Below are positions 1 to 64,000 of a stretch of 64,000 bases of DNA, in pieces (position 1 is the stretch's first letter; every line of letters begins with the position of its first letter). The notes under the pieces were generated by a model. The model was not told the DNA's origin. It did no database searches and saw only the letters and a list, made by a program, of their open reading frames with translations. Made by a program: the position numbers and the translations under genes. The DNA comes from Candidatus Latescibacterota bacterium (GTDB lineage: Bacteria > Latescibacterota > UBA2968 > UBA8231). The stretch is from the NCBI GenBank assembly GCA_965219385.1, contig CBDCNM010000001.1, forward strand, positions 794,631 to 858,630. Reading direction: 5' to 3'.

Positions 1-1
1 C

Positions 2-556
2 TCCCTGCTAGAGGCCAGGGTCTACCGCTTGCCGGCCGAGACCGAGGCCGCCGATCTCGAAATGACGCGTCTTGCCTCTGTGCCCGTGGCCGAGAGAGAC
101 GAAGACGAAAACCAGTACTTTAACATGAAGAGCCGCGAAATCCCGGGGTTGATGGTGGCGGATCTCGTGGCCCTGTTCAGGGATGGGGATGAATCGCAGA
201 ACCTCAAGCTGATTCCGGGCGATCATGTCGTCGTGCCCTTCCAGCACTATACGGTCAAAGTCAGCGGCCAGGCTTCTTTTCCCGGGGCCGTGATCTACAA
301 CCCGGAATACGGAGTGGAGGACTACATCAATCAGGCCGGAGGGCTCGGCTGGCGGGCTTCTGATGACATACATTTTATCAAGGCGCAAACGGGCGAACGG
401 AAAAAAGCCAAGGATGTAGAGCACATCGATCCTGGAGACCGGATCTGGATCAAGGAAAAACCTAAGCGGGATTACTGGGATCTCTTTCTCCAGAGTATGC
501 GGGTGTTGGGAGATACGGCCACCGTCATATTGATCTTTGTGAGTTTGGCGCCCTAA
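2..556 (+). CDS. SLBB-domain polysaccharide export protein (Wza/KpsD-like), 5'-partial
   Basis: Frame open from the window edge; SLBB-like repeats (LIPGDHVVVP, VKVSGQASFPG, DYINQAGG, IDPGDRIWI); C-terminal hydrophobic helix; adjacent to a Wzz-like gene. Confidence 0.8.
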   Translation, partial: SLLEARVYRLPAETEAADLEMTRLASVPVAERDEDENQYFNMKSREIPGLMVADLVALFRDGDESQNLKLIPGDHVVVPFQHYTVKVSGQASFPGAVIYNPEYGVEDYINQAGGLGWRASDDIHFIKAQTGERKKAKDVEHIDPGDRIWIKEKPKRDYWDLFLQSMRVLGDTATVILIFVSLAP

Positions 557-593
557 GGACCTCAGAAGCCGTCTTAAAGACGAACTGGAAAAC

Positions 594-1763
594 ATGGAAC
601 AAGAACGCAATATACTGGATTATCTGTATGTGGTGGTGAAGTGGCGGCGCTTAATTGTCCTGTCCTGTCTTGCGGTTTCACTGGTCACCGCCGGCCTCAG
701 TCTGATTTTGCCCAAGGTCTGGACGGCACGCGCCGTCATCATGCCGCCGGAAGAGGAATTCGACCAGTTCAACTTGTCGGCCTTGCAGGCCACGGGTATG
801 CCGGCCAATCTGGCCAGCCTAGCGGGCGGTGCCACCCCGGCGGACCGACTCAAAAAGATGCTCGAAACCAATCGTCTGCGGGGCGTGATTGTCGATCGTT
901 TCAAGCTGGTTGATGAGTACGAAGCCCCCCACCGCGAACAGGCGATCGAAATCTTTGCCGAGAACACCACCATTGAATTGGAGCGGGAAGGATCTCTCGT
1001 CGTCGAGGTCACGGCCTCCACGGCGGAATCGGCCGCTGCTATGGCCAATGCCTACATCGGCGAACTGGACTTGTTCAACCGCCATCTCAAAAGCCAGCAG
1101 GCCCGGATGCTGAGAGAGTTTCTCGAGGAGCGCATGGAATTGCGCCGCCGGGAACTCCAGGAAAGCGGGAGGGCTCTACTGCAATTCAAGCAAAAACACG
1201 GGATGGTGGATATGACCGCCCAGATCAAGGCCATATTCGATGTCGCCAAGTACCTGGTGCAAGAACTGGCCGTTCTGGAGGTAAAGCTGGAGGTGATCGA
1301 TTACCAGGTCAATGCCGAGCACGAAAAGCGCCGACAACTGGGGTTGGAAAGGGAAGCATTGCGCAAGCAACTGCAAACCCTGACCGGCGATATGCAAGAG
1401 CAGAATCGCCAGTTGATCCTGGGCCCGCCTTTGCAGGCCATGGCCGAACTGGATTTCGAAAACACCATGCTGATCCTGGATCTTACTTTAAAAAGAGAAA
1501 TTACCCGCTTCCTGGGCACCAAGCTGGAAGAAGCCCGCTACAAAGAGGCCCTCAATACCTCGACTCTGCAGGTTCTGGACGAGGCTACTCTTCCCAAGAG
1601 CCGCAGTGCCCCCCGCCGCACCCTTATGGTGCTGATTGCCACTGGTCTCAGCCTGGTCCTGAGTACGGTGCTGGCTTTTGTTTTCGAATCCTGGAGCCGG
1701 ATAGGCGCGCGGAACCAGGAAAAGGTCCAGTCAATAAAGCAACTGTTGCGCCCCGACCGCTGA
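594..1763 (+). CDS. Polysaccharide chain-length determinant / co-polymerase (Wzz/GumC family)
   Basis: N- and C-terminal TM helices, coiled-coil middle, C-terminal QVLDEATLPKSRSAPRR motif before TM2. Confidence 0.85.
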   Translation: MEQERNILDYLYVVVKWRRLIVLSCLAVSLVTAGLSLILPKVWTARAVIMPPEEEFDQFNLSALQATGMPANLASLAGGATPADRLKKMLETNRLRGVIVDRFKLVDEYEAPHREQAIEIFAENTTIELEREGSLVVEVTASTAESAAAMANAYIGELDLFNRHLKSQQARMLREFLEERMELRRRELQESGRALLQFKQKHGMVDMTAQIKAIFDVAKYLVQELAVLEVKLEVIDYQVNAEHEKRRQLGLEREALRKQLQTLTGDMQEQNRQLILGPPLQAMAELDFENTMLILDLTLKREITRFLGTKLEEARYKEALNTSTLQVLDEATLPKSRSAPRRTLMVLIATGLSLVLSTVLAFVFESWSRIGARNQEKVQSIKQLLRPDR

Positions 1764-1818
1764 GCATCCTTCCGTGTTTTTGTGGATCCGCCGGATTTCC
1801 AGACGGCTTCTTGGGCAG

Positions 1819-1904
1819 TGGTGGGGGGAGCAGGATTCGAACCTGCGAAGGCATGAGCCAATGGATTTACAGTCCATCCCGGTTGACCGCTTCGGTATCC
1901 CCCC
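1819..1904 (-). tRNA. tRNA-Tyr (GTA)
   Basis: Reverse complement GGGGGGA...ATGGA-CT-GTA-AA-TCCAT...GGTTCGAATCC...TCCCCCC-A-CCA; long variable arm; encoded CCA. Confidence 0.97.
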
Positions 1905-1985
1905 AATTTCTCGGCAAACAGGATAAGTTAACAGTTGATTTTTTCCTGTCAATAGATGGCTCAATCGCGCTTGAGTTGTTATTAT

Positions 1986-2027
1986 GTAGTAAGAAAATCT
2001 ATCAAGGTAGTAAGAAAATCTATCAAG
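1986..2027. repeat. Perfect 21-bp tandem repeat x2 (GTAGTAAGAAAATCTATCAAG)
   Basis: Copies at 1986-2006 and 2007-2027 in the AT-rich divergent intergenic region. Confidence 0.95.
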
Positions 2028-2064
2028 CTTATCTGATCGTCGTGCCAAAGTAAGGAGTGCGCTC

Positions 2065-2994
2065 ATGGCCTATGTGCTGGCAGTGCTGGCGACCAACAGA
2101 CGGGGAGGGTTTACCGCATCCTTGCTCAGGGCAGCGTGTGAAGCAGCAGAGGAAAGCCAGGGGGTGGAGACTGAAATTGCCTGCCTGGCCCGCTACGATT
2201 TCAAACCCTGCCTGAGTTCTTTCTGGTGCGCCCGGAACAAAGGGGACGGATGTGTGCTCCCGGATGATATGGGCAAAAAGGGAGAAGGGATCCTGTTCGG
2301 CAAGGTGCGGGCGGCCCACGGAATGTTGCTGGCCACTCCGGTGCACACTTGGGGCCCTTCGGCCCTGGCCCATACCTTCTGGGAACGGCTCTATCCCTTT
2401 CTCTACAGCGACGGGCTCAACGGCCTGCCCTTCGGGGCCCTGGCCTGTGCCACCAACCAGGGATTCCAGCGCCAGGCCATCGAAGAAATTACCAAGTGGT
2501 CTTTTTGTCGTAGCAACCTCTACCTGGGCGGGGTAGCCGCCCACAAAATGGATGAGGCCAAGGCCTTTGCACAGGCCCGTGAATTGGGCCGCAAGGTGGG
2601 AGTGGCAGCCCTGAAGGACGAACGGGAAGGGAGGCAGAAATTCACCGACGAAGAAAAATTCGCCCACTTCCTGGACAAACCCTGGAAGGTTCTGGATCCC
2701 TACCTGGACAATGTGACGGAGGGAAGCTTTAAGATCGAAGGGTCCTTGCCGGATCGCGCTGCAAACCAGGGAGTATTCCGCAAACCCGAAGCCGTGGAAC
2801 TGGTCGGCAAGGCCCGCAGCCAGTTTGCGGCGGCCTTGCGGCACCGCGCCGAGGGAGCGTTGGTCGCCGCGGATCGGGCCCTGATGCGGGCCAGTGCGTA
2901 TTGGACGCGAGCGACGTGGAAGGAATATGTCGAGGAATACGTCAGCAAAAGGAACGATGTTCCACCCTACCGCGAAGTTCCCAAGGATGAATAG
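2065..2994 (+). CDS. Flavodoxin-like / NADPH-dependent FMN reductase (iron-sulfur flavoprotein-like) with C-terminal extension
   Basis: RRGGFTASLL, PCLSSFWC...GCVLPDDM, LATPVHTWG motifs; AAGGAG RBS. Confidence 0.75.
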   Translation: MAYVLAVLATNRRGGFTASLLRAACEAAEESQGVETEIACLARYDFKPCLSSFWCARNKGDGCVLPDDMGKKGEGILFGKVRAAHGMLLATPVHTWGPSALAHTFWERLYPFLYSDGLNGLPFGALACATNQGFQRQAIEEITKWSFCRSNLYLGGVAAHKMDEAKAFAQARELGRKVGVAALKDEREGRQKFTDEEKFAHFLDKPWKVLDPYLDNVTEGSFKIEGSLPDRAANQGVFRKPEAVELVGKARSQFAAALRHRAEGALVAADRALMRASAYWTRATWKEYVEEYVSKRNDVPPYREVPKDE

Positions 2995-3084
2995 TGCTCT
3001 GCGGACTTCCTGCGATGGGCAGTAGGGTCCAGGGTTGTGCACCTTGCCCAGGGGTAAAAATTTTATAAGGAGGATACCAACACC

Positions 3085-4077
3085 ATGGTGGCGAGAACAG
3101 TAAAGGTCGCAATAACCGGAGCAGCCGGACAAATCGGCTACGCGATTCTGCCGCGTCTGGCCTCTGGAGAGGTCTTTGGACCCGATACCAGGGTGCGTCT
3201 GCACCTGCTGGAGATAACCTCGGCCTTGGGCGCTCTGGAAGGGGTAGTGATGGAACTGGATGATTGCGCCTTTCCACTGCTGGACGGGATTGTGGCCACC
3301 GATAGCGCTGAAGAGGCCTTCGACGGCATCAACTGGGCTTTGCTCATCGGTTCAAAACCGCGCGGTAAGGGCATGGAGCGCGGCGATTTGATCCGAGAGA
3401 ATGGCCCCATCTTCGTGGGGCAGGGCAAGGCCCTGGCCCGGGGGGCCGACGATGTCAGGGTCCTGGTGGTGGGCAATCCGGCCAATACCAATTGTCTGAT
3501 CGCCATGCACCATGGCCACCGGGGCGGCGTACCCAGGGAACGTTTTACCAGCATGATGCGCCTGGATCAAAACCGCGCCGCTGCCCAGCTGGCCTACAAG
3601 GCCGGCGTCCAGGTCGGTGCCGTTACCAATATGGCCGTCTGGGGCAATCACAGTGCCACCCAGTACCCGGATGCCGAAAATGCCCGTATCAATGGCCGAC
3701 CCGTGCCCGATATCATCGGCCACGTATCCTGGTTGCACAACGAGTTTATCGAGACCGTCCAGCAACGCGGCGCTGCCGTCATTGCCGCCCGCGGGCTTTC
3801 CTCCGCGGCTTCGGCCGCCAATGCCGCCGTTGACCACGTGAAAAGCCTTGAGAGCAAGACCCCTGAAGGAGATTGGTTCTCGGCCGCGATCCCTGCGGAC
3901 GGCAGCTATGGCATAGATGAAGGCCTGATTTTTTCATTCCCGCTTCAAAGCGATGGACAGGGAGGCTACTCGATCGTGCAAGGGTTGGAGTTGAGCGCGT
4001 TCGCCAGGGAGAAGATCGAGACGACTGCCGCCGAGCTCAGGGAAGAAAGAGCCGTCATCGAAGATCTGCTGAGCTAG
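3085..4077 (+). CDS. mdh: Malate dehydrogenase
   Basis: [60 protein letters not shown]. Confidence 0.97.
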
Positions 4078-4095
4078 CCTTTTAGGGGCCGGCAC

Positions 4096-4863
4096 ATGGA
4101 ATCCTACCACGATAGGTTCTACGACCCTTATTTCATTGGGGTGGAAGGGGATGTAGAGTTCTATGTGGATGAGGCTCGGGAAGCCGGGGCCCCGGTGCTG
4201 GAGCTGGGGTGCGGGACCGGGCGGATCCTGTTGCCCATCGCCACGGCCGGAGTCCGTATCGTGGGGCTGGACCAGTCGGAGGCCCTGCTCGCCATTGCTC
4301 GCCATAAACTCGAAACCGTCTCCCCCGCAGTCCGGCGGAATGCGGAGCTGATCCATGGAGACATGGCGGCCTTTGCCCTGGATCAGCGCTTCAAGCTGAT
4401 CGCCATTCCCTACCGAACCTTCCAGCATCTGCTGACGTCCGTGGAGCAAAAACAATCCCTGGAGTGTATCCGGGCCCATCTCGAAGAGGACGGGCTGCTG
4501 GTCTTCAATACCTTTGATCCGCTCCAGGATCTGATGGCCCATGGTTTAAAAAGCGGGCTGCAAAAGGACACAGACTTCATCCACCCGGAGACAGGCAACA
4601 GGGTTCTGGTCTGGTACTGCCGGGAGTACGATCCCCAGGTCCAACTGATGGAGCAGGAATTGATCTACGAGGAAGTGGACGCCAGGGGCAAGGTGGTGGC
4701 GCGGACTTATGGCCACCTGAGGTTGCGTTACATCTTTTGCTGGGAAATGCAGTACCTGCTGGAGCGCTGTGGCTTTGTCCTCGAGGCTCTGTACGGGGAC
4801 TTTCTGGGCGGTCCATTCCCAGGCTACGGGGAGCAGATATGGGTGGCTCGCAAGGCCAGGTGA
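4096..4863 (+). CDS. Class I SAM-dependent methyltransferase
   Basis: VLELGCGTGR motif I, GLDQSEALL, GDM. Confidence 0.9.
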   Translation: MESYHDRFYDPYFIGVEGDVEFYVDEAREAGAPVLELGCGTGRILLPIATAGVRIVGLDQSEALLAIARHKLETVSPAVRRNAELIHGDMAAFALDQRFKLIAIPYRTFQHLLTSVEQKQSLECIRAHLEEDGLLVFNTFDPLQDLMAHGLKSGLQKDTDFIHPETGNRVLVWYCREYDPQVQLMEQELIYEEVDARGKVVARTYGHLRLRYIFCWEMQYLLERCGFVLEALYGDFLGGPFPGYGEQIWVARKAR

Positions 4864-5522
4864 GGGATGGGGTCTATTCCTACAAGCACGTCGTCTGGGA
4901 CTGGAACGGCACCTTACTGGACGATGCCTGGCTGAGTGTGGAGATCACCAACCAGCTATTGGAGCGGCGCAGCCTGCCGGCCTTGACCCCCGAGCGCTAT
5001 CGGGAAGTATTCGGTTTTCCCCTGAAGGAATACTGCATCCGGCTGGGATTTGACTTCGCGGTGGAAAGCTTTGAGGCCCTCAGCGATGCATTCATTCGCA
5101 TGTACGAGGCGCGCCGTCTGGAGTGTGGACTGCAGCCTCAGGCCATGGAAGTGATCCAGGCCCTGCGCCAGGCGGGTCTGGAGCTGTCCATCCTTTCGGC
5201 CTACCGGCAAGAAACCCTCGAAGAGCTGATAGCCCATTTTCACCTAGAGGGGTTTTTTAAACGCTTGATCGGGGTGGACAATGACCGGGGCGAAGGCAAG
5301 CTCCACAAGGGCAAACGCTGGAGAAGGGAGCTGCAATACCCCGGCCACCAGATCCTGCTCGTCGGCGACACCCTGCACGACCTGGAGGTCGCCAAAGCCA
5401 TGGGGGTGGCCTGTGTGCTGGTGCCGAGCGGACATCAAAGCCGCGCAAGACTGGAAGTCGGCGGGGCTCGAGTTATGGGAAATCTGGCCGATGTCCTCAA
5501 GGTGATGGGGATGACAAAATGA
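4860..5522 (+). CDS. HAD-family hydrolase (phosphoglycolate phosphatase-like)
   Basis: WDWNGTLLDD motif I, ILSA motif II, VGDTLHD motif IV; start inferred at GTG overlapping the upstream stop (GTGA). Confidence 0.88.
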   Translation: MRDGVYSYKHVVWDWNGTLLDDAWLSVEITNQLLERRSLPALTPERYREVFGFPLKEYCIRLGFDFAVESFEALSDAFIRMYEARRLECGLQPQAMEVIQALRQAGLELSILSAYRQETLEELIAHFHLEGFFKRLIGVDNDRGEGKLHKGKRWRRELQYPGHQILLVGDTLHDLEVAKAMGVACVLVPSGHQSRARLEVGGARVMGNLADVLKVMGMTK

Positions 5523-6418
5523 GCGTGACCTGGAGTGGTATTTTTCCGATTGTCCTCACGCCCTTTACCGCAGGGTACGAACTGGACGAGAAGGGCCTGG
5601 GCAACATAGTGCGGTTCAGCATCGAGAGTGGGGCCCGGGGCCTGGTCGGCCCGGCCAATGCGAGCGAATTTACCACCCTTTCCGATGCAGAGCGTCGGCG
5701 CTGGCTGGAAATCGTGGTCGCCGAGACCGGGGGACAGATCCCGGTGATTGCGTCCATCACCAGCGGCCACGCCGTGCCGGCAGTGGAGCTGGGCCGCTAC
5801 GCCCAGAACATCGGTGCGGATGGGGTCATGTCCATGCCGCCGCATATCCTGCACCCGGATGCGGCCGGATGTTACCGTTATTACCAGATCCTGGCAGAGG
5901 CTCTGGACATACCCATCTGCGTGCAGAATTTCAACCCCCCGGTGGGGACCCCGATGAGCAGTGAACTTCTGGGGCGGATGTGCCGCGCACTCCCGGGAGT
6001 GGAGTGCATCAAGGAAGAAACCCAACCCGAGCCCCAGCAGATCACCGCGACCTTGAAAGCCTCTGGTTCGGCCTGCAAGGGCGTCCTGGGTGGGCAGGGA
6101 GGGATTTACCTGCTGGACGAGCATCGGCGGGGCTCTGCGGGCAATATGCCGGGATGCCACACCACGGATGTCCTGGTGGACATCTGGGACCAGCTCGAAA
6201 ACGGGGAACAGGACCGGGCCCGGGAAGGATTCAACCGGCTGCTGCCCCTGATGATCTACGAGCGGCTCTACGGGGTGAGGGTCTACAAGGAAGTGATGTG
6301 CCGAAGGGGCATCATCGCGACCCCAACACAGCGGACGCCGGGTGCGGCATTGGACGAGTGCGATCGGCTGGAACTGGAAGTAATTCTGGAGGGGGTTGAA
6401 CCCCTGTACCGTCTATGA
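5519..6418 (+). CDS. Dihydrodipicolinate synthase-family (DapA/NanA-like) lyase
   Basis: GIFPIVLTPF, ASEFTTLSDAERR, GADGVMSMPP, Schiff-base IKEE. Confidence 0.85.
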   Translation: MSVTWSGIFPIVLTPFTAGYELDEKGLGNIVRFSIESGARGLVGPANASEFTTLSDAERRRWLEIVVAETGGQIPVIASITSGHAVPAVELGRYAQNIGADGVMSMPPHILHPDAAGCYRYYQILAEALDIPICVQNFNPPVGTPMSSELLGRMCRALPGVECIKEETQPEPQQITATLKASGSACKGVLGGQGGIYLLDEHRRGSAGNMPGCHTTDVLVDIWDQLENGEQDRAREGFNRLLPLMIYERLYGVRVYKEVMCRRGIIATPTQRTPGAALDECDRLELEVILEGVEPLYRL

Positions 6419-6460
6419 TTTACCCTGCGCGGTCCGGATCGCTCAGAAGCTGACGTGCCG

Positions 6461-7708
6461 TCAGGGCCGTGGCAAATGGGTCTGACCGGCCTGGTTGAGG
6501 GCGCGGGCGCTGACCCCCAGAACGCGGAGGAAGCCCTCGGAGTCCTGGTGGTCGAAGTCGCCGATGGCCTCCATCGAGGCGGTGTTTTCGCTGTAGAGCG
6601 AATGGGGTACGTCCTCGGCGGCGTGGAAAAAGACCGTGCCCTTGTAAAGGGATGCGGTGATGGTGCCGGTAGCCAAGGCGTTGAGGTGCTCGACAAACCG
6701 CCGGCAAGCCTGGGTCGCGGTATCGAAGAAGTAGCCCTGGTATATCTGCTCGGCGATGTACTCGGAGATATGGTTGTAGATACGCCGGGTCCGCCGGTCC
6801 ATAATCAGCTGTAGCAAAAACTCATAACAGCATCCCATAAGCTCCAGGCCCGGGGCTTCGTACACCCCGCGCGACTTGATGCCGACAAAGCGGTTTTCGA
6901 CGGTGTGCAGGCCAATCCCCACCCCGTTGCGTCCTCCGACGGCATTGCTTTGCCGCAGGACATCAAAGGGGTTTGCGGGCGCATCATTGATCCGGGTCGG
7001 CTGGCCATGTTCAAAGCGGATCTTGAAGAGTTCGGGCTGGTCCGGTGCGTCCTCGGGAAATACCCCCATGCCCGGGGTGATCAAGTGGGCCGGGGTGGTG
7101 AGGGATTCGAGCTGGCCGGCTTCATGGGTCAGGCCCAGGATATTGGCATCGGTGGAATAGGGCTTGTCGTGGCTGGCCGTGATGGGCAGGCCCTCGCTCT
7201 GGCAGTAGTCGATCATTTCCTTGCGGCCCCCAAATGCGTTCAAAAAGGCCGGGTCGCGCCAGGGGGCGTAGACCTGGATATGCGGACCGAGCATCTGGGT
7301 GGCCAGCTGGAAGCGGACCTGGTCGTTGCCTCTGCCGGTGGCGCCGTGGCCCATGATGCGGATATTTTTCCGCTGCATTTCCGGCACCATGGCCTCGACT
7401 ACCACGTGGCGGGCCAATCCCGTGGTGTTCCAGTAGCCGCCCTCGTAGCGGGCCTGGGCCTGGACCAGTTCGATACCGGCCTGGCAGATGGTTCTCTTGA
7501 GATCGGCCAGGATCATCTCGCGCGCGCCGCACGCCAGCATGCGCTCGCGAATATCTTCGATCCGGTCTTCGTCGGGCTGCCCCAAGTCAGCGGTATAGGC
7601 AACGACGTCGATGCCATGAGCGCTCAGCCAGTGGGTGATGGTGCAGCTGTCCAGGCCGCCGGAAACCGCCATCATCACGGTCTGGCCTTTGAGTTGGTGA
7701 ACATTCAT
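6461..7708 (-). CDS. argG: Argininosuccinate synthase
   Basis: SGGLDS, HGATGRGNDQVRF, PYSTDANI, VENRFVGIKSRGVYEAPG; GAGGT RBS. Confidence 0.97.
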   Translation of the reverse strand: MNVHQLKGQTVMMAVSGGLDSCTITHWLSAHGIDVVAYTADLGQPDEDRIEDIRERMLACGAREMILADLKRTICQAGIELVQAQARYEGGYWNTTGLARHVVVEAMVPEMQRKNIRIMGHGATGRGNDQVRFQLATQMLGPHIQVYAPWRDPAFLNAFGGRKEMIDYCQSEGLPITASHDKPYSTDANILGLTHEAGQLESLTTPAHLITPGMGVFPEDAPDQPELFKIRFEHGQPTRINDAPANPFDVLRQSNAVGGRNGVGIGLHTVENRFVGIKSRGVYEAPGLELMGCCYEFLLQLIMDRRTRRIYNHISEYIAEQIYQGYFFDTATQACRRFVEHLNALATGTITASLYKGTVFFHAAEDVPHSLYSENTASMEAIGDFDHQDSEGFLRVLGVSARALNQAGQTHLPRP

Positions 7709-8056
7709 AATGTATTACCTCTCCGGGTTTTAGGAGGTATACGCAGGTCCTTCATATCTGTTAAAATCCCAAAGAATATAAGTAATAATTATTAGAAAAA
7801 CAAGAATAAATATTATATCACGGAAAACTGGGCTTGCGGATGAGACGCAAAAGGGCCTCCATCCCGGACAGGTAAAGCGCTGCGGTTGCCCAGAAGCTAG
7901 GCCGGGAGACCAGGGCGCTGAGGATGGAGGCTCACACACCAGAGAGTTGGGTCGGAAGGACCGAGCCCTGCCAGCGCCAGGGAAGCCGATCCCAGATCGG
8001 AGTGCCCTGGGCCAGGCTGATAAAAAAGCGATACATTACTGGGGCGGTCGGATTCC

Positions 8057-8085
8057 TTGACAGGGGCGGATAGATGCAATACCAT
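8057..8085 (+). promoter_or_regulatory. Sigma70-type promoter of the antiporter gene
   Basis: TTGACA (8057-8062), 17-bp spacer, TACCAT (8080-8085). Confidence 0.7.
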
Positions 8086-8104
8086 TCAAAGTTTTCGAAA
8101 AAAT

Positions 8105-8190
8105 TACCTGCCGCAACGCCCAGTATCTGCTGAAGAGTAGATCCGGGCGCCGGTGCAGCCTCGTTCAGCACAGGCCCGGCAAAAGGAGGG
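8105..8190 (+). promoter_or_regulatory. Structured 5' leader, candidate cation-sensing riboswitch
   Basis: Two adjacent hairpins (8117-8149 and 8149-8180) ending next to the AAGGAGG RBS of a Ca2+/Na+ antiporter; family not verified. Confidence 0.35.
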
Positions 8191-8192
8191 GT

Positions 8193-9218
8193 ATGTTTGA
8201 AGTGTTTGAAGTGTTTGAAGGTATTGCCCAGGCAATTGGTTTCTGGCCGGTGGTCGGCTTGCTGGTGGTTTCCTTTGTAATTCTGGTCAAGTCCGCCGAC
8301 TGGCTGGTGGAGGGGGCCATAGAGATCGCCAGTCACCTTCGCGTTCCCGCCATCCTGATCGGCATCGTCTTGGTGAGCCTGGGCACCACGGCTCCCGAAC
8401 TGGCGGTTTCGGTGAATGCCGCCCTGTCAGGCCAGGCGGAACTGGCCTTGGGCAATGCCGTGGGATCGGTGATTTACGACGATGGAATTGCCCTGCCGCT
8501 GGCAGCCTTGTTTGCACCGGCGGCCATTCTCATCGACCGCACGGTTTTGCGCTCCGCGGCCATTTTTCTGATCATCGTGGACGTGGTTGCCTATCTCCTG
8601 TGTCTGGACGGCACCTTGGGGCGGAGCGAGGGCTTGGTGCTGGTAGGAGGATTTGTGGTCTACCTCATCTATTCCTACTGGGAGCAAAAGAAAAAACGCC
8701 AGGGCGGAAAAGAGCCTGAAAAAGAAGAGATGGAAATCAGCCAGAGGAGCTGGGGCCTGATCCTTTTGTTCTTTGGGGGGGGACTGGCCGGGGTACTGAT
8801 CAGCAGTGAATGGATTGTGGTCGCCACTCCGATCATCGCCGCAGCGCTCGGGGTGTCCCCTGTGATCATCGCCCTGACCGTGGTGGCCCTGGGGACTTCG
8901 ATCCCCGAAATCGCCACCTGCGTCATCGCCGCCCGCAAGGGGCAGGGAAGCCTGGCCGTGGGCAATATTCTGGGGGCGGATATCCTCAACATCTGCTGGA
9001 TTGCCGGGGCCTCGGCCGTGGCCAATCCTCTGGTGGTCAAGGTCGAGGTGATCAACTTCATGTTCCCGTCCATGCTGGTAATCGTGTTTACCATGCTGGG
9101 TTTGATGCGGCTGGACTACCGGCTGGGCCAGTGGAAAGGGGGCATATTGCTGGCTCTGTGCATAGGCTACTTGATTCTGCTTTATATTTATGAACCGGGA
9201 GCCCTTGCACACGAGTAG
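8193..9218 (+). CDS. Calcium/sodium antiporter (CaCA, YrbG-like)
   Basis: Two alpha repeats SLGTTAPE...GNAVGS and ALGTSIPE...GNILGA; ~10 TM helices; begins with a 9-bp x3 repeat (FEVFEVFE). Confidence 0.92.
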   Translation: MFEVFEVFEGIAQAIGFWPVVGLLVVSFVILVKSADWLVEGAIEIASHLRVPAILIGIVLVSLGTTAPELAVSVNAALSGQAELALGNAVGSVIYDDGIALPLAALFAPAAILIDRTVLRSAAIFLIIVDVVAYLLCLDGTLGRSEGLVLVGGFVVYLIYSYWEQKKKRQGGKEPEKEEMEISQRSWGLILLFFGGGLAGVLISSEWIVVATPIIAAALGVSPVIIALTVVALGTSIPEIATCVIAARKGQGSLAVGNILGADILNICWIAGASAVANPLVVKVEVINFMFPSMLVIVFTMLGLMRLDYRLGQWKGGILLALCIGYLILLYIYEPGALAHE

Positions 9219-9257
9219 AGCAAATAAGTACTTAAGACGTAAGGAGATAACTCGATT

Positions 9258-10028
9258 ATGGATCTTGGGCTCAAAGGCAAGATAGCACTGGTTACAGGAG
9301 CAAGTCGGGGGATTGGCAACCGGATCGCCCTATCACTGGCCGCGGAAGGCGCCGATCTTTGTATCTGCGCCCGCAACCAGGAAGGCGTCCTGGCCGCAGC
9401 CGCGGCCATAGAGGAAAAGGGGGGTAATGTCGAAGCCTTGGTGGCAGACGCCACCAACCCCGATGACGCAGAGCTCTTGGTAGAAAAAACTCAGGAGCGC
9501 TTTGGCGGACTCGACATTCTGATAAATAACGTTGGTGGTTCGGTGTGGACCCCCTTCGTGCGGATCAGCGACGAGGAATGGCTACGCGTTTTTAACCTGA
9601 GCTTTTTTTCCGCGGTGCGCGTCAGCCGAGCGGCCATGCCCATCATGGAAGAGCGGAGGGGGGGCAACATTATCAATATTTCTTCCATATTCGGACGCGA
9701 AACAGGCGGTCCGATTTCCTACAATGCCGCCAAGGCCGCGATGATCAGCATGACTTCGAATCTGGCCCAGGAGGCTGCCGCAAAGAACATCCGGGTAAAT
9801 ACCGTGGCCCCGGGTTCGATCCTCTTTCCCGGGGGCAGCTGGGAACGGCGTATGAAGGAAGATCCCGAGAAGATCCAGGCCTTTATGGAGGCCAATATCC
9901 CCTTTGGGCGTTTTGGCGCGCCCGAAGAGGTGGCCGATGTAGTGGCCTTTCTGGCTTCGGAACGGGCGAGCTGGGTGACCGGGGCCTGCCTCAATGTGGA
10001 CGGAGGGCAGTCCAGGTCACAAATTTAG
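9258..10028 (+). CDS. SDR-family oxidoreductase
   Basis: TGASRGIG, NNVG, YNAAK catalytic motif. Confidence 0.93.
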   Translation: MDLGLKGKIALVTGASRGIGNRIALSLAAEGADLCICARNQEGVLAAAAAIEEKGGNVEALVADATNPDDAELLVEKTQERFGGLDILINNVGGSVWTPFVRISDEEWLRVFNLSFFSAVRVSRAAMPIMEERRGGNIINISSIFGRETGGPISYNAAKAAMISMTSNLAQEAAAKNIRVNTVAPGSILFPGGSWERRMKEDPEKIQAFMEANIPFGRFGAPEEVADVVAFLASERASWVTGACLNVDGGQSRSQI

Positions 10029-10058
10029 GGCCCTTGGTAAAAGGAGGGAGACGGTAAA

Positions 10059-11264
10059 TTGGAGCAGGTGGGGGGGGGAAAGAGAATATCCTGGGTGGTT
10101 TTGTCCGTCCTCCTGGTCACTAGTGCCGGCTTTGCAACCCAGGGTGAAACCCTGCGGTGGCGGCGTGAGTACAACCAGGTCGTCGCCGGCATAGACACCC
10201 TGGAGCGGCTGTATGGGGGCGCTCACCTGGATCGTCTTGGGGGGATGCGGCCCCCGACCGAGCTGGTGCCCGCGGGCATGCAGCTGATGCTCATTTTCTG
10301 GGCCGACGACGAAGCCGAGGTTTTTTTGAATGGGTTTCGCGTTAGCGAGACGCGCCTGACTCCGATACAGGTTGAAATTCCCGAACTGTACCTGCGCCAA
10401 CAGAACCTGCTGCGGGTCCACTGCTGGGATACCGACCGGGTGGAGAGCGGATTTATGGCCGGACTCTATCTCAGGGATGATCGGGGGGGCTTGCGCCCCA
10501 TCCTGGTATCCGGAGAGAGAGGTTGGGGGGCAGGGGAGAAACCAGCCCAGGAGATTTACTACAATCACCAGCAACCGGACATTCCAGGGGCCCGGGTTAT
10601 CTGGGGGGAGAAACTTTTCGGCGAGATCTGGCTGGAAGCCGGTTTCGGGGCAGAGGCCCTGCGCCGGGCCGCCCAAGCTCTTTCCACGGCCGCACCCAAT
10701 CTGGAGATGCAGGAGCGGCCCATGCAGGTCCACCAAGTCGTCGGCAGGTTGGTGCGTCTGCAGCAGCGGCGCGAGGAACTGAGCCGAGCCCTGGAAAGCC
10801 AGCGGTTGCACTCCGATCCAGAGGGGGCCTACCGGGGATATGTCAGGACGCGGTTGGCCTTTACCCTGGGACAAGCTGCCCCCCTGAGCGAGGCGCAAGG
10901 TATAACCACCTCGGAGCAGCTGCACGAGTGGGCCAACACCCTGCCCGAGCACCACAAACAATTGATTTTCCGGGAGAAAAGAACACTGAAAGGTACCAGC
11001 GCCGCGACGCCGGCAAAAGCCTTCGAAGGAGGGGAGCGCGGTCTGGAAGACCGCCGCACCGACTATCGCCCCCCCCCGGAGCGAGGGCAGGGTGGCAAGG
11101 GGCAGGGACCGGGCGCTGGCCCGGGTGCCAGGAGGGGAGCCGTAGCTGTAAAACGCGGGTTTGAATGGGATCTTCTGACCCTTGTAATAGGGCTGGCGTT
11201 TTATATCGGCGTGGCCGGACGGCAGTGGTGGAAGGTGTTTGGTGGAAAGGATTGGAAGCCTTGA
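10059..11264 (+). CDS. Hypothetical exported protein with jelly-roll-like segment, coiled coil and C-terminal membrane anchor
   Basis: Signal-like N-terminus, ADDEAEVFLNG motif, Gly/Pro-rich linker, C-terminal TM helix; AGGAGG upstream of TTG. Confidence 0.65.
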   Translation: MEQVGGGKRISWVVLSVLLVTSAGFATQGETLRWRREYNQVVAGIDTLERLYGGAHLDRLGGMRPPTELVPAGMQLMLIFWADDEAEVFLNGFRVSETRLTPIQVEIPELYLRQQNLLRVHCWDTDRVESGFMAGLYLRDDRGGLRPILVSGERGWGAGEKPAQEIYYNHQQPDIPGARVIWGEKLFGEIWLEAGFGAEALRRAAQALSTAAPNLEMQERPMQVHQVVGRLVRLQQRREELSRALESQRLHSDPEGAYRGYVRTRLAFTLGQAAPLSEAQGITTSEQLHEWANTLPEHHKQLIFREKRTLKGTSAATPAKAFEGGERGLEDRRTDYRPPPERGQGGKGQGPGAGPGARRGAVAVKRGFEWDLLTLVIGLAFYIGVAGRQWWKVFGGKDWKP

Positions 11265-12040
11265 GCTGGTTACCGGTCCTGGCGGGCATTCTACTCGTAG
11301 TGGCGAGCGGGGTAAGCGGAAGCCTGGCCCTGCTTTACCGGGGTTATAAGATGCGCCAGTACGAGCAGGCCTACGGTCTCACCACCCCCTACCTCCAGCA
11401 CATATCCGGTGGAATCGGCGCCATCATGGGTTTGATCATCGGAGGAATCGCGGTTTACTACCTGTCGCTGAACCAGCAGGCCAGCCTGATCGAGTGGATC
11501 GGTCGCTTCTCCTATGTCCTGGTCACTGCGGCCAGTGGGGGACACCTCCTGGTGCTGGTACACACCGCTTTTCACTTGGTGCGCGAGGAACTGGCCTGGA
11601 AAAAGCGCGGCCCCGAAAAGGACACCCTGGGTGGGCGGCGGGTCAATGGCTTCAAACAGTTGAGCCGTCAGCACCAGCACTACATCGACCGCAGGTTCCG
11701 GGACGAAGCGGTCGTGGAGGAACTCATAGGGGTCCTGGGCAATGCCTTGCTGGCGACGCGCCGCAACCTCAACCGCCTGCCGTTCTACGGGTACCTGGGG
11801 ACCATCTGCGGCATCCTGCTGATGGCAGAAGAACTGAGTAAAATCAACGAGGCGACCGAGACCTTTAAGGTGCTCAGCTCCATGGCCCATGGTCTGGTGC
11901 TGGCCTTTCAGACTACCCTGGTCGCTCTTGCGGCCTACCTGCCGTTGCGCAAGGCCACGGACTATCTGATCCAGCGCCTGGGGGCCTTGGAGGACGACTG
12001 GATCAAGTTGCGGGAAGAGTGGGGAGAGGTGGGGGAATGA
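11252..12040 (+). CDS. MotA/TolQ/ExbB proton-channel family protein
   Basis: LPFYGYLGTICG and GLVLAFQTTLVAL motifs; extra N-terminal TM helices; start uncertain. Confidence 0.7.
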   Translation: MEALSWLPVLAGILLVVASGVSGSLALLYRGYKMRQYEQAYGLTTPYLQHISGGIGAIMGLIIGGIAVYYLSLNQQASLIEWIGRFSYVLVTAASGGHLLVLVHTAFHLVREELAWKKRGPEKDTLGGRRVNGFKQLSRQHQHYIDRRFRDEAVVEELIGVLGNALLATRRNLNRLPFYGYLGTICGILLMAEELSKINEATETFKVLSSMAHGLVLAFQTTLVALAAYLPLRKATDYLIQRLGALEDDWIKLREEWGEVGE

Positions 12041-12456
12041 GCCGGTTCCTCCGACGGTGGGAAGAGGACGCCGAAGAGCACGATGTCAGCAAGGAGCTCT
12101 TCCTCGGCATCATGATGCTCATGCTGTGCCTGGGGATCATGATCCTCAACGTAGCCCAGCCGGTGTGGCGGGTGCACCAGCACGATCCGGAGGAGGGAGA
12201 TTTGGTGGTGGTGTACACCGCCGAGGGCATGGGGCTCTCCAAAGACGGTTACACCATTGCCAAGAGGTTGACCGAGTATGATTTCAAGCGTCTGGTGCGA
12301 GGCCTGATCAGCAGGCCCAACGTCGATCTGCACCTGATTCGCCGGGGCGGCAGCGGCGAGCGCATGGTCAATCACGCGGCCTATGCCGACTCGCTGCTGT
12401 CCACGGATTTGCAGGGCAATAAGGTGCGGCCGGCGGTATACATCCACAAGTGGTAG
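12037..12456 (+). CDS. ExbD/TolR-like single-pass membrane protein
   Basis: ATGA overlap with the ExbB-like gene; charged N-tail, one TM helix, small soluble domain. Confidence 0.55.
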   Translation: MSRFLRRWEEDAEEHDVSKELFLGIMMLMLCLGIMILNVAQPVWRVHQHDPEEGDLVVVYTAEGMGLSKDGYTIAKRLTEYDFKRLVRGLISRPNVDLHLIRRGGSGERMVNHAAYADSLLSTDLQGNKVRPAVYIHKW

Positions 12457-12513
12457 AAAAAGATAGGGCGTCCGGCAAACCGGGCGGCCTGGTTGATTTT
12501 CCACCTGAGGATT

Positions 12514-13347
12514 TCATTCTTTCATCACCACAAGCACATCCATACCGGCCAGAAGCTCGTTGGTGAAGGTAAGGCTTACCAGATCGTTGTCGCTGTTTTC
12601 CTGGTAGTCTTCGCCGTTACTGAGCGAGCCGTAGTGATCGACCACGGTCGCGAACTTGCCGTCCAGGACCAGGGCCTCGCCGATGGGTATTTTGTGCACC
12701 ATGGAGTCGGAGGGATTGAGCTTTTTGACCAGCTTGTAGGATTTGCGAAAGCCACGGCCGAAGGGCCGGGAGGTCTTGAGGTAACCATTCTCTTTGAGGA
12801 AATCCTCGGTCGCGGTGAGGACGCGCACCTCGAACTGGGCTCTCCTGAGGTCTTCGAGATCGTCCTGGGTCTGAGCCAGATCCATTTCGAGCCGGCGTAT
12901 ATGGCCGCTCTGGCGCCGGATACTGGTATGGGCATCCAACAGGGCGGTATTGAGGCTGTCGGCTTCGGAGCGCAACTGGGCGATGGTCTGCCGGTCGGCC
13001 TGTTTTTCGACTTGCAGGCGCTGAATTTTGGCTGCCAGTTCCTTGTTTTTGCGTTGTTGTTCGGTGTAGAGTTTTCTGAATTTCCTCACTTCTTTGTTGA
13101 GGTTCTGGACCTTGGCCAGTAGTTTATCGTCTACGCGCTGGAGGCTGTCGGCCCGGGCCCGCGCCTCGTCGAGCAAGAGATTGACGGAATCCACCTGGTA
13201 GTTCAGCGAGTCCATGGTGGAACTGGCCATGGCCAAATCCCCCTGAAGTTCGGCGATCATGAGCTGTTCTTCGTCCTCGCCGCAGGAGGTCAGAGCAAAG
13301 GAAAAAAAGAAAAAAAAGATCGGGGAAAGGACCTTGTTTTGCCGCAT
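12514..13347 (-). CDS. Hypothetical coiled-coil lipoprotein
   Basis: Lipobox-like LTSC after a hydrophobic stretch; long heptad region; beta-rich C-terminus. Confidence 0.7.
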   Translation of the reverse strand: MRQNKVLSPIFFFFFSFALTSCGEDEEQLMIAELQGDLAMASSTMDSLNYQVDSVNLLLDEARARADSLQRVDDKLLAKVQNLNKEVRKFRKLYTEQQRKNKELAAKIQRLQVEKQADRQTIAQLRSEADSLNTALLDAHTSIRRQSGHIRRLEMDLAQTQDDLEDLRRAQFEVRVLTATEDFLKENGYLKTSRPFGRGFRKSYKLVKKLNPSDSMVHKIPIGEALVLDGKFATVVDHYGSLSNGEDYQENSDNDLVSLTFTNELLAGMDVLVVMKE

Positions 13348-13383
13348 GATATAGAATGCTCCTGGTCTAAGAGTTCAGAGGGA

Positions 13384-14154
13384 TTATTTCTTTTTCCAAT
13401 AGTAAAGGCTGTCGACTTTGGACCGGGTCGGCGCCAGGTCTTCGCGCAGGATCTTGAGACTGCGGGCCAGGGCGTCGACCTTCTGGGCATTCAAATCCTG
13501 GACCTGTTGGGCGGTGTTGACCTTGCCCAGCAGGCTGTTTTGCTGGGTCTGCAGACGGGCTGTCTGCGCGTTCAGCTTGCTGGTTTCTTCCTGGATTGAA
13601 GCCAGTTGTTTTTGCATGTTCTGAGTGGCGCGCTGGTGCGAACCGAGAAGGTCCTGGATCTTCTGGTATCGGGTTTCTTCCTTTTGCAGGCGCTCTTCGA
13701 GTTTTTTGTTCTGCTCGGCCTGGTACCGGTGCCGGGCCTTGCGTTCGTTGGCCACCACCTGTTCGAGTTTTTGGTACTCGTCGACTTTCTGGGCAAGCTC
13801 TTCCCGGGTGCGGTTGTGATCGGCCTTTTCGTGCTGCAGGTTGGAGCGAATCTGAAATTCAGAGGCGGTCAGGCCGGCCTTTTCCTCAAGCTGAGTCAGC
13901 ATTCTGTTGCTCAGCTCATTGAGTTGTTGGGTAACCGCCTTTATTTGCTTTTCCATGTCGAGACGATGTTGTTTCTGGCGCTCCTGGATGGTGACCAGGA
14001 CCAGCCCCATGACCAGACCGGCCACCAGGGTGGCGTAGGCGCCCAAGCTGAGGATGTGCTTGCGTTCGAAGAGGTCTACGAGTTTGAGCAGGCCCAGGAT
14101 CCCACCCCAGAGCAGAATGAGACCTGCCACGATTGCTGCGATAATAGTGGTCAC
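13384..14154 (-). CDS. Hypothetical membrane-anchored coiled-coil protein
   Basis: Two N-terminal TM helices, then Q/E/K-rich coiled coil; GAGGA RBS before GTG. Confidence 0.7.
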   Translation of the reverse strand: MTTIIAAIVAGLILLWGGILGLLKLVDLFERKHILSLGAYATLVAGLVMGLVLVTIQERQKQHRLDMEKQIKAVTQQLNELSNRMLTQLEEKAGLTASEFQIRSNLQHEKADHNRTREELAQKVDEYQKLEQVVANERKARHRYQAEQNKKLEERLQKEETRYQKIQDLLGSHQRATQNMQKQLASIQEETSKLNAQTARLQTQQNSLLGKVNTAQQVQDLNAQKVDALARSLKILREDLAPTRSKVDSLYYWKKK

Positions 14155-14329
14155 GAGGTTTTCCTCATGTGGCGCTACTCGGCGGGATTGCGAGGACGTG
14201 GACTCTAAGATAATATAAAAAGGTCGGAGGGCGCAAACCTCGGGGCGAGAAGATCCGCGGAAAACCGGCCTACAGAGAGGTGTTTGAGGTTAATTTAGCC
14301 CTAAAACAAAACACAAGGAGTGAAAGGGT

Positions 14330-15370
14330 GTGAAACGACGTATTGCCTGTATCGATGGTTCTGGCAGAGGGGTATGTCGGGAGGAGGAGGTACCTAGGCT
14401 GGCGGCCGGCCAGGTGCTGGTGGAGGTAAAGGCTTCGATGATCAGCCCGGGTTCAGAGCTGGGTGGGCTGGGTGCTCTGCGGCGAAACCCCGATCCAGCG
14501 CGGGCTCTGCGTCCCTTCGGGTACACCAACGCCGGGGTGGTCCAGTCCCTGGGCCAAGGAGTCGACCAGTTCAAGGTCGGGCAACGATTGGCCTGTATGG
14601 GCGGGGGCTACGCGCTGCACGCGGACTATGCCTGTGTGCCGCAAAACCTGTGTGCGGCCATGCCCGAGGGGTTATCCTTCGAGGAAGCCGCTTCGGTGCA
14701 CCTGGCCGCGACGGCGCTGCACGCCCTGCGCAGGACGCAACCCCTCTTCGGCGAAAACGGCATGGTCATGGGGTTGGGGGTGGTGGGACAGCTTTGCGCT
14801 CAGTTTGGCTTGGCATCGGGGTGCCATGTGATGGGCGTGGATCGCTTTCCCCTGCGGCTGGAACGGGCGCGCCGGGCCGGTATTGAGTTGACGGTCCAGG
14901 CCGGAAAAGAGGACCCGGTGGAAAGCGCCCGGGCATACGCTCAGGGGTACGGGATGGATTTCGGCATCATCGCCTTTGGGGGCGAAGCTTCCGAGGCCTT
15001 CGAGCAGATCTTCCAGAGCCTAAAGATGGCCCCGGACGGGCACTGCATGGGGCGAATTACCATCGTCGGCGGGGCCGATATCGCCCACCGTTTCGCTTCG
15101 GGCCTGGGGAATGTGGACGTGCGCAGTGCGGCCCGCACCGGCCCCGGGTACCACGACGAGACCTACGAGCACGGCGGTTCCTACTCTCCGGTCTTTGTGG
15201 AGTGGCCCACGCAGCGCAATATGGAAGAGAGTCTGCGGGCCATGGCCGATGGTCGGCTGAAGCTCGGGCCCCTGATCAGCCACGTAATCGAGCTGGCGCG
15301 CATCGAGGAGGCCGTGGATGTGCTGGTCGAGGAGCCGCAGAATGCCCTGGGAGTTGTTTTGCAACCCTAG
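14330..15370 (+). CDS. MDR-family (zinc-binding alcohol dehydrogenase-like) oxidoreductase
   Basis: SMISPGSE, FGYTNAGVV, GLGVVG Rossmann motif. Confidence 0.85.
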   Translation: MKRRIACIDGSGRGVCREEEVPRLAAGQVLVEVKASMISPGSELGGLGALRRNPDPARALRPFGYTNAGVVQSLGQGVDQFKVGQRLACMGGGYALHADYACVPQNLCAAMPEGLSFEEAASVHLAATALHALRRTQPLFGENGMVMGLGVVGQLCAQFGLASGCHVMGVDRFPLRLERARRAGIELTVQAGKEDPVESARAYAQGYGMDFGIIAFGGEASEAFEQIFQSLKMAPDGHCMGRITIVGGADIAHRFASGLGNVDVRSAARTGPGYHDETYEHGGSYSPVFVEWPTQRNMEESLRAMADGRLKLGPLISHVIELARIEEAVDVLVEEPQNALGVVLQP

Positions 15371-15373
15371 AGC

Positions 15374-16117
15374 CTAGATCGGCTCCCCGGTGACCAGGTT
15401 GTGAGGGCCATCCTCGGAAAAGGTGCGCGGGGGTCTGTCGATTTTCTCTCCAGCCATCATCTGGCGCAGGATGGCCGCCACGCCGGCGACCACCGGCTCG
15501 ATGAGTTTTCCCCCTTTTTCGCGCGTGCCCAAAGCCGCGACCTCGTTATCCAGATCCTCAATATGGACCCGTTCAGGAGCCAGGTGAAGCATGGTGGAGG
15601 TCTCGAATTCGCAGGCGTGGCCCGGGAGTCGACGACTTTCCATCAACGACTGCACAAAGTCGTGTTCGTACACGTCCCAGTAGGATTGAAACCACAGATT
15701 GATGCCCAGCTTTTCCCGGTACTCGTAGATCCGCCGCATGAGAGGCCTTACATTGCCGCCGTGCCCGTTGAGGATGAGGATGTTTTCGACGCCCGCCCGC
15801 TGCATTGAGTGACACACGTCAAAGACGTACTCGCAGAAGATCTCCGGGCGCACGGTCAGGGTACCGATGTGTTCCATCCAGTGTTCGGATACCCCGATGC
15901 CGACCGGGGTGGTGACCACGACCTGGGGAAGCAGGCGTCTGGCCGCCTGTTCCGCCATGTAGGTACAGTGGAAAATATCGTGGATCATCTCCAGGTGTTC
16001 ATTGTGCTGTTCGGTAGCTCCGATAGGTACAATGGCGGCCTTGATGGTGCCCTGCTGCATGCGCTGGCGGAATTCCTTGCGGGTCAGGTCGCCGGTGAAG
16101 ACGCGTTCGTCGGCCAT
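15374..16117 (-). CDS. Creatininase / creatinine amidohydrolase family protein
   Basis: PIGATEQH, SEHW, NGHGGN, GHACEFETS. Confidence 0.9.
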   Translation of the reverse strand: MADERVFTGDLTRKEFRQRMQQGTIKAAIVPIGATEQHNEHLEMIHDIFHCTYMAEQAARRLLPQVVVTTPVGIGVSEHWMEHIGTLTVRPEIFCEYVFDVCHSMQRAGVENILILNGHGGNVRPLMRRIYEYREKLGINLWFQSYWDVYEHDFVQSLMESRRLPGHACEFETSTMLHLAPERVHIEDLDNEVAALGTREKGGKLIEPVVAGVAAILRQMMAGEKIDRPPRTFSEDGPHNLVTGEPI

Positions 16118-16306
16118 TACAGGCTCCTTTCGCTGTGGTTGGAGGATGGACAGGCTAGGTTAAAGCCTCTGGCAGCCGCCGTCAAGGGAGCCTTGCTTGA
16201 CAGGTTGGACGCCAGGGCTTTAGATAGGAATGGTCCCTCCCGTACAGGCTGCGAGGATGGCGCCCCACGAGGGGGCAACCCGGAGGTAGAATACGGTGCG
16301 CGTCGT

Positions 16307-16355
16307 ATGCTCAGCTTGAGTTATATCGGCCTGATCTTTGTGTTTACTGGGTATG
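16307..16355 (+). repeat. Diverged 49-bp copy of an internal part of the downstream MFS gene (17200-17248)
   Basis: 43/49 identical by manual alignment; MLSLSYIGLIFVFTGY vs MLSLSYSGLIFVFSGY. Confidence 0.85.
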
Positions 16356-16377
16356 CTCTCATCCGCCAAAGAGAGGA

Positions 16378-17592
16378 GTGCAGTTGAGGATTCCGCGCTT
16401 TGAAAATCCGCTGGCGGAGTGGAACCGGAATTTTGCCCTGGTGGCGGCGTCGGTTTTTTCGGTCGGCATATTTCTCGGGGTGACCTTCTCCCTGTTCAAT
16501 AACTTTGTCGTGGCGCGGCTGGCGATCGAGCCGCACCATTTGGGATACGTCGAGGCCCTGCGCGAGGTGCCGGGCTTTCTCAACGCCCTCTTCATCGCCC
16601 TGATGATCCGCCTGTCGCCCTCGCTGGTAGCCGGCCTGGCCCTGGTGGTCATGGGAGCGGGGGTCATGGCCTATTCCCAGATAACCTCGATCTTCAGTCT
16701 CGCCCTCTACTCGGTCATCTGGAGTATTGGTTTCCACTGCTGGATGCCTCTGGAGCAGACCCTGGCCCTGAATTTTTCCCCCGCAGGTCACAAGGGCAAG
16801 TGGCTCGGCCAGCTGGGGAGTGTAAGTGGCCTGGCCTGCCTGCTTGGCATTGGTCTGTGTCTGCTGCTGCTGCCCTACCTGGATTACGAAGGGCTCTACG
16901 TCCTGGCGGGCGGAGTTGTCGTCCTTGGAGGAGTGGCCCTCCTCCTGGTCACCCGCAATAGGACCACCAACCAGGAAAAGGGGTTCGTGTTCAAGCGGCG
17001 CTACCGGTTCTATTACGCCCTGCAATTCCTCCAGGGGTGCCGCCGGCAGATGTTTCTCACCTTTGCCATCTTCGCCTTGGTGAAGGTCCACGGCATGCCG
17101 GTGGAGACCACCATGGTGTTGATCCTGATCAATCAGGTCTTCACCACCCTGGCCGCCCCGACCATGGGCCGGCTGGTGGACCGCTGTGGGGAGCGGGTCA
17201 TGCTCAGTTTGAGCTATAGCGGCCTGATCTTTGTGTTTTCCGGGTACGGGGTGGTCGAGTACCTGCCTGCGCTCTACGTGCTCTACTGCACCGACAACCT
17301 GATTTTCTTCGGGGATATCGCCCTGACGACTTATATCCACAAGATCGCTCCGGAAGAGGATCTCAAGCCTACCTTATCCATGGGGGTGACCATGAATCAC
17401 GTGGCTGCGGTGATCGCTCCGGTGGCGGGTGGGCTGGCCTGGTATTTTTTTGGTTATCAGGTGATATTTTTCAGTGGAGCGGTCCTGGCGTTCATCTCAT
17501 TGCTGGTGACTCAGTGGATAGATCCAAAAGGCATACTGGCACAGGACGAAAAAGAGCGCGGGCTGGCCTTGCAAAGGCCGGTCTCTTCATAA
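16378..17592 (+). CDS. MFS transporter
   Basis: ~12 TM helices; motif-A-like GRLVDRCGER. Confidence 0.88.
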   Translation: MQLRIPRFENPLAEWNRNFALVAASVFSVGIFLGVTFSLFNNFVVARLAIEPHHLGYVEALREVPGFLNALFIALMIRLSPSLVAGLALVVMGAGVMAYSQITSIFSLALYSVIWSIGFHCWMPLEQTLALNFSPAGHKGKWLGQLGSVSGLACLLGIGLCLLLLPYLDYEGLYVLAGGVVVLGGVALLLVTRNRTTNQEKGFVFKRRYRFYYALQFLQGCRRQMFLTFAIFALVKVHGMPVETTMVLILINQVFTTLAAPTMGRLVDRCGERVMLSLSYSGLIFVFSGYGVVEYLPALYVLYCTDNLIFFGDIALTTYIHKIAPEEDLKPTLSMGVTMNHVAAVIAPVAGGLAWYFFGYQVIFFSGAVLAFISLLVTQWIDPKGILAQDEKERGLALQRPVSS

Positions 17593-17632
17593 GAAGGCTT
17601 CCAAGGGTTATAACTCAGAAGAAAGGAAAAAA

Positions 17633-18499
17633 ATGAAGATTGGAACGCGGTCACCTGGTTTTGCCGTTCAGATCGGTTTTGAGGCCTACGCCAACTGGCT
17701 GGCCGAGAGTGGCTTTGATGCGGTGGATACCCCGGTACTGACCCGGCAGATCGCCCGTACCTGCGAGCGTTTGGGGCTGGCCATCGGGACCTGCGATGGC
17801 CGCCAGGCAGGGCTACTGAGCGCGGATGCAGCCACCCGGAGAAAGGCCCTGAACAACCTGAAAAGGGACATCTCGGCCATTGCCCGCTACGGTGGCCATA
17901 CCTACTTTGCCGTGCTGATGCCGGACGATCAAAGCCAGTCCCGGGCCGCGACCTTCGCGATTTTCAAAAAGGTCTACCCCAGGGTGGTCGAACACGCCGA
18001 AAAGGAAGGGGTACAGATCGCCATCGAGCCCTGGCCGGGGGGCGCACCCCATTATCCCAACCTGGGTTGTACCCCGGAAAGTCTGCGTTTGATATTTGAG
18101 GAAATTCCCTCGCCCAATCTGGGGATCTGCTTTGATCCATCGCATTTTTTGCGGATCCAAGTGGACTACCTACGGCTGCTGCACGAGTTCGGCGACCGGG
18201 TCCGCCACGTGCACTTGAAGGACACCGAGATCATCGTCGAGAAGCTCTACGAATCCGGGATTCTGGGCGAGAGCCACGGTCGCACCTACGGCTTTGGTGA
18301 GGGCTGGTGGCGCTACACCATTCCCGGCGAGGGCGAGGTCGACTGGAACCTGGTCATCCGCCGGCTCGAGGAAGCTGGATACGACGGCGTCCTGAGCGTG
18401 GAGTTGGAGGATCACCATTTCTGGGCCACCCCCGAGTTGCAGAAGGAGGGCTTGCTGCGTTCCAAGGAATTCATCGAGCCTTTCCTTAAGGGCCGCTAG
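17633..18499 (+). CDS. Sugar phosphate isomerase/epimerase (xylose isomerase-like TIM barrel)
   Basis: IAIEP, CFDPSH, HVHLKD, PGEGEVDW, SVELED. Confidence 0.9.
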   Translation: MKIGTRSPGFAVQIGFEAYANWLAESGFDAVDTPVLTRQIARTCERLGLAIGTCDGRQAGLLSADAATRRKALNNLKRDISAIARYGGHTYFAVLMPDDQSQSRAATFAIFKKVYPRVVEHAEKEGVQIAIEPWPGGAPHYPNLGCTPESLRLIFEEIPSPNLGICFDPSHFLRIQVDYLRLLHEFGDRVRHVHLKDTEIIVEKLYESGILGESHGRTYGFGEGWWRYTIPGEGEVDWNLVIRRLEEAGYDGVLSVELEDHHFWATPELQKEGLLRSKEFIEPFLKGR

Positions 18500-18550
18500 A
18501 CGGCTTCTAAGGATCGCGAACCGAATAACCAAGCAGGACAGGAGCAAAGC

Positions 18551-19534
18551 ATGATAGGGTTTGCCGTGGTAGGTCTGGGGATGGGCCGGGGACGGGCAAG
18601 ACAGGTCAAAAGCACCCTGGGAGCGGATTTGCGCATGGTGGTGGATCTCAATGAAAAACTGGCCGCAGAGGTGGGACAGGAGCTGGAGTGCGCCTGGAAC
18701 ACGCAGCTGGACGAAGCCCTGGCAAGGGAGGATGTGGACGTGGTCCTGGTGATGACCCCCAGCGGTCTCCACAGTCGGATCGGGGTGCAGGCCGCTCGGG
18801 CCGGCAAACACGTGATCACCACCAAGCCCATGGACGTGACCACCGCGGCCTGCGACGCGTTGATCGAGGCCGCCGAGGAGGCCGGGGTCAAACTGGGGGT
18901 GGACTACCAGAGCCGCTATGTGGACAACAATGTGCGGGTAGCCGAGGCCCTCAGACAGGGCTGGTTGGGCAAGCCCATCCTGGGCGAGGCGCGCTTCAAG
19001 TGGTTCCGGACTCAGGAGTACTTCCAGCACGGCAATGGCTGGCGCGGTACCTGGGCCATGGATGGAGGAGGATCGCTGGCCAACCAGGGCTCCCACCTGC
19101 TGGATTTGTTGCTCTGGTTTATGGGGGAACCAGTGCGGGTCTACGCCGAGACTGCGATCATGGACCACGATATCGAGACCGAGGATATCGGCCTGGCCAT
19201 CCTCAACTTCGAGAGCGGGGCCAAGGGCACCATCCTGGGGACCACCACCTTTCCGAAAAGTGTGTACTTCAGTGCCGAGGTCCACGGCACCGAGGGCGGC
19301 GTCCTGACAGAGGATGCCCTGGAGGGCACCATCCGGGTATTCGGCGAGGGCCTGGAGGAGAAACTCGAAACCATAAAGAATCCCGTGCACAACGTGGTGG
19401 AGGACATGGTCCAGGCCTTGGAGACCGGATCGCAACTGCGGGTGGACGGCCACGAGGGACGGCGGACCGTGGCCCTGCTGGAGAGCATCTACACCTCGGC
19501 CCGCGAGGGCAAAACCGTGGAGTGCTGGATATGA
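18551..19534 (+). CDS. Gfo/Idh/MocA oxidoreductase
   Basis: GLGMG, TPSGLH, TKPM, GGGSLANQGSHLLD. Confidence 0.9.
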   Translation: MIGFAVVGLGMGRGRARQVKSTLGADLRMVVDLNEKLAAEVGQELECAWNTQLDEALAREDVDVVLVMTPSGLHSRIGVQAARAGKHVITTKPMDVTTAACDALIEAAEEAGVKLGVDYQSRYVDNNVRVAEALRQGWLGKPILGEARFKWFRTQEYFQHGNGWRGTWAMDGGGSLANQGSHLLDLLLWFMGEPVRVYAETAIMDHDIETEDIGLAILNFESGAKGTILGTTTFPKSVYFSAEVHGTEGGVLTEDALEGTIRVFGEGLEEKLETIKNPVHNVVEDMVQALETGSQLRVDGHEGRRTVALLESIYTSAREGKTVECWI

Positions 19535-20571
19535 AGCGCCCTCTGCACATCGGGATGATAGGCTGCGGCGCTCAGGGGCAAATCCACCTGAGGATCCTCC
19601 GCGAACTGGGACCGGAAATGGCCGTGGTGCGCGTGGTCTGCGATCTTAGAGAGGAGTGCCTGATTCAAGCTCGGGCGCTTTGGCCCGAAGCCCGGTACGA
19701 GCAGGACTACAGAGATGCGCTCGCGAGCGGGGATCTCGACCTGGTGATCGTGGTCACCATGCCCAACACCCACGCGACCCTGTGCCTGGCCGCCTTCGAG
19801 GCCGGCGCGCACGTTTTGTGCGAGAAGCCCTTTGCCATGAATCTGGAGGAGGCCGAGGCCATCCTGGAGGGGGCTGTGCGGGCGGGGAAGCAGATTCAGC
19901 TGGGGACCAATATGCGCTACATGCCGAGGCCCCAATACCTGCGCGGCCTGGTCGAGTCCGGAGAAGTGGGCGAACCGGTTTTCTGCAAGGTTCAGGGCAG
20001 CCACGAGAGGCCTCCCACCTTGGGACCTCACTATCGTCTGGCTATGTCTGGAGGAGGGGTTCTGGCCTCTACCGTGATTCACGCCCTGGACTTGGCCATG
20101 TGGGTCGGGCTTGCCCCCAATCCTGTTTCGGTGAGTGCGGCCTCGAGACGGCTTTTCCCGGGCAAGCGCGGAAGGATGGTCTCCGAGGAGATCCGGAAAA
20201 ACTACGATGCGGAAGACTTGATTGTTGGATTGGTGCGCTTTGGCGATGGGGCCACCTATGTGCTCGAGGGCAACTGGTGCGACGACGTGCCAGACCTGCA
20301 CGGGTTCGAAATGGTCACAACCCGTGCGACCCTGAAGAGTGTCCCCTTTTCCGTGGCCGTGGACATGGAGGGAAAGGTGGTGGATAAGACGCCGGCTATC
20401 GAGGAAGACAACTGGTCCGCTAGTATCCGTGCCCAGGATGAGGACGTGATTCAGCGTCTTGGAGAAGGTCGTCTCCTCGAGATGCAGGATCACAGGCAGT
20501 TGCGCAATTTGCAAAAGTTGATTGATGGATGCTACGAATCCGCTCACACGGGACGCGAGGTTGTTTTTTAA
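19531..20571 (+). CDS. Gfo/Idh/MocA oxidoreductase
   Basis: IGCGAQG, HVLCEKP, SGGGVL...IHALD; ATGA overlap with the upstream gene. Confidence 0.9.
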   Translation: MKRPLHIGMIGCGAQGQIHLRILRELGPEMAVVRVVCDLREECLIQARALWPEARYEQDYRDALASGDLDLVIVVTMPNTHATLCLAAFEAGAHVLCEKPFAMNLEEAEAILEGAVRAGKQIQLGTNMRYMPRPQYLRGLVESGEVGEPVFCKVQGSHERPPTLGPHYRLAMSGGGVLASTVIHALDLAMWVGLAPNPVSVSAASRRLFPGKRGRMVSEEIRKNYDAEDLIVGLVRFGDGATYVLEGNWCDDVPDLHGFEMVTTRATLKSVPFSVAVDMEGKVVDKTPAIEEDNWSASIRAQDEDVIQRLGEGRLLEMQDHRQLRNLQKLIDGCYESAHTGREVVF

Positions 20572-20615
20572 CAAGGCTTCCAAAGAAAACCAACCAATTT
20601 ATCAGGAGGTATCAT

Positions 20616-21026
20616 ATGGCAGCGCGAAAGAAACTGAGTCCCGACTGGCCCTGGGCCCAGAGCCACCGGATTGCGCAGGGCGTACAAATAGGGGATACCG
20701 TGTATACCTCGGGACAGATCGCCATGGACCCCGAGGGCAATGTGGTGGGCAAAGGGGATCTGGGAGCTCAGGCCCGCCAGGTCTTCGATAATATCCGCGC
20801 CATCCTGGCTGCGGCCGGGGCGACCATGGACGATGTGGTGAAGATCACGGCCTTCATCACCGATATGAGCCAGTACGCCGACTACTCTGCCGCCCGCGCC
20901 GAGGCCTTCCCCCACAACCTTCCGGCCAGTTCCACGGTCACTTGCCCGGAACTGGTGAATCCGGACCTGCTGGTGGAGGTCGAAGCGGTGGCTGTAATCG
21001 GGTCGGGAGCCCAGTCCGGGAGTTGA
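20616..21026 (+). CDS. RidA/YjgF/UK114 family protein
   Basis: YTSGQI, DVVKIT, PASSTV, LVEVEAVA; AGGAGG RBS. Confidence 0.9.
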   Translation: MAARKKLSPDWPWAQSHRIAQGVQIGDTVYTSGQIAMDPEGNVVGKGDLGAQARQVFDNIRAILAAAGATMDDVVKITAFITDMSQYADYSAARAEAFPHNLPASSTVTCPELVNPDLLVEVEAVAVIGSGAQSGS

Positions 21027-21105
21027 CGATTTTGAGGACGGGGTTTAATTTCTAATCTTCTAGGTTCGGGATGGCGCGCCGGCCCGCACAAAGAAAAAAG
21101 GACAG

Positions 21106-21181
21106 GAGCCCGTAGCTCAGTTGGTAGAGCACCGGACTTTTAATCCGTTGGTCGTGGGTTCGATTCCCACCGGGCTCACCA
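21106..21181 (+). tRNA. tRNA-Lys (TTT)
   Basis: GAGCCCG-TAGCTCAGTTGGTAGAGC...CT-TTT-AA...GGTTCGATTCC...CGGGCTC-A-CCA; 76 nt. Confidence 0.97.
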
Positions 21182-21193
21182 TTAAGATCCGTC

Positions 21194-21970
21194 CTACCGG
21201 CGCCAGGCTTCGTACTCTTTGCGCCCCTCCTCGTTCAGTGGATAGTACTTGTACAACGACCCGCCCTCCTTAAGCTTCATGCGGCTGAAGGTCTCCCAGT
21301 CTTCGTGCTCGCGGGTTATTTTCGCGACGCTGGGAGCCATTTGTTGCGGTACCACCACGGCGCCGTCATCGTCCGCAATGATGATGTCGCCGGGCATGAT
21401 CAGCACGCCGGATACAGCCACCGGCACGTTGTAGGCCCAGGGGAACAGGTGGGTCTGTGAGGCATAGTTCGGGGTGAAGCCCTTGGTCCACAGTGGGATG
21501 TCGATCTGCTGGATATGCGGCCAATCGCGCACACAACCGTCTACGACGATCCCCACGCCGCCCTGGGTTTTAAAGTAGGTGGTCAGCATCTCGCCAAGGC
21601 AGCCGGTATGCATGTCGCCGTAGGCCTGGATACACAGGACATCTCCCGTCTGGACGCTGCGGAATACCTCCCACAAGGCCGACTTTTTTTCGACGTTTTC
21701 CTGTCTGGCGCCCGAGGCGATATCTTCGCGCTGCGGCATGAATTGCAAGGTGATGGCCGAACCCACGACCTTGGCGCCGGGTTTGCGTGGCAGCGGCCCC
21801 TGAATGAAGGTCTGACGAATTCCCATTTTGTGCAGCGTGGCAGCGGCCGTGGCACTGCTGACCACCTGCATGTCTTCCAACAAGGCTGCGTCAGGGCGTT
21901 CGTAGGGGGGGCCCTGGATCGGTAGCTCAAAGTTTTTAGGGGGGATCAACTCGACTGCTTGCTCTTCCAT
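21194..21970 (-). CDS. RraA/HMG-aldolase family protein
   Basis: GCLGEM, VVDGCVRD, PGDIIIADDDGAVVVP; AAGGAG RBS. Confidence 0.88.
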   Translation of the reverse strand: MEEQAVELIPPKNFELPIQGPPYERPDAALLEDMQVVSSATAAATLHKMGIRQTFIQGPLPRKPGAKVVGSAITLQFMPQREDIASGARQENVEKKSALWEVFRSVQTGDVLCIQAYGDMHTGCLGEMLTTYFKTQGGVGIVVDGCVRDWPHIQQIDIPLWTKGFTPNYASQTHLFPWAYNVPVAVSGVLIMPGDIIIADDDGAVVVPQQMAPSVAKITREHEDWETFSRMKLKEGGSLYKYYPLNEEGRKEYEAWRR

Positions 21971-22005
21971 GATGTTTTCTCCTTAGGTATGGTGTCCTTC
22001 ATTCA

Positions 22006-23390
22006 TTAGCGCCGTTTAAGTAGGGGGAGGCAGGCGGTCTTTTCCTCTGCCAGCCGGAGCCCGCCCTCGAGGATGGCCATGGCCTCGTCAATCTGCTCGG
22101 TGGTCACATTGATGGGGGGCATGAAGCGCAGGACGTTCAACCCGGACATGGCCATGAAGCGCCGCTGCAGGGGATCCTCGAGATTCGACACAGGTATGAA
22201 CTGCAGGCAAAGGCCGTTTTCGTAGCAGTATTGCGATACCACCTGGATGGCCTCAAAGTTTGGTTCGCGGCTGTGCTTGTCGGCGACCAGTTCCAGGCCC
22301 AGACAAAGCCCCAGTCCCCGGGCCTGGCCCACGATTTCGAATTCCTCCTGCAGGCGCAAAAGTTGTTGCATGAAGTACGCGCCCACCAGGCGTGCGTTTT
22401 CAACCAGATTTTGCTCGTCGATGATCTCGAGGTTGGCCAGGCCGGCAGCACACAGAAGAGGGTCGCCCGCATGAGAGGAAAAAGAGGTAAAACCCTTCTC
22501 GACGGCTCCCTCGGCAATCTCTGCGCTGGTAAGGACCGCACACAGGGGCACGGCGCCTCCCAGGCCTTTAGAACAGGTGACGATATCCGGCACGATGCCG
22601 AAATGCTCAAACGCGAACCATTTGCCGGTGCGGCCGAAGCAGGTGAGCGCTTCGTCCGCCACCATCAGGATGTCGCGTTCCCTGCAAATCTGTGCTATGG
22701 TCTGCACCCACTCTACCGAGGGTACGATCTGGCCGGCGGCGCTCATCATCGGCTCAAAGAAAAAGGCGGCTGGTTTGCCCGACGTAGAAGAGTCGATCAC
22801 CGTTTCCGCCGCCTCGACGCAGCCCAGGTTACAGCACCCCTCGTCTTTACAGTACTGGCACCGGTAGGGATACGGGGTGGGAATGAACGAAGCGCCGGTG
22901 GGCATGGGACCGTAGCCCTCGCGCAGCATGCCGCCGCGTCCGGTGATTGAAGCGCTGCCGTAGGTCTGGCCGTGATAACCGCGTTGCAGGGCGACGACCT
23001 CGAAGCGGTCCGTGTATTTCCTGACCAGCCGCAATGCCATCTCGTTCGACTCCGATCCGGTGCAGGCAAAAAACGACTTTTGCAGCGGATCCGGTGCAAG
23101 CTCGGCAATCTTCTTGGCCAGCAGCACCTCGGAGGGAGCGATGAAGGTGGTTCCGGTCTGCATGATTTTGTGCGCCTGGGCGCACAGGGCCTCTACGTAG
23201 CGGGGGTGCGAATGGCCGAGCGGCAGAGTTGTCCAGACTGAAAGTCGATGTAGCGCTTGCCCTCTACATCCCACATATAAATGCCCTCGCCGCGCTCTGG
23301 AATCAGGGGCGCCGTGCGCAAGGGATGGCGCAGGAGGTAGTGGTTGCTGAGTTCGAGCCATCCCAGGTTGGTCGTCGGCAATGAATCCAT
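22006..23390 (-). pseudogene. Class III PLP aminotransferase, frameshifted near 23220
   Basis: N-part (GEGIYMWDVEGKRYIDFQSGQLC) and main part (LGHSHP, TGSESNE, ADEALTCFGRTG, SKGLGG) are in different frames. Confidence 0.85.
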
Positions 23391-24003
23391 AAATGTGATA
23401 TCTCCTGTCTGCCTGTATGGTTTATTCCTGTCCCAGGTGTCGCTGAAATTTTATCGTTTCTTATGTGAGGGCACTGGTTCAGTGATATGGGATTTTTTGT
23501 GCTATCTTATTGAAAAATAAGCAGGTATATGATTATTTTCCAATAAGTTGTGTGATATGTTGATTTTGCTGGACTTACTCCAAGTTTTCCAATCAAACTG
23601 AACCACTGCCTAGGTGCAATAGCAAGGAGAAAACTAAGCGTGCCCAGGATTTCCCGCAATCGCGGGTTAGCGTATACTCCTCTGTCGGTTGCAAGTACAG
23701 ATCCGCAGTCACGACTCCTCGGTTGGCCGTGACTTTCGAGTTCGATACGGCGTGACGACGGATGAGCTTTCATTGTTGGGGATCAGTCTCAACCTGAAGT
23801 ATCAGTTCTGACCAGATGCATTAAAGTCGGCAAGCTCCTGGGCTGCGAATGCCGATGAGCCTGGGAAACGTCCATGTGAAAAACGTCAAGAGTGGCTTCG
23901 ACTGATGCGTGACATATAGGAGCAGTTCTACGTCAGCCGGCGCACGGCGCTTGCGCAACTTCATAGTCCAGCAAGTCGAAATCCCGGCAGCCGTCGGCCC
24001 ATA

Positions 24004-24147
24004 CATGGATTTGTGGAATTGCCCCGCGGGCCGGGGCTGGGCGTGGAGATCGACCCAGAGGGCCTAAAGGCGGCCACCCACCGCGGCGCGTGGCGGCTGC
24101 GGACGATGCGCCGCCACCGAGAGGACGGCTCATTCGCGGATTTTTAG
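24004..24147 (+). pseudogene. C-terminal remnant of a mandelate racemase/galactonate dehydratase-like enzyme
   Basis: Reads HGFVELPRGPGLGVEIDPEGL...WRLRTMRRHREDGSFADF*; no gene body upstream. Confidence 0.7.
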
Positions 24148-24166
24148 CCGCCAAAGGAGAACTTCC

Positions 24167-25225
24167 ATGAACTACAAACAGACGCTGCTCGCGAAGCTCG
24201 CGCCGAAGTTCGGCCCTCATCAGACCGAGAACATCGCCGTCGAGGCCCTTGGCCACATCCTGTCGGAGTCCGAGGCGGCTCGGCACGCTCTCTCGGACGT
24301 GTTGCGAACCGGCGGCGCAGAGGTCGGGAACATCGCCCGAGTGCGGACCCAGGCCAGCGGCGCGAAGAGAACGCAGCCGGACCTCGCCGGCTTCGATCAG
24401 TGTGGCGCGGAGCGCGTACTGATTGAAGCGAAGTTCGGAGCCCGGCTCACCGAAAACCAGCCGGTTGCCTATCTCAAACGACTGCCGGAAAACCAGGGTT
24501 CGGTGCTCCTGTTCGTCGCGCCGGCCGCGAGGATCGAGTCGCTCTGGACCGATCTGTGCAGGCTGGTGACGGAGGCGAAGATCGAATTGGTCCCCGGGCC
24601 TGAGGAGGCAACTCTTAGGTGGGCTGTAGCCGGCGGCGAGCGCCGCTTGATGCTGACCAGTTGGGTGAGCCTGCTCGATCGCATGGCGGTCCAAGCTGCC
24701 GCTGCCGCGGACTCGCACACGGAGTGTGATATCCGGCAGTTGCGAGGGCTCGCCGAGCAGATGGACGACGAGACACTGGTGGAAGGGCTCAAGGGGGAAC
24801 TCGGCCCGGAATTCTCGCGCCGCGTGCCCTCGCAGCGTCTCATCAAAGACGCCGCCTTGCGTTTACACGCCGACGGGCTGGTGGTCACGGCCGGCCAGAA
24901 TTTCGGTTCGTGGCCGGGAGGATTCGGCCAGTATATGAAGCTTGCCGGTACGGATATTTGGGTTTGGTTTGGCGTCAACAAGGACTTCTGGGCCCGGCAC
25001 TGCGATACGCCTCTATGGATCCACTTGCAAAAAAAATGGCTCCACGAGAAGCTCGACGAGATACGCCACAGACTCGAGCCCCTCCGGCAGAAAGATCCGC
25101 CCGAACTCTTCGAAGTCAAAGACGATCTGGCCGTTCCGATCGATTTGCCGGAGGGTGTCGAGTACGACGCGGTGCTCGATGCCGTGGTCGCACGCCTTGC
25201 GGAAGTCGCACGGCTGATTAATTGA
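24167..25225 (+). CDS. PD-(D/E)XK nuclease superfamily protein
   Basis: EN..VEAL helix, QPDL, LIEAK, ENQ..Y pattern; AAGGAG RBS. Confidence 0.7.
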   Translation: MNYKQTLLAKLAPKFGPHQTENIAVEALGHILSESEAARHALSDVLRTGGAEVGNIARVRTQASGAKRTQPDLAGFDQCGAERVLIEAKFGARLTENQPVAYLKRLPENQGSVLLFVAPAARIESLWTDLCRLVTEAKIELVPGPEEATLRWAVAGGERRLMLTSWVSLLDRMAVQAAAAADSHTECDIRQLRGLAEQMDDETLVEGLKGELGPEFSRRVPSQRLIKDAALRLHADGLVVTAGQNFGSWPGGFGQYMKLAGTDIWVWFGVNKDFWARHCDTPLWIHLQKKWLHEKLDEIRHRLEPLRQKDPPELFEVKDDLAVPIDLPEGVEYDAVLDAVVARLAEVARLIN

Positions 25226-25432
25226 TGCATTTTTGTTGGATAGTGTTATCTTGTAACCATTCACAGTTTTCAAAATCCTGGCGATTGGGCCCAAGATGTG
25301 GTAGATTCTCTCAGTGAGACCACAAGGAGCGATGTCTATCAAGCTTGTCAAGCTACAAGATATAAGTGGACTGTCTAGCGAAATGATACAATATGAACTG
25401 GCGAGGCAAACCCCTGTTTTGACCTCCCTGTT

Positions 25433-28207
25433 TTGACCTCCCTCTACCGCATCGTGCGACCCGCCGCCCGGCCGTTTCTCCTTGACCTGGGGTTGGCGGT
25501 TGGCCTCCTCTGCGCTTGGTTGGCGCTGTGTGGATTCGAGTCGCTCATCGCGGCGGGGACCGACCCGCTACGCCTGGTCGTCACGCTGGGGTCCTTTCGT
25601 CCGCAATGGCCCCTCGGCCCTGCGGCCATCGGCGTTGCGGGACTGGTTTTAGCTTGGATCCGCTATCGCTTCTTCGCTGGCGAGCCGCAACTCCAACTCC
25701 AAGAACGCCTGCAACGCGCTACCCTGCTGGCCGCCGCGCTGCTGGCCCTGCGCCTGGCCGCCCTTTATGATCCGCTCGTCTATGTCTTCCCCTTCCTGAC
25801 CCTGCTCTGGTCTCCGCACGCGCTGTGGGCTATGGCGCTGGTCTTTTTGGGCTATGTGCATCTGCCGCCCACCCACGGGCGTAAGGCCCCTCGCACCGCG
25901 TATATCGCCGGCGCCCTGCTGGCCTTGTGCCTGCCGCTGTACTTCCTCTACGCGCTCTACTTCTGCCAGATTACCATAGTCCACGGCGACGAGGGCCAGT
26001 ACCTGCGCGTTACCCAAAGCCTGCTCCACGACGGCGACATGGATCTGGCCAACAACCTCAGTGCCGAACAGACCCGCGAATTCCACGTCACGGAATTTGC
26101 GGTCCACAAGGCGCCCGCCTCCCCCGAGGGCAAAGTTCACTCGGTGCATCCGATTGGCCTCTCTGTCGCCCTTGTGCCCGCCTACTGGTGGGGCTTGGAC
26201 CACTGGGAAAATCCGCGCTTGGCCGCGGCGCTGTTTATGGCGTTGCTGGCCAGCGTGTGCGTCCCCCTGCTCTTCCTCTATCTGGCGCGGCTGGGTGCCG
26301 AGCGCTGGGCGGCCCTGCTGGCCACTAGCATTATGGTCGTTACCGCGCCGTTTTTCTACTACACCAACCAGCTCTACCCCGAAGTCCCGGCCCTGCTCAT
26401 TGCCCTGGTCGCCCTATTGGCCCTCGTTCGCTGGCAGGTGCCCGGCGGCACCGGTCTTGGGGACGCTGGGAAGTGCCGTTGCTCGGACTCCTGACCCTGC
26501 TGCTGTACTGCCTGCCCTTCCTCCACCCGCGCTATGCCCCCTTGGGCCTCCTCTGCGGTGTCGGCGTTATACTGCAGGCTTGGTACAGCCCGCGACGGCC
26601 TCTCGCCCTCTCCGTCATCGGCTTGGTCGTCGCCGCCGGCCTGTACGCCATCATCGCCTTCCACTACGCCTTCAGCGGCGACTGGCTAGGGCCATTCCGC
26701 CCGGGCAATGCCTGGGATCCTCAACGGTTCGCCCATTTACTTCTTCGCTTTGTTGGGCCTGTGGGCGCTCGCCCGCTTGCGCGACCGGCGCGTGGCCGTC
26801 GCTGTGGGCTTCTATGCCGCCACCGCCGCCATCAATGGCCTGCACTTGAAGTGGGACTTCGGCTTTTGCTTTCCCGCCCGCTTCCTGGTGACGGCGCTGC
26901 CCGTGCTGGTCCTGGGGCTGGCCTGGGGACTGCCGCTGCTCCTGCGTGCGGCAACGGCCAGCTTCTTGGCGGCGGTGGCCCTGGCCATCAGTCTGGAGGG
27001 CGTACTCAATACCCTGGTGCTGACCGAGACCGGTTACATCGGCCACAACCTGCTCGGCCGTTCCATCAACCACTTCTATCCGCTCCATCAGCACTTCTTC
27101 GCGCCCAGCCAGCAGGACATGCCGTTGCTCGACATCGCCTTCTGGGCCCTGTTGGCGGCGGCGCTGTGTTTCCGTCCCCGGCATCATTATGGTCTGCGCT
27201 GGGCTGTCATCGCGGCTGCGGCCTTCGCGCCCTTTTTGTGGAGCCGGAGCGACGTGCTGGCCGCCCGGCTGCCGCAGAGTCTGTCGCCGTATATGGCCCG
27301 CCTCTCCCGTGGGATCGTGCCGCTGGAATTCAAGGTCCCGCTACACCTAAGCGAGGAGGCCGCCCAACCCGACGGTAGTCTTCGCGCTCGGCCCGGTGCG
27401 ACTTCGGCAGGAAGGGTCAGCTCCTCGACGATACGAACCCCCCTGCTGAACTTCTCTCACCCCGGTACCTATCAGCTAACCTTCCCCGGCTTGCGCATCG
27501 AACCGCCCGACGACTCCGTTGCAGGCTATCTGACCGTTTCGCATCGCTATACGGCCCCGGCGGTCGCGTTGTGGGGTGCGTACGCCAGCCACCTGCTCAT
27601 CGGCGGCGAGGCAAACGGCGACTACGCGCTCCCCTTCGAGATCGATCAGCCTTGCATATCCTATGTTGACATGCATTATTCGGGAAGGGGCGTGCTGGCG
27701 CTGGATGGAATCCGAGCCATCTTCACCCCTGTCCACAATGAACCGCAGCTAGTCGAGGTTTACCGTCATGCGCTGCAGGATCGTCCCACCCAGGCCACCA
27801 TCCTGCTTTCCAACCTGTCCCCCGGCCATTACCGGGTCCGTTTCAATCTCACCGGTTCGACCTTCGCCCGTTTTTTTGAGCGTAGCCCCGCGCCGGTCCG
27901 GACCGCTGTGTACGCTGTCTCCGGTGCCCCGGAGCGGTTGCACGATGCAATCGCCCTTTGGTTTAGTATCAGCAAGGACCCCTACAACTGGACTGAGGTC
28001 CGCATACCCGATCACCGGCGCCCCTTGCAAGAAGGCGTACATCCGGCCTGGTGGCTGTCGCTCCCCTTCGCCGCCGACCGGGCCCGCCAATTGCGCTTTG
28101 CGCTGACCCGGCCCCAGGACGTCTATCTACTGCTGCACTACGACGGTCCCGCCGACCTGGGTCTAACCGACATCGTCCTCTATCGGGAAACCTTCGACCA
28201 ACACTGA
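25433..28207 (+). pseudogene. Multi-TM GT-C-fold glycosyltransferase-like protein split over three frames
   Basis: GDEGQYL..SLLHDGDMDL, LYPE, LPFLHPRY, FPARFL motifs; breaks near 26450-26480 and 26710; 14-bp tandem duplication at 25412-25439. Confidence 0.65.
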
Positions 28208-28243
28208 AATGAACCCCAACGCCGCCTGCATCAGGACGGCTTA

Positions 28244-29500
28244 GTCATCCATTCCATAAATACGATGACGTATTTGTCAACCGATAGGATATGGGTATAT
28301 TTGACCAAAAGGGAAGGTCAAATATGCCGAGGAAAAGTCCGTATTCGATTGTCCTGGCGGCCGAAGAGCGAGCACGGGTCGAATCATGGGCGCGAAGATA
28401 TACGTCACCGTATTTTCACGTGATCCGCGCCAAGATTGTCTTGCTGGCCGCGGATGGATTGAGTACCAAAAAGATCGCTGAGCGCCTCGATAGCCCGCGG
28501 CCAATCGTCAGCAAATGGCGCCAGCGCTTTCACGAGCAACGCTTGGCTGGCATGGAAGATGTGCCACGATCCGGACGTCCTCCGGGTTTTTCCCCCTCCG
28601 GTCGTCGTTCAGGTTAAAGCGCTGGCCTGTCAACTACCTTGTGAAAGCGGCGTCCCGCTTTCTCGTTTCAGTAGCGCGGAGAGTGCCGCCGAGATCGTCA
28701 ACCGAGGCATCGTAGCCCACAGCAGCGGGACTACTGTATGGCGATGGCTCCACGAGGATGCCTTGCGGCCTTGGTACCACCGTTCCTGGATTTTCCCGCG
28801 CGACCCGGACTTTCAACAAAAGGCCGGGCGGGTATTGGACCTGTATCATCGCACGTGGCAAGGCCGCCCTCTGTTGCCAGACGAATACGTCGTGTGCGCC
28901 GACGAGAAGACCAGCATCCAGGCTCGCGTTCGCTTACAGGCCACGCCGGCCGCCCAGTCGGGCAAAGCCATGCGCGTTGAGCATGAATATGAACGCGGTG
29001 GGGCCCTGGCCTTGCGGCCTGGGACGTCCACCATGCGCGCCTGTTCGGACGCTGTGGGCCCCAAACGGGCATCCAGGCGTTCGATCAACTGGTGGCCGAA
29101 ATCATGGAGCAGGCGCCCTATGGCCATGCCCGGCGCGTCTTCCTCATAATGGACAACGGTTCGGCCCACCGCGGTGAAGCGTCGGTGCGACGGCTGCAGG
29201 GTAAATGGCCCACGATACAGCCGGTTCACTTGCCGGTACATGCCAGTTGGCTCAACCAAATCGAGATTTACCGGTCTATCGTCCAACGCAAAGTCCTTAC
29301 GCCTAATGATTTCGAGTCCATTGTTCATCTGGAGGATCGCTTGCTGGCTTTCCAAGACCGCTACCAAAGTGTCGCCCAGCCCTTTGAATGGAAATTCACC
29401 CGTCGTGATCTCAACAAGCTCCTTCAGTGCTTGTCAACGGATACCGAATCAATGAGAATCGCGGCCTAAAATACGTCACTATATTTATGAAACGCTGTAC
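28244..29500 (+). mobile_element. IS630-family insertion sequence, probably defective
   Basis: Imperfect 32-bp terminal inverted repeats sharing CATAAATA...TGACGTATTT, TTA on both flanks; HTH ORF (28324-28617) joined at TTTTTCCCCC to DDE part (CADEKT, MDNGSAH, SWLNQIE); extra frameshift near 29010. Confidence 0.9.
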
Positions 29501-29521
29501 TTAGTCAATAGGATTAGCTAA

Positions 29522-30426
29522 GAGGCCCTAACAAAACTCTTTGAGGTACTTCCAACAGATGAGAATACATCCAATGTCGAGAAAGGCTTCATGGAGATCA
29601 CCTCGTCGCTCCCAGCGGACTCGAAGCCGACGGAATTGGTGCAACCATGCCAACGTTCGTTCCACCACCCACCGATAGACGCCCAAGCCGCTGCCGTGGG
29701 CTTGCCCTCGCCGAGCCAACACCGAGCCGATGCCCCGCTTACGCAAGGCGCGCCGATGGGCTTGCGAATCATAGGCCCGATCCCCTTGCACCCGATCCGG
29801 CCGACGACGCGGGCGGCCGACCCGACCGGCCACCGGGGGTATGCGATCCACCAACGGCAACAGCTGCGTCACATCATGCCGATGGGCCCCCGTCACCCCC
29901 GCCGCCAACGGCACCCCTTGGGCATCGGTGATTACATGGTGTTTGCTACCGGGTTTGCCGCGGTCCGTCGGATTGGGACCGGTGTGCGCCCCCCCCCAAC
30001 CGCCCGCACCGAGGCACTATCGACCACCGCACGAGACCAATCAATCCGGTCGGCGGCCCTCAGTCGGTTCAACAGGATATGATGGACTCTTTTCCAGACC
30101 CCGGCTTGTTGCCAAGCGTGCAGGCGACGCCAACAGGTCATCCCCGAACCGCACCCCATCTCTTGAGGCAAATACTCCCAAGGGATACCCGTCTTGAGCA
30201 CAAAGAGAATGCCGGTCAGCACCCTACGGTTATCCAGCCGAGGCCGCCCCCCTTGGGGGCCAACGGTTACGGGGGGCAAAACCGGTTCAATCAAGGCCCA
30301 TAACCCATCGTCGAGTAACGGCTTGGCCATCAAAAACACCTCCATATCAAGACGGTAGAAGCAATACCGAAGAGGATAAGAATATAATGAAGCCTATACG
30401 CGATTCCAAGGTTTTGTTAGAGACTC
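29522..30426 (-). mobile_element. IS5-family (IS427-like, two-ORF) insertion sequence
   Basis: TIRs GAGGCCCTAACAAAAC / GAGTCTCTAACAAAAC (14/16), TAA on both flanks; ORF A (LKTGIPWEYLP, VVDSASVRA) and ORF B (GDRAYD, RWVVERT) joined at a G8 run. Confidence 0.92.
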
Positions 30427-30464
30427 TAAGTCAAGGTTGAGGCTGTTGTGAAAGGAGTCCAACG

Positions 30465-30707
30465 ATGTCCGTTGTCAACGTCCATGAGGCCAAGACCCAG
30501 CTCTCCCGGCTTCTGGCACGGGCTGAGGCCGGTGAAGAGGTCGTGATTGCCCGCAACGGTATACCGATTGCACGGCTCGTCCGTTATGAGAATCGTCGAG
30601 GCATCCGGCGGTTCGGCGTCATGAAGGGCCGAGTTGTGGTCGACGACAGTTTCTTCGAGCCGCTCCTGGAGGCCGAGCTGGGCGCCTGGGAGTCGGGAGT
30701 CCCGTGC
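30465..30707 (+). pseudogene. Phd/YefM antitoxin with no stop at the expected position
   Basis: VNVHEAKTQLSRLLARAEAGEEVVIARNG; frame runs on through the toxin gene to 30992. Confidence 0.75.
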
Positions 30708-30928
30708 GCATTCTGCTCGACACGCATGCCTTCTTGTGGTGGCTGGCCGGCAGCGAGTGTTTGTCCGGGGCCGCCCACGACGCAATCGCCGACCCAGGGA
30801 ACGATATCCTCATCAGCGCCGCGTCCGCCTGGGAGATCGCTACGAAGCATCGCCTCGGAAAGCTCCCGGGTGCCGAGGTCGTGGCGCACGATGGGGTCGG
30901 CTGCATCGCGAGCCAAGGGCTGGTATGA
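30704..30928 (+). pseudogene. Truncated VapC (PIN) toxin, N-terminal half
   Basis: LLDTHAFLWW, SAASAWEIATK; only 74 aa, C-terminal acidic motifs missing. Confidence 0.8.
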
Positions 30929-31046
30929 CCAGGGGCCGAGAAAGCGGGGGCACCCTACCTCTTTTCGGATGGGGCCATCCAAACGGCGTTGACCCTACGG
31001 CTGCTGTATCATCTGCCTCAGTGCCAAAGCCTTGGAGATATCGAAA

Positions 31047-34000
31047 ATGGAACATGTGGCTCGAGTCGTTGCCTATTGGCGTTCATGTCTTGCAGACAGC
31101 GCTCGTCGTAATGTTGATCCAAGCAGGCTTGAAAAGTCTCATTCGGTTGAGATTACGATAGGGTCAGCGAGGAGTTATATACCCTCACAATTAGCCAGAA
31201 AAATCGTGGGTGATTTTAAGAGGGGAAAGAGGAAAAAAGCATCACGTCAGAGAGCTGTTTCTCAAGAAATCTTGACTGAAGAGGATGAGCATGTCAGTGT
31301 ATTGGTATGTCCAATTGTTGCGCGTCCAAAAACCGACCACACGATCCACAGGGCAGGAAGAGAGAGGCCTCTGACACCTGTGTGGATACCAGCTCGGTTA
31401 TCGCGGGATGGTGACCTAGTTCCTTCCGACGAGTTCGTGCCGTGGATCCCACGAGACCTATTAGAGCCAGCTCAAGCGGCAGAGACCATTGGCGATATTG
31501 AAGCTATGGACCACTTCCTCACGCACAATCCGACGATTCAAAATGGAGAAACCCCTGGTAGTGACCCGCGCTGGATCGATGTGTGGCAATATAGTAATAA
31601 CATGTTGCAAGACGTTGCTGGTCAGACGCTTGAAGAGTTCGATCTTAAGGGCTACGAAAGAGAGACTGCCTCCCGCATCTTGCTCGATGAGGATGTGCGG
31701 GTCATCCCGTCTCATATCATCAGACTATACGACGCGATTTTGCACAGACTTAAGGATGGATCCTTAGCGCCTCCCAAGCTTTTACCTCGCTTAACGTCTT
31801 TACATGATAAACCGCTGCGCCCCTTGCTGGATGACAATCAAAGGGTTGCAAAATCAGCTCAACATCTCGGACACATGCATTGGAGTTACCCATTATCCGT
31901 ATCCCAACGTGAAGCCGTCGATCACTTTTTAACCCTATCGGAGGGGGAAATACTGGCGATTAATGGCCCACCGGGAACAGGCAAGACGACATTGCTTCAA
32001 AGTCTTGTCGCTTCATTGTGGGTTGAAGCAGCTCTGAATGAGCGTGAACCGCCTATTATCGTTGCGGCTTCAACGAATAACCAAGCGGTCACTAATATTA
32101 TCGACAGCTTTGGAAACGTCCCCGAAGATGAATCTCTGTTGGGGGGCCGATGGATTCCAGGGCTCAAAAGTTACGGCCTCTTTTGCCCATCCCGAAGTCG
32201 AGAGGGCGAGGGGTTGAACAAGCAGTATCAGATCACAATGAACTGGGGCGGCGGCTTTTTCTTTCCGCCAAGTTCTGGGAAAGGGACTGGGCAATCGAAA
32301 GTGAACATCGAGGAGGAAGTATTTATCTCTGACGCCGAGCAGTATTTTCTCAAGCGCTGTAGTGACTATATGAAGCGTTGTGGAGAGATGAATGCCATCG
32401 ATGTCGAAAAATCGGTCAGATTGCTTCATCGACAACTCGAAGAGAAGACCAAAGCGATTCGCCAAGGGATTCAGACATGGTTGCAGATGGAACGTATCCA
32501 AGCCGAATTATCGGACCGCTATGGCGCTCATGGAGGTATTGAAACACACCTTAAACAGTGTGCAAGCGATTTGGAAACATGTCAGAAAAAAATCGTGCAA
32601 TACAGAGAAATTCAATGCGGCTGGTTGGACCATGTGGATACCATGCCATGGTGGATGACACTGTTTGGATTTCTCCCATGGGTCAAAGACCGTATCGAGA
32701 TACGCAATCGACGTTATCTTTTGTCCATTCGTTCGACGTGTATAGTTGATCCAGTGGATATCAAAGGTATCACGGATTTCTTCGATGAACATATCAAGGA
32801 CGCTCAGAATCAAGAACAGGGTTTCGCCGAAAAACTGCGTCAAGTCGAACGCGACTGGCAAGGCTATGCGAATACCATTCTTTCGTTCTTCGATGAACGT
32901 GTCAAGGATGCTCGGAACCAAGAAAGGGATTTCACCGAAAAACTGCGTCAAGCCGAACGCAATTGGGAGAGATTGCAGAGAGCGAAGCAAGCGTGGGACG
33001 CTTGGTGTGCTCAACATGGATTTTCCACCGATAATTCTTCTCTGCTCGATATCATGGATACCCGATTGCGCTATACCGCCTTCAAATTGGCAACCCATTA
33101 CTGGGAAGGCCGGTGGTTGCTTGAGATGCGTGAGCAGTTCAATACAGACTACAAAGAAAGTCAATCAGAAAAAAAACAGAAGAAACGGTGGCGGCGTTAC
33201 GCAAAATTGGCCCCTTGCTTCGTCTCAACACTATACACACTGCCTAACTTCATGCATGCCTTTAACGGGGAACGTGTAACATTGTTCGACTTCATTGATC
33301 TTCTCATCATTGATGAAGCAGGCCAAGTCGCGCCTGATGTGGGTGGCGCGACGTTTGCGTTAGCCAAAAAGGCCCTTATTGTGGGTGACACGCAACAACT
33401 TGACCCCATCTGGGGTATCACTGAGTCTATTGATATTGGCAACTTGCGTGAGAAAAAGGTGATCACCACCGACGATGACATGAAGGCGTTTTTTTCTACG
33501 GGGCTCGACGCCTCAAGTGGAAGCATCATGAAAGTCGCGCAGCATGCCAGCCCATATCAAAAGTCTGATGAACGCGGCTCCTTTGAACGTGGCATGTTTT
33601 TGGCGGAACATCGTCGCTGTGTACCGGAGATTATTCAGTATTGCAACCGGCTCGCGTATAGAGGACGTCTGGTCCCGATGCGGGAGCGTGAGGTGGATCA
33701 TCCATTGCCCCATCTCGGCTACGCACATATTTCTGGACCATCGCGTCGTGTGGCGGGCAGTCGTGACAATGAGAATGAAGCGCAAGTCATTGCGACATGG
33801 ATTGCCGAGCATCGCAACATGCTTGTATCGCGTTACGCTGGTAAGAGCCTGGAACAAATCATCGCGATCGCCACGCCTTTTAGACAGCAGACCCGTCTGC
33901 TCAAGGAGCTACTGGAAAAGTCCGGTACAACGGAGCCAATCGAGGTCGGCACCGTCCATGTCTTACAAGGGGCGGAGCGACCGGTTGTGATATTTTCGCC

Positions 34001-34712
34001 GGTCTACGGGATGGATGATCACCCGCCGTACTTTTTTGATCGTGGCAATTCCATGCTCAATGTGGTCGTTTCACGCGCTCAAGATAGTTTCCTCGTCTTC
34101 GGAAACATGAGCCATTTTGACCGGCAGAATGTTTCAAAGCCCTCGGGTATCTTAGCCAGTTTTTTGTTTCGAGATGAAGCCAATGAAATCACGGATATTG
34201 CCTTGCCGCAACGTCGTGACGCCGCGTTGGGCATCAGTCATCCCCATCTTGATACGCTGGAAGCTCACCGAGAGGTACTGACGGATGGGCTCCGTTATGC
34301 CAAGCAAGCTGTGTGGATCGTGTCGCCATATATCTCCGAATATGCGGTCAATGAAGATAGACTACCACTACTGATTGAAGAGGCTCAAACTCGTGGTGTG
34401 AGCGTAACTGTGTATGTCGATTTACAACTGAACAGAGACGAGAACGGTATTGAGAAACCTCAAGCCGTAAATGGAATTCGAATGCTACGGGAAAGTGGTG
34501 CAATCGTGAAAGAAGTTCGATCCGAGCACAGTAAAACGTTAATGATCGATGATACGGTGCTCATCGAAGGATCCTTCAACTGGCTCTCCGCAATCAGATA
34601 TAAGGAGCACCGATTTCACCGTCGAGAACGGTCGATACGCTATGAAGGCAAGGATATCAAAGAACAGATCGACAAAATTATTCGCGAGACAGAAAGTCGT
34701 GTTATTTCGTAA
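31047..34712 (+). CDS. SF1 (Upf1/DNA2-like) helicase fused to C-terminal PLD nuclease; Mokosh type II (MkoC/YjhR)-like
   Basis: GPPGTGKTT, IIDEAGQ, VGDTQQL, EHRRC, TVHVLQGAE, NVVVSRA; PLD HSKTLMIDD...GSFNW; visibly more AT-rich than flanks. Confidence 0.85.
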   Translation: MEHVARVVAYWRSCLADSARRNVDPSRLEKSHSVEITIGSARSYIPSQLARKIVGDFKRGKRKKASRQRAVSQEILTEEDEHVSVLVCPIVARPKTDHTIHRAGRERPLTPVWIPARLSRDGDLVPSDEFVPWIPRDLLEPAQAAETIGDIEAMDHFLTHNPTIQNGETPGSDPRWIDVWQYSNNMLQDVAGQTLEEFDLKGYERETASRILLDEDVRVIPSHIIRLYDAILHRLKDGSLAPPKLLPRLTSLHDKPLRPLLDDNQRVAKSAQHLGHMHWSYPLSVSQREAVDHFLTLSEGEILAINGPPGTGKTTLLQSLVASLWVEAALNEREPPIIVAASTNNQAVTNIIDSFGNVPEDESLLGGRWIPGLKSYGLFCPSRSREGEGLNKQYQITMNWGGGFFFPPSSGKGTGQSKVNIEEEVFISDAEQYFLKRCSDYMKRCGEMNAIDVEKSVRLLHRQLEEKTKAIRQGIQTWLQMERIQAELSDRYGAHGGIETHLKQCASDLETCQKKIVQYREIQCGWLDHVDTMPWWMTLFGFLPWVKDRIEIRNRRYLLSIRSTCIVDPVDIKGITDFFDEHIKDAQNQEQGFAEKLRQVERDWQGYANTILSFFDERVKDARNQERDFTEKLRQAERNWERLQRAKQAWDAWCAQHGFSTDNSSLLDIMDTRLRYTAFKLATHYWEGRWLLEMREQFNTDYKESQSEKKQKKRWRRYAKLAPCFVSTLYTLPNFMHAFNGERVTLFDFIDLLIIDEAGQVAPDVGGATFALAKKALIVGDTQQLDPIWGITESIDIGNLREKKVITTDDDMKAFFSTGLDASSGSIMKVAQHASPYQKSDERGSFERGMFLAEHRRCVPEIIQYCNRLAYRGRLVPMREREVDHPLPHLGYAHISGPSRRVAGSRDNENEAQVIATWIAEHRNMLVSRYAGKSLEQIIAIATPFRQQTRLLKELLEKSGTTEPIEVGTVHVLQGAERPVVIFSPVYGMDDHPPYFFDRGNSMLNVVVSRAQDSFLVFGNMSHFDRQNVSKPSGILASFLFRDEANEITDIALPQRRDAALGISHPHLDTLEAHREVLTDGLRYAKQAVWIVSPYISEYAVNEDRLPLLIEEAQTRGVSVTVYVDLQLNRDENGIEKPQAVNGIRMLRESGAIVKEVRSEHSKTLMIDDTVLIEGSFNWLSAIRYKEHRFHRRERSIRYEGKDIKEQIDKIIRETESRVIS
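32778..32970 (+). repeat. Diverged in-frame duplication, period 108 bp, in the helicase coiled-coil insert
   Basis: FFDEHIKDAQNQEQGFAEKLRQVERDW at 32778 vs FFDERVKDARNQERDFTEKLRQAERNW at 32886. Confidence 0.9.
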
Positions 34713-34861
34713 ATCCACCACGGGCTATGGCGACGATGTGGCGACTACGCCCCGCTATGGCCCAGTAACAACATGAGGTCCCAGGCGTAATTGGCGGAAA
34801 ATTTGCTCTCCCATTCGGCGTTGAGTCTGCGGCTGCTGCATCTGGGGAAATCGGAGTCCTA

Positions 34862-36030
34862 GTGTTGTGTCGTAGAGATTCGTTCACAAAGTCTCTTGAT
34901 TTTCGCGAGGATGGAATCGGCCGTAGCCGTCCATACGAAAGGGTGCGCGTTGGCGTTCCATTGGGCGGTATAGCGTTCGATGCGCTCGATGCGCTCTCTT
35001 ACCTTGCGGAACGAGTGCCGCCGAACCGCCTGGCGCGTGATGATGTTGAACCCAATCTCCACCTGGTTGAGCCACGAAGCATAGGGGGGGGTGTAGTGAA
35101 GGTGAAATCGGGGGCGCCGCGCCAGCCACTTTTTGACCTTGGCATGCTTGTGGGTGGCGTAATGGTCAACCACGAGATGCACGTCGAGACCGCGGGGGCA
35201 CGTTGTCCTCGATGTGGCGTAGGAACGGGAGGAACTCCTGGTGACGATGACGGGGCTTGCACGGAGTCATCACTTCACCGGTGGCCACGTCCAGGGCGGC
35301 AAACAGAGTGGTGGTGCCATGGCGCTTGTAGTCGTGCGTAACCCCTTCCACGTAGCCCAGGCCCAGGGGCAACAGGGGCTGACTTCGTTCCAACGCCTGG
35401 ATCTGGCTCTTCTCGTCGACGCATAAAACCAGGGCGTGCTCGGGGGGATGCATGTATAAGCCGACGATATCCCGTACTTTGTCGACCAAGAAAGGATCGG
35501 TGGAAAGCTTGAAGTGCTTGTGTCGGTGGGGCTGCAAACCATACGTGCGCCCGATGCGATGCACCGCGTCCTTGGTGAGGCCGGTTTCCGCGCCCATGGA
35601 GCGCACCGACCACTGGGTTCGGTCTTGGGGCTTGGTCTTCAGCGTCTTGTATACCACCTCGGCCACCTGCTCGTCGGTGATCAATCGCGGCGCCCCTGAA
35701 CGCAGTTCATCATGCAAGCCATGGAGTCCGTTTTCGAGAAAACGCCGGCGCCACTTGCCCACCGTAGCGCGCGTCACACCCACCGCTGCAGCGACCGCTT
35801 CATGGGGCCAGCCTTCGGCGGCCCAAAGGACGATCTCCGCTCGCCGCACCCACCCGTGTGGAAGACTCCGTGATTGGGCCATCGATTCCAATTGTTCTCG
35901 GTCCGACGCACTCAGCGCTAACGGCGTTAACGGACGCCCCATCGCCATAGATCTCTCCTTTCAGAAGGGGTGGTAAGAGAAACCTACGACATGACCACCA
36001 TCTCGTAAAGTTATTTATACGACGCAACAC
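34862..36030 (-). mobile_element. IS630-family insertion sequence with frameshifted transposase
   Basis: TIRs GTGTTGTGTCGTA / GTGTTGCGTCGTA, CTAG context at both ends (TA duplication); CVDEKSQIQ, DYKRHGT, DHYATH, SWLNQVE; extra C near 35195. Confidence 0.93.
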
Positions 36031-36039
36031 TAGCGCCAG

Positions 36040-36290
36040 ACCTGCATCTGGCTGCGAGTCAAGGCCGCCGAGAACGAGCGTAGCGTCTTCAAATGGATCG
36101 CCGAGCTGCTGGAAAGGATGCAGCGCCAGGAAGACGAGTACGAGGTCGCAATGAAGCGCTACCTATCGATGAAGCCACGCAAGATTGACTGGCCGGACGG
36201 CCACAGGCCGACACGCGAGGAATTGTATGACCGGCCCGGTCTTCGTTGACACGACGCGGTTCGGGTGGTCAATCCGTTTGCGTTGCCGGA
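36040..36290 (+). pseudogene. Antitoxin remnant (5' end missing) plus internally deleted PIN toxin
   Basis: WLRVKAAENERSVFKWIAELL...PTREELYDRPGLR* ends 36249; overlapping MTGPVFVDT is followed almost at once by the PIN C-terminal VRVVNPF. Confidence 0.6.
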
Positions 36291-36328
36291 CCGAACGCCG
36301 GAAGAGATACTGGAAGCCCTGGCATCGT

Positions 36329-36424
36329 GAGCGGTTGATCGTCGTGGAAGCCTTGATCTTCGACCTCCCCCTCATGTCAGTTGAGACGCTCTTTGACCGG
36401 TATGGCGTCAATCACATCTGGTAA
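36329..36424 (+). pseudogene. VapC (PIN) C-terminal remnant
   Basis: ERLIVVEALIFDLPLMSVETLFDRYGVNHIW* resembles the tail of LDTH-type VapC toxins. Confidence 0.55.
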
Positions 36425-36558
36425 TGCCGCCCAATCGCACACCCGGGAGGGCGTTGCCTACACGGTCAGTTCCGGCATGACTCTGCTCTACTGGCGCCGG
36501 GTTCTCCGAGGAGAACCTGCGCCTCATGATCGCGTGCGACAATCAAGGAGGTACAAAC

Positions 36559-36804
36559 GTGAAATCGACTGACAGAGACATCGTGATCCCCGCGGACGGC
36601 ACGTTGCCGCAGGATTTCCGCGAAGCATTTGGCCGGAAGGTCCGTGTCGTCGTCTACCTGCAGGACGACGAGTTCCAAAATACGCAGCTCAACCGACGCC
36701 TGATGAGTCTCGCCGGCAAAATTCGGGCATTCCGAGACGTTGACGATCCGGTTGGCTTGCAGCGCGACCTTCGAAATTCGTGGAAGCGTGGTTGGGAGCA
36801 ATGA
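36559..36804 (+). CDS. Small hypothetical protein, antitoxin-like
   Basis: AAGGAGG RBS before GTG; ATGA overlap with the MNT gene. Confidence 0.5.
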   Translation: MKSTDRDIVIPADGTLPQDFREAFGRKVRVVVYLQDDEFQNTQLNRRLMSLAGKIRAFRDVDDPVGLQRDLRNSWKRGWEQ

Positions 36805-37136
36805 CCCGCGTCACCGACACACTCCTCGGCCAGATGGTCCAGGCCATCGTCGACGAAGTCGATTCCGAGCAGGTGATCCTCTTCGGCTCCCGCGTCCGCG
36901 GCGACTCAAGGGAAGATTCGGATGTGGATCTCGTGGTCGTGGAAGCCGAGCCGTTCGGGAAGACTCGGAGCCGACGCCTGGAGGCAGTACGCCTGTGGAA
37001 AGTACTGTCGGGCTTTAGCATCCCTAAGGACATCCTCGTCTACAGCCGCGACGAGGTCGAGTACTGGCGCGGCTCCCTCAACCATGTCCTGGCGCGAGCG
37101 CTGCGGGAGGGGAAGCTGCTCTATGAGCGACCTTGA
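36801..37136 (+). CDS. Minimal nucleotidyltransferase (MNT) antitoxin
   Basis: ILFGSRVRG...SDVDLVVV motif. Confidence 0.85.
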   Translation: MTRVTDTLLGQMVQAIVDEVDSEQVILFGSRVRGDSREDSDVDLVVVEAEPFGKTRSRRLEAVRLWKVLSGFSIPKDILVYSRDEVEYWRGSLNHVLARALREGKLLYERP

Positions 37137-37255
37137 AAGGTCAGTACCCTTCTAGATGCGGCTGAGCGCGACCTCCGCGCACTCCAAGGCATGAGCGACA
37201 CAACGATCTTCGCTGACGAGATCGCCGGGTTCCACCCTCAACAGGTCGCCGAGCA
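37123..37255 (+). pseudogene. HEPN-domain toxin remnant
   Basis: After an early frameshift reads LLDAAERDLRAL...GFHPQQVAE (HEPN FHxQQxxE motif), then breaks off. Confidence 0.65.
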
Positions 37256-37377
37256 AATCGCCGAACTCGACCCCGACGATCAGGACGACATCGTCCCGGA
37301 GATTGAGGAACCCGTGGCTGCGCCGGCGACGGTACCTGGTCGGGCAGGGCTCAAGCAAGGGGGCAGCCCCGACCCTC

Positions 37378-37665
37378 TTAGGGCAACTGCATGATCTCCA
37401 CGCGGCGGTTGAGACGGCGCCCCGCCGCCGTGGCATTCGAACCGACCGGTTCGCTCTCGCCCTTGGAATCGAGCCGCAAGCGCTCCGCGGCGATCCCGTG
37501 CCCGACCAGATACTGCTTGACCGCCTGGACGCGCTTGAGGCCCAACCGGGTATTGTAGCCGACCGAGCCGCTACTATCGGTGTGGCCGCGCAGGAGCAAG
37601 GCCACCTCCGGGCGCTCCCGCAACGCCTGGAGGACGTCGGCCAGGATCTGCTGGGTCGGGGCAGG
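37378..37665 (-). pseudogene. OmpA-like C-terminal domain fragment
   Basis: GHTDSSGS..YN..LG..R, GESEP..SN....GR..NRRVEI; no credible N-terminus. Confidence 0.75.
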
Positions 37666-38003
37666 CGGCGGCTTCCGAGTGCTCGTCAAGAGCACTAGCA
37701 GCACAGCTTGCAAAGGTGATGGACATAGTCTATACTTAATTCGAGTTTGGACCGTCGCCGAGAGCCCGGACGCGACATCCCGCACGGTATTTGCACCTGG
37801 TCGGCACCGCCCGGGGCACGGTGACGGGTCGGGCGGGAAGCGAGCGTGCCTCCGGGTGCCTATACACTGCTGGTGACCTTTACCGGCTACCAGTCCGCCA
37901 AACGCTCCGTGGAGGTAACCGCATATATCTGATGAGAACGGGACGGCGACTGCGATCCGGCCGCGGATCTCCAAAGGGTCCGCGGCGCCACTTCAGGGTC
38001 GAA

Positions 38004-38978
38004 ATGAGGTTGGCCCTTTCCCTGCTGATTGGCCTGATGTCGTGGCAGAAAGAGATTCGCGCCGAGTCCTATGCGTTCGCCTTGATCGGCGATACCCCAT
38101 ACGCCCGTGGTGACAGCATCTGGTTCGAGGCGGTGATTGACCAGATCAACGCCGATGACGATGTCCTGTGGGTCATCCACGCGGGCGACATCAAAACGGG
38201 TGGACAGCCGTGCACCGACGCGTTTCTCGAAGAACGTCTGTCGAGGTTCAGCCGCTTCGAGGATCCCTTCGTCCTGACGCCGGGGGACAACGAATGGACC
38301 GATTGTCACCGCGAGAGCGCCGGCCGCTTCGATCCGTTGGAACGCCTGCAGAAACTGCGGTCGCTCTTCTTTCCCCGTGTGGGGATGACGCTCGGGAAGC
38401 GGCCGATGAAGGTCGAATCCCAGGCAGCCTCACCCGAGTACAGGGAGTTTCCGGAGAACGTCCGCTGGGAGAGGGAGGGTGCTCACTTCGCGACGATTCA
38501 CCTCGTCGGGAGCCGAAATGGGCTGGCGCCCTTTCAGCAGGCCGACTCGACGGACCTCGAAACGGCTCCGGTGAGGACGGAGAGGCACGATGCCGAGGTC
38601 GAGCGCAGGAGCAGGGCGGGGATCGTCTGGCTTCGCAGGGCCTTTGCCGAGGCGGAGTCGGGCAAGGGGCTGTTTCTGACGCTGCACGCGGCGATGGGAC
38701 TGGAGCGGGAAGCGGACCCGCCCCATTACGAGGCGTTTCTCGACGTGTTGCGCGAGGAGACGGAGCGCTTCGGACGGCCCGTCGTGCTCGCCCACGGGGA
38801 CTCGCACTATTTCCGGATCGACAAGCCCCTGCGCCGCAAGCCGGAGGGAAGGCGACTCTGGAATTTCACGCGCGTCGAGACCTTCGGATCATCGGACGTG
38901 AACTGGATCGAGGTGACGGTCGATCCACAGAGCGCCAATCTGTTTTCGTTCGACCAGAGGATCGCCAAGAGGGAGTAG
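38004..38978 (+). CDS. Exported calcineurin-like metallophosphoesterase
   Basis: IGDTPY, HAGDIK, TPGDNEWTDCH, HGDSH; signal-like N-terminus; start uncertain. Confidence 0.82.
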   Translation: MRLALSLLIGLMSWQKEIRAESYAFALIGDTPYARGDSIWFEAVIDQINADDDVLWVIHAGDIKTGGQPCTDAFLEERLSRFSRFEDPFVLTPGDNEWTDCHRESAGRFDPLERLQKLRSLFFPRVGMTLGKRPMKVESQAASPEYREFPENVRWEREGAHFATIHLVGSRNGLAPFQQADSTDLETAPVRTERHDAEVERRSRAGIVWLRRAFAEAESGKGLFLTLHAAMGLEREADPPHYEAFLDVLREETERFGRPVVLAHGDSHYFRIDKPLRRKPEGRRLWNFTRVETFGSSDVNWIEVTVDPQSANLFSFDQRIAKRE

Positions 38979-39108
38979 GGCGACCGGAGATGGTCTGGGA
39001 TCAGGTCAGGGCAGCCAGTTAAACGCGAACAGAGGATGAAATGGGAGCGACGCACGTCACCGTCGTGATACAGTGGCCATCCGCCCAGAAACCTAGGAGG
39101 TGATTCCC

Positions 39109-39915
39109 ATGGGCATGACCGAGGAAGAAAAATTCCGCTTCGACCTGACGGGATTCCTGGTGCGACCCGCGATTCTGCAGGCGGGCCAGATCGAGGCGGT
39201 CGTCGACCAGATCGACCGCATCCACCACGATCCCGAGTCGCTGCCGCCCGAGGAGCAGGCCATGCCCGGAGGTGCGGCCAGCCTGCTAATCGATCACCCG
39301 AAGGTGATCGAGGTGCTGCACGAGATCATCGGTCCGGAGATCCGCCTGGAGGGGACCTATTGCGTGTGGCGGAACAAAGGCGAGCGGCACGGGGAGCTGC
39401 ACAGCGGCGGCCCGAGGCAGATCGATCCGATCTTCGGGTACCGCTGCGCCAACGGCCGCATCCACGCCGGCATGGTCCGGGTCGTGTTCGAGCTGACGGC
39501 GGTGACCAGGCGGGACGGGGCCACCCACTTTATCCCGGGCAGCCACAAGGCCAACCTCCCGATGCACCCCGATCACCTGTCGCTGGAGGAAGGCGAGCGC
39601 AGCGAGTTCCTGACCAGCTACGACTGTCCGGCGGGCAGCGCCATCTTCTTCACCGAGAACCTGTGCCACGCGGGGCCGCCGTGGCAACGGGAGCGGCCGA
39701 GGGTGGCGGTCCTCAACGCCTACTCCCATCTGGCCACCCACTGGCACCGCCTGACGATCCCGCCGGAGGTGATGGCGGCGCTGCCCCGGAAGAAGCAGAC
39801 CTACTTCCGCGAGCCCTGGATTGCCGACTTCCGCTCCAGCCCGCCGACGCACAACACGGCGGAGCGCTTCCTGGCCAACGACGAGCCCACGGCGCGGCTG
39901 GATCACCATCCCTGA
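39109..39915 (+). CDS. Phytanoyl-CoA dioxygenase (PhyH) family protein
   Basis: FDLTGFLV, LHSGG, FIPGSHKAN, FFTENLCH; AGGAGG RBS. Confidence 0.85.
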   Translation: MGMTEEEKFRFDLTGFLVRPAILQAGQIEAVVDQIDRIHHDPESLPPEEQAMPGGAASLLIDHPKVIEVLHEIIGPEIRLEGTYCVWRNKGERHGELHSGGPRQIDPIFGYRCANGRIHAGMVRVVFELTAVTRRDGATHFIPGSHKANLPMHPDHLSLEEGERSEFLTSYDCPAGSAIFFTENLCHAGPPWQRERPRVAVLNAYSHLATHWHRLTIPPEVMAALPRKKQTYFREPWIADFRSSPPTHNTAERFLANDEPTARLDHHP

Positions 39916-39929
39916 AGGGAGAGGGGTGA

Positions 39930-40185
39930 GTGCGGATCCGGCTCCATTATTCGAAATTTGGCAAGTATATCAGCCGTGATGGCCGGTCGGTGTACCTCGC
40001 CCAGCTCGAGGCCGTCTCGGAACGGGTGTGGATCGTGGGCGGCAGGCTGGGATGTCGCGATCCGGAAGACGACAAGCTGCTCGAGACGGCGCTCATGGGA
40101 GAAGTGGACTGCATCGCCACGCGCGACCAGGATCTTCAGGTGATATCGCCATTTCACGACATTCCGACTTTTAGGTCGGACGGAT
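39930..40185 (+). pseudogene. PIN-domain toxin C-terminal remnant, in frame with the downstream gene
   Basis: CRDPEDDKLLETALMGEVDCIATRDQDL motif; N-terminal DTN motif absent. Confidence 0.7.
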
Positions 40186-40211
40186 TTTCTGGGTTGCGGA
40201 TGAGGGAGAGC

Positions 40212-41363
40212 ATGGAATCCATGAATCACAAACCATGGTTAGTCATGCTGTTCTCGTTGATACTGGCAGCGGCGGGCTGTGACAAACCCCAAGGGCCGGA
40301 TACACAGGGAAGGGTCAAAATCGGCTTTCTGAGCACCAGCGACCGAGCTACATATCCCAAGGCCGCGGCGATCGCCGTGGATGAGATCAACGAGCGCGGT
40401 GGGTTGCTCGAGATGCCGGTTGAACTGGTGGTGAGAGCTGAAATAGAGGAAGTCGCCGTCTCGGTGCAGGCGGCCGAAGCGATGATTCGCACCGACGAAG
40501 TCATCGCTATCATTGGCCCCAATCGCTCTTCTCACGCCGTCGAGGTAGGGAAATTGGCCCAACGGCATGGCTTGCCGATGATTACCACCGCCGCAACCAA
40601 TCCGGATGTGACCAAAGCCGGCGACTTCCTCTTCATGGCCTCGTTCACCGACCTGTTTCAAGGAAGTGTCATGGCGCAGTTTGTCACCGAGGACCTCGGC
40701 CTGAGCAGGGTAGCTACCCTGACGCGGAGAGGCGATGTCTATACGGAGGGGATTTCCCGATTCTTCGGATCTGATTTCAGCAGGCGCGGTGGGGAGGTCG
40801 TTGCCAAGGAGTATTACGACAGAGATGCGGCTGACTTCACCGATCAGTTGACTCGCATTGCCGAGATGGAACCAGAGGCGATTTTCATATCCGGTTTTGC
40901 CCGAGAAGTCGCCCTGGTGACGCGGCAGGCGAGGGCAATTCCGGTGCAGAGCCTCGAAGAAGCGCCTGTGCTCTTCCTCGGAGCCGATTCATGGGATAAT
41001 CCGGTCCTGTTAGGTGACGAAGAGGCCGAAATAGAAGGCAGCTTCGTCAGTAGCCACTTTTCGCCGAATACGGACGATCTGAGTGCGCGCGCATTCATCG
41101 ACAAATACCAGGCTCTGTACGGCGCCGTTCCCAGTGGTGGAGATGCGGTGAGCTACGATGCGGTCAGGCTGCTTTTCGAAGCGGTGGAGCGCGCCGGCAG
41201 TCTGGATCCCGAGGGCGTGCGGAAGCAACTGGAGGCAACCCGGAACTACGTTGGCGCGACGCGTATTTCCCGTTACGATGAAAACCACCATCCGACAAAA
41301 AGCGCGGTAATAATGACCGTCGAGAACGGGGCGAAGCGATTCCACAAGCAGATAGCTCCGTAA
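40212..41363 (+). CDS. LivK-type (branched-chain amino acid family) substrate-binding lipoprotein
   Basis: Lipobox LAAAGC, EINERGGLL, ATNPDVT, DLFQG, YDAVRLL; no cognate permeases nearby. Confidence 0.85.
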   Translation: MESMNHKPWLVMLFSLILAAAGCDKPQGPDTQGRVKIGFLSTSDRATYPKAAAIAVDEINERGGLLEMPVELVVRAEIEEVAVSVQAAEAMIRTDEVIAIIGPNRSSHAVEVGKLAQRHGLPMITTAATNPDVTKAGDFLFMASFTDLFQGSVMAQFVTEDLGLSRVATLTRRGDVYTEGISRFFGSDFSRRGGEVVAKEYYDRDAADFTDQLTRIAEMEPEAIFISGFAREVALVTRQARAIPVQSLEEAPVLFLGADSWDNPVLLGDEEAEIEGSFVSSHFSPNTDDLSARAFIDKYQALYGAVPSGGDAVSYDAVRLLFEAVERAGSLDPEGVRKQLEATRNYVGATRISRYDENHHPTKSAVIMTVENGAKRFHKQIAP

Positions 41364-41391
41364 AGCCTGTATTCCAACGACATCGCAGACC

Positions 41392-42501
41392 GTGACTGCA
41401 AACGATAACGCCTACGTCGAATTCGAGCGCGTCAGCAAGAGCTACGACGGGCGCACAATGGTTGTTGGCAACCTCGATCTCAGCGTCCGCAAGGGGGAGT
41501 TTCTGACCCTGCTCGGGCCGTCCGGCTCGGGCAAGACGACCTGCCTGATGATGCTCGCCGGCTTCGAGGTGCCCACGTCGGGCACCATCCGCATTGGCGG
41601 CCGCTCCGTGCACGCGTTGCCGCCGCGCCAGCGCGGCATTGGCATGGTATTTCAGAACTACGCGCTCTTCCCGCACATGACGGTGGGCCGCAACCTCGCC
41701 TTTCCACTTGAGGTGCGTGGACTCGACCGCGAGCAGTGCCGCGAACGCGTGGCGCAGGCCTTGCGGCTAGTTCGCCTCGACGGTCTGGAGGAGCGGCGGC
41801 CCGCCCAGCTCTCCGGCGGCCAGCAGCAACGCGTGGCGATCGCCCGGGCGCTGATATTCGATCCCGATCTGGTGCTGATGGACGAACCACTCGGCGCGCT
41901 CGACCGGCGCTTGCGCGAGGAAATGCAGTACGAGATCCGGCGCATCCACCAAAGCCTCGGCGTGACCGTGGTGTACGTCACCCACGACCAGCAGGAGGCC
42001 ATGGTCATGTCGGATCGGATCGCCGTGCTGCGTGGAGGAGACATTGAGCAGATCGCCGAACCCGAGGCCCTCTACGAAGAGCCGGAGCGTTCGTTCGTCG
42101 CCCGTTTCATCGGCGAGAACAACCGCCTGCACGGCCGGGTAACCACAGTCAATGGGGACATTTGCACCGTGGAAAGCGGCGGTCAAATCATCCAGGCGCT
42201 GCGCGTTGCGCCCTGTCGGGCCGGCGACGCCACCACCCTGTCGATCCGCCCGGAGCGCGTTGCCATCGCGCCCGAGCCGGGCCTGTACACCAACGAACTC
42301 GATGCCACCATCGAGGACATTACCTTTCTGGGCGACCACCTGCGCCTGCGCTTGGCCGTGTGTGGGCGCTCGGATTTCATCGCCAAGATCCCCAACATCG
42401 TCGGGCACGGTGCCGTGCTGGCCGGCGACCGCATCCGCATCGGCTGGACGCCGACCGACTGCCGGGTGCTCGACCCGGACGACGAGGAGGACGCGACGTG
42501 A
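41392..42501 (+). CDS. Polyamine-type ABC transporter ATPase (PotA-like)
   Basis: GPSGSGKTT, VFQNYALFPHM, LSGGQQQR, MDEPLGALD, TOBE-like tail. Confidence 0.93.
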   Translation: MTANDNAYVEFERVSKSYDGRTMVVGNLDLSVRKGEFLTLLGPSGSGKTTCLMMLAGFEVPTSGTIRIGGRSVHALPPRQRGIGMVFQNYALFPHMTVGRNLAFPLEVRGLDREQCRERVAQALRLVRLDGLEERRPAQLSGGQQQRVAIARALIFDPDLVLMDEPLGALDRRLREEMQYEIRRIHQSLGVTVVYVTHDQQEAMVMSDRIAVLRGGDIEQIAEPEALYEEPERSFVARFIGENNRLHGRVTTVNGDICTVESGGQIIQALRVAPCRAGDATTLSIRPERVAIAPEPGLYTNELDATIEDITFLGDHLRLRLAVCGRSDFIAKIPNIVGHGAVLAGDRIRIGWTPTDCRVLDPDDEEDAT

Positions 42502-42564
42502 AGGGCAAGCGCAAGCATGTGCCAAACAGAGGCTAATTGGCCATAACAACGAGGAGGAGACAAC

Positions 42565-43665
42565 ATGAAGGACAAGCAGAGAAAGACCTCTCGCATGGCG
42601 GCCGTCACCGTCCTGGCCATGCTGATGATGGGGCGCGCAATCGCTGACGATCAACCGCTGACCGTGGTTTCCTGGGGCGGCTCCTATGCGCGCGCCTGCG
42701 TCAAGGGCTACCACGAGCGGTTCACCGCGGAAACGGGCATCGCCATCAATCTCGAAGACTACAACGGCGGGCTGGCGCAGATTCGCGCCCAGGTCGATGT
42801 GGGCAATGTGTACTGGGACGTGGTGGACCTGGAAATCCCCGACATGGTGCGCGGCTGCGACGAGGGCCTGCTCGAACTCGTCGAGACCGACTCGCTGGCG
42901 GCGGGGGCCGACGGAACGCCAGCGGCAGAGGACTTTGTCCCTGGAACAGTTACCGATTGCGGCCCGGCCACAATATTCTACTCGACCATCTACGCCTACA
43001 ACAAGGAGCATATCCCGGGCGAGAAACCCACCACCATGGCCGATTTTTTTGACCTGGAGAAATTCCCGGGTCGCCGCGGGATGCGCCGCTCACCCCTCGT
43101 GAATCTGGAGTTTGCCCTGATCGCCGACGGCGTGGCGCTCGACGAGGTGTATGTCACGCTCGATACGCCCGAGGGCGTGGACCGCGCCTTCCGCAAGCTC
43201 GACACCATCAAAGAGCACATCGTGTGGTGGGAAGCCGGGGCGCAGCCGCCGCAGATGCTCGCCGACGGCGAGGTGGTGATGAGCACGGCCTACAACGGGC
43301 GCATCTTCAATGCCCAGGTGCTGGAAGACCAACCCTTTGTCATTGTCTGGGACGGCCAGGTACTGGATACGGGCGGGCTGGCCATTGTCGCGGGAACGCC
43401 CAATCGCGAAGCGGCGCGGAAGTTTGTCGCTTTTGCCTCAACGGCCCAGTCCATCGCCGACGTTGGGCGCTACATCGCCTACAGCCCGACGCGCCGCTCT
43501 GCGATGCCGCTGATTTCGACGCACGCCGAAAAGGGCGTAGACATGAATCCGCACATGCCCACGAGTCCGCAAAATTCCAAGCGCGCCTTGCACAACAACT
43601 GGGAATGGTGGAGCGATCACGGAGACGAAATGAACGAGCGCTTCAGCACTTGGCTGGCGCGGTGA
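42565..43665 (+). CDS. Polyamine-type ABC substrate-binding protein (PotD/PotF-like)
   Basis: Signal peptide, VSWGGSY, WDVVD, FPGRRG, AYNGR. Confidence 0.88.
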   Translation: MKDKQRKTSRMAAVTVLAMLMMGRAIADDQPLTVVSWGGSYARACVKGYHERFTAETGIAINLEDYNGGLAQIRAQVDVGNVYWDVVDLEIPDMVRGCDEGLLELVETDSLAAGADGTPAAEDFVPGTVTDCGPATIFYSTIYAYNKEHIPGEKPTTMADFFDLEKFPGRRGMRRSPLVNLEFALIADGVALDEVYVTLDTPEGVDRAFRKLDTIKEHIVWWEAGAQPPQMLADGEVVMSTAYNGRIFNAQVLEDQPFVIVWDGQVLDTGGLAIVAGTPNREAARKFVAFASTAQSIADVGRYIAYSPTRRSAMPLISTHAEKGVDMNPHMPTSPQNSKRALHNNWEWWSDHGDEMNERFSTWLAR

Positions 43666-43790
43666 CCGGGCGGCGTTACCATTACACCCTTTCCCGACGG
43701 ACCTGCAATGGTGGTGCCCTCCCAGTCGAAAGGAGAGCCATCATGGGCGCGACCTGCGTTGATGTGTTCGCGTTCTCACGTTGAGCAGAC

Positions 43791-43819
43791 TTGAGATGAT
43801 CTGCTTGGGTGGGTATAAT
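43791..43819 (+). promoter_or_regulatory. Sigma70-type promoter predicting a leaderless transcript
   Basis: TTGAGA, 17-bp spacer, TATAAT; ATG 5 nt downstream. Confidence 0.65.
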
Positions 43820-43824
43820 ATCCA

Positions 43825-44064
43825 ATGCACTTTGAAATTATAGGCGTGATTGAGGCTATCGAAACGATTGCCGTAGGCGGGAAAATCCGTGAGATCATGC
43901 GGCTTCGTAGGCAATATGGGATGGGCTGATGGAGAAAATTCAAAGGTATTGCCCGTATTCGCCTGAGCAATGGAAGTATCCGTCGCGCGGAGATCCATTG
44001 GTACGAGGCGCATGGAATTGGCCGAAGAAAGATAAAGATCAAACAATTCTTGGAGTGGCAGTAA
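43825..44064 (+). pseudogene. Small basic protein (putative toxin) with one in-frame TGA
   Basis: MHFEIIG...RQYGMG*WRKFKG...AEIHWYEAHGIGRRKIKIK; TGA at 43927-43929; not in the ORF track. Confidence 0.65.
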
Positions 44065-44300
44065 TGAAAAGAAAACCATCAGAATCTCGATTCGCTCTGT
44101 GTATCGAAGACAGCGAGTGCGAGGATTTGGAGAAGCGGAAAATCTACGAGATTCTGCCTGACGCAGAAGCGGTCCAAGAGGGGTATTTGAGAGTCGTAGA
44201 TGAATCAAGGGAAGATTACTTGTATCCCGCAGCTTACTTCATCCTTGTCGAATTGCCTCGCAAAGCCCAAGAAGCACTGGTAGCGACGACCGGAGTCTAA
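44064..44300 (+). CDS. Small acidic protein (putative antitoxin/immunity)
   Basis: TAATG coupling to the upstream gene; KIYEIL...YLRVVDESREDYLYP. Confidence 0.65.
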   Translation: MKRKPSESRFALCIEDSECEDLEKRKIYEILPDAEAVQEGYLRVVDESREDYLYPAAYFILVELPRKAQEALVATTGV

Positions 44301-44660
44301 AAACAAAGAGACACCCATAAAGGGGTCGTGGGGAGCTTTAGATAGTTCCAATTCGTTCCGGTTCTGGCTCATGGAAAGGGAGTTCACAAGAACGATCAAG
44401 AGACGCTTCGCTCCAGAAAAATCAAGCTACGTGGCCAGGAGAAACATGGCTGATGCGGTTCCTTGAGCGCCTCAATTGTGAGGTGAGCATTCATATTGCC
44501 TGGCCGGAGAGTGAAGGTGCCAAAAAGGTTATCGCGATATAGTTGGAGTAATAATTGGCGTTGGTGCATGAATCGGTGGTCCTTCTTGCATGCCGCCCTT
44601 AAATGAAAATTAAGCTGCTCGCCAAAGACTACCGTCTAAAGACGATGATGCCAAACCTTA

Positions 44661-45589
44661 GAAGCCGTTTTAAAATTCAGATTTGGGAGCGAGTCTCTTG
44701 ATCAAAAGGTGAATCATCGCAATGTAAATGAGCGCTTCGCTATTTCGGGTCAAGACTTCATAATCCTTGGAAAGGCGTCGAAAATTCAACAACCAAGCAA
44801 AGGTGCGCTCAACCACCCAGCGCCTTTTCATCCCCTCAAACCCCTTGCTTTCTCGTTGGACTACTTCCAAGTCAATTTTGTGCGTCCGCTTCAAACTTGA
44901 AACCCAGGTCTTCAAAGCGTCACCGCGATATCCACCATCGACCCATAGCTTGCGAAGACGCCGCAAGTTAGCCGCAAAATAGCGTTTGAGTAACTCCATC
45001 AACCCGGCCCGATCGGCCCAGGCAGCAGCAGATACAAATACACAGATCGGCAGGCCGAGGGTATCTACAAGGAGATGACGCTTGCGGCCATTGACTTTCT
45101 TTCCAGCATCGTAACCTTTTATTTTTCCTTGGGTTGTTGTCTTAATGCTTTGAGCGTCTACACGGCCTGCTGACGCGGTGGGCTTGCGACCCTGACCACG
45201 TCGCTCCCTTCGGCTTTGGGCCGGTTGGATCTTTTGGAAGATGCCTTGTTTGCTCCATCTGTTGAAATACCCATACACGGTTTGCCAGCATCCAAAAGCT
45301 TTGGGCAGCATGCGCCATTGACATCCTGTCTTGGTCCGATACAGGATGCCGTTGAACACGTGGCGTAGATTGACCGGTGGGCGACCAGGACAGCCAAGAC
45401 GCCATTGGGGTTTGGGCCGCAGCGTGAGGAGAAGTTGCCATTGCGTTTCGGTCAAATTTGTTGGATATTGCCTTTGCGTATTCATCTTTATCCTTTCGTT
45501 TCAGGTGGGTTAAAACAACCTGAATTTGGATAGATGAATACGCAATTTCAACTTTTTTCTTTACTCCTCTACCTTTTTAAAACAACTTC
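44661..45589 (-). mobile_element. IS5-family (IS1031-like) insertion sequence, single-ORF transposase 44670-45485
   Basis: TIRs GAAGCCGTTTTAAAA / GAAGTTGTTTTAAAA, TTA on both flanks; TGCQWRMLP, YDAGKKVNGRKRH, VDGGY, RWVVERTF. Confidence 0.93.
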
Positions 45590-46009
45590 TTAAGAAAGTG
45601 AAGGGAGACGAGCGCAAGGCCCTGTGGGCAGAGTACTCCACCCAATGCAAGGACATAGAGGATGAGTTGCTGTCAATTGCTGTACGCAGATTCGCAATTG
45701 ACGTTCCAGATCAGCGGGACGACTCCGATGGAGGTGGCTATTTTCTTCAAACAAAAGAAACAAAAAGCCATGACCGCCATGAAAAGGGCAATCAGAGACG
45801 AGCAACTCAAGGGCATAAGCTTGGTGGTTGCCATCATGAGCCTAGTGGCGGCGATTATCGCCCTTTTGGTGGGATTTGCTGGCGTCGTGTACGGCTGATG
45901 TACATTTATGGAGAGGACAAAGACGGTCGATGTGGAAAATGGGGCGTCATAGTTGAGACGTGCATTATGGGCAACTCAAGGACAGGATTGTAGGCGAGTT
46001 GGAACGGAA

Positions 46010-47224
46010 ATGAACCCCAAAATAGACATCAAAATCCCCAACCTCCGCCCGCGCCTGCGCGCCGCGGGGCTGGTGCTGCCGCTGCTGGCCTTCATCGGCC
46101 TGACCTTCATTGCGCCCCTGGCGACGATGCTGGTGCGCAGCGTGTACGATCCGGTGGTGGCCGATGCCTTGCCTGAGACCCTCGCTCTGCTGCGCCAGTG
46201 GGACGGGGAGGGCGTGCCCGGGGAGGCGGTGTACGAAGCAGCCGTCCGCGAACTGCTGAAGGCGCGGGCGGAGCGGACCCTCGGTCGGGTCGCCAGCCGC
46301 GTCAACCGGGTGCACGCTGGTCTGCGCAGCGTCTTGACACGCAGTGCGCGAAAGTTGCAGCGCGTTGACGAGGGGCCCTGGCGCGAGGCCATGATCGGCG
46401 TCGATAACGCCTGGGGCGACGCGCAGACCTGGCACGCCATCCGCAGCGCCGGGGAGCGTTTCACCGCGCGGCACTACTTGAACGCCCTCGACCTGCAACG
46501 GCTGCCCGACGGCGCCATCGCCGGCCAACCCGAAGAGCGCCGCATCTACTTGTCCCTGTTGTGGCGCACCCTGCTGGTGAGTCTGGGCATCACCGCCCTG
46601 TGCCTGTTGCTCGGCTACCCCATCGCCCATTTGATCGCCCATGCTCCCCCACGGCGTGTCAATCTGCTCCTGGCGCTGGTGCTCGTTCCGTTCTGGACCT
46701 CGCTGCTGGTACGCACGACGTCCTGGATCGTCCTGCTCCAGACCCAGGGCGTGCTCAACGATGCGCTGGTGGCGCTGGGGCTGGTCGGCGCCGACGGCCG
46801 GCTCGCCCTGATCTACAACATGACCGGCACCTTCGTGGCCATGACCCACGTGCTGCTGCCCTTTATGGTGCTGCCGCTCTACTCGATCATGCGCGCCATC
46901 CCACCGATCCAGATGAGCGCGGCGGCCTCGCTGGGCGCGAGCCCGCCGCAGGCCTTTTGGCGCGTGTACTGGCCGCAGACCCTGCCCGGCGTCGGTGCCG
47001 GCTCGCTGCTGGTGTTCATCCTCGCCATCGGCTACTACATCACCCCGGCGCTGGTGGGCGGCAGTAGTGGCCAACTGATTTCCAACATGATCGCCTACCA
47101 CATGCAGACTTCGCTCAACTGGGCCCTCGCCGCGGCCCTGGGGGGTATCCTGCTGGTGTGCGTGATGGCGCTCTATTGGCTCTACGATCGCCTGGTGGGC
47201 ATCGAACGCATGAGGTTGGGCTGA
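46010..47224 (+). CDS. Polyamine-type ABC permease (PotB-like)
   Basis: LGYPIA, PFWTSLLVR, LPFMVLPLY, EAA-like loop AAASLGA. Confidence 0.9.
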   Translation: MNPKIDIKIPNLRPRLRAAGLVLPLLAFIGLTFIAPLATMLVRSVYDPVVADALPETLALLRQWDGEGVPGEAVYEAAVRELLKARAERTLGRVASRVNRVHAGLRSVLTRSARKLQRVDEGPWREAMIGVDNAWGDAQTWHAIRSAGERFTARHYLNALDLQRLPDGAIAGQPEERRIYLSLLWRTLLVSLGITALCLLLGYPIAHLIAHAPPRRVNLLLALVLVPFWTSLLVRTTSWIVLLQTQGVLNDALVALGLVGADGRLALIYNMTGTFVAMTHVLLPFMVLPLYSIMRAIPPIQMSAAASLGASPPQAFWRVYWPQTLPGVGAGSLLVFILAIGYYITPALVGGSSGQLISNMIAYHMQTSLNWALAAALGGILLVCVMALYWLYDRLVGIERMRLG

Positions 47225-47225
47225 A

Positions 47226-48035
47226 ATGATGCGGGCACGCCTCGGCCGGTTGGGCTACCTGGCGTTCTGCGCCGCGGTGTTCGCCTTTTTGATCGCGCCG
47301 ATCCTGGTGATCGTGCCGCTGAGCTTCAACGCCGAGCCCTATTTCACCTTCACCGAGGGCATGTTGCGGCTCGACGCCGAAGCCTACTCGCTGCGCTGGT
47401 ACCGGCAGATTATCGAAGAGGATGCGTGGACGCGGGCCCTGGTCAACAGCCTGATCATCGGCGTCGCGTCCACGGCGCTGGCGACCGCGCTGGGCACCCT
47501 CGCCGCGCTGGGGCTGTCGAGCGCGGCCATGCCCGGTCGCCGCCTGGCAATGGGGTTGCTGATCTCGCCGATGGTGACCCCGGTGATCATCTCGGCGGCG
47601 GGCATGTTCTTCTTCTACTCGAGCCTGGGCCTGGCTCAGACCTACCTCGGATTGATCCTGGCGCACGCGGCGCTGGGCGCGCCCTTCGTGGTGATCACCG
47701 TAACCGCTACGCTGGCCGCGTTCGATGCGAATCTGACCCGCGCAGCCGCCAGCCTGGGGGCCGGACCGCTGCGCACCTTCGGCCGTGTGCAACTACCGCT
47801 GATTGCGCCGGGCGTCATCTCCGGGGCGCTCTTTGCGTTTGCCACTTCGTTTGACGAAGTGGTCGCGGTGCTCTTCATGGCCGGCGTGGAGCAGCGGACT
47901 ATCCCACGCCAGATGTGGGCCGGCATCCGCGAGCAAATCAGCCCGACCATCCTGGCGATGGCGACGTTCCTGATTGTTTTTGCCGTGTTGCTGCTGTTCG
48001 CGGTCGAATGGCTGCGACGGCGCGCGGCGGCTTGA
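47226..48035 (+). CDS. Polyamine-type ABC permease (PotC-like)
   Basis: PLSFN, SLRWY, AAASLGA, FATSFDEVV. Confidence 0.9.
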   Translation: MMRARLGRLGYLAFCAAVFAFLIAPILVIVPLSFNAEPYFTFTEGMLRLDAEAYSLRWYRQIIEEDAWTRALVNSLIIGVASTALATALGTLAALGLSSAAMPGRRLAMGLLISPMVTPVIISAAGMFFFYSSLGLAQTYLGLILAHAALGAPFVVITVTATLAAFDANLTRAAASLGAGPLRTFGRVQLPLIAPGVISGALFAFATSFDEVVAVLFMAGVEQRTIPRQMWAGIREQISPTILAMATFLIVFAVLLLFAVEWLRRRAAA

Positions 48036-48072
48036 GCGGCTGCTTTGGTGCGCTTCGCCGAAAACTTTTGCG

Positions 48073-49699
48073 TCAAGCGTCGAGGAGGGCTTTGGCGGCC
48101 TGCCGCGCCTCGTCCAGCGTTCCGACAACGCGATCCGGCGGAACATTCTGCAAGATGGCCAGGGTGTGCAGGATGTTCTCCACCGAGCCGGACAGACCCA
48201 TCACGATGAACTCGGTCTCCTCCCCCTTGGGCGACATCCATGAGTTGCTCTATGACCATGGCGGCGCTGTCGTCGAGGTAGGTGGCTTCCGAGAAGTCGA
48301 AGATGACGACCTCGTGATCCTTGATGTCCGCGCCGATCACCCCGACCAGCTTATTGGAGGAGGCCACGGTGAGACGCCCCCTGAGCACCACCAGACCGAC
48401 CCGCGCCGCGTACAGGTCCGCCTCGACAGCGTCTTCCTTTTCGGAGAAAAAGGTCTGGTCCAGCATCGGCACGGAGACCACGCTGTCGAGTTCCAGGCCT
48501 TCCAACTGCCGCGCGTTGGCCATGCCCGCGGCAATCAGCCCTATCGCCACGGCGGTTACCAGATCGACGAACACCGTAAGGCCCAGCGTGATCAGCATGA
48601 CCAAAAGATGTTCGCGCTGGATGCGGTGGACGCGGGCGAGCAGACGCCAGTCAATGATGTCCCAGCCGACCTTCATCAGGATGCCGGCGAGAACAGCGTG
48701 AGGAATCGGCTCGACGTATGGCCCAAGGCCCAGCACTAGCGCCAGCAGGAGTAGCGCGCGCAACGCGCCCGATAGCCCCGATAGCGGGGTCCGCCCGCCG
48801 GCGCGTATGTTGACCACAGTGCCCATGGTAGCCCCGGCACCGGGCAGCCCCCCGAACACCCCCGCAACCATGTTGCCGATGCCCTGCCCCACCAGTTCCC
48901 GGTTCGGGTTGTGGCGCGTGCCGGTCAGCGAATCGGCCACCAAGGAGGTGAGGAGGCTGTCTATGGAGCCGAGCAGGGCGAGAATGAGCGCTGGTTGCAA
49001 GGCATGCGCCAGGAAGCTGGCGGAAGGCAGCGCCAACTGCAAACTCGGCAGGCCGGTCGGTACTGGTCCGATGATGGGCGCATCGCTCAACCACAGCACC
49101 CCCAGCAGCGTGCCGACAATTAGCGCCATAAGGGGCGCGGGCAGGAATCGCGTCAACCGGCGCGGCCAGAGCACGCCCACAGCGAGCGTAACCGCGGCGA
49201 TGGCAAAGGCGCTGCTGTTGATATTGCCCACCACCTCGGGCACCGCGCCGATCGCGCCCATCGGTCCGCCCGGCGCGGTGGGCGCTCCGAGGAACGGCAA
49301 GGTCTGAATCAGCATGATGATGATGCCGATGCCGGACATGAAGCCGGAGATAACCACATACGGCGTGTAGGCCACGAAGCGGCCGATCCTCAATAGGCCC
49401 AGAAGCACCTGCAGCAGACCCCCCAGAACAACCACGGTCAAGGCTTCGGTGAGGTTGGTCGCGTGGCTGGTGACGATGACCGCCATGGCGACAGTCATCG
49501 GACCTGTGGGGCCGGATATCTGGGACCGCGTGCCGCCGAACACCGACGCGAAAAAGCCGACCGCGATGGCGCCGTATAGGCCGGCAGCCGCCCCCAGGCC
49601 CGACGCTACCCCGAAGGCCAACGCGACCGGCAACGCCACCACCGTTGCAGTGATGCCGCCAAAAACATCCCCGCGGAGTGTATGGAAATCGTAGTTCAT
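48073..49699 (-). pseudogene. SulP/SLC26 anion transporter with C-terminal STAS domain; +1 frameshift near 48225-48231
   Basis: GDVFGGIT...ALPVALAFG, QISGPTGPM, NRELVGQGIGN, STAS FDFSEATYLDDSA; removing one base restores ...EFIVMGL...TLDEARQAAKALLDA* ending at 48073. Confidence 0.88.
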
Positions 49700-49742
49700 G
49701 GCATCATATCCTTGACAATTAAGCCATTTTGAATATATATGC

Positions 49743-49789
49743 TATCTCCTTCGGGATGCAACAATATATCTCCTTCGGGATGCAACAAT
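49743..49789. repeat. 23-bp direct repeat, period 24 (TATCTCCTTCGGGATGCAACAAT)
   Basis: Copies at 49743-49765 and 49767-49789 between the divergent sulP and GPP34 genes. Confidence 0.95.
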
Positions 49790-49956
49790 TTTGTACTGCG
49801 CACCGGTGCGGTCAATTTCCCCAGGACGGTCTCCTCGGGGAACTTTTAGGCCCGGCGAAGCGGAAGGGGCAGCTGAACTTTCCGCGTGGGGTTCCGAGGT
49901 TGAGCTTGACGAAGCCCGAGCATGACAGTATCTTCCAACAAAATAAGGAATGGACG

Positions 49957-50613
49957 ATGCTGAGATTCCCCGAAGAACTCATGCTTCTCATCCTCGACGA
50001 CGAAAACGGGAAATTTGCGAGAGTGCCGGATCGGCTATTGCGTTACGCGCTCGCCGGAGGGGTGCTGATGGATCTGGCGCTGGAGAACCGTATCGACACC
50101 GATCTGAAGCAGCTTATCCTCGTCGATTCGAATCCTGTTCAGGACAGCCTGCTCGACCCGACGCTCGCCGACATATCCGAGGCGGCCGAGACCCGCGATG
50201 CGCGCTTCTGGGTGGAGCGCACCGCCCTCCGCAGCGCCGACGCCATTCGCCAAGAGGCGCTCGACCGGCTGGTAGAGCGGGGTATTCTGCAACGCAAGGA
50301 CGACCGATTTCTGTGGGTATTCCGGTCGCGGCGCTACCCGGTCATTGACGACCGAGCCGAACGGGAGGTCAAACTCAGGATTATGGAGATCTTGTTCAGC
50401 GACCAGATCCCTGGCCCGCGCGATGTGGTGATTATTGGCTTGGCGCACGCCTGCGACCTATTCGGACAGATACTGTCCGCCCGCGAACTGACGCACGTCG
50501 CCCCCCGCATTGATCAGGTGCGCCAGCTCGATTTGATCGGTCAGGCCATGTCGCAGGCGATCACGGACATCGAGTTATCGCTTGCCCTCGCGGTGCAGAT
50601 GAGACCATATTAA
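49957..50613 (+). CDS. GPP34 family (GOLPH3/Vps74-like) protein
   Basis: EELMLLILDDENG, ALAGGVLMDLALENRI, LVERGIL...FLWVF...RYP; AAGGA RBS. Confidence 0.8.
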   Translation: MLRFPEELMLLILDDENGKFARVPDRLLRYALAGGVLMDLALENRIDTDLKQLILVDSNPVQDSLLDPTLADISEAAETRDARFWVERTALRSADAIRQEALDRLVERGILQRKDDRFLWVFRSRRYPVIDDRAEREVKLRIMEILFSDQIPGPRDVVIIGLAHACDLFGQILSARELTHVAPRIDQVRQLDLIGQAMSQAITDIELSLALAVQMRPY

Positions 50614-50664
50614 GTATGTTGATACCCCACAGGCAATCACTTATAACCAACGAGACTTAGGGAG

Positions 50665-50997
50665 ATGGAAATTAACGTCGAACGCGAAAACGGAACCTTG
50701 ATCGCCCAAGTAGCAGGTCGGGTCGATAGCGCCAACGCCCGCCAGTTCGAGCAGGGACTCAGTGAGGCCATTGGCGACGACCGCAACGTAATCATCGATT
50801 TTGGCGGCCTTTCCTACATCAGCAGTTCGGGTCTGCGGGTCCTGCTGCTGGTGGCCAAGACGCTACGGCAGCGGTCGGCGCACTTGGCGCTGTGCTCGCT
50901 TGCGGGGCCGATCCGGGAGGTTTTCGAGATCAGCGGCTTCGACAAGATCATTCCGATCCACGACTCTCGGGCCGGCGCGCTGGCCGCCCTCGACTAG
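50665..50997 (+). CDS. STAS anti-sigma-factor antagonist (RsbV/SpoIIAA-like), copy 1
   Basis: GRVD, DFGGLSYISSSGLRVLL, VFEISGF. Confidence 0.93.
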   Translation: MEINVERENGTLIAQVAGRVDSANARQFEQGLSEAIGDDRNVIIDFGGLSYISSSGLRVLLLVAKTLRQRSAHLALCSLAGPIREVFEISGFDKIIPIHDSRAGALAALD

Positions 50998-51161
50998 CAT
51001 TTCGCTCGGCGCGCCGCCCGCAACCGGCGCTCCCTGGATCAGGGGGTCGGCGCCGGCGCTGGTGACCGATGCTCGGGCGAGCGCATAGCCGCCATTGACG
51101 ATCCACTGGCCGATCTCGCCCGCCGGCGCGCTGGCCCTAACCCCAATTCCCGAGCCACTAT

Positions 51162-52322
51162 ATGAAGCAAGTACCCTACAAGATCCTCGTGGTCGACGAT
51201 GAACCCGACCTCGAACACCTCGTGCGGCAGCGCATGCGCCGCGATGTGCGCGCCGGGCGCTACGCGTTCGCCTTTGCCCACAACGGCGTCGAGGCCCTCG
51301 AACGGCTCAACGAGGACCAGGACATCGACATGGTGCTCACCGACATCAATATGCCGCAGATGGACGGGCTGACCCTGCTCGAACAGATCCCCTCAGTCGA
51401 CCCCGACGTCCGCTCGGTGGTCGTCTCGGCCTATGGCGATATGAAGAATATCCGCACGGCCATGAACCGGGGCGCCTTCGACTTTGTCACCAAGCCCATC
51501 GACTTCCAGGATCTGCGGGTCACCATCGACCGCACCCTGCACCACCTGACTCTGTGGCGCGAAGCCCTGGCCTCGCGCGACCAATTGGTGGCGCTGCAAA
51601 ACGAATTGCGCGTCGCCCGCCAGATGCAGCAGTCGATCCTACCGACCCGCTTTCCCGAGCACGCCGACTATCAGGTCTTTGGCAATATGGAGCCGGCGCG
51701 CGAAGTGGGGGGCGATTTCTTCGATGTTATGACCCTGGAAAACGGCCGCCTCGGCCTGGCCATCGCCGATGTCTCCGACAAGGGCGTACCCGCGGCCTTG
51801 TTCATGATGTCCAGCCGCACGTTGCTCAAGGGCGCCGCCATCGGCGACCCGGACCCGGCCAAGGTGCTGGGCGAAGTAAACCAACTGCTGGAGCGCGACA
51901 ACGAAGCGGCGCTGTTCGTCACCATGTTTTACGCGGTGTTCAACCCGGCGAGCGGCGAACTGGTATATGCCAACGGCGGGCACAATCCGCCGCTGGTTGT
52001 CCATGCCGACGGAAGCTCGACCCTGCTGCCTCCAACCGACGGGATCGCCTTGGGCGTGATGCCGGATCTCGACTACGAGCAGAACGCGGTCACCTTGGTG
52101 CCCGGCGATGTCCTCGTGCTCTACACCGACGGGGTCACCGAAGCGATGAATAGCGACGACGAGGAGTTTGGCCTGGATCGTCTGCGGCAAGTATTTGCGG
52201 CGGAACGCTCGAATGATGCTCGCGCGGACAACCAAGCGGTTTTTGCCGCGGTACATGCGTTCGCCGGCGAAAGGCCCCAATTCGACGACATCACCTGCCT
52301 GACGCTGCGGTACGGCGAGTGA
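51162..52322 (+). CDS. Receiver domain + PP2C/SpoIIE phosphatase (RsbU/RsbY-like)
   Basis: ILVVDDE, TDINMP, FVTKP; VGGDFFD, IADVSDKG, YTDGVTEA, DDIT. Confidence 0.93.
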   Translation: MKQVPYKILVVDDEPDLEHLVRQRMRRDVRAGRYAFAFAHNGVEALERLNEDQDIDMVLTDINMPQMDGLTLLEQIPSVDPDVRSVVVSAYGDMKNIRTAMNRGAFDFVTKPIDFQDLRVTIDRTLHHLTLWREALASRDQLVALQNELRVARQMQQSILPTRFPEHADYQVFGNMEPAREVGGDFFDVMTLENGRLGLAIADVSDKGVPAALFMMSSRTLLKGAAIGDPDPAKVLGEVNQLLERDNEAALFVTMFYAVFNPASGELVYANGGHNPPLVVHADGSSTLLPPTDGIALGVMPDLDYEQNAVTLVPGDVLVLYTDGVTEAMNSDDEEFGLDRLRQVFAAERSNDARADNQAVFAAVHAFAGERPQFDDITCLTLRYGE

Positions 52323-52327
52323 GAGCC

Positions 52328-52759
52328 ATGAGCGCGAAACGGTCACTGAGCATTGCGACGGAAATCGGCGAGTTAGCGCGGATTAGCACTGCTGTCGAAG
52401 AACTGGGGCAGGCTGAGGATTGGCCTCCCGACCTCGTGTACCAAGTCAACCTCGTCCTCGATGAATTGGTCGTCAACATTATCAACTATGGGCACGAAGG
52501 CGACCCGAACCACGAGATTGAGATTGGATTGGCTTGGGAAGTGGACGCGCTCACCATTGAAATAGTGGACGACAGCCCGGCCTTCAACCCCCTGAGCGAC
52601 GCCCCCGAACCGGATTTGTCGTCGGCGCTGGAAGATCGTCGGGTGGGCGGTCTGGGCGTTTATCTGGTGCACACTCTGATGGACGAACTGCACTACCGGC
52701 GCGAACAGGATCGCAACCACTTGACCCTGATCAAGCAGATCAAGCGGCGGAATGGCTGA
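52328..52759 (+). CDS. RsbW/SpoIIAB-like anti-sigma serine kinase, copy 1
   Basis: LDELVVNIINYG N-box, DDSPAFNP, GGLGVYLV...MDE. Confidence 0.92.
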   Translation: MSAKRSLSIATEIGELARISTAVEELGQAEDWPPDLVYQVNLVLDELVVNIINYGHEGDPNHEIEIGLAWEVDALTIEIVDDSPAFNPLSDAPEPDLSSALEDRRVGGLGVYLVHTLMDELHYRREQDRNHLTLIKQIKRRNG

Positions 52760-52788
52760 GGTAGGTGCGCCTTTCAGGTGCTATGCCT

Positions 52789-52916
52789 AAGGCGCGCTCT
52801 CGACCTGCACCGCAATGATGTCCAGGTCGTGGTATTTCTGGTGCCGCACCGAAGCGGCGTAGTGCCGCAACAGGCGAAACGAAATCTCGCGTTCGTCCAC
52901 TATCTCGGGCTGTTCG
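52789..52916 (-). repeat. 128-bp direct repeat of 56001-56128 (3' end of the NCS2 fusion gene)
   Basis: One mismatch by manual comparison; carries its own stop codon (TAG here, TGA in the full gene). Confidence 0.95.
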
Positions 52917-52918
52917 AT

Positions 52919-54064
52919 ATGACCAGAAAAACCATACGTACATTAAAGATCGAAAACTTCAAGAGCATTGACTCTTTAGAAGTAAAGGGGCTTGCCCCCT
53001 TTTCGGTATTCGCGGGAGCGAATGGCTCGGGCAAGAGCAATTTCTTTGATGCACTGGACTTTGTCAGCCTCTTTGTGCGCGGCGGGATTGAAATCGCGCT
53101 GCGCGAGCATGGGGGCTTTGCAAATATACATTCGGCGAAGCGTTCTGCTCCGAATTCCAAAAAGTTCAGTTTTGAACTCAAATGCGATCTTCTGAAACAG
53201 CAGGAAGAAACGCCGACGACGTTTCACTATTCGTTGAGCATTGACGACCTCGACACCCGCAAACCCGAAATCGAAGAATACTTATTCTTCAATGGGAGAC
53301 GACTTATCGTTCATCGGAGGGGGGACGAAGAAGTGAGCTTTGATGTGGAAAAATTTCCCGATCGGTTTTTCGTCGCGGCCATTCATTCGGCGCTATCACT
53401 TTTACCAAATCATCCGCTTACCGAACTCCTGAGAAATTTGAATGTGTACCGGATTGATCCTACGGGTGCAAAGGAGCCGGATAAATCCGACCTTGATCCA
53501 ACGCAGTTAGAGCGCAAGGGGCACAATCTGGCGAGTGTCTTGCGTCGCTTAGAGCGAAATCGAGCGATACACGAAGACATTCTAGACTGGATGGAGATGA
53601 TTGTCCCAGGGATCGAGAAGATTCAGACCGAACAGCAGAGACTAGACAGTAGAACCGCCCTGCTGTTTAAGGAGAAAGGGACGAGGAAGCAGTTTCCAGC
53701 ACATCTAGTTTCAGACGGGACGATGTACGCGCTCTGTTTACTGGTCGCCGTGCTCGACACGCCTTCAGGTTGCGGAATGACGTTGATTGAGGAGCCGGAA
53801 AGAGGGCTGCACCCCAAGGCCATCCGCGAGCTGATAGATTTGATGCGGCAGCAGGCTTCGCCTGAAAATCCCATTTGGTTGACCACCCATAGCGAATCGG
53901 TTGTTCGAGCCCTCAATCTCGGCGAACTTATTCTCGTGGATAAGGTTGAAGGCCGCACTACAATGAAGTCGGCCGATGCTGGGAACATCTCCCAAGAGGA
54001 CCTTGCTCCACTGAGTCTTGATGAGGTGTGGCTCTCGAACCTTCTGGCCGGGGGGCTGCCATGA
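52919..54064 (+). CDS. AAA_21/AbiEii-type ABC ATPase
   Basis: IENFKSI, GANGSGKSN, VSDGT, IEEPERGLHP, TTHS. Confidence 0.9.
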   Translation: MTRKTIRTLKIENFKSIDSLEVKGLAPFSVFAGANGSGKSNFFDALDFVSLFVRGGIEIALREHGGFANIHSAKRSAPNSKKFSFELKCDLLKQQEETPTTFHYSLSIDDLDTRKPEIEEYLFFNGRRLIVHRRGDEEVSFDVEKFPDRFFVAAIHSALSLLPNHPLTELLRNLNVYRIDPTGAKEPDKSDLDPTQLERKGHNLASVLRRLERNRAIHEDILDWMEMIVPGIEKIQTEQQRLDSRTALLFKEKGTRKQFPAHLVSDGTMYALCLLVAVLDTPSGCGMTLIEEPERGLHPKAIRELIDLMRQQASPENPIWLTTHSESVVRALNLGELILVDKVEGRTTMKSADAGNISQEDLAPLSLDEVWLSNLLAGGLP

Positions 54065-54703
54065 TGACTGTGGGGTTCGTGGTGGAAGGGGCTTCAGAAA
54101 AGCGGCTGGTCGAAAGTGAATTGTTTCAGAAATGGCTGCGTGAGGATTGCAACCTGGAAGTGATCGATCCAGTGGTTGATGCGGCTGGCAATGGCAATAT
54201 GTGCAGTCGTAACATTGGAGCTTTCGTCAAGAATCTCAGGACGAGGACAAGTCCGGACAAGGTGGTTGTGCTTGCCGACCTCGATCCCGATACCTGTGCG
54301 CCGTGCGTGCAAAAGCGCAAGACGATCATTGGTTGTCAGGGAATTGACTTGGTCGCGATTGCGAAGAAGGCGATTGAATCCTGGTTTCTCGCCGATACGA
54401 AGGCCATGTGCCAATGGTTGGGAGACAACACCTTCTGCGAGGTTGACCCGGAAACGCTAACTGGAATGCCTTGGAATCGGCTAAAGGAGCTTGGCCGCCA
54501 AAGTAAAAAGGGTAGAGGGCCGGGGAGCACCAAGACTGTTTTTGCCAGAAAGTTCATTTAGAGATTGCAGGTTTGAGGTCAGACGAGCAGCTCGGCACGC
54601 TAACTGCCCCAGTGCTCGTTATTTTGTCGAACGGCTCTGTGCGTTGGGCCGCAACGATTTAATACTACGAAGGGAGAAGCTATGGCCACGACATCCTCAG
54701 TGA
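54061..54703 (+). pseudogene. TOPRIM-like (DUF4276/RloB-like) ATPase partner; +1 frameshift near 54558
   Basis: FVVEGASE, LADLD, IESWFLAD; ATT-T-AGA gives an early stop, next frame continues ...NCPSARYFVERL. Confidence 0.65.
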
Positions 54704-54713
54704 GTTACCAGCC

Positions 54714-55825
54714 GTGAAAACCGATCTCCGTCCGGGTCTGCTCGATTCTCTGGCTCCAGACAGGATCGAGGATTTCATCACGAAGGCATTCTGCTGGATA
54801 TTGTCGAACACCGGGTTCGGCGCACGCTTTCTCGACTACCTTTGCGAGAAGGGCATCAGTCTGCCGGCTCTTAACAGGGCGACGCTGCGGTGGGAGACCC
54901 AGACATCGTTCCCGCGGGGAGGAGGCAAGTGGCCCGTCCGTCCCGACATGACCTGCTCGGATGGAAAGCGTGGGATTGTCTTCGAACACAAGGCTTGGTC
55001 TTGGCTGCGAGAAGATCAGCTTGGCGATTACAAGAACCACGCGCCGCCGCCGTTCAATGAGGCGCCGATGGTTCTAATTACCGCGCATCGCGGACAGCAT
55101 CAGCAGGAGCCGGATCTGGGGCTGTGCTGGTATCAGATTCATGAACTTCTTGGGGAATGGTTGCAGTTGCAGTCTGAAAGCTACGATCCGGTGGTGCATT
55201 TCGTAGTCGAGGATTTTCAGACACTGCTTAAGAGGAAAGGACTCGGACCGATGCACAAGTTGGAACAGAAAGCCATCGAGAGCCACTTCCTTGTGGCCGA
55301 CTTGCACGAAAATTTGGAAAAGATGATGTGGGCCGTGCTTGGCAAGGAATGGCCAGATACGGCCGAGAGGCAGGTCGACAACCAATGGGGCCGCCGGGGT
55401 TTCCAGGTGCGGGCGAGCGGAAAGATGCGACCACTTGGAACCCCGGCCTGTTCGTCGGTGTTCTCCTGGATGGATGGGATCATTGCACAAAACCCGTGGA
55501 TCGAAACCGCGGCCCGGACGCTTGTGTCATTCTCAATCTCGGCGAGGATCTGCATCCAGCGGCAGCAGTTCCCGCTTACCAGCAGCTGGTGACGTACCTG
55601 AAGTCCGAGAAGTTTCCGGATGGCTGGACGTTTTACGATCATGCCGGGGACAAGAAGGTCCGGAAGCCAAATCCATGGCACCCGTTTCATATAAGGTGTC
55701 CACTGGTCGAAGTTCTTGATGGGGCCCAGGAACCGGAAGAGCAGATCAACCAGTTCTACAAGGACGCTCACGAGGTTGTCCGGCTGGTTCTTGAGCATCC
55801 GTCCCTGAAGAAGTCCTGGACCTGA
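54714..55825 (+). pseudogene. PD-(D/E)XK nuclease-like protein, frameshifted near 55415
   Basis: EDFITKAF, WETQ, RPDM, VFEHK, DQL..Y; C-terminal part lies in ORF 55328-55825. Confidence 0.65.
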
Positions 55826-55998
55826 GCTTGGTGGTTCGCTCCTGTTCTGATCCTTCGGTTCCTTTGGCCGAAAGGTGGTGGGAGTGGGGCGCAGACGCAG
55901 TCTGAAGGTATGAGTCCGGGGTGGCCCGAACCGTTAGTTAGCCCCGGCCGCTCTGGCGTCGAATCGCTTCGTGTAACGTGAGGGTCACAGGCGGGCTG

Positions 55999-57729
55999 TC
56001 AAGGCGCGCTCTCGACCTGCACCGCAATGATGTCCAGGTCGTGGTATTTCTGGTGCCGCACCGAAGCGGCGTAGTGCCGCAACAGGCGGAACGAAATCTC
56101 GCGTTCGTCCACTATCTCGGGCTGTTCGCTCAAGTACGCCAGCCGGTCTTCGAGATTGTCCCCTGAGGTAGCCGCCAAAAACTCCAGCTCCGCCGCCCCT
56201 TCGGCGAGTCGTGCGGTGAGGATCAAGTGCCGTCCGTCGGCGGCTGCATCGTCCTCAGCTTGTTGTATCAGAATCGCCAGGGTCTCTTCCCCTGCGGCGC
56301 GCAACCGCTCGGTCGCCGGGTCGTCCCAGCCGATTTTCGCGGCAAAGGCGCGGAGGAACTCGTCGATCTTGGGCAGCGAGGCGACATCTAACTCGATCTC
56401 TAGACGTCGGCGGCGCGGCGCCGTCAGCTCCATGAACGCGGTCAGCAAGATCGCGGCAAGACCCCCAGCGGTCATGCCGTTGCCGAGCAAGGTGCCCCAC
56501 GTCTTGCCCAGCAAATCGGCGAAGATCACCTGATTCTGAAAGCCCACGCCAATCCAGAACGACAGCCCCACCACCGCGGCCTTGCGGTAATTGAGACCGT
56601 TCTCGACGACCAGCTTCATACCCTGTACAAAGAGCAGGCCTATTAGCAGGGTTACATAGGCCGCGCCCACGGGGTTGGGAATGGCGATCAGGAGGGCTGT
56701 CACCTTGGGCGATAAGGCCAGTACCGCAAAGATGCTCCCGATATACACTCCGACGCGGCGCGCGGCGACCCCGGTGAGTTCGGCGAGCGATATACTGGTC
56801 GAGTAGGTCGTATTGGGGGGCGTCCCGGCGAGCCCGGACAACAGGTTGCCCATCCCGTCGGCGTTGAGAGCGCCCTGGACCAGGCGAAAATCGGTTGCCC
56901 GCGGCCGGCGCCGCGAGACCTGTTGAATGGCAACGCCGTCGCCAATGGTCTCGATCGCGCCTACTAAGGTAACGACCACAAACGCCGGCAACAGCGCCCA
57001 GAACTCTGCACTGAACGTCAGATCCAATCCCGGCCATGCGCTATCGGGAAGACCGATCCAAGGGGCTTCGATTACGGGCTGAATGTCGTATAATCCGAAG
57101 GGGGCGGTCACGGCGCAGCCCACCGCGATGCCGATGAGCGGTGCCCACAGCCGCCAAGCCACTGGAGCGCGCAACGCCAGCACCACAAGAGTAGCGAGCG
57201 TCGCCCCGGCCGCGGCCGGGGCCGCGGCCGGGGGCGTGGCCCCGGGCACATCCGCCAGCAAGTCGAAAACGATCGGCATGACCGTGACGGCGATCAGCAT
57301 GATCACCGTGCCGGAGACGACCGGCGTGATGATCCGGCGCAGCAGCGAAAGCCGTGCGGCCAGGACAAACTGAAACAGCGACGAAACGACGATCAGGCTC
57401 GCCATCAGGGCCGGTCCACCCTTCACCAGTGCCGTGATGCAGACCGCGATGAAGGCGCCGGAGGTGCCCATGATGAGCACGTGCCCGGCCCCGATCCGCC
57501 CGACCCGGACCGCTTGCAGAACCGTGCTCACTCCACTGATCATTAGCGCCGCGAAGGCGATCCAGGTCAGGTAGCTCGCCGGCTGGTCGGCCGCCCGGCC
57601 AATAATGACCGCGCTGAGCACCACCGGTGCCAGGACGACCACCGCGGCCTGAAAGCCGACCCCAGCGGCGACTGAGTGGGGGGGCCGCTCGTCCGGCTCG
57701 TAGCGGATGTTTTCATTGACATGTGCCAT
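55999..57729 (-). CDS. NCS2 (xanthine/uracil permease-like) transporter fused to a degenerate RsbW-like HATPase domain
   Basis: RIGAG..LIMGTSGAF, TPVVSGTVIMLI, IETIGD, ADGMGNLLSGL, NTTYS; soluble tail SLPKIDEFL...RLRAAGEETL...ISFRLLRHYA; GAGGTGG RBS. Confidence 0.85.
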   Translation of the reverse strand: MAHVNENIRYEPDERPPHSVAAGVGFQAAVVVLAPVVLSAVIIGRAADQPASYLTWIAFAALMISGVSTVLQAVRVGRIGAGHVLIMGTSGAFIAVCITALVKGGPALMASLIVVSSLFQFVLAARLSLLRRIITPVVSGTVIMLIAVTVMPIVFDLLADVPGATPPAAAPAAAGATLATLVVLALRAPVAWRLWAPLIGIAVGCAVTAPFGLYDIQPVIEAPWIGLPDSAWPGLDLTFSAEFWALLPAFVVVTLVGAIETIGDGVAIQQVSRRRPRATDFRLVQGALNADGMGNLLSGLAGTPPNTTYSTSISLAELTGVAARRVGVYIGSIFAVLALSPKVTALLIAIPNPVGAAYVTLLIGLLFVQGMKLVVENGLNYRKAAVVGLSFWIGVGFQNQVIFADLLGKTWGTLLGNGMTAGGLAAILLTAFMELTAPRRRRLEIELDVASLPKIDEFLRAFAAKIGWDDPATERLRAAGEETLAILIQQAEDDAAADGRHLILTARLAEGAAELEFLAATSGDNLEDRLAYLSEQPEIVDEREISFRLLRHYAASVRHQKYHDLDIIAVQVESAP

Positions 57730-58019
57730 TCAGCCACCTCTTCTCAGACCTGGCTCGAAAAAGGATTAGTACTACTTTGTTAATTGGCGGATAACGTGCT
57801 CATTGGTCCACTATTTTTGCCTATTTTGGTCGCAATCTTTCGGCCAATACCGATCAGGATTTGTGCTGTAAGGTCCGAAGAAACAGCGCATTACCCCAAA
57901 CAGATCGCTTTCAAGCCTTTCGATAACCTGCTGAAAAATAGGGACTTATGGGACCAGCACTCCTAATCAACAAAGTAATATTAGGACAGATAAACGACCT
58001 TATCGGTAGTTAGGTCAAG

Positions 58020-58438
58020 TAAATTTTGGGCGATTTTGCCGCAGCCTTTGGGTGATCGGGGTGGGGTCACTTGACTTCGCTGTGCAGATGAGGCCATATT
58101 AACTATAATGGGCACGACGGCGACCCGACCCACGAGATCGAGATCGTCTTGGCTTGGGACGCGGACAGGCTCACCATCGAGATGGTGGACGACAGCCCGG
58201 CCTTCAACCCCCTGGACGACGCCCCCGAACCCGATTGATGTCCAGGTCGTGATATTTCTGGTGCCGCACCGAAGAGGCGTAGTGCCGCAATAGGCGGAAC
58301 GAAATCTCGCGCTCGTCCACTATCTCGGGCTGTTCGCTCAGATACGCCAGCCGGTCTTCGAGATTCTCCCCCTCGGAAGCGGCCAAAAACTCTAGTTCCG
58401 CCGCCCCTTCGGCGAGCCGTGCAGTGAGGATCAAGCGC
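58020..58438. repeat. Collapsed mosaic copy of the partner-switching module
   Basis: 58020-58105 matches 61420-61505 and in part 50581-50613; 58108-58235 is an internal RsbW fragment; 58236-58438 matches ~56028-56230 of the NCS2 fusion. Confidence 0.88.
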
Positions 58439-58730
58439 CGCCCGCGCTGGTCTGCCCGGAAGGCCTTGCCGAAAAATTACTTTTCTGTTTCGGTATTCCG
58501 AATTTCGCCGTTCCCCTCTGAAATTCGGAATTTTAGGGCGTGAAAAGGAAAACTTAAATTTCGGCAGAGCCGGAAGAGATCTGGTAGCATCCATGACGGT
58601 CGAGAATCCGGAGCGCATTATCCGGGAGCCATCTGATCGGCGATTAGGCGGTGGAGGAGTACTGCAGCGAGGAGCCGTTCCACAATCTGGACTGAATCGG
58701 TCCTCTGGGAGGCAACGCGCCAGCGCTGCA

Positions 58731-61295
58731 ATGCGGCGGGCGTTTCCACATCGGCTTTTGGGATCCGCAAGCGCCTTCCTGCTCCTGGCGACTACCGGTC
58801 CGGCGAGCATACATGCCCAGGAAGGATGTCTCCCTCTCGCCTCATCGCACGCCGTCTCGATCAACGAATTTCTGGCCTCCAATATCCGCACCAACCCCGA
58901 CCTGGACTTCGGTGAGTACTCCGACTGGGTGGAGTTGCAAAACCGCGAGGATTTCTGTGTGGATCTAAGCGGTTCCCAGTTGACGGATGATATGGAGGAG
59001 TTCTGGTCCATTCCCGCCCGGGCCATCATTCCCGCCCGGGGATTCCTTCTGTTGTGGGCAGATGGACGGGATACCACCGCACTGAGCTACCACGCCAACT
59101 TCAGATTGGATAAGGATGGGGAAACCGTTGCTCTTGTGAACCCGAACCGCACCGTGGTGGATTCGGTCTCCTATCCGGAGCAGGAGACGGATGTATCCTA
59201 CGGCCGGGCGCCGAATGGACAGGGCTGGTTCTACCTGGCGGATCCGACGCCGGGGGGCGAAAATAGCGGCGGTCTTCACACCAATACGGAAACGGCTGCT
59301 CCACCGGAGTTTTTTCCGCGAGGGGGATTCTGCGAACCGGCGCAGGAGATCGCCATCGAACCTGAAGTCGACGGAGGCATGATACACTACTCGACAGACG
59401 GCTCGATTCCCACTCATCGATCACCCCGCTACCTCTCCCCCATCCGGTTGTTCAGCACGACGGTTTTGCGCGCCCGCACCTACCATCGGGATCGCCTGCC
59501 GAGCGCAACGGTCACACAGACTTATCTGGTCGGCGAACCCCGACACCTGCCCGTCGTCTCTTTGGCCACCAACCCGGACAACTTGTGGGATCCGTACGCC
59601 GGCATTTACGTCCTCGGCGAAAACGGAGTGCCGCGGCTGCCGGGAGAGGAGATCGTAGCCAACTTCTACCAGGATTGGGAGCGGCCTTTCAACCTGGAAT
59701 TCTTCGACGCAGCCGGCGAACAGCGGATCAATCAGCCGGTCGGCGCCAAGGTCTCCGGTTTTTCGAGCCGGGGGTTCGAGCAGAAATCCCTCTCCATCTT
59801 CGCCCGCCGCCGCTACGGCAAGGATCATATCGACTACCGCATGTTCCCGGGTAAGAGCATCGAGCGCTTCAGACGCTTTCTCCTGCGCAACTCGGGGAAC
59901 GACCACACCCAGACTCAGTTTCACGACGGCATGACGCAGAGCTTGATCGCCGGGAGAATGGACCTGGACTACCAGGCCTACCAGCCGGCGGTGACGTTCA
60001 TCAACGGCAACTACTGGGGTATCATGAACGTGCGGGAGAAGATGGACGACTACTACCCCGAATCGAACTACGGCATCGACCACGAGGACGTCGAGATCGT
60101 CGATATGGATCACGGACGCGGATTGCCCCACCCGGAGCACTACGAAAATCTGCTGGATTTCATTCGCAACAACAGCGAACGGAAAAGCGAGAACTACGAG
60201 TACCTGAAAACCCAGTTGGATATGGATGCGTTCATCGACTACTACATCTTCTTTCTGTTCATAGCCAACAACGACTGGCGTCTCTCCTATGCCAACTCCA
60301 AGGCTTGGCGGCCCCAATCGGAGGGCGGCCGCTGGCGCTGGCTGGTGTTCGACACGGACGGAAGCTTCGGACAATCTGAAAAATCCGCCTATACAAAGAA
60401 CGACATCGAAGTGAGGGTGCCGTCCTTCTTCCTCAACCATCTCATAAACAATTCCAGTTTCAGGCACGAGCTGATCCAGCGCTTTGCCGCGCATCTGAAC
60501 AGCACCTTCGTTCCCGAACGCGTCATCGGCATCATAGACAGCCTCCAGGCCGCGATCGAGCCAGAGATGCCCCGGCACATCGAGCGCTTTCACCATCCGG
60601 CGGACATGGATGCCTGGCGTGAATTCGTGGAGGTGAGGAGAGAGTTTGCCCGTCGCCGGCCGCGCCACATCCGCCGGCACATCATGGATTATTTATCGAT
60701 TGCCGATACCGCCCGCATCAATCTGCAGGTGTCGCCTTCCGGCGGTGGCGCGATCGCCGCCCACGGCGTGGCCATGCCGAACGGCGCCGGCGCGGGGCTG
60801 TATTTTTCGGGCCTGCCCCTGCGACTGAAGGCCACACCGAACATCGGCTTTCGGTTCGCCGGTTGGAATGAAACCTCCCCAGACGCCCCGGACTCCCTCA
60901 TTCACCTCGTCACCGCCGCCGATACGATTACTGCGCTGTTCACGCCGGTCCGCCTGGGAACGCTGATCACCGGCGAGTTCATGGACCGCAACGATTCCGT
61001 TGCGAATCGGAACCCGAGAGTATTTGCCCTGCACCAGAATTCTCCCAACCCGTTCAATTCGTCCACTTCGATTCGCTATTCTCTCGCCACTGGCGCGGCA
61101 GTGACGATCTCTCTCTACAACCTCGGGGGCCAGAAACTGCTCACCTTCAGGCTGGGCAGGCAGCCGGCGGGGGACCATTTCATTCGATGGGACGGCAAGG
61201 ATCGGAAGGGGGCCGCCTTGGCGTCCGGGTTGTATCTGTACGAACTGCGCGCCGGCGGATTCAGGCAGGTGCGCCAGATGCTTCTCCTCAAATAG
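58731..61295 (+). CDS. Secreted CotH-kinase family protein with lamin-tail, Fn3/chitobiase-like and FlgD-Ig-type C-terminal domains
   Basis: INEFLASN...DWVEL, HYSTDGSIP, QKSL, LRNSGND, NNDW...WRWLVFDTD, FALHQNSPNPFNSST...WDGKD...SGLYLY; start may be 58593. Confidence 0.85.
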   Translation: MRRAFPHRLLGSASAFLLLATTGPASIHAQEGCLPLASSHAVSINEFLASNIRTNPDLDFGEYSDWVELQNREDFCVDLSGSQLTDDMEEFWSIPARAIIPARGFLLLWADGRDTTALSYHANFRLDKDGETVALVNPNRTVVDSVSYPEQETDVSYGRAPNGQGWFYLADPTPGGENSGGLHTNTETAAPPEFFPRGGFCEPAQEIAIEPEVDGGMIHYSTDGSIPTHRSPRYLSPIRLFSTTVLRARTYHRDRLPSATVTQTYLVGEPRHLPVVSLATNPDNLWDPYAGIYVLGENGVPRLPGEEIVANFYQDWERPFNLEFFDAAGEQRINQPVGAKVSGFSSRGFEQKSLSIFARRRYGKDHIDYRMFPGKSIERFRRFLLRNSGNDHTQTQFHDGMTQSLIAGRMDLDYQAYQPAVTFINGNYWGIMNVREKMDDYYPESNYGIDHEDVEIVDMDHGRGLPHPEHYENLLDFIRNNSERKSENYEYLKTQLDMDAFIDYYIFFLFIANNDWRLSYANSKAWRPQSEGGRWRWLVFDTDGSFGQSEKSAYTKNDIEVRVPSFFLNHLINNSSFRHELIQRFAAHLNSTFVPERVIGIIDSLQAAIEPEMPRHIERFHHPADMDAWREFVEVRREFARRRPRHIRRHIMDYLSIADTARINLQVSPSGGGAIAAHGVAMPNGAGAGLYFSGLPLRLKATPNIGFRFAGWNETSPDAPDSLIHLVTAADTITALFTPVRLGTLITGEFMDRNDSVANRNPRVFALHQNSPNPFNSSTSIRYSLATGAAVTISLYNLGGQKLLTFRLGRQPAGDHFIRWDGKDRKGAALASGLYLYELRAGGFRQVRQMLLLK

Positions 61296-61563
61296 GGCTT
61301 GAAGGGCCGGCGCCGGTCCGTTTGTGCCAAGGTGCTGAATTCTCATGAACGAAGCCACAGCGCATATAGAAGCGTTTCAGTCCGCGCTGGGGCTGAAGAA
61401 GCTTCCTTTCGTGTACGGTAAATCTGGGGCGGTTTTGCCGCAGCCTTTGGGTGCTCGGGGTGGGATCCCTTGCCCTCGCTGTGCAGATGAGGCCATATTA
61501 GCTATAGGCTGATACCACACAGGCACTTACTCACAATCAACTAACCAACGAGACTTGGGAGCC

Positions 61564-61896
61564 ATGGAAATTAACGTCGAACGCGAAGACGGCACCTTGA
61601 TTGCCGAGGTGAAAGGCCGGGTCGACAGCGCCAACGCCCGCGAATTCGAGCAGACGCTCAGTGCGGCTATCGGCGACGACCGCAACGTTCTTATCGATTT
61701 TGAGGGTCTTTCCTACATCAGCAGTTCGGGTCTGCGGGTCCTGCTGCTGGTGGCCAAGACGCTGCGGCAGCGGTCGGCGCACTTGGTGCTGTGCTCGCTT
61801 GCGGGGTCGATTCGGGAGGTTTTCGAGATCAGCGGCTTCGACAAGATCATTCCGATTCACGGCTCCCGGGCCGAGGCGCTGGCCGCGCGCGGCTAG
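61564..61896 (+). CDS. STAS anti-sigma-factor antagonist, copy 2
   Basis: Near-identical paralogue of 50665-50997; YISSSGLRVLL. Confidence 0.93.
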   Translation: MEINVEREDGTLIAEVKGRVDSANAREFEQTLSAAIGDDRNVLIDFEGLSYISSSGLRVLLLVAKTLRQRSAHLVLCSLAGSIREVFEISGFDKIIPIHGSRAEALAARG

Positions 61897-62040
61897 GCTT
61901 TGGCTCGGAGCGCCGCGCTGCGCGCTGAACCTGCGCCCTTTGATCGGGGGAGCGGCGCATGCGCTGGGTGAACCATGCTCAGGTGGGTGGAAGGTCGGAA
62001 CCCTAACCTCAAGCCCTCATCCATCTTACACTATGAATAT

Positions 62041-62169
62041 ATGACGCAAGTGCCCTGCAAGATTCTCTTGGTCGAGGTTTTCCAGGCGGTGCACGCATTC
62101 GCCGGCGAAAGGCCCCAATTCGACGACATCACCTACCTGACGTTGCGCTACAGCGGGCGAGAGCCATGA
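62041..62169 (+). pseudogene. Internally deleted copy of the REC-PP2C phosphatase
   Basis: MTQVPCKILLV joined in frame to VFQAVHAFAGERPQFDDITYLTLRY, i.e. the first ~11 and last ~28 residues of the 51162-52322 paralogue. Confidence 0.88.
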
Positions 62170-62588
62170 ACGCGAAACGATCCTTGCGCATTGCGACGGA
62201 AATCGGCGAGTTGGCGCGGATTCACGCCGCGGTGGAGGAACTGGGGCAGGCCGCGGCTTGGCCGCCCGACCTCGTGTACCAGGTCAACCTCGTCCTCGAG
62301 GAGTTGGCCGTCAACATTATCAACTATGGGCACGCCGGCGACCCGAGCCACGAGATCGAGGTCGTCTTGGCTTGGGAGGCGGACCGGCTCACCATCGAGA
62401 TGGTGGACGACGCCCCGGCCTTCAATCTCCTGGACGACGCCCCCGAACCGGATTTGTCGTCGGCGCTGGAAGATCGTCGGGTGGGCGGTCTGGGCGTTTA
62501 TCTGGTGCACACCTTGATGGACGAACTGCCCTACCGGCGCGAGGAGGGCCGCAACCACCTCACCCTGATTAAGCGGAGGAAGGGATGA
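62166..62588 (+). CDS. RsbW-like anti-sigma serine kinase, copy 2
   Basis: LEELAVNIINYG, DDAPAFN, GGLGVYLV; close paralogue of 52328-52759. Confidence 0.92.
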   Translation: MNAKRSLRIATEIGELARIHAAVEELGQAAAWPPDLVYQVNLVLEELAVNIINYGHAGDPSHEIEVVLAWEADRLTIEMVDDAPAFNLLDDAPEPDLSSALEDRRVGGLGVYLVHTLMDELPYRREEGRNHLTLIKRRKG

Positions 62589-63748
62589 GGGGCGTGGTCG
62601 CCTTGCTCGCCGCGCTCGCTGCGGCTGTGGGGATTGGCGCCGAAGAGAGCGGCATCTCCGACCAGCGCATCCTCTTTGGCCAGTCCGCGGCCTTTAGCGG
62701 TCCCGCCCAGGAACTGGGCAAGAATATGCGGCGCGGCATCCAGGCGGCCTTTGCGGAGGCCAATCGGCAAGGCGGTGTCCACGGCCGGCAGTTGGAACTG
62801 CGGTCTCTCGACGACGCCTACGAACCCGAAGCCGCCATTGCCAACACCCGCCAACTGATCGAGCAGGAGGGGGTTTTTGCGCTGATCGGCGCCGTTGGCA
62901 CGCCCACTTCTCGCTCGGCCACTCCCGTGGCCGCAGCCGTCGGCGTGCCCTACATCGCTCCCTTTACGGGTGCCGCCTTCCTGCGCCAGGCAAAGTGGCG
63001 CAACGTGATCAACCTGCGGGCCTCCTACGACCAGGAGACCGAGGCCATGGTCGCCCGCTTGACCGCGGACCTGGGCATTGAGCGCATCGCCGTGATGTAC
63101 CAGGACGACTCCTTTGGTCGGGCCGGGTACCGCGGGGCGCGGCAGGCGCTCGAGCGACGCGGCATGAAGCCGGTGGCAATCGGGGTGTACCCGCGCAATA
63201 CCACGGCGGTGAAGACGGCCCTGCTCGACCTGCGCAGCGCTACCCCCGACGCAGTGATCTTGGTCGGGGCCTACCAGCCGGTGGCGGCGCTGATCGCCTG
63301 GGCGCGGCACACGGGTTGGGAGCCCGTCTTCATAACCATCTCCTTTGTGGGCAGCAATGCGTTGGCCAGGAAACTCGGTCGCGCCGGCACCGGGGTTTTC
63401 GTCACCCAGGTGGTACCCTTTCCGACCAATGACACCCCCCCGGTCATCGCCTCCTACCGCCGAGCCCTAGCGGCCCACGCGCCCGAAGCCGCGCCCGGTT
63501 TTGTCTCCTTGGAAGGCTACTTGGCGGGTCGGTTGGCCATTGCCGCCCTCGAACGCTGCGGCCAAGAGGTCGATCGTGCTCGCTTTCTCGAGAGTTTGCG
63601 CGGCGCCGATCTCATCGACCTCGACGGCTTTGAACTCCGCTACGGCGCCGACGACAACCAGGGTTCGGACGCGGTCTTCCTCACCGCGATCGGCAACGAT
63701 GGCGCGTACCACCCCATCAATACGCTGCGGGAGGCGATGCAGCCATGA
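62585..63748 (+). CDS. Periplasmic ligand-binding protein (LivK-like family)
   Basis: Signal peptide, GQSAAFSGPA, DDAYEP, VGTPTS, RASY, SLEGY; ATGA overlaps at both ends. Confidence 0.9.
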   Translation: MRGVVALLAALAAAVGIGAEESGISDQRILFGQSAAFSGPAQELGKNMRRGIQAAFAEANRQGGVHGRQLELRSLDDAYEPEAAIANTRQLIEQEGVFALIGAVGTPTSRSATPVAAAVGVPYIAPFTGAAFLRQAKWRNVINLRASYDQETEAMVARLTADLGIERIAVMYQDDSFGRAGYRGARQALERRGMKPVAIGVYPRNTTAVKTALLDLRSATPDAVILVGAYQPVAALIAWARHTGWEPVFITISFVGSNALARKLGRAGTGVFVTQVVPFPTNDTPPVIASYRRALAAHAPEAAPGFVSLEGYLAGRLAIAALERCGQEVDRARFLESLRGADLIDLDGFELRYGADDNQGSDAVFLTAIGNDGAYHPINTLREAMQP

Positions 63749-64000
63749 CTGGCCTACTGAAACGCCTGCTCGAGGGCCGCTTCCGCATCTCGGCGCAACT
63801 CTACTTGGGCATCGGCGGTGCCGTCGTCCTCACCATGGGCGCGAGCCTGGTCGGCTGGTTCTCCTTCAACGAGGTGGGCGATGCCCAGCGCCGCGTCAAC
63901 GAGGACAGCGTCCCAGAGATGGCGGCCGCTTTCGGAGTCGCTCAGCAAAGCGGCACCCTGACCGCGGCGGCCCCGCGCCTGACAGCCGCGTCCACACCGG
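63745..64000 (+). CDS. Membrane sensor with TorS-like N-terminus, 3'-partial
   Basis: MTGLLKRLLEGRFRISAQLYLGIGGAVVLTMGASLVGWFSFNEVGDAQRRVNEDSVPEM...; one TM helix then helical periplasmic region; open to window end. Confidence 0.65.
   Translation, partial: MTGLLKRLLEGRFRISAQLYLGIGGAVVLTMGASLVGWFSFNEVGDAQRRVNEDSVPEMAAAFGVAQQSGTLTAAAPRLTAASTP

What the first reader, a model, noticed from the sequence alone, without database searches (positions are those of the whole stretch)
48073..64000. Candidate transporter-coupled partner-switching system pairing SulP-STAS with an NCS2-RsbW-like fusion
Seen: soluble STAS, REC-PP2C and RsbW-like genes cluster with a SulP transporter ending in STAS, an NCS2 permease ending in an RsbW-like domain, a GPP34 protein, a binding protein and a TorS-like sensor. 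No sigma factor is in the window. Established: SulP/SLC26 and NCS2/SLC23 share the UraA fold, and STAS and RsbW-type domains are binding partners. Inference: two same-fold membrane proteins carry complementary halves of a partner switch, so phosphorylation of the soluble STAS may gate transport, or the transporters may act as sensors. NCS2 3' ends lie next to rsbW sequence in two module copies, which supports a real linkage. I know of no description of this arrangement. Caveat: this sulP allele is frameshifted within STAS.
Basis: partly seen in the sequence, partly recalled or inferred. Interest (0 to 1): 0.8.

Follow-up and report, generated by a model that had tools for sequence, protein, structure and literature searches.

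The report
Permease with dead RsbW-like tail
A membrane permease of the nucleobase-transporter family carries a conserved, apparently inactive copy of an anti-sigma-factor kinase domain and, in this bacterial lineage only, sits inside a phosphorylation switch that has no sigma factor, which hints that the switch acts on transporters.

Summary
The 576-aa NCS2 permease (55999-57729, minus strand) ends in a 140-aa domain. Pfam barely detects this domain (HATPase_c_2, E 0.02). Its predicted structure matches UsfX, RsbW and SpoIIAB at Z 14-16, against 7.3 or less for histidine-kinase domains. The tail lacks the ATP-binding residues but is strongly conserved. The family is large and undescribed in the searched literature: over 2,700 proteins and at least 546 genomic loci across many phyla.

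Partner-switch, SulP or GPP34 genes lie near the permease in 16 of 80 related loci. Fourteen of these belong to the window's own clade. Two loci of another clade have a STAS gene alone, and one has GPP34 alone.

The switch itself (REC-PP2C, RsbW, binding protein, TorS-like kinase, STAS) is kept far from the permease in 10 of 10 other relatives, next to an ammonium transporter or a Na+/H+ exchanger. The SulP STAS domain has Asp-Asp at the phosphoserine site. The nearest sigma factor is 54 kb away.

Tail-STAS binding could not be tested because the complex predictor was unavailable. The sulP frameshift is a one-base change in a G run, and other runs hold the intact form.

The parts
48073..49699 (-). 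sulP (SLC26-type permease with C-terminal STAS). It is frameshifted by one base in a G run at 48224-48229.
   Evidence: Pfam Sulfate_transp 1.2e-80. tblastn of orthologues changes frame at 48224/48228 and ends at 48076. The G run is visible. Contigs of runs X4 and X7 lack one base at 48229, while X3 and X5 match the window. The STAS domain has DD at the SS position.
49729..50613 (+). GPP34-family protein, divergent from sulP. The true start is probably later, because the Pfam match begins at residue 81.
   Evidence: Pfam GPP34 9.3e-46. Homologues are 214-237 aa in most related loci.
50665..50997 (+). STAS1, a single-domain phosphorylatable anti-anti-sigma-type protein.
   Evidence: Pfam STAS 6.1e-22. 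TIGR00377 5.5e-22. S53 and S54 are invariant in 63 homologues.
51162..52322 (+). REC-PP2C phosphatase (response-regulator receiver plus SpoIIE/PPM domain).
   Evidence: Pfam SpoIIE 3.5e-56 and Response_reg 3.5e-25.
52319..52759 (+). RsbW1, an RsbW-type serine kinase. Its start overlaps the PP2C stop by 4 nt.
   Evidence: Pfam HATPase_c_2 4.9e-26. E49, N53, D84 and G110-G113 are invariant in alignment A3.
52789..52916 (-). Duplicated 3' end of the NCS2 gene (last 42 codons). It is the left direct repeat of the insertion.
   Evidence: tblastn 100% identity over 42 aa. Repeat family D4 is 99% identical to 56001-56128.
52934..55592 (+). Inserted block: an AAA_21 ATPase (ORF 52778-54064), a DUF4276-like protein (54028-54561) and an unknown 292-aa ORF (54714-55592). 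G+C is lower here than in the flanks.
   Evidence: Pfam AAA_21 1.3e-28 from residue 75. PADLOC HEC-01A 3.5e-137 and HEC-01B 1.2e-57. GC is 0.55-0.56 against 0.62 on either side.
55999..57729 (-). NCS2 permease (residues 1-435) fused to the RsbW-like tail (residues 436-576, 56002-56424).
   Evidence: Pfam Xan_ur_permease 1.5e-45. The tail model has pLDDT 81. Foldseek gives UsfX E 9.5e-8. VIA gives Z 15.6, 15.1, 14.6 and 14.4 to UsfX, RsbW, Rv1364c and SpoIIAB.
58019..58444 (.). Remnant of a further module copy: an 89-nt repeat, an rsbW internal fragment (+) and an NCS2 3' fragment (-).
   Evidence: repeat families D3, D4, D5, D6.
58593..61295 (+). CotH-kinase/LTD/Ig-domain protein inserted between the module remnant and module 2.
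   Evidence: Pfam CotH 1.5e-42 and LTD 1.4e-13. The 89-nt repeats lie at 58019-58107 and 61418-61506.
61564..61866 (+). STAS2, 89% identical to STAS1.
62077..62154 (+). Remnant of the last 26 codons of a REC-PP2C gene.
   Evidence: tblastn 88% identity over 26 aa.
62166..62588 (+). RsbW2, 83-84% identical to RsbW1.
   Evidence: Pfam HATPase_c_2 5.6e-25. Identity.
62585..63748 (+). Periplasmic binding protein (Peripla_BP_6). It overlaps RsbW2 and the kinase gene by 4 nt each.
   Evidence: Pfam 2.8e-62.
63745..64000 (+). Start of the 713-aa sensor kinase with a TorS-type periplasmic domain. The gene runs on beyond the window and is followed by an Amt ammonium transporter.
   Evidence: L081: TorS_sensor_domain 6.6e-9, HAMP, HisKA, HATPase_c; Ammonium_transp 7.8e-100.

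Best explanation
What is shown. The locus is a transporter island in a Latescibacterota-type genome. A sigma-less partner-switching module has been duplicated around an NCS2 permease gene. The permease belongs to a large, undescribed subfamily. In it, the last membrane helix runs, after about three residues, into a conserved RsbW/SpoIIAB-fold domain that has lost the ATP-binding residues, so it is a pseudokinase.

What is inferred. The binding protein and the TorS-like kinase sense a periplasmic solute and phosphorylate the REC-PP2C phosphatase. The phosphatase strips the phosphate that RsbW1 and RsbW2 put on the STAS proteins. Free STAS then has two docking sites of the same fold: the soluble kinase, and the dead kinase domain hanging under the permease dimer. 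Docking on the permease tail would change uptake of its substrate. The neighbours of family members suggest a nitrogen-rich heterocycle or a related compound.

In this reading the permease tail takes the place that a sigma factor has in Bacillus. In the many family members with no switch nearby, the tail would use a STAS protein encoded elsewhere or act alone as a regulatory or dimerising domain.
For: Fold:
- The tail model has pLDDT 81 and pTM 0.77.
- Foldseek's best hits are UsfX, SpoIIAB and RsbW at E 1e-7 to 1e-6.
- An all-against-all VIA search gives Z 15.6, 15.1, 14.6 and 14.4 for UsfX, RsbW, the Rv1364c RsbW domain and SpoIIAB. SiaB scores 11.9. Ordinary histidine-kinase ATP domains score 7.3 or less.

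Conservation:
- 19 invariant and 24 nearly invariant positions occur in 51 tails from many phyla.
- They include RLRxAGEETL, ENLEDRLAYL and RLLRHYAxSVRHQKYH.

Short linker:
- In the full-length model, helix 409-436 is followed by strand 440-446 (this model has low confidence).

Switch parts are intact:
- STAS has invariant S53 and S54.
- RsbW has N53 and GGLG.
- The REC-PP2C gene is complete.

No sigma factor:
- None among the large ORFs scanned on either side. The nearest Sigma70_r2 match is 54 kb beyond the window.

Linkage in several arrangements:
- The permease is embedded between two module copies in the window, L007 and L010.
- The module lies 5 kb upstream in two Opitutales loci (L013, L032).
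- A paralogous REC-PP2C/binding protein/kinase operon lies directly upstream on the same strand in L008, L011, L015 and L019.
- A different STAS paralogue (40% identity) lies directly upstream in another clade, in L047 and L077.

A transporter theme around the same switch:
- An Amt transporter lies beside it in 5 of 10 other loci, and a Na_H_Exchanger-CBS protein lies inside it in the other 5.
Against: - Binding of STAS to the tail was not tested, because the complex predictor was not available.
- Linkage is a minority state. STAS lies within 10 kb of the permease in 7 of 80 loci.
- None of 116 flanking ORFs in 59 distant loci is STAS, HATPase_c_2, SpoIIE, SulP or GPP34. That selection did miss the STAS ORFs of L047 and L077.
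- In 30 distant genomes searched with the Pfam STAS model, every genome has STAS somewhere. By my comparison of coordinates, no match lies in the permease locus, and the nearest is 76 kb away.
- On the tree, all full contexts fall in one clade with a patchy pattern. This fits inherited synteny that is being lost.
- The STAS orthologue is present in 22 of 22 genomes of that clade but lies near the permease in only 4.
- The tail is equally conserved where no switch is near. Its core function therefore does not need an adjacent switch.
- The alignment to RsbW that shows loss of the ATP residues has low hhalign probability (10%).
Confidence: 0.38

Rival explanations
1. The tail is an autonomous cytoplasmic domain of the permease. 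It would serve dimerisation or stability, or sense a metabolite in the former nucleotide pocket, much as STAS does in SulP or CBS does in other carriers. It would have nothing to do with STAS proteins. Its position inside the switch in this lineage would reflect shared regulation of nitrogen-solute uptake, or simply inherited gene order.
For: - The tail is equally conserved in 59 loci with no switch genes beside it.
- Neighbours there are amidases, amidohydrolases, hydantoinase B, creatininase, DUF1330, luciferase-like oxygenases or a PKS cluster.
- The invariant polar residues lie in the segments that form the nucleotide pocket in RsbW-type kinases. This is an inference.
- The switch is kept without the permease in 10 of 10 other genomes.
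Against: The permease is linked to the switch or to a STAS-only gene in at least four different arrangements and two clades. This is more than expected for a gene family with one to three copies per genome. The fold is specifically that of STAS-binding kinases, not of generic GHKL domains.
Confidence: 0.38
2. The switch controls a sigma factor or another regulator encoded elsewhere. The transporters (SulP, NCS2, Amt) are merely neighbours or members of its regulon.
For: RsbW1 and RsbW2 keep the kinase motifs. The genome has 15 Sigma70_r2 matches. Only one other PP2C/RsbW pair was seen in the genome by tblastn.
Against: No sigma factor lies among the large ORFs scanned on either side, and the nearest is 54 kb away. 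In 10 of 10 orthologous loci my tblastn with the window's proteins showed only the switch, the binding protein, the kinase and a transporter. Those loci were not scanned for sigma factors.
Confidence: 0.14
3. The STAS domain of SulP and the RsbW-like tail of NCS2 bind each other, so that two same-fold carriers form the two halves of a membrane-bound partner switch.
For: The GPP34-sulP divergent pair lies next to the permease in 7 of 80 loci, and GPP34 alone in two more. The folds are those of known binding partners.
Against: - The pairing is confined to one clade, apart from one Chloroflexi locus with GPP34 alone.
- The SulP STAS carries Asp-Asp at the Ser-Ser position. From recall, in Bacillus proteins this mimics the phosphorylated, non-binding state.
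- The sulP allele of this genome is frameshifted, yet it persists in contigs of two runs.
- SulP is absent from the 10 orthologous switch loci.
Confidence: 0.08

Closest known systems
SulP/SLC26 carriers with a C-terminal STAS domain (for example SLC26Dg, DauA, BicA; recalled, and reviewed in PMC8256260, passages read)
   Same: A 7+7-helix carrier is followed directly by a cytoplasmic domain drawn from the partner-switch repertoire. The domain is thought to stabilise or regulate the dimer.
   Different: The appended domain here has the fold of the kinase or anti-sigma partner (RsbW), not STAS. The carrier is NCS2/SLC23-type by Pfam. No such fusion was found in the literature searches.
RsbU-RsbV-RsbW-sigma B and SpoIIE-SpoIIAA-SpoIIAB-sigma F of Bacillus (structures 6m36/6m37, 1tid, 1l0o)
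   Same: The same three parts are present: a PP2C phosphatase, a phosphorylatable STAS protein and a GHKL serine kinase. The tail has the same fold as RsbW and SpoIIAB (Z 14-15).
   Different: There is no sigma factor nearby. The phosphatase is driven by a receiver domain. The permease tail lacks the Asn, Asp and Gly residues that bind ATP.
HptB-HsbR-HsbA of Pseudomonas aeruginosa and SypE-SypA of Vibrio fischeri (recalled; SypA/SypE paper seen only as a search listing)
   Same: These are sigma-independent partner switches fed by two-component signalling through a REC-PP2C protein. The output runs through what the STAS protein binds.
   Different: Here the kinase and the phosphatase are separate proteins. 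The input is a binding protein plus a TorS-type kinase. The proposed output is a carrier's tail.
MlaB, the STAS subunit of the MlaFEDB lipid transporter
   Same: It is a precedent for a STAS protein that binds and tunes a transporter.
   Different: MlaB binds an ABC ATPase, not an RsbW-fold domain. No kinase or phosphatase is part of the E. coli system.
TorT-TorS periplasmic sensing
   Same: A binding protein is encoded with a kinase that has a TorS-type periplasmic domain (PF21689, 36 bits against a cut-off of 27).
   Different: The kinase has no receiver or Hpt domains. The binding protein is of the Peripla_BP_6 (amide, urea or amino-acid) type.

Membership tests
NCS2 / SLC23 (Pfam PF00860 Xan_ur_permease) | Match to the family model above the curated cut-off | tested here: met
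   156 bits against a cut-off of 27, E 1.5e-45, residues 24-397.
NCS2 / SLC23 | NCBIfam TIGR00801 (ncs2) or TIGR03173 (pbuX) above the curated cut-off | tested here: not met
   191.3 bits against 291.8, and 209.6 against 414.15. This is a divergent subfamily, and its substrate should not be assumed.
NCS2 / SLC23 | 14-helix UraA fold in a structural model | tested here: inconclusive
   The full-length model has mean pLDDT 56 and pTM 0.46 from a 14-sequence alignment. This is too poor to compare.
RsbW/SpoIIAB-type anti-sigma serine kinases (Pfam PF13581 HATPase_c_2) | Sequence match above the curated cut-off | tested here: not met
   15.2 bits against 27.4. 4 of 51 tails match at E<=1, best 0.009. 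hhalign to the local RsbW alignment gives probability 10%.
RsbW/SpoIIAB-type anti-sigma serine kinases | The small GHKL fold of the RsbW type (strand, two helices, two strands, two helices, two strands) | tested here: met
   Topology. Z 15.6, 15.1, 14.6 and 14.4 to UsfX, RsbW, Rv1364c and SpoIIAB over 103-122 residues at rmsd 1.8-2.7. Histidine-kinase domains score 7.3 or less.
RsbW/SpoIIAB-type anti-sigma serine kinases | ATP-binding residues (N-box Asn, G1 Asp, G2 Gly-x-Gly) | tested here: not met
   RsbW1 N53 aligns with Ile/Ser and D84 with Ala. No Gly occurs in the conserved EREISFRLLRHY segment. The glutamate before the N-box is kept. The alignment has low probability, so this is an inference.
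RsbW/SpoIIAB-type anti-sigma serine kinases | Binds a STAS partner | not testable with these tools
Partner-switching system | STAS protein with the conserved phosphorylatable serine | tested here: met
   S53 and S54 are invariant in 63 homologues. Pfam STAS 6.1e-22.
Partner-switching system | PP2C/SpoIIE phosphatase and RsbW-type kinase encoded with the STAS protein | tested here: met
   The genes overlap by 4 nt. The same set is kept in 10 of 10 orthologous loci.
Partner-switching system | A sigma factor as the sequestered partner, encoded in the operon | tested here: not met
   No Sigma70_r2 match in the window. The nearest is 54 kb past its end. None was found among the large ORFs on either side.
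SulP / SLC26 | Sulfate_transp domain followed by STAS | tested here: met
   E 1.2e-80. STAS scores 19.2 bits on the broken frame. Orthologues of 538-540 aa align end to end across the frameshift.
GPP34 | Pfam PF05719 above the cut-off | tested here: met
   156.9 bits against 29.1.
TorS-type hybrid sensor kinase | TorS periplasmic domain together with receiver and Hpt domains | tested here: not met
   The sensor domain is present (36.1 bits against 27). Only HAMP, HisKA and HATPase_c follow, with no REC or Hpt domain.

The most novel reading that the evidence does not exclude
An anti-sigma-factor kinase fold has been recruited, in catalytically dead form, as the built-in regulatory domain of a secondary carrier. 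It would serve as the output receptor of a sigma-less partner switch. The phosphorylation state of a small STAS protein, set by a periplasmic binding protein, a kinase and a REC-PP2C phosphatase, would decide whether STAS sits on its soluble kinase or on the permease. Uptake would then be gated directly at the protein level. The same switch may act on the neighbouring Amt or Na+/H+ carriers in related genomes.
Probability: 0.3. Interest if true: 0.8.

Novelty: new variant of a known kind. Interest (0 to 1): 0.6.

Why it matters
Carriers with appended regulatory domains (SulP-STAS, CBS-bearing exchangers) are known, and so are partner switches without sigma factors. The outputs of those switches are mostly unknown.

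A large family of permeases carries the fold of the STAS-binding partner. There are over 2,700 proteins, it occurs in 60 of 151 genomes of this phylum, and some genomes have up to five copies. This gives a concrete, testable candidate for such an output. It also defines a conserved domain that Pfam does not cover.

The family also marks uptake systems of unknown substrate in uncultured lineages. According to one paper (PMC11706023), those lineages share the GPP34 family, which is enriched in sponge symbionts.

Tried and rejected
- Complex prediction of tail plus STAS. Nothing was folded.
- Full-length permease model. Mean pLDDT was 56, too poor to judge how the tail packs or to run a fold search.
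- Profile search of the tail against PDB sequences. It gave only a chance hit at E 0.56.
- ESM Atlas search of the tail. The nearest clusters are unnamed. One has 15% HATPase_c_2 members at score 0.92. This is a lead only.
- Search for stand-alone tail proteins. The 120 best short hits are 48-89% identical to the tail. Many carry Xan_ur_permease or are marked partial, so they look like fragments of the same fusion. No separate family was seen.
- My first 'PP2C' profile also hit receiver domains. The hits in L028, L036 and L076 are REC-LpxC or NarL-type regulators, not phosphatases, and were dropped from the counts.
- The flanking-ORF Pfam scan took only the nearest chosen ORF of at least 85 aa on each side. 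It missed the STAS genes of L047 and L077, which the profile search and one search found.
- treekit run. It built a tree but failed at display because one row stood in two groups. The tree used is the FastTree one, midpoint-rooted, with 78 rows. L067 and L077 were left out as shorter than 500 aa, and L031 had no qualifying tail ORF.
- Earlier notes of the scan hold nothing for this place or sequence.
- Supplements of PMC11706023 were not opened. They may list GPP34 neighbourhoods.

Full report
**1. What is in the sequence**

ORF listing and Pfam/NCBIfam scans give this order:

| Gene | Coordinates | Strand |
|---|---|---|
| sulP (Sulfate_transp plus STAS) | 48073-49699 | - |
| GPP34 | 49729-50613 | + |
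| STAS1 | 50665-50997 | + |
| REC-PP2C | 51162-52322 | + |
| RsbW1 (overlaps the PP2C stop by 4 nt) | 52319-52759 | + |
| Inserted block | about 52934-55592 | + |
| NCS2 permease | 55999-57729 | - |
| Module remnant | 58019-58444 | mixed |
| CotH/LTD protein | 58593-61295 | + |
| STAS2 | 61564-61866 | + |
| 26-codon PP2C remnant | 62077-62154 | + |
| RsbW2 | 62166-62588 | + |
| Peripla_BP_6 binding protein | 62585-63748 | + |
| Sensor kinase start | 63745 onward | + |

I fetched the DNA beyond the window. The kinase is 713 aa, with a TorS-type periplasmic domain, HAMP, HisKA and HATPase_c. It has no receiver or Hpt domain. An Amt ammonium transporter follows it directly.

A Sigma70_r2 search of the whole genome found 15 matches. 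None is in the window, and the nearest on this contig is 54 kb past its end. Upstream of sulP lie ABC-transporter genes and an IS4/5 transposase.

**2. The region is rearranged**

tblastn of the window's own proteins and a repeat search show four features:
- An exact copy of the last 42 codons of the permease gene lies 30 nt behind rsbW1 (52789-52916). It forms a 128-nt direct repeat with the true 3' end (56001-56128).
- Between the repeats lies a block of lower G+C (0.55 against 0.62). Its first two genes match the PADLOC candidate defence pair HEC-01A (3.5e-137) and HEC-01B (1.2e-57).
- A further remnant at 58019-58444 holds an 89-nt repeat, an rsbW fragment and a permease 3' fragment.
- The CotH gene sits between that remnant and module 2, which starts with the second copy of the 89-nt repeat.

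Without the insertions, the order is that of loci L007 and L010: sulP, GPP34, STAS, PP2C and RsbW converging on the permease, then diverging from it STAS, RsbW, binding protein and kinase. They record an ancestral convergent junction.

**3. The frameshift**

Orthologous SulP proteins of 538-540 aa align in frame -1 to 48224 and in frame -2 from 48228 to 48076. The break lies at a run of five G.

I laid Logan contigs of four runs on the region:
- Contigs of X3 and X5 are identical to the window there (depth 8.7 and 11.1).
- Contigs of X4 and X7 lack one base at 48229 (depth 27.6 of 27.6 and 7.7 of 7.7). Given the frames, this keeps the frame open.

Both forms therefore exist in public data. X3 and X5 may be the window's own source, so they are not independent proof.

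**4. The tail**

Residues 436-576 give only a sub-threshold Pfam hit (HATPase_c_2, E 0.022; 4 of 51 tails at E<=1). A profile of 51 tails finds nothing in PDB sequences. It aligns to the local RsbW proteins with 10% hhalign probability.

The AlphaFold model built from the 51-sequence alignment is good (pLDDT 81, pTM 0.77). Its order of elements is strand, two helices, two strands, two helices, two strands.

| Search | Best matches |
|---|---|
| Foldseek against PDB | UsfX, SpoIIAB and RsbW, E 9.5e-8 to 5.5e-6, TM about 0.62-0.70 |
| VIA against 48,161 chains | UsfX Z 15.6, RsbW 15.1, RsbW domain of Rv1364c 14.6, SpoIIAB 14.4, SiaB 11.9, LvrC 10.8, then histidine-kinase ATP domains at 7.3 or less |

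The fold is thus specifically that of the STAS-binding serine kinases.

In the hhalign alignment, the glutamate before the N-box is kept. The N-box Asn aligns with Ile/Ser and the G1 Asp with Ala. The conserved EREISFRLLRHY segment has no glycine. I infer a pseudokinase, with the caveat that the alignment is weak.

The tail has 19 invariant and 24 nearly invariant positions across phyla. The low-confidence full-length model (pLDDT 56) repeats the tail's secondary structure. It shows the last membrane helix (409-436) running into the first strand (440-446).

**5. The family**

- A search with the tail region found 2,716 proteins at E<=0.001 among the 8,000 candidates scored. Nearly all listed are 570-590 aa with Xan_ur_permease, and those that carry a name are called hypothetical or NCS2 permease.
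The best 80 come from Latescibacterota, Gemmatimonadota, Opitutales, Binatia, Dehalococcoidia/Chloroflexota, Alpha- and Gammaproteobacteria, Acidobacteriota and Acidimicrobiia.
- Within the window's phylum, 60 of 151 sampled genomes have it. These lie in three families (22/63, 19/30, 18/19), with none in 38 genomes of 11 other families. Some genomes have up to five copies.
- The permease part passes Pfam's cut-off but not the NCBIfam cut-offs for ncs2 or pbuX. I do not assume its substrate.

**6. Neighbourhood survey**

Profile searches over all ORFs of at least 60 aa in the 80 loci, corrected by Pfam, give:

| Gene type near the permease | Loci (of 80) |
|---|---|
| STAS | 7: L007, L010, L013, L015, L032, L047, L077 |
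| RsbW | 5 |
| REC-PP2C | 8: L007, L008, L010, L011, L013, L015, L019, L032 |
| GPP34 | 9 |
| SulP | 7 |

Further results:
- Three further 'PP2C' hits were receiver domains only.
- Clustering all chosen ORFs found no neighbour shared by more than 18 loci.
- Pfam on 116 ORFs flanking the permease in the 59 more distant loci found none of the five families.
- The neighbours found were amidases, amidohydrolases, hydantoinase B, DUF1330, luciferase-like oxygenases, or an alpha/beta-hydrolase/PPTase/PKS cluster. In the window's clade they include a Tsx-like channel, an MFS carrier and a eukaryotic-type carbonic anhydrase.
- A six-frame search with the Pfam STAS model in 30 distant genomes found STAS in all 30. 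By my comparison of coordinates, none lies inside the permease locus. The nearest is 76 kb away in a single-chromosome record.
- On a FastTree tree of 78 permeases, all full contexts fall in one clade (L001-L021, L032 and the window), in a patchy pattern.

**7. The switch has a life of its own**

The STAS orthologue (57-83% identity) is present in 22 of 22 genomes of that clade. It lies within the permease locus in only four. A fifth genome has a 42% paralogue there.

I fetched ten of the far-away STAS loci. All ten hold REC-PP2C, RsbW, binding protein and kinase in that order, with STAS beside them. None holds NCS2, SulP or GPP34.
- In five loci an Amt gene lies next to STAS.
- In the other five a Na_H_Exchanger-CBS carrier lies between STAS and PP2C.

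The conserved unit is therefore the sensing and switching module. What varies is which carrier sits in or beside it.

**8. Reading**

The tail is a true RsbW-fold domain on a conserved fusion, and the switch has no sigma factor at hand.

Linkage of the permease to the switch recurs in several arrangements:
- embedded between two module copies;
- 5 kb upstream;
- behind a paralogous PP2C/binding protein/kinase operon;
- behind a different STAS gene in another clade.

STAS genes are few per genome (one to six matches). I take this as a real but lineage-limited association.

It does not support 'complementary halves' on SulP and NCS2. The SulP STAS has Asp-Asp at the Ser-Ser position. SulP and GPP34 are absent from the orthologous switch loci. 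The tail cannot be a kinase.

My preferred mechanism is that free STAS docks on the dead kinase domain of the permease. The main rival is an autonomous regulatory tail. Neither could be tested here, and I rate them about equally likely.

**9. Literature**

Four full-text searches found no description of a carrier with an RsbW-like domain, nor of a switch tied to NCS2 or Amt carriers. The term sets were:
- partner-switching, STAS, SulP and anti-sigma;
- NCS2, nucleobase, C-terminal domain, anti-sigma and cytoplasmic;
- RsbW-like, SpoIIAB-like, permease, transporter and pseudokinase;
- partner-switching, ammonium transporter, STAS and PP2C.

The library misses most subscription journals.

The STAS review PMC8256260 treats SulP-STAS and soluble STAS proteins separately (passages read). 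PMC11706023 reports GPP34 as enriched in sponge symbionts, including Latescibacterota and Gemmatimonadota (passages read). Its main text does not contain the words neighbo(u)r, SulP, STAS, permease or sulfate. Its supplements were not opened.

Earlier notes of this scan describe sigma-less switches beside Mla/MCE, SLC13 and TLC-HEAT transporters in other genomes. These are unchecked leads that fit the transporter theme.

Noticed in passing
window 52778-55592: A block of lower G+C is inserted into the rsbW/NCS2 junction and flanked by 128-nt direct repeats. It holds an AAA_21 ATPase and a DUF4276-like protein that match the PADLOC candidate defence pair HEC-01A/B (3.5e-137, 1.2e-57), plus an unknown 292-aa ORF.
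   Followed up: partly
window 58593-61295: A 900-aa protein with CotH kinase, lamin-tail, Fn3-associated and FlgD-Ig domains sits between two copies of an 89-nt repeat (58019-58107 and 61418-61506). It splits a module remnant from module 2.
   Followed up: no
L081 2477-3913 (just beyond the window's end): An Amt ammonium transporter follows the sensor kinase. In related genomes Amt lies next to the STAS gene of the same switch (5 of 10 loci). In the other 5 a Na+/H+ exchanger with a CBS domain lies inside the switch.
   Followed up: partly
G190:C1:2513887-2513982, G106:C3:583572-583670, G111:C1:1485812-1486114: Short fragments of the permease's 3' end lie a few kb from the complete gene in other genomes of the phylum, as in the window. 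The end of this gene may be a recurrent site of insertion or duplication.
   Followed up: no
L001-L021, L032: Permeases 78-91% identical to the window's occur in records labelled Latescibacterota, Gemmatimonadota and Opitutales. This suggests transfer between phyla, or uncertain binning.
   Followed up: no
L012, L016, L018 upstream of the permease: A eukaryotic-type (alpha) carbonic anhydrase, an MFS carrier, an sCache protein and a weakly Tsx-like channel (E 3.3e-5) lie upstream of the permease in several relatives. The GPP34-sulP divergent pair lies downstream in some of them.
   Followed up: no
L042, L053, L055, L057, L067, L068, L070, L072, L074, L079: In Chloroflexota, Terriglobia and some Latescibacterota, the permease converges on an alpha/beta hydrolase and a phosphopantetheinyl transferase. 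In most of these loci a carrier protein and a 2,500-aa polyketide synthase follow.
   Followed up: no
window 44670-45485: An IS4/5-family transposase (DUF4096 plus DDE_Tnp_1) interrupts an ABC-transporter cluster just upstream of sulP.
   Followed up: no
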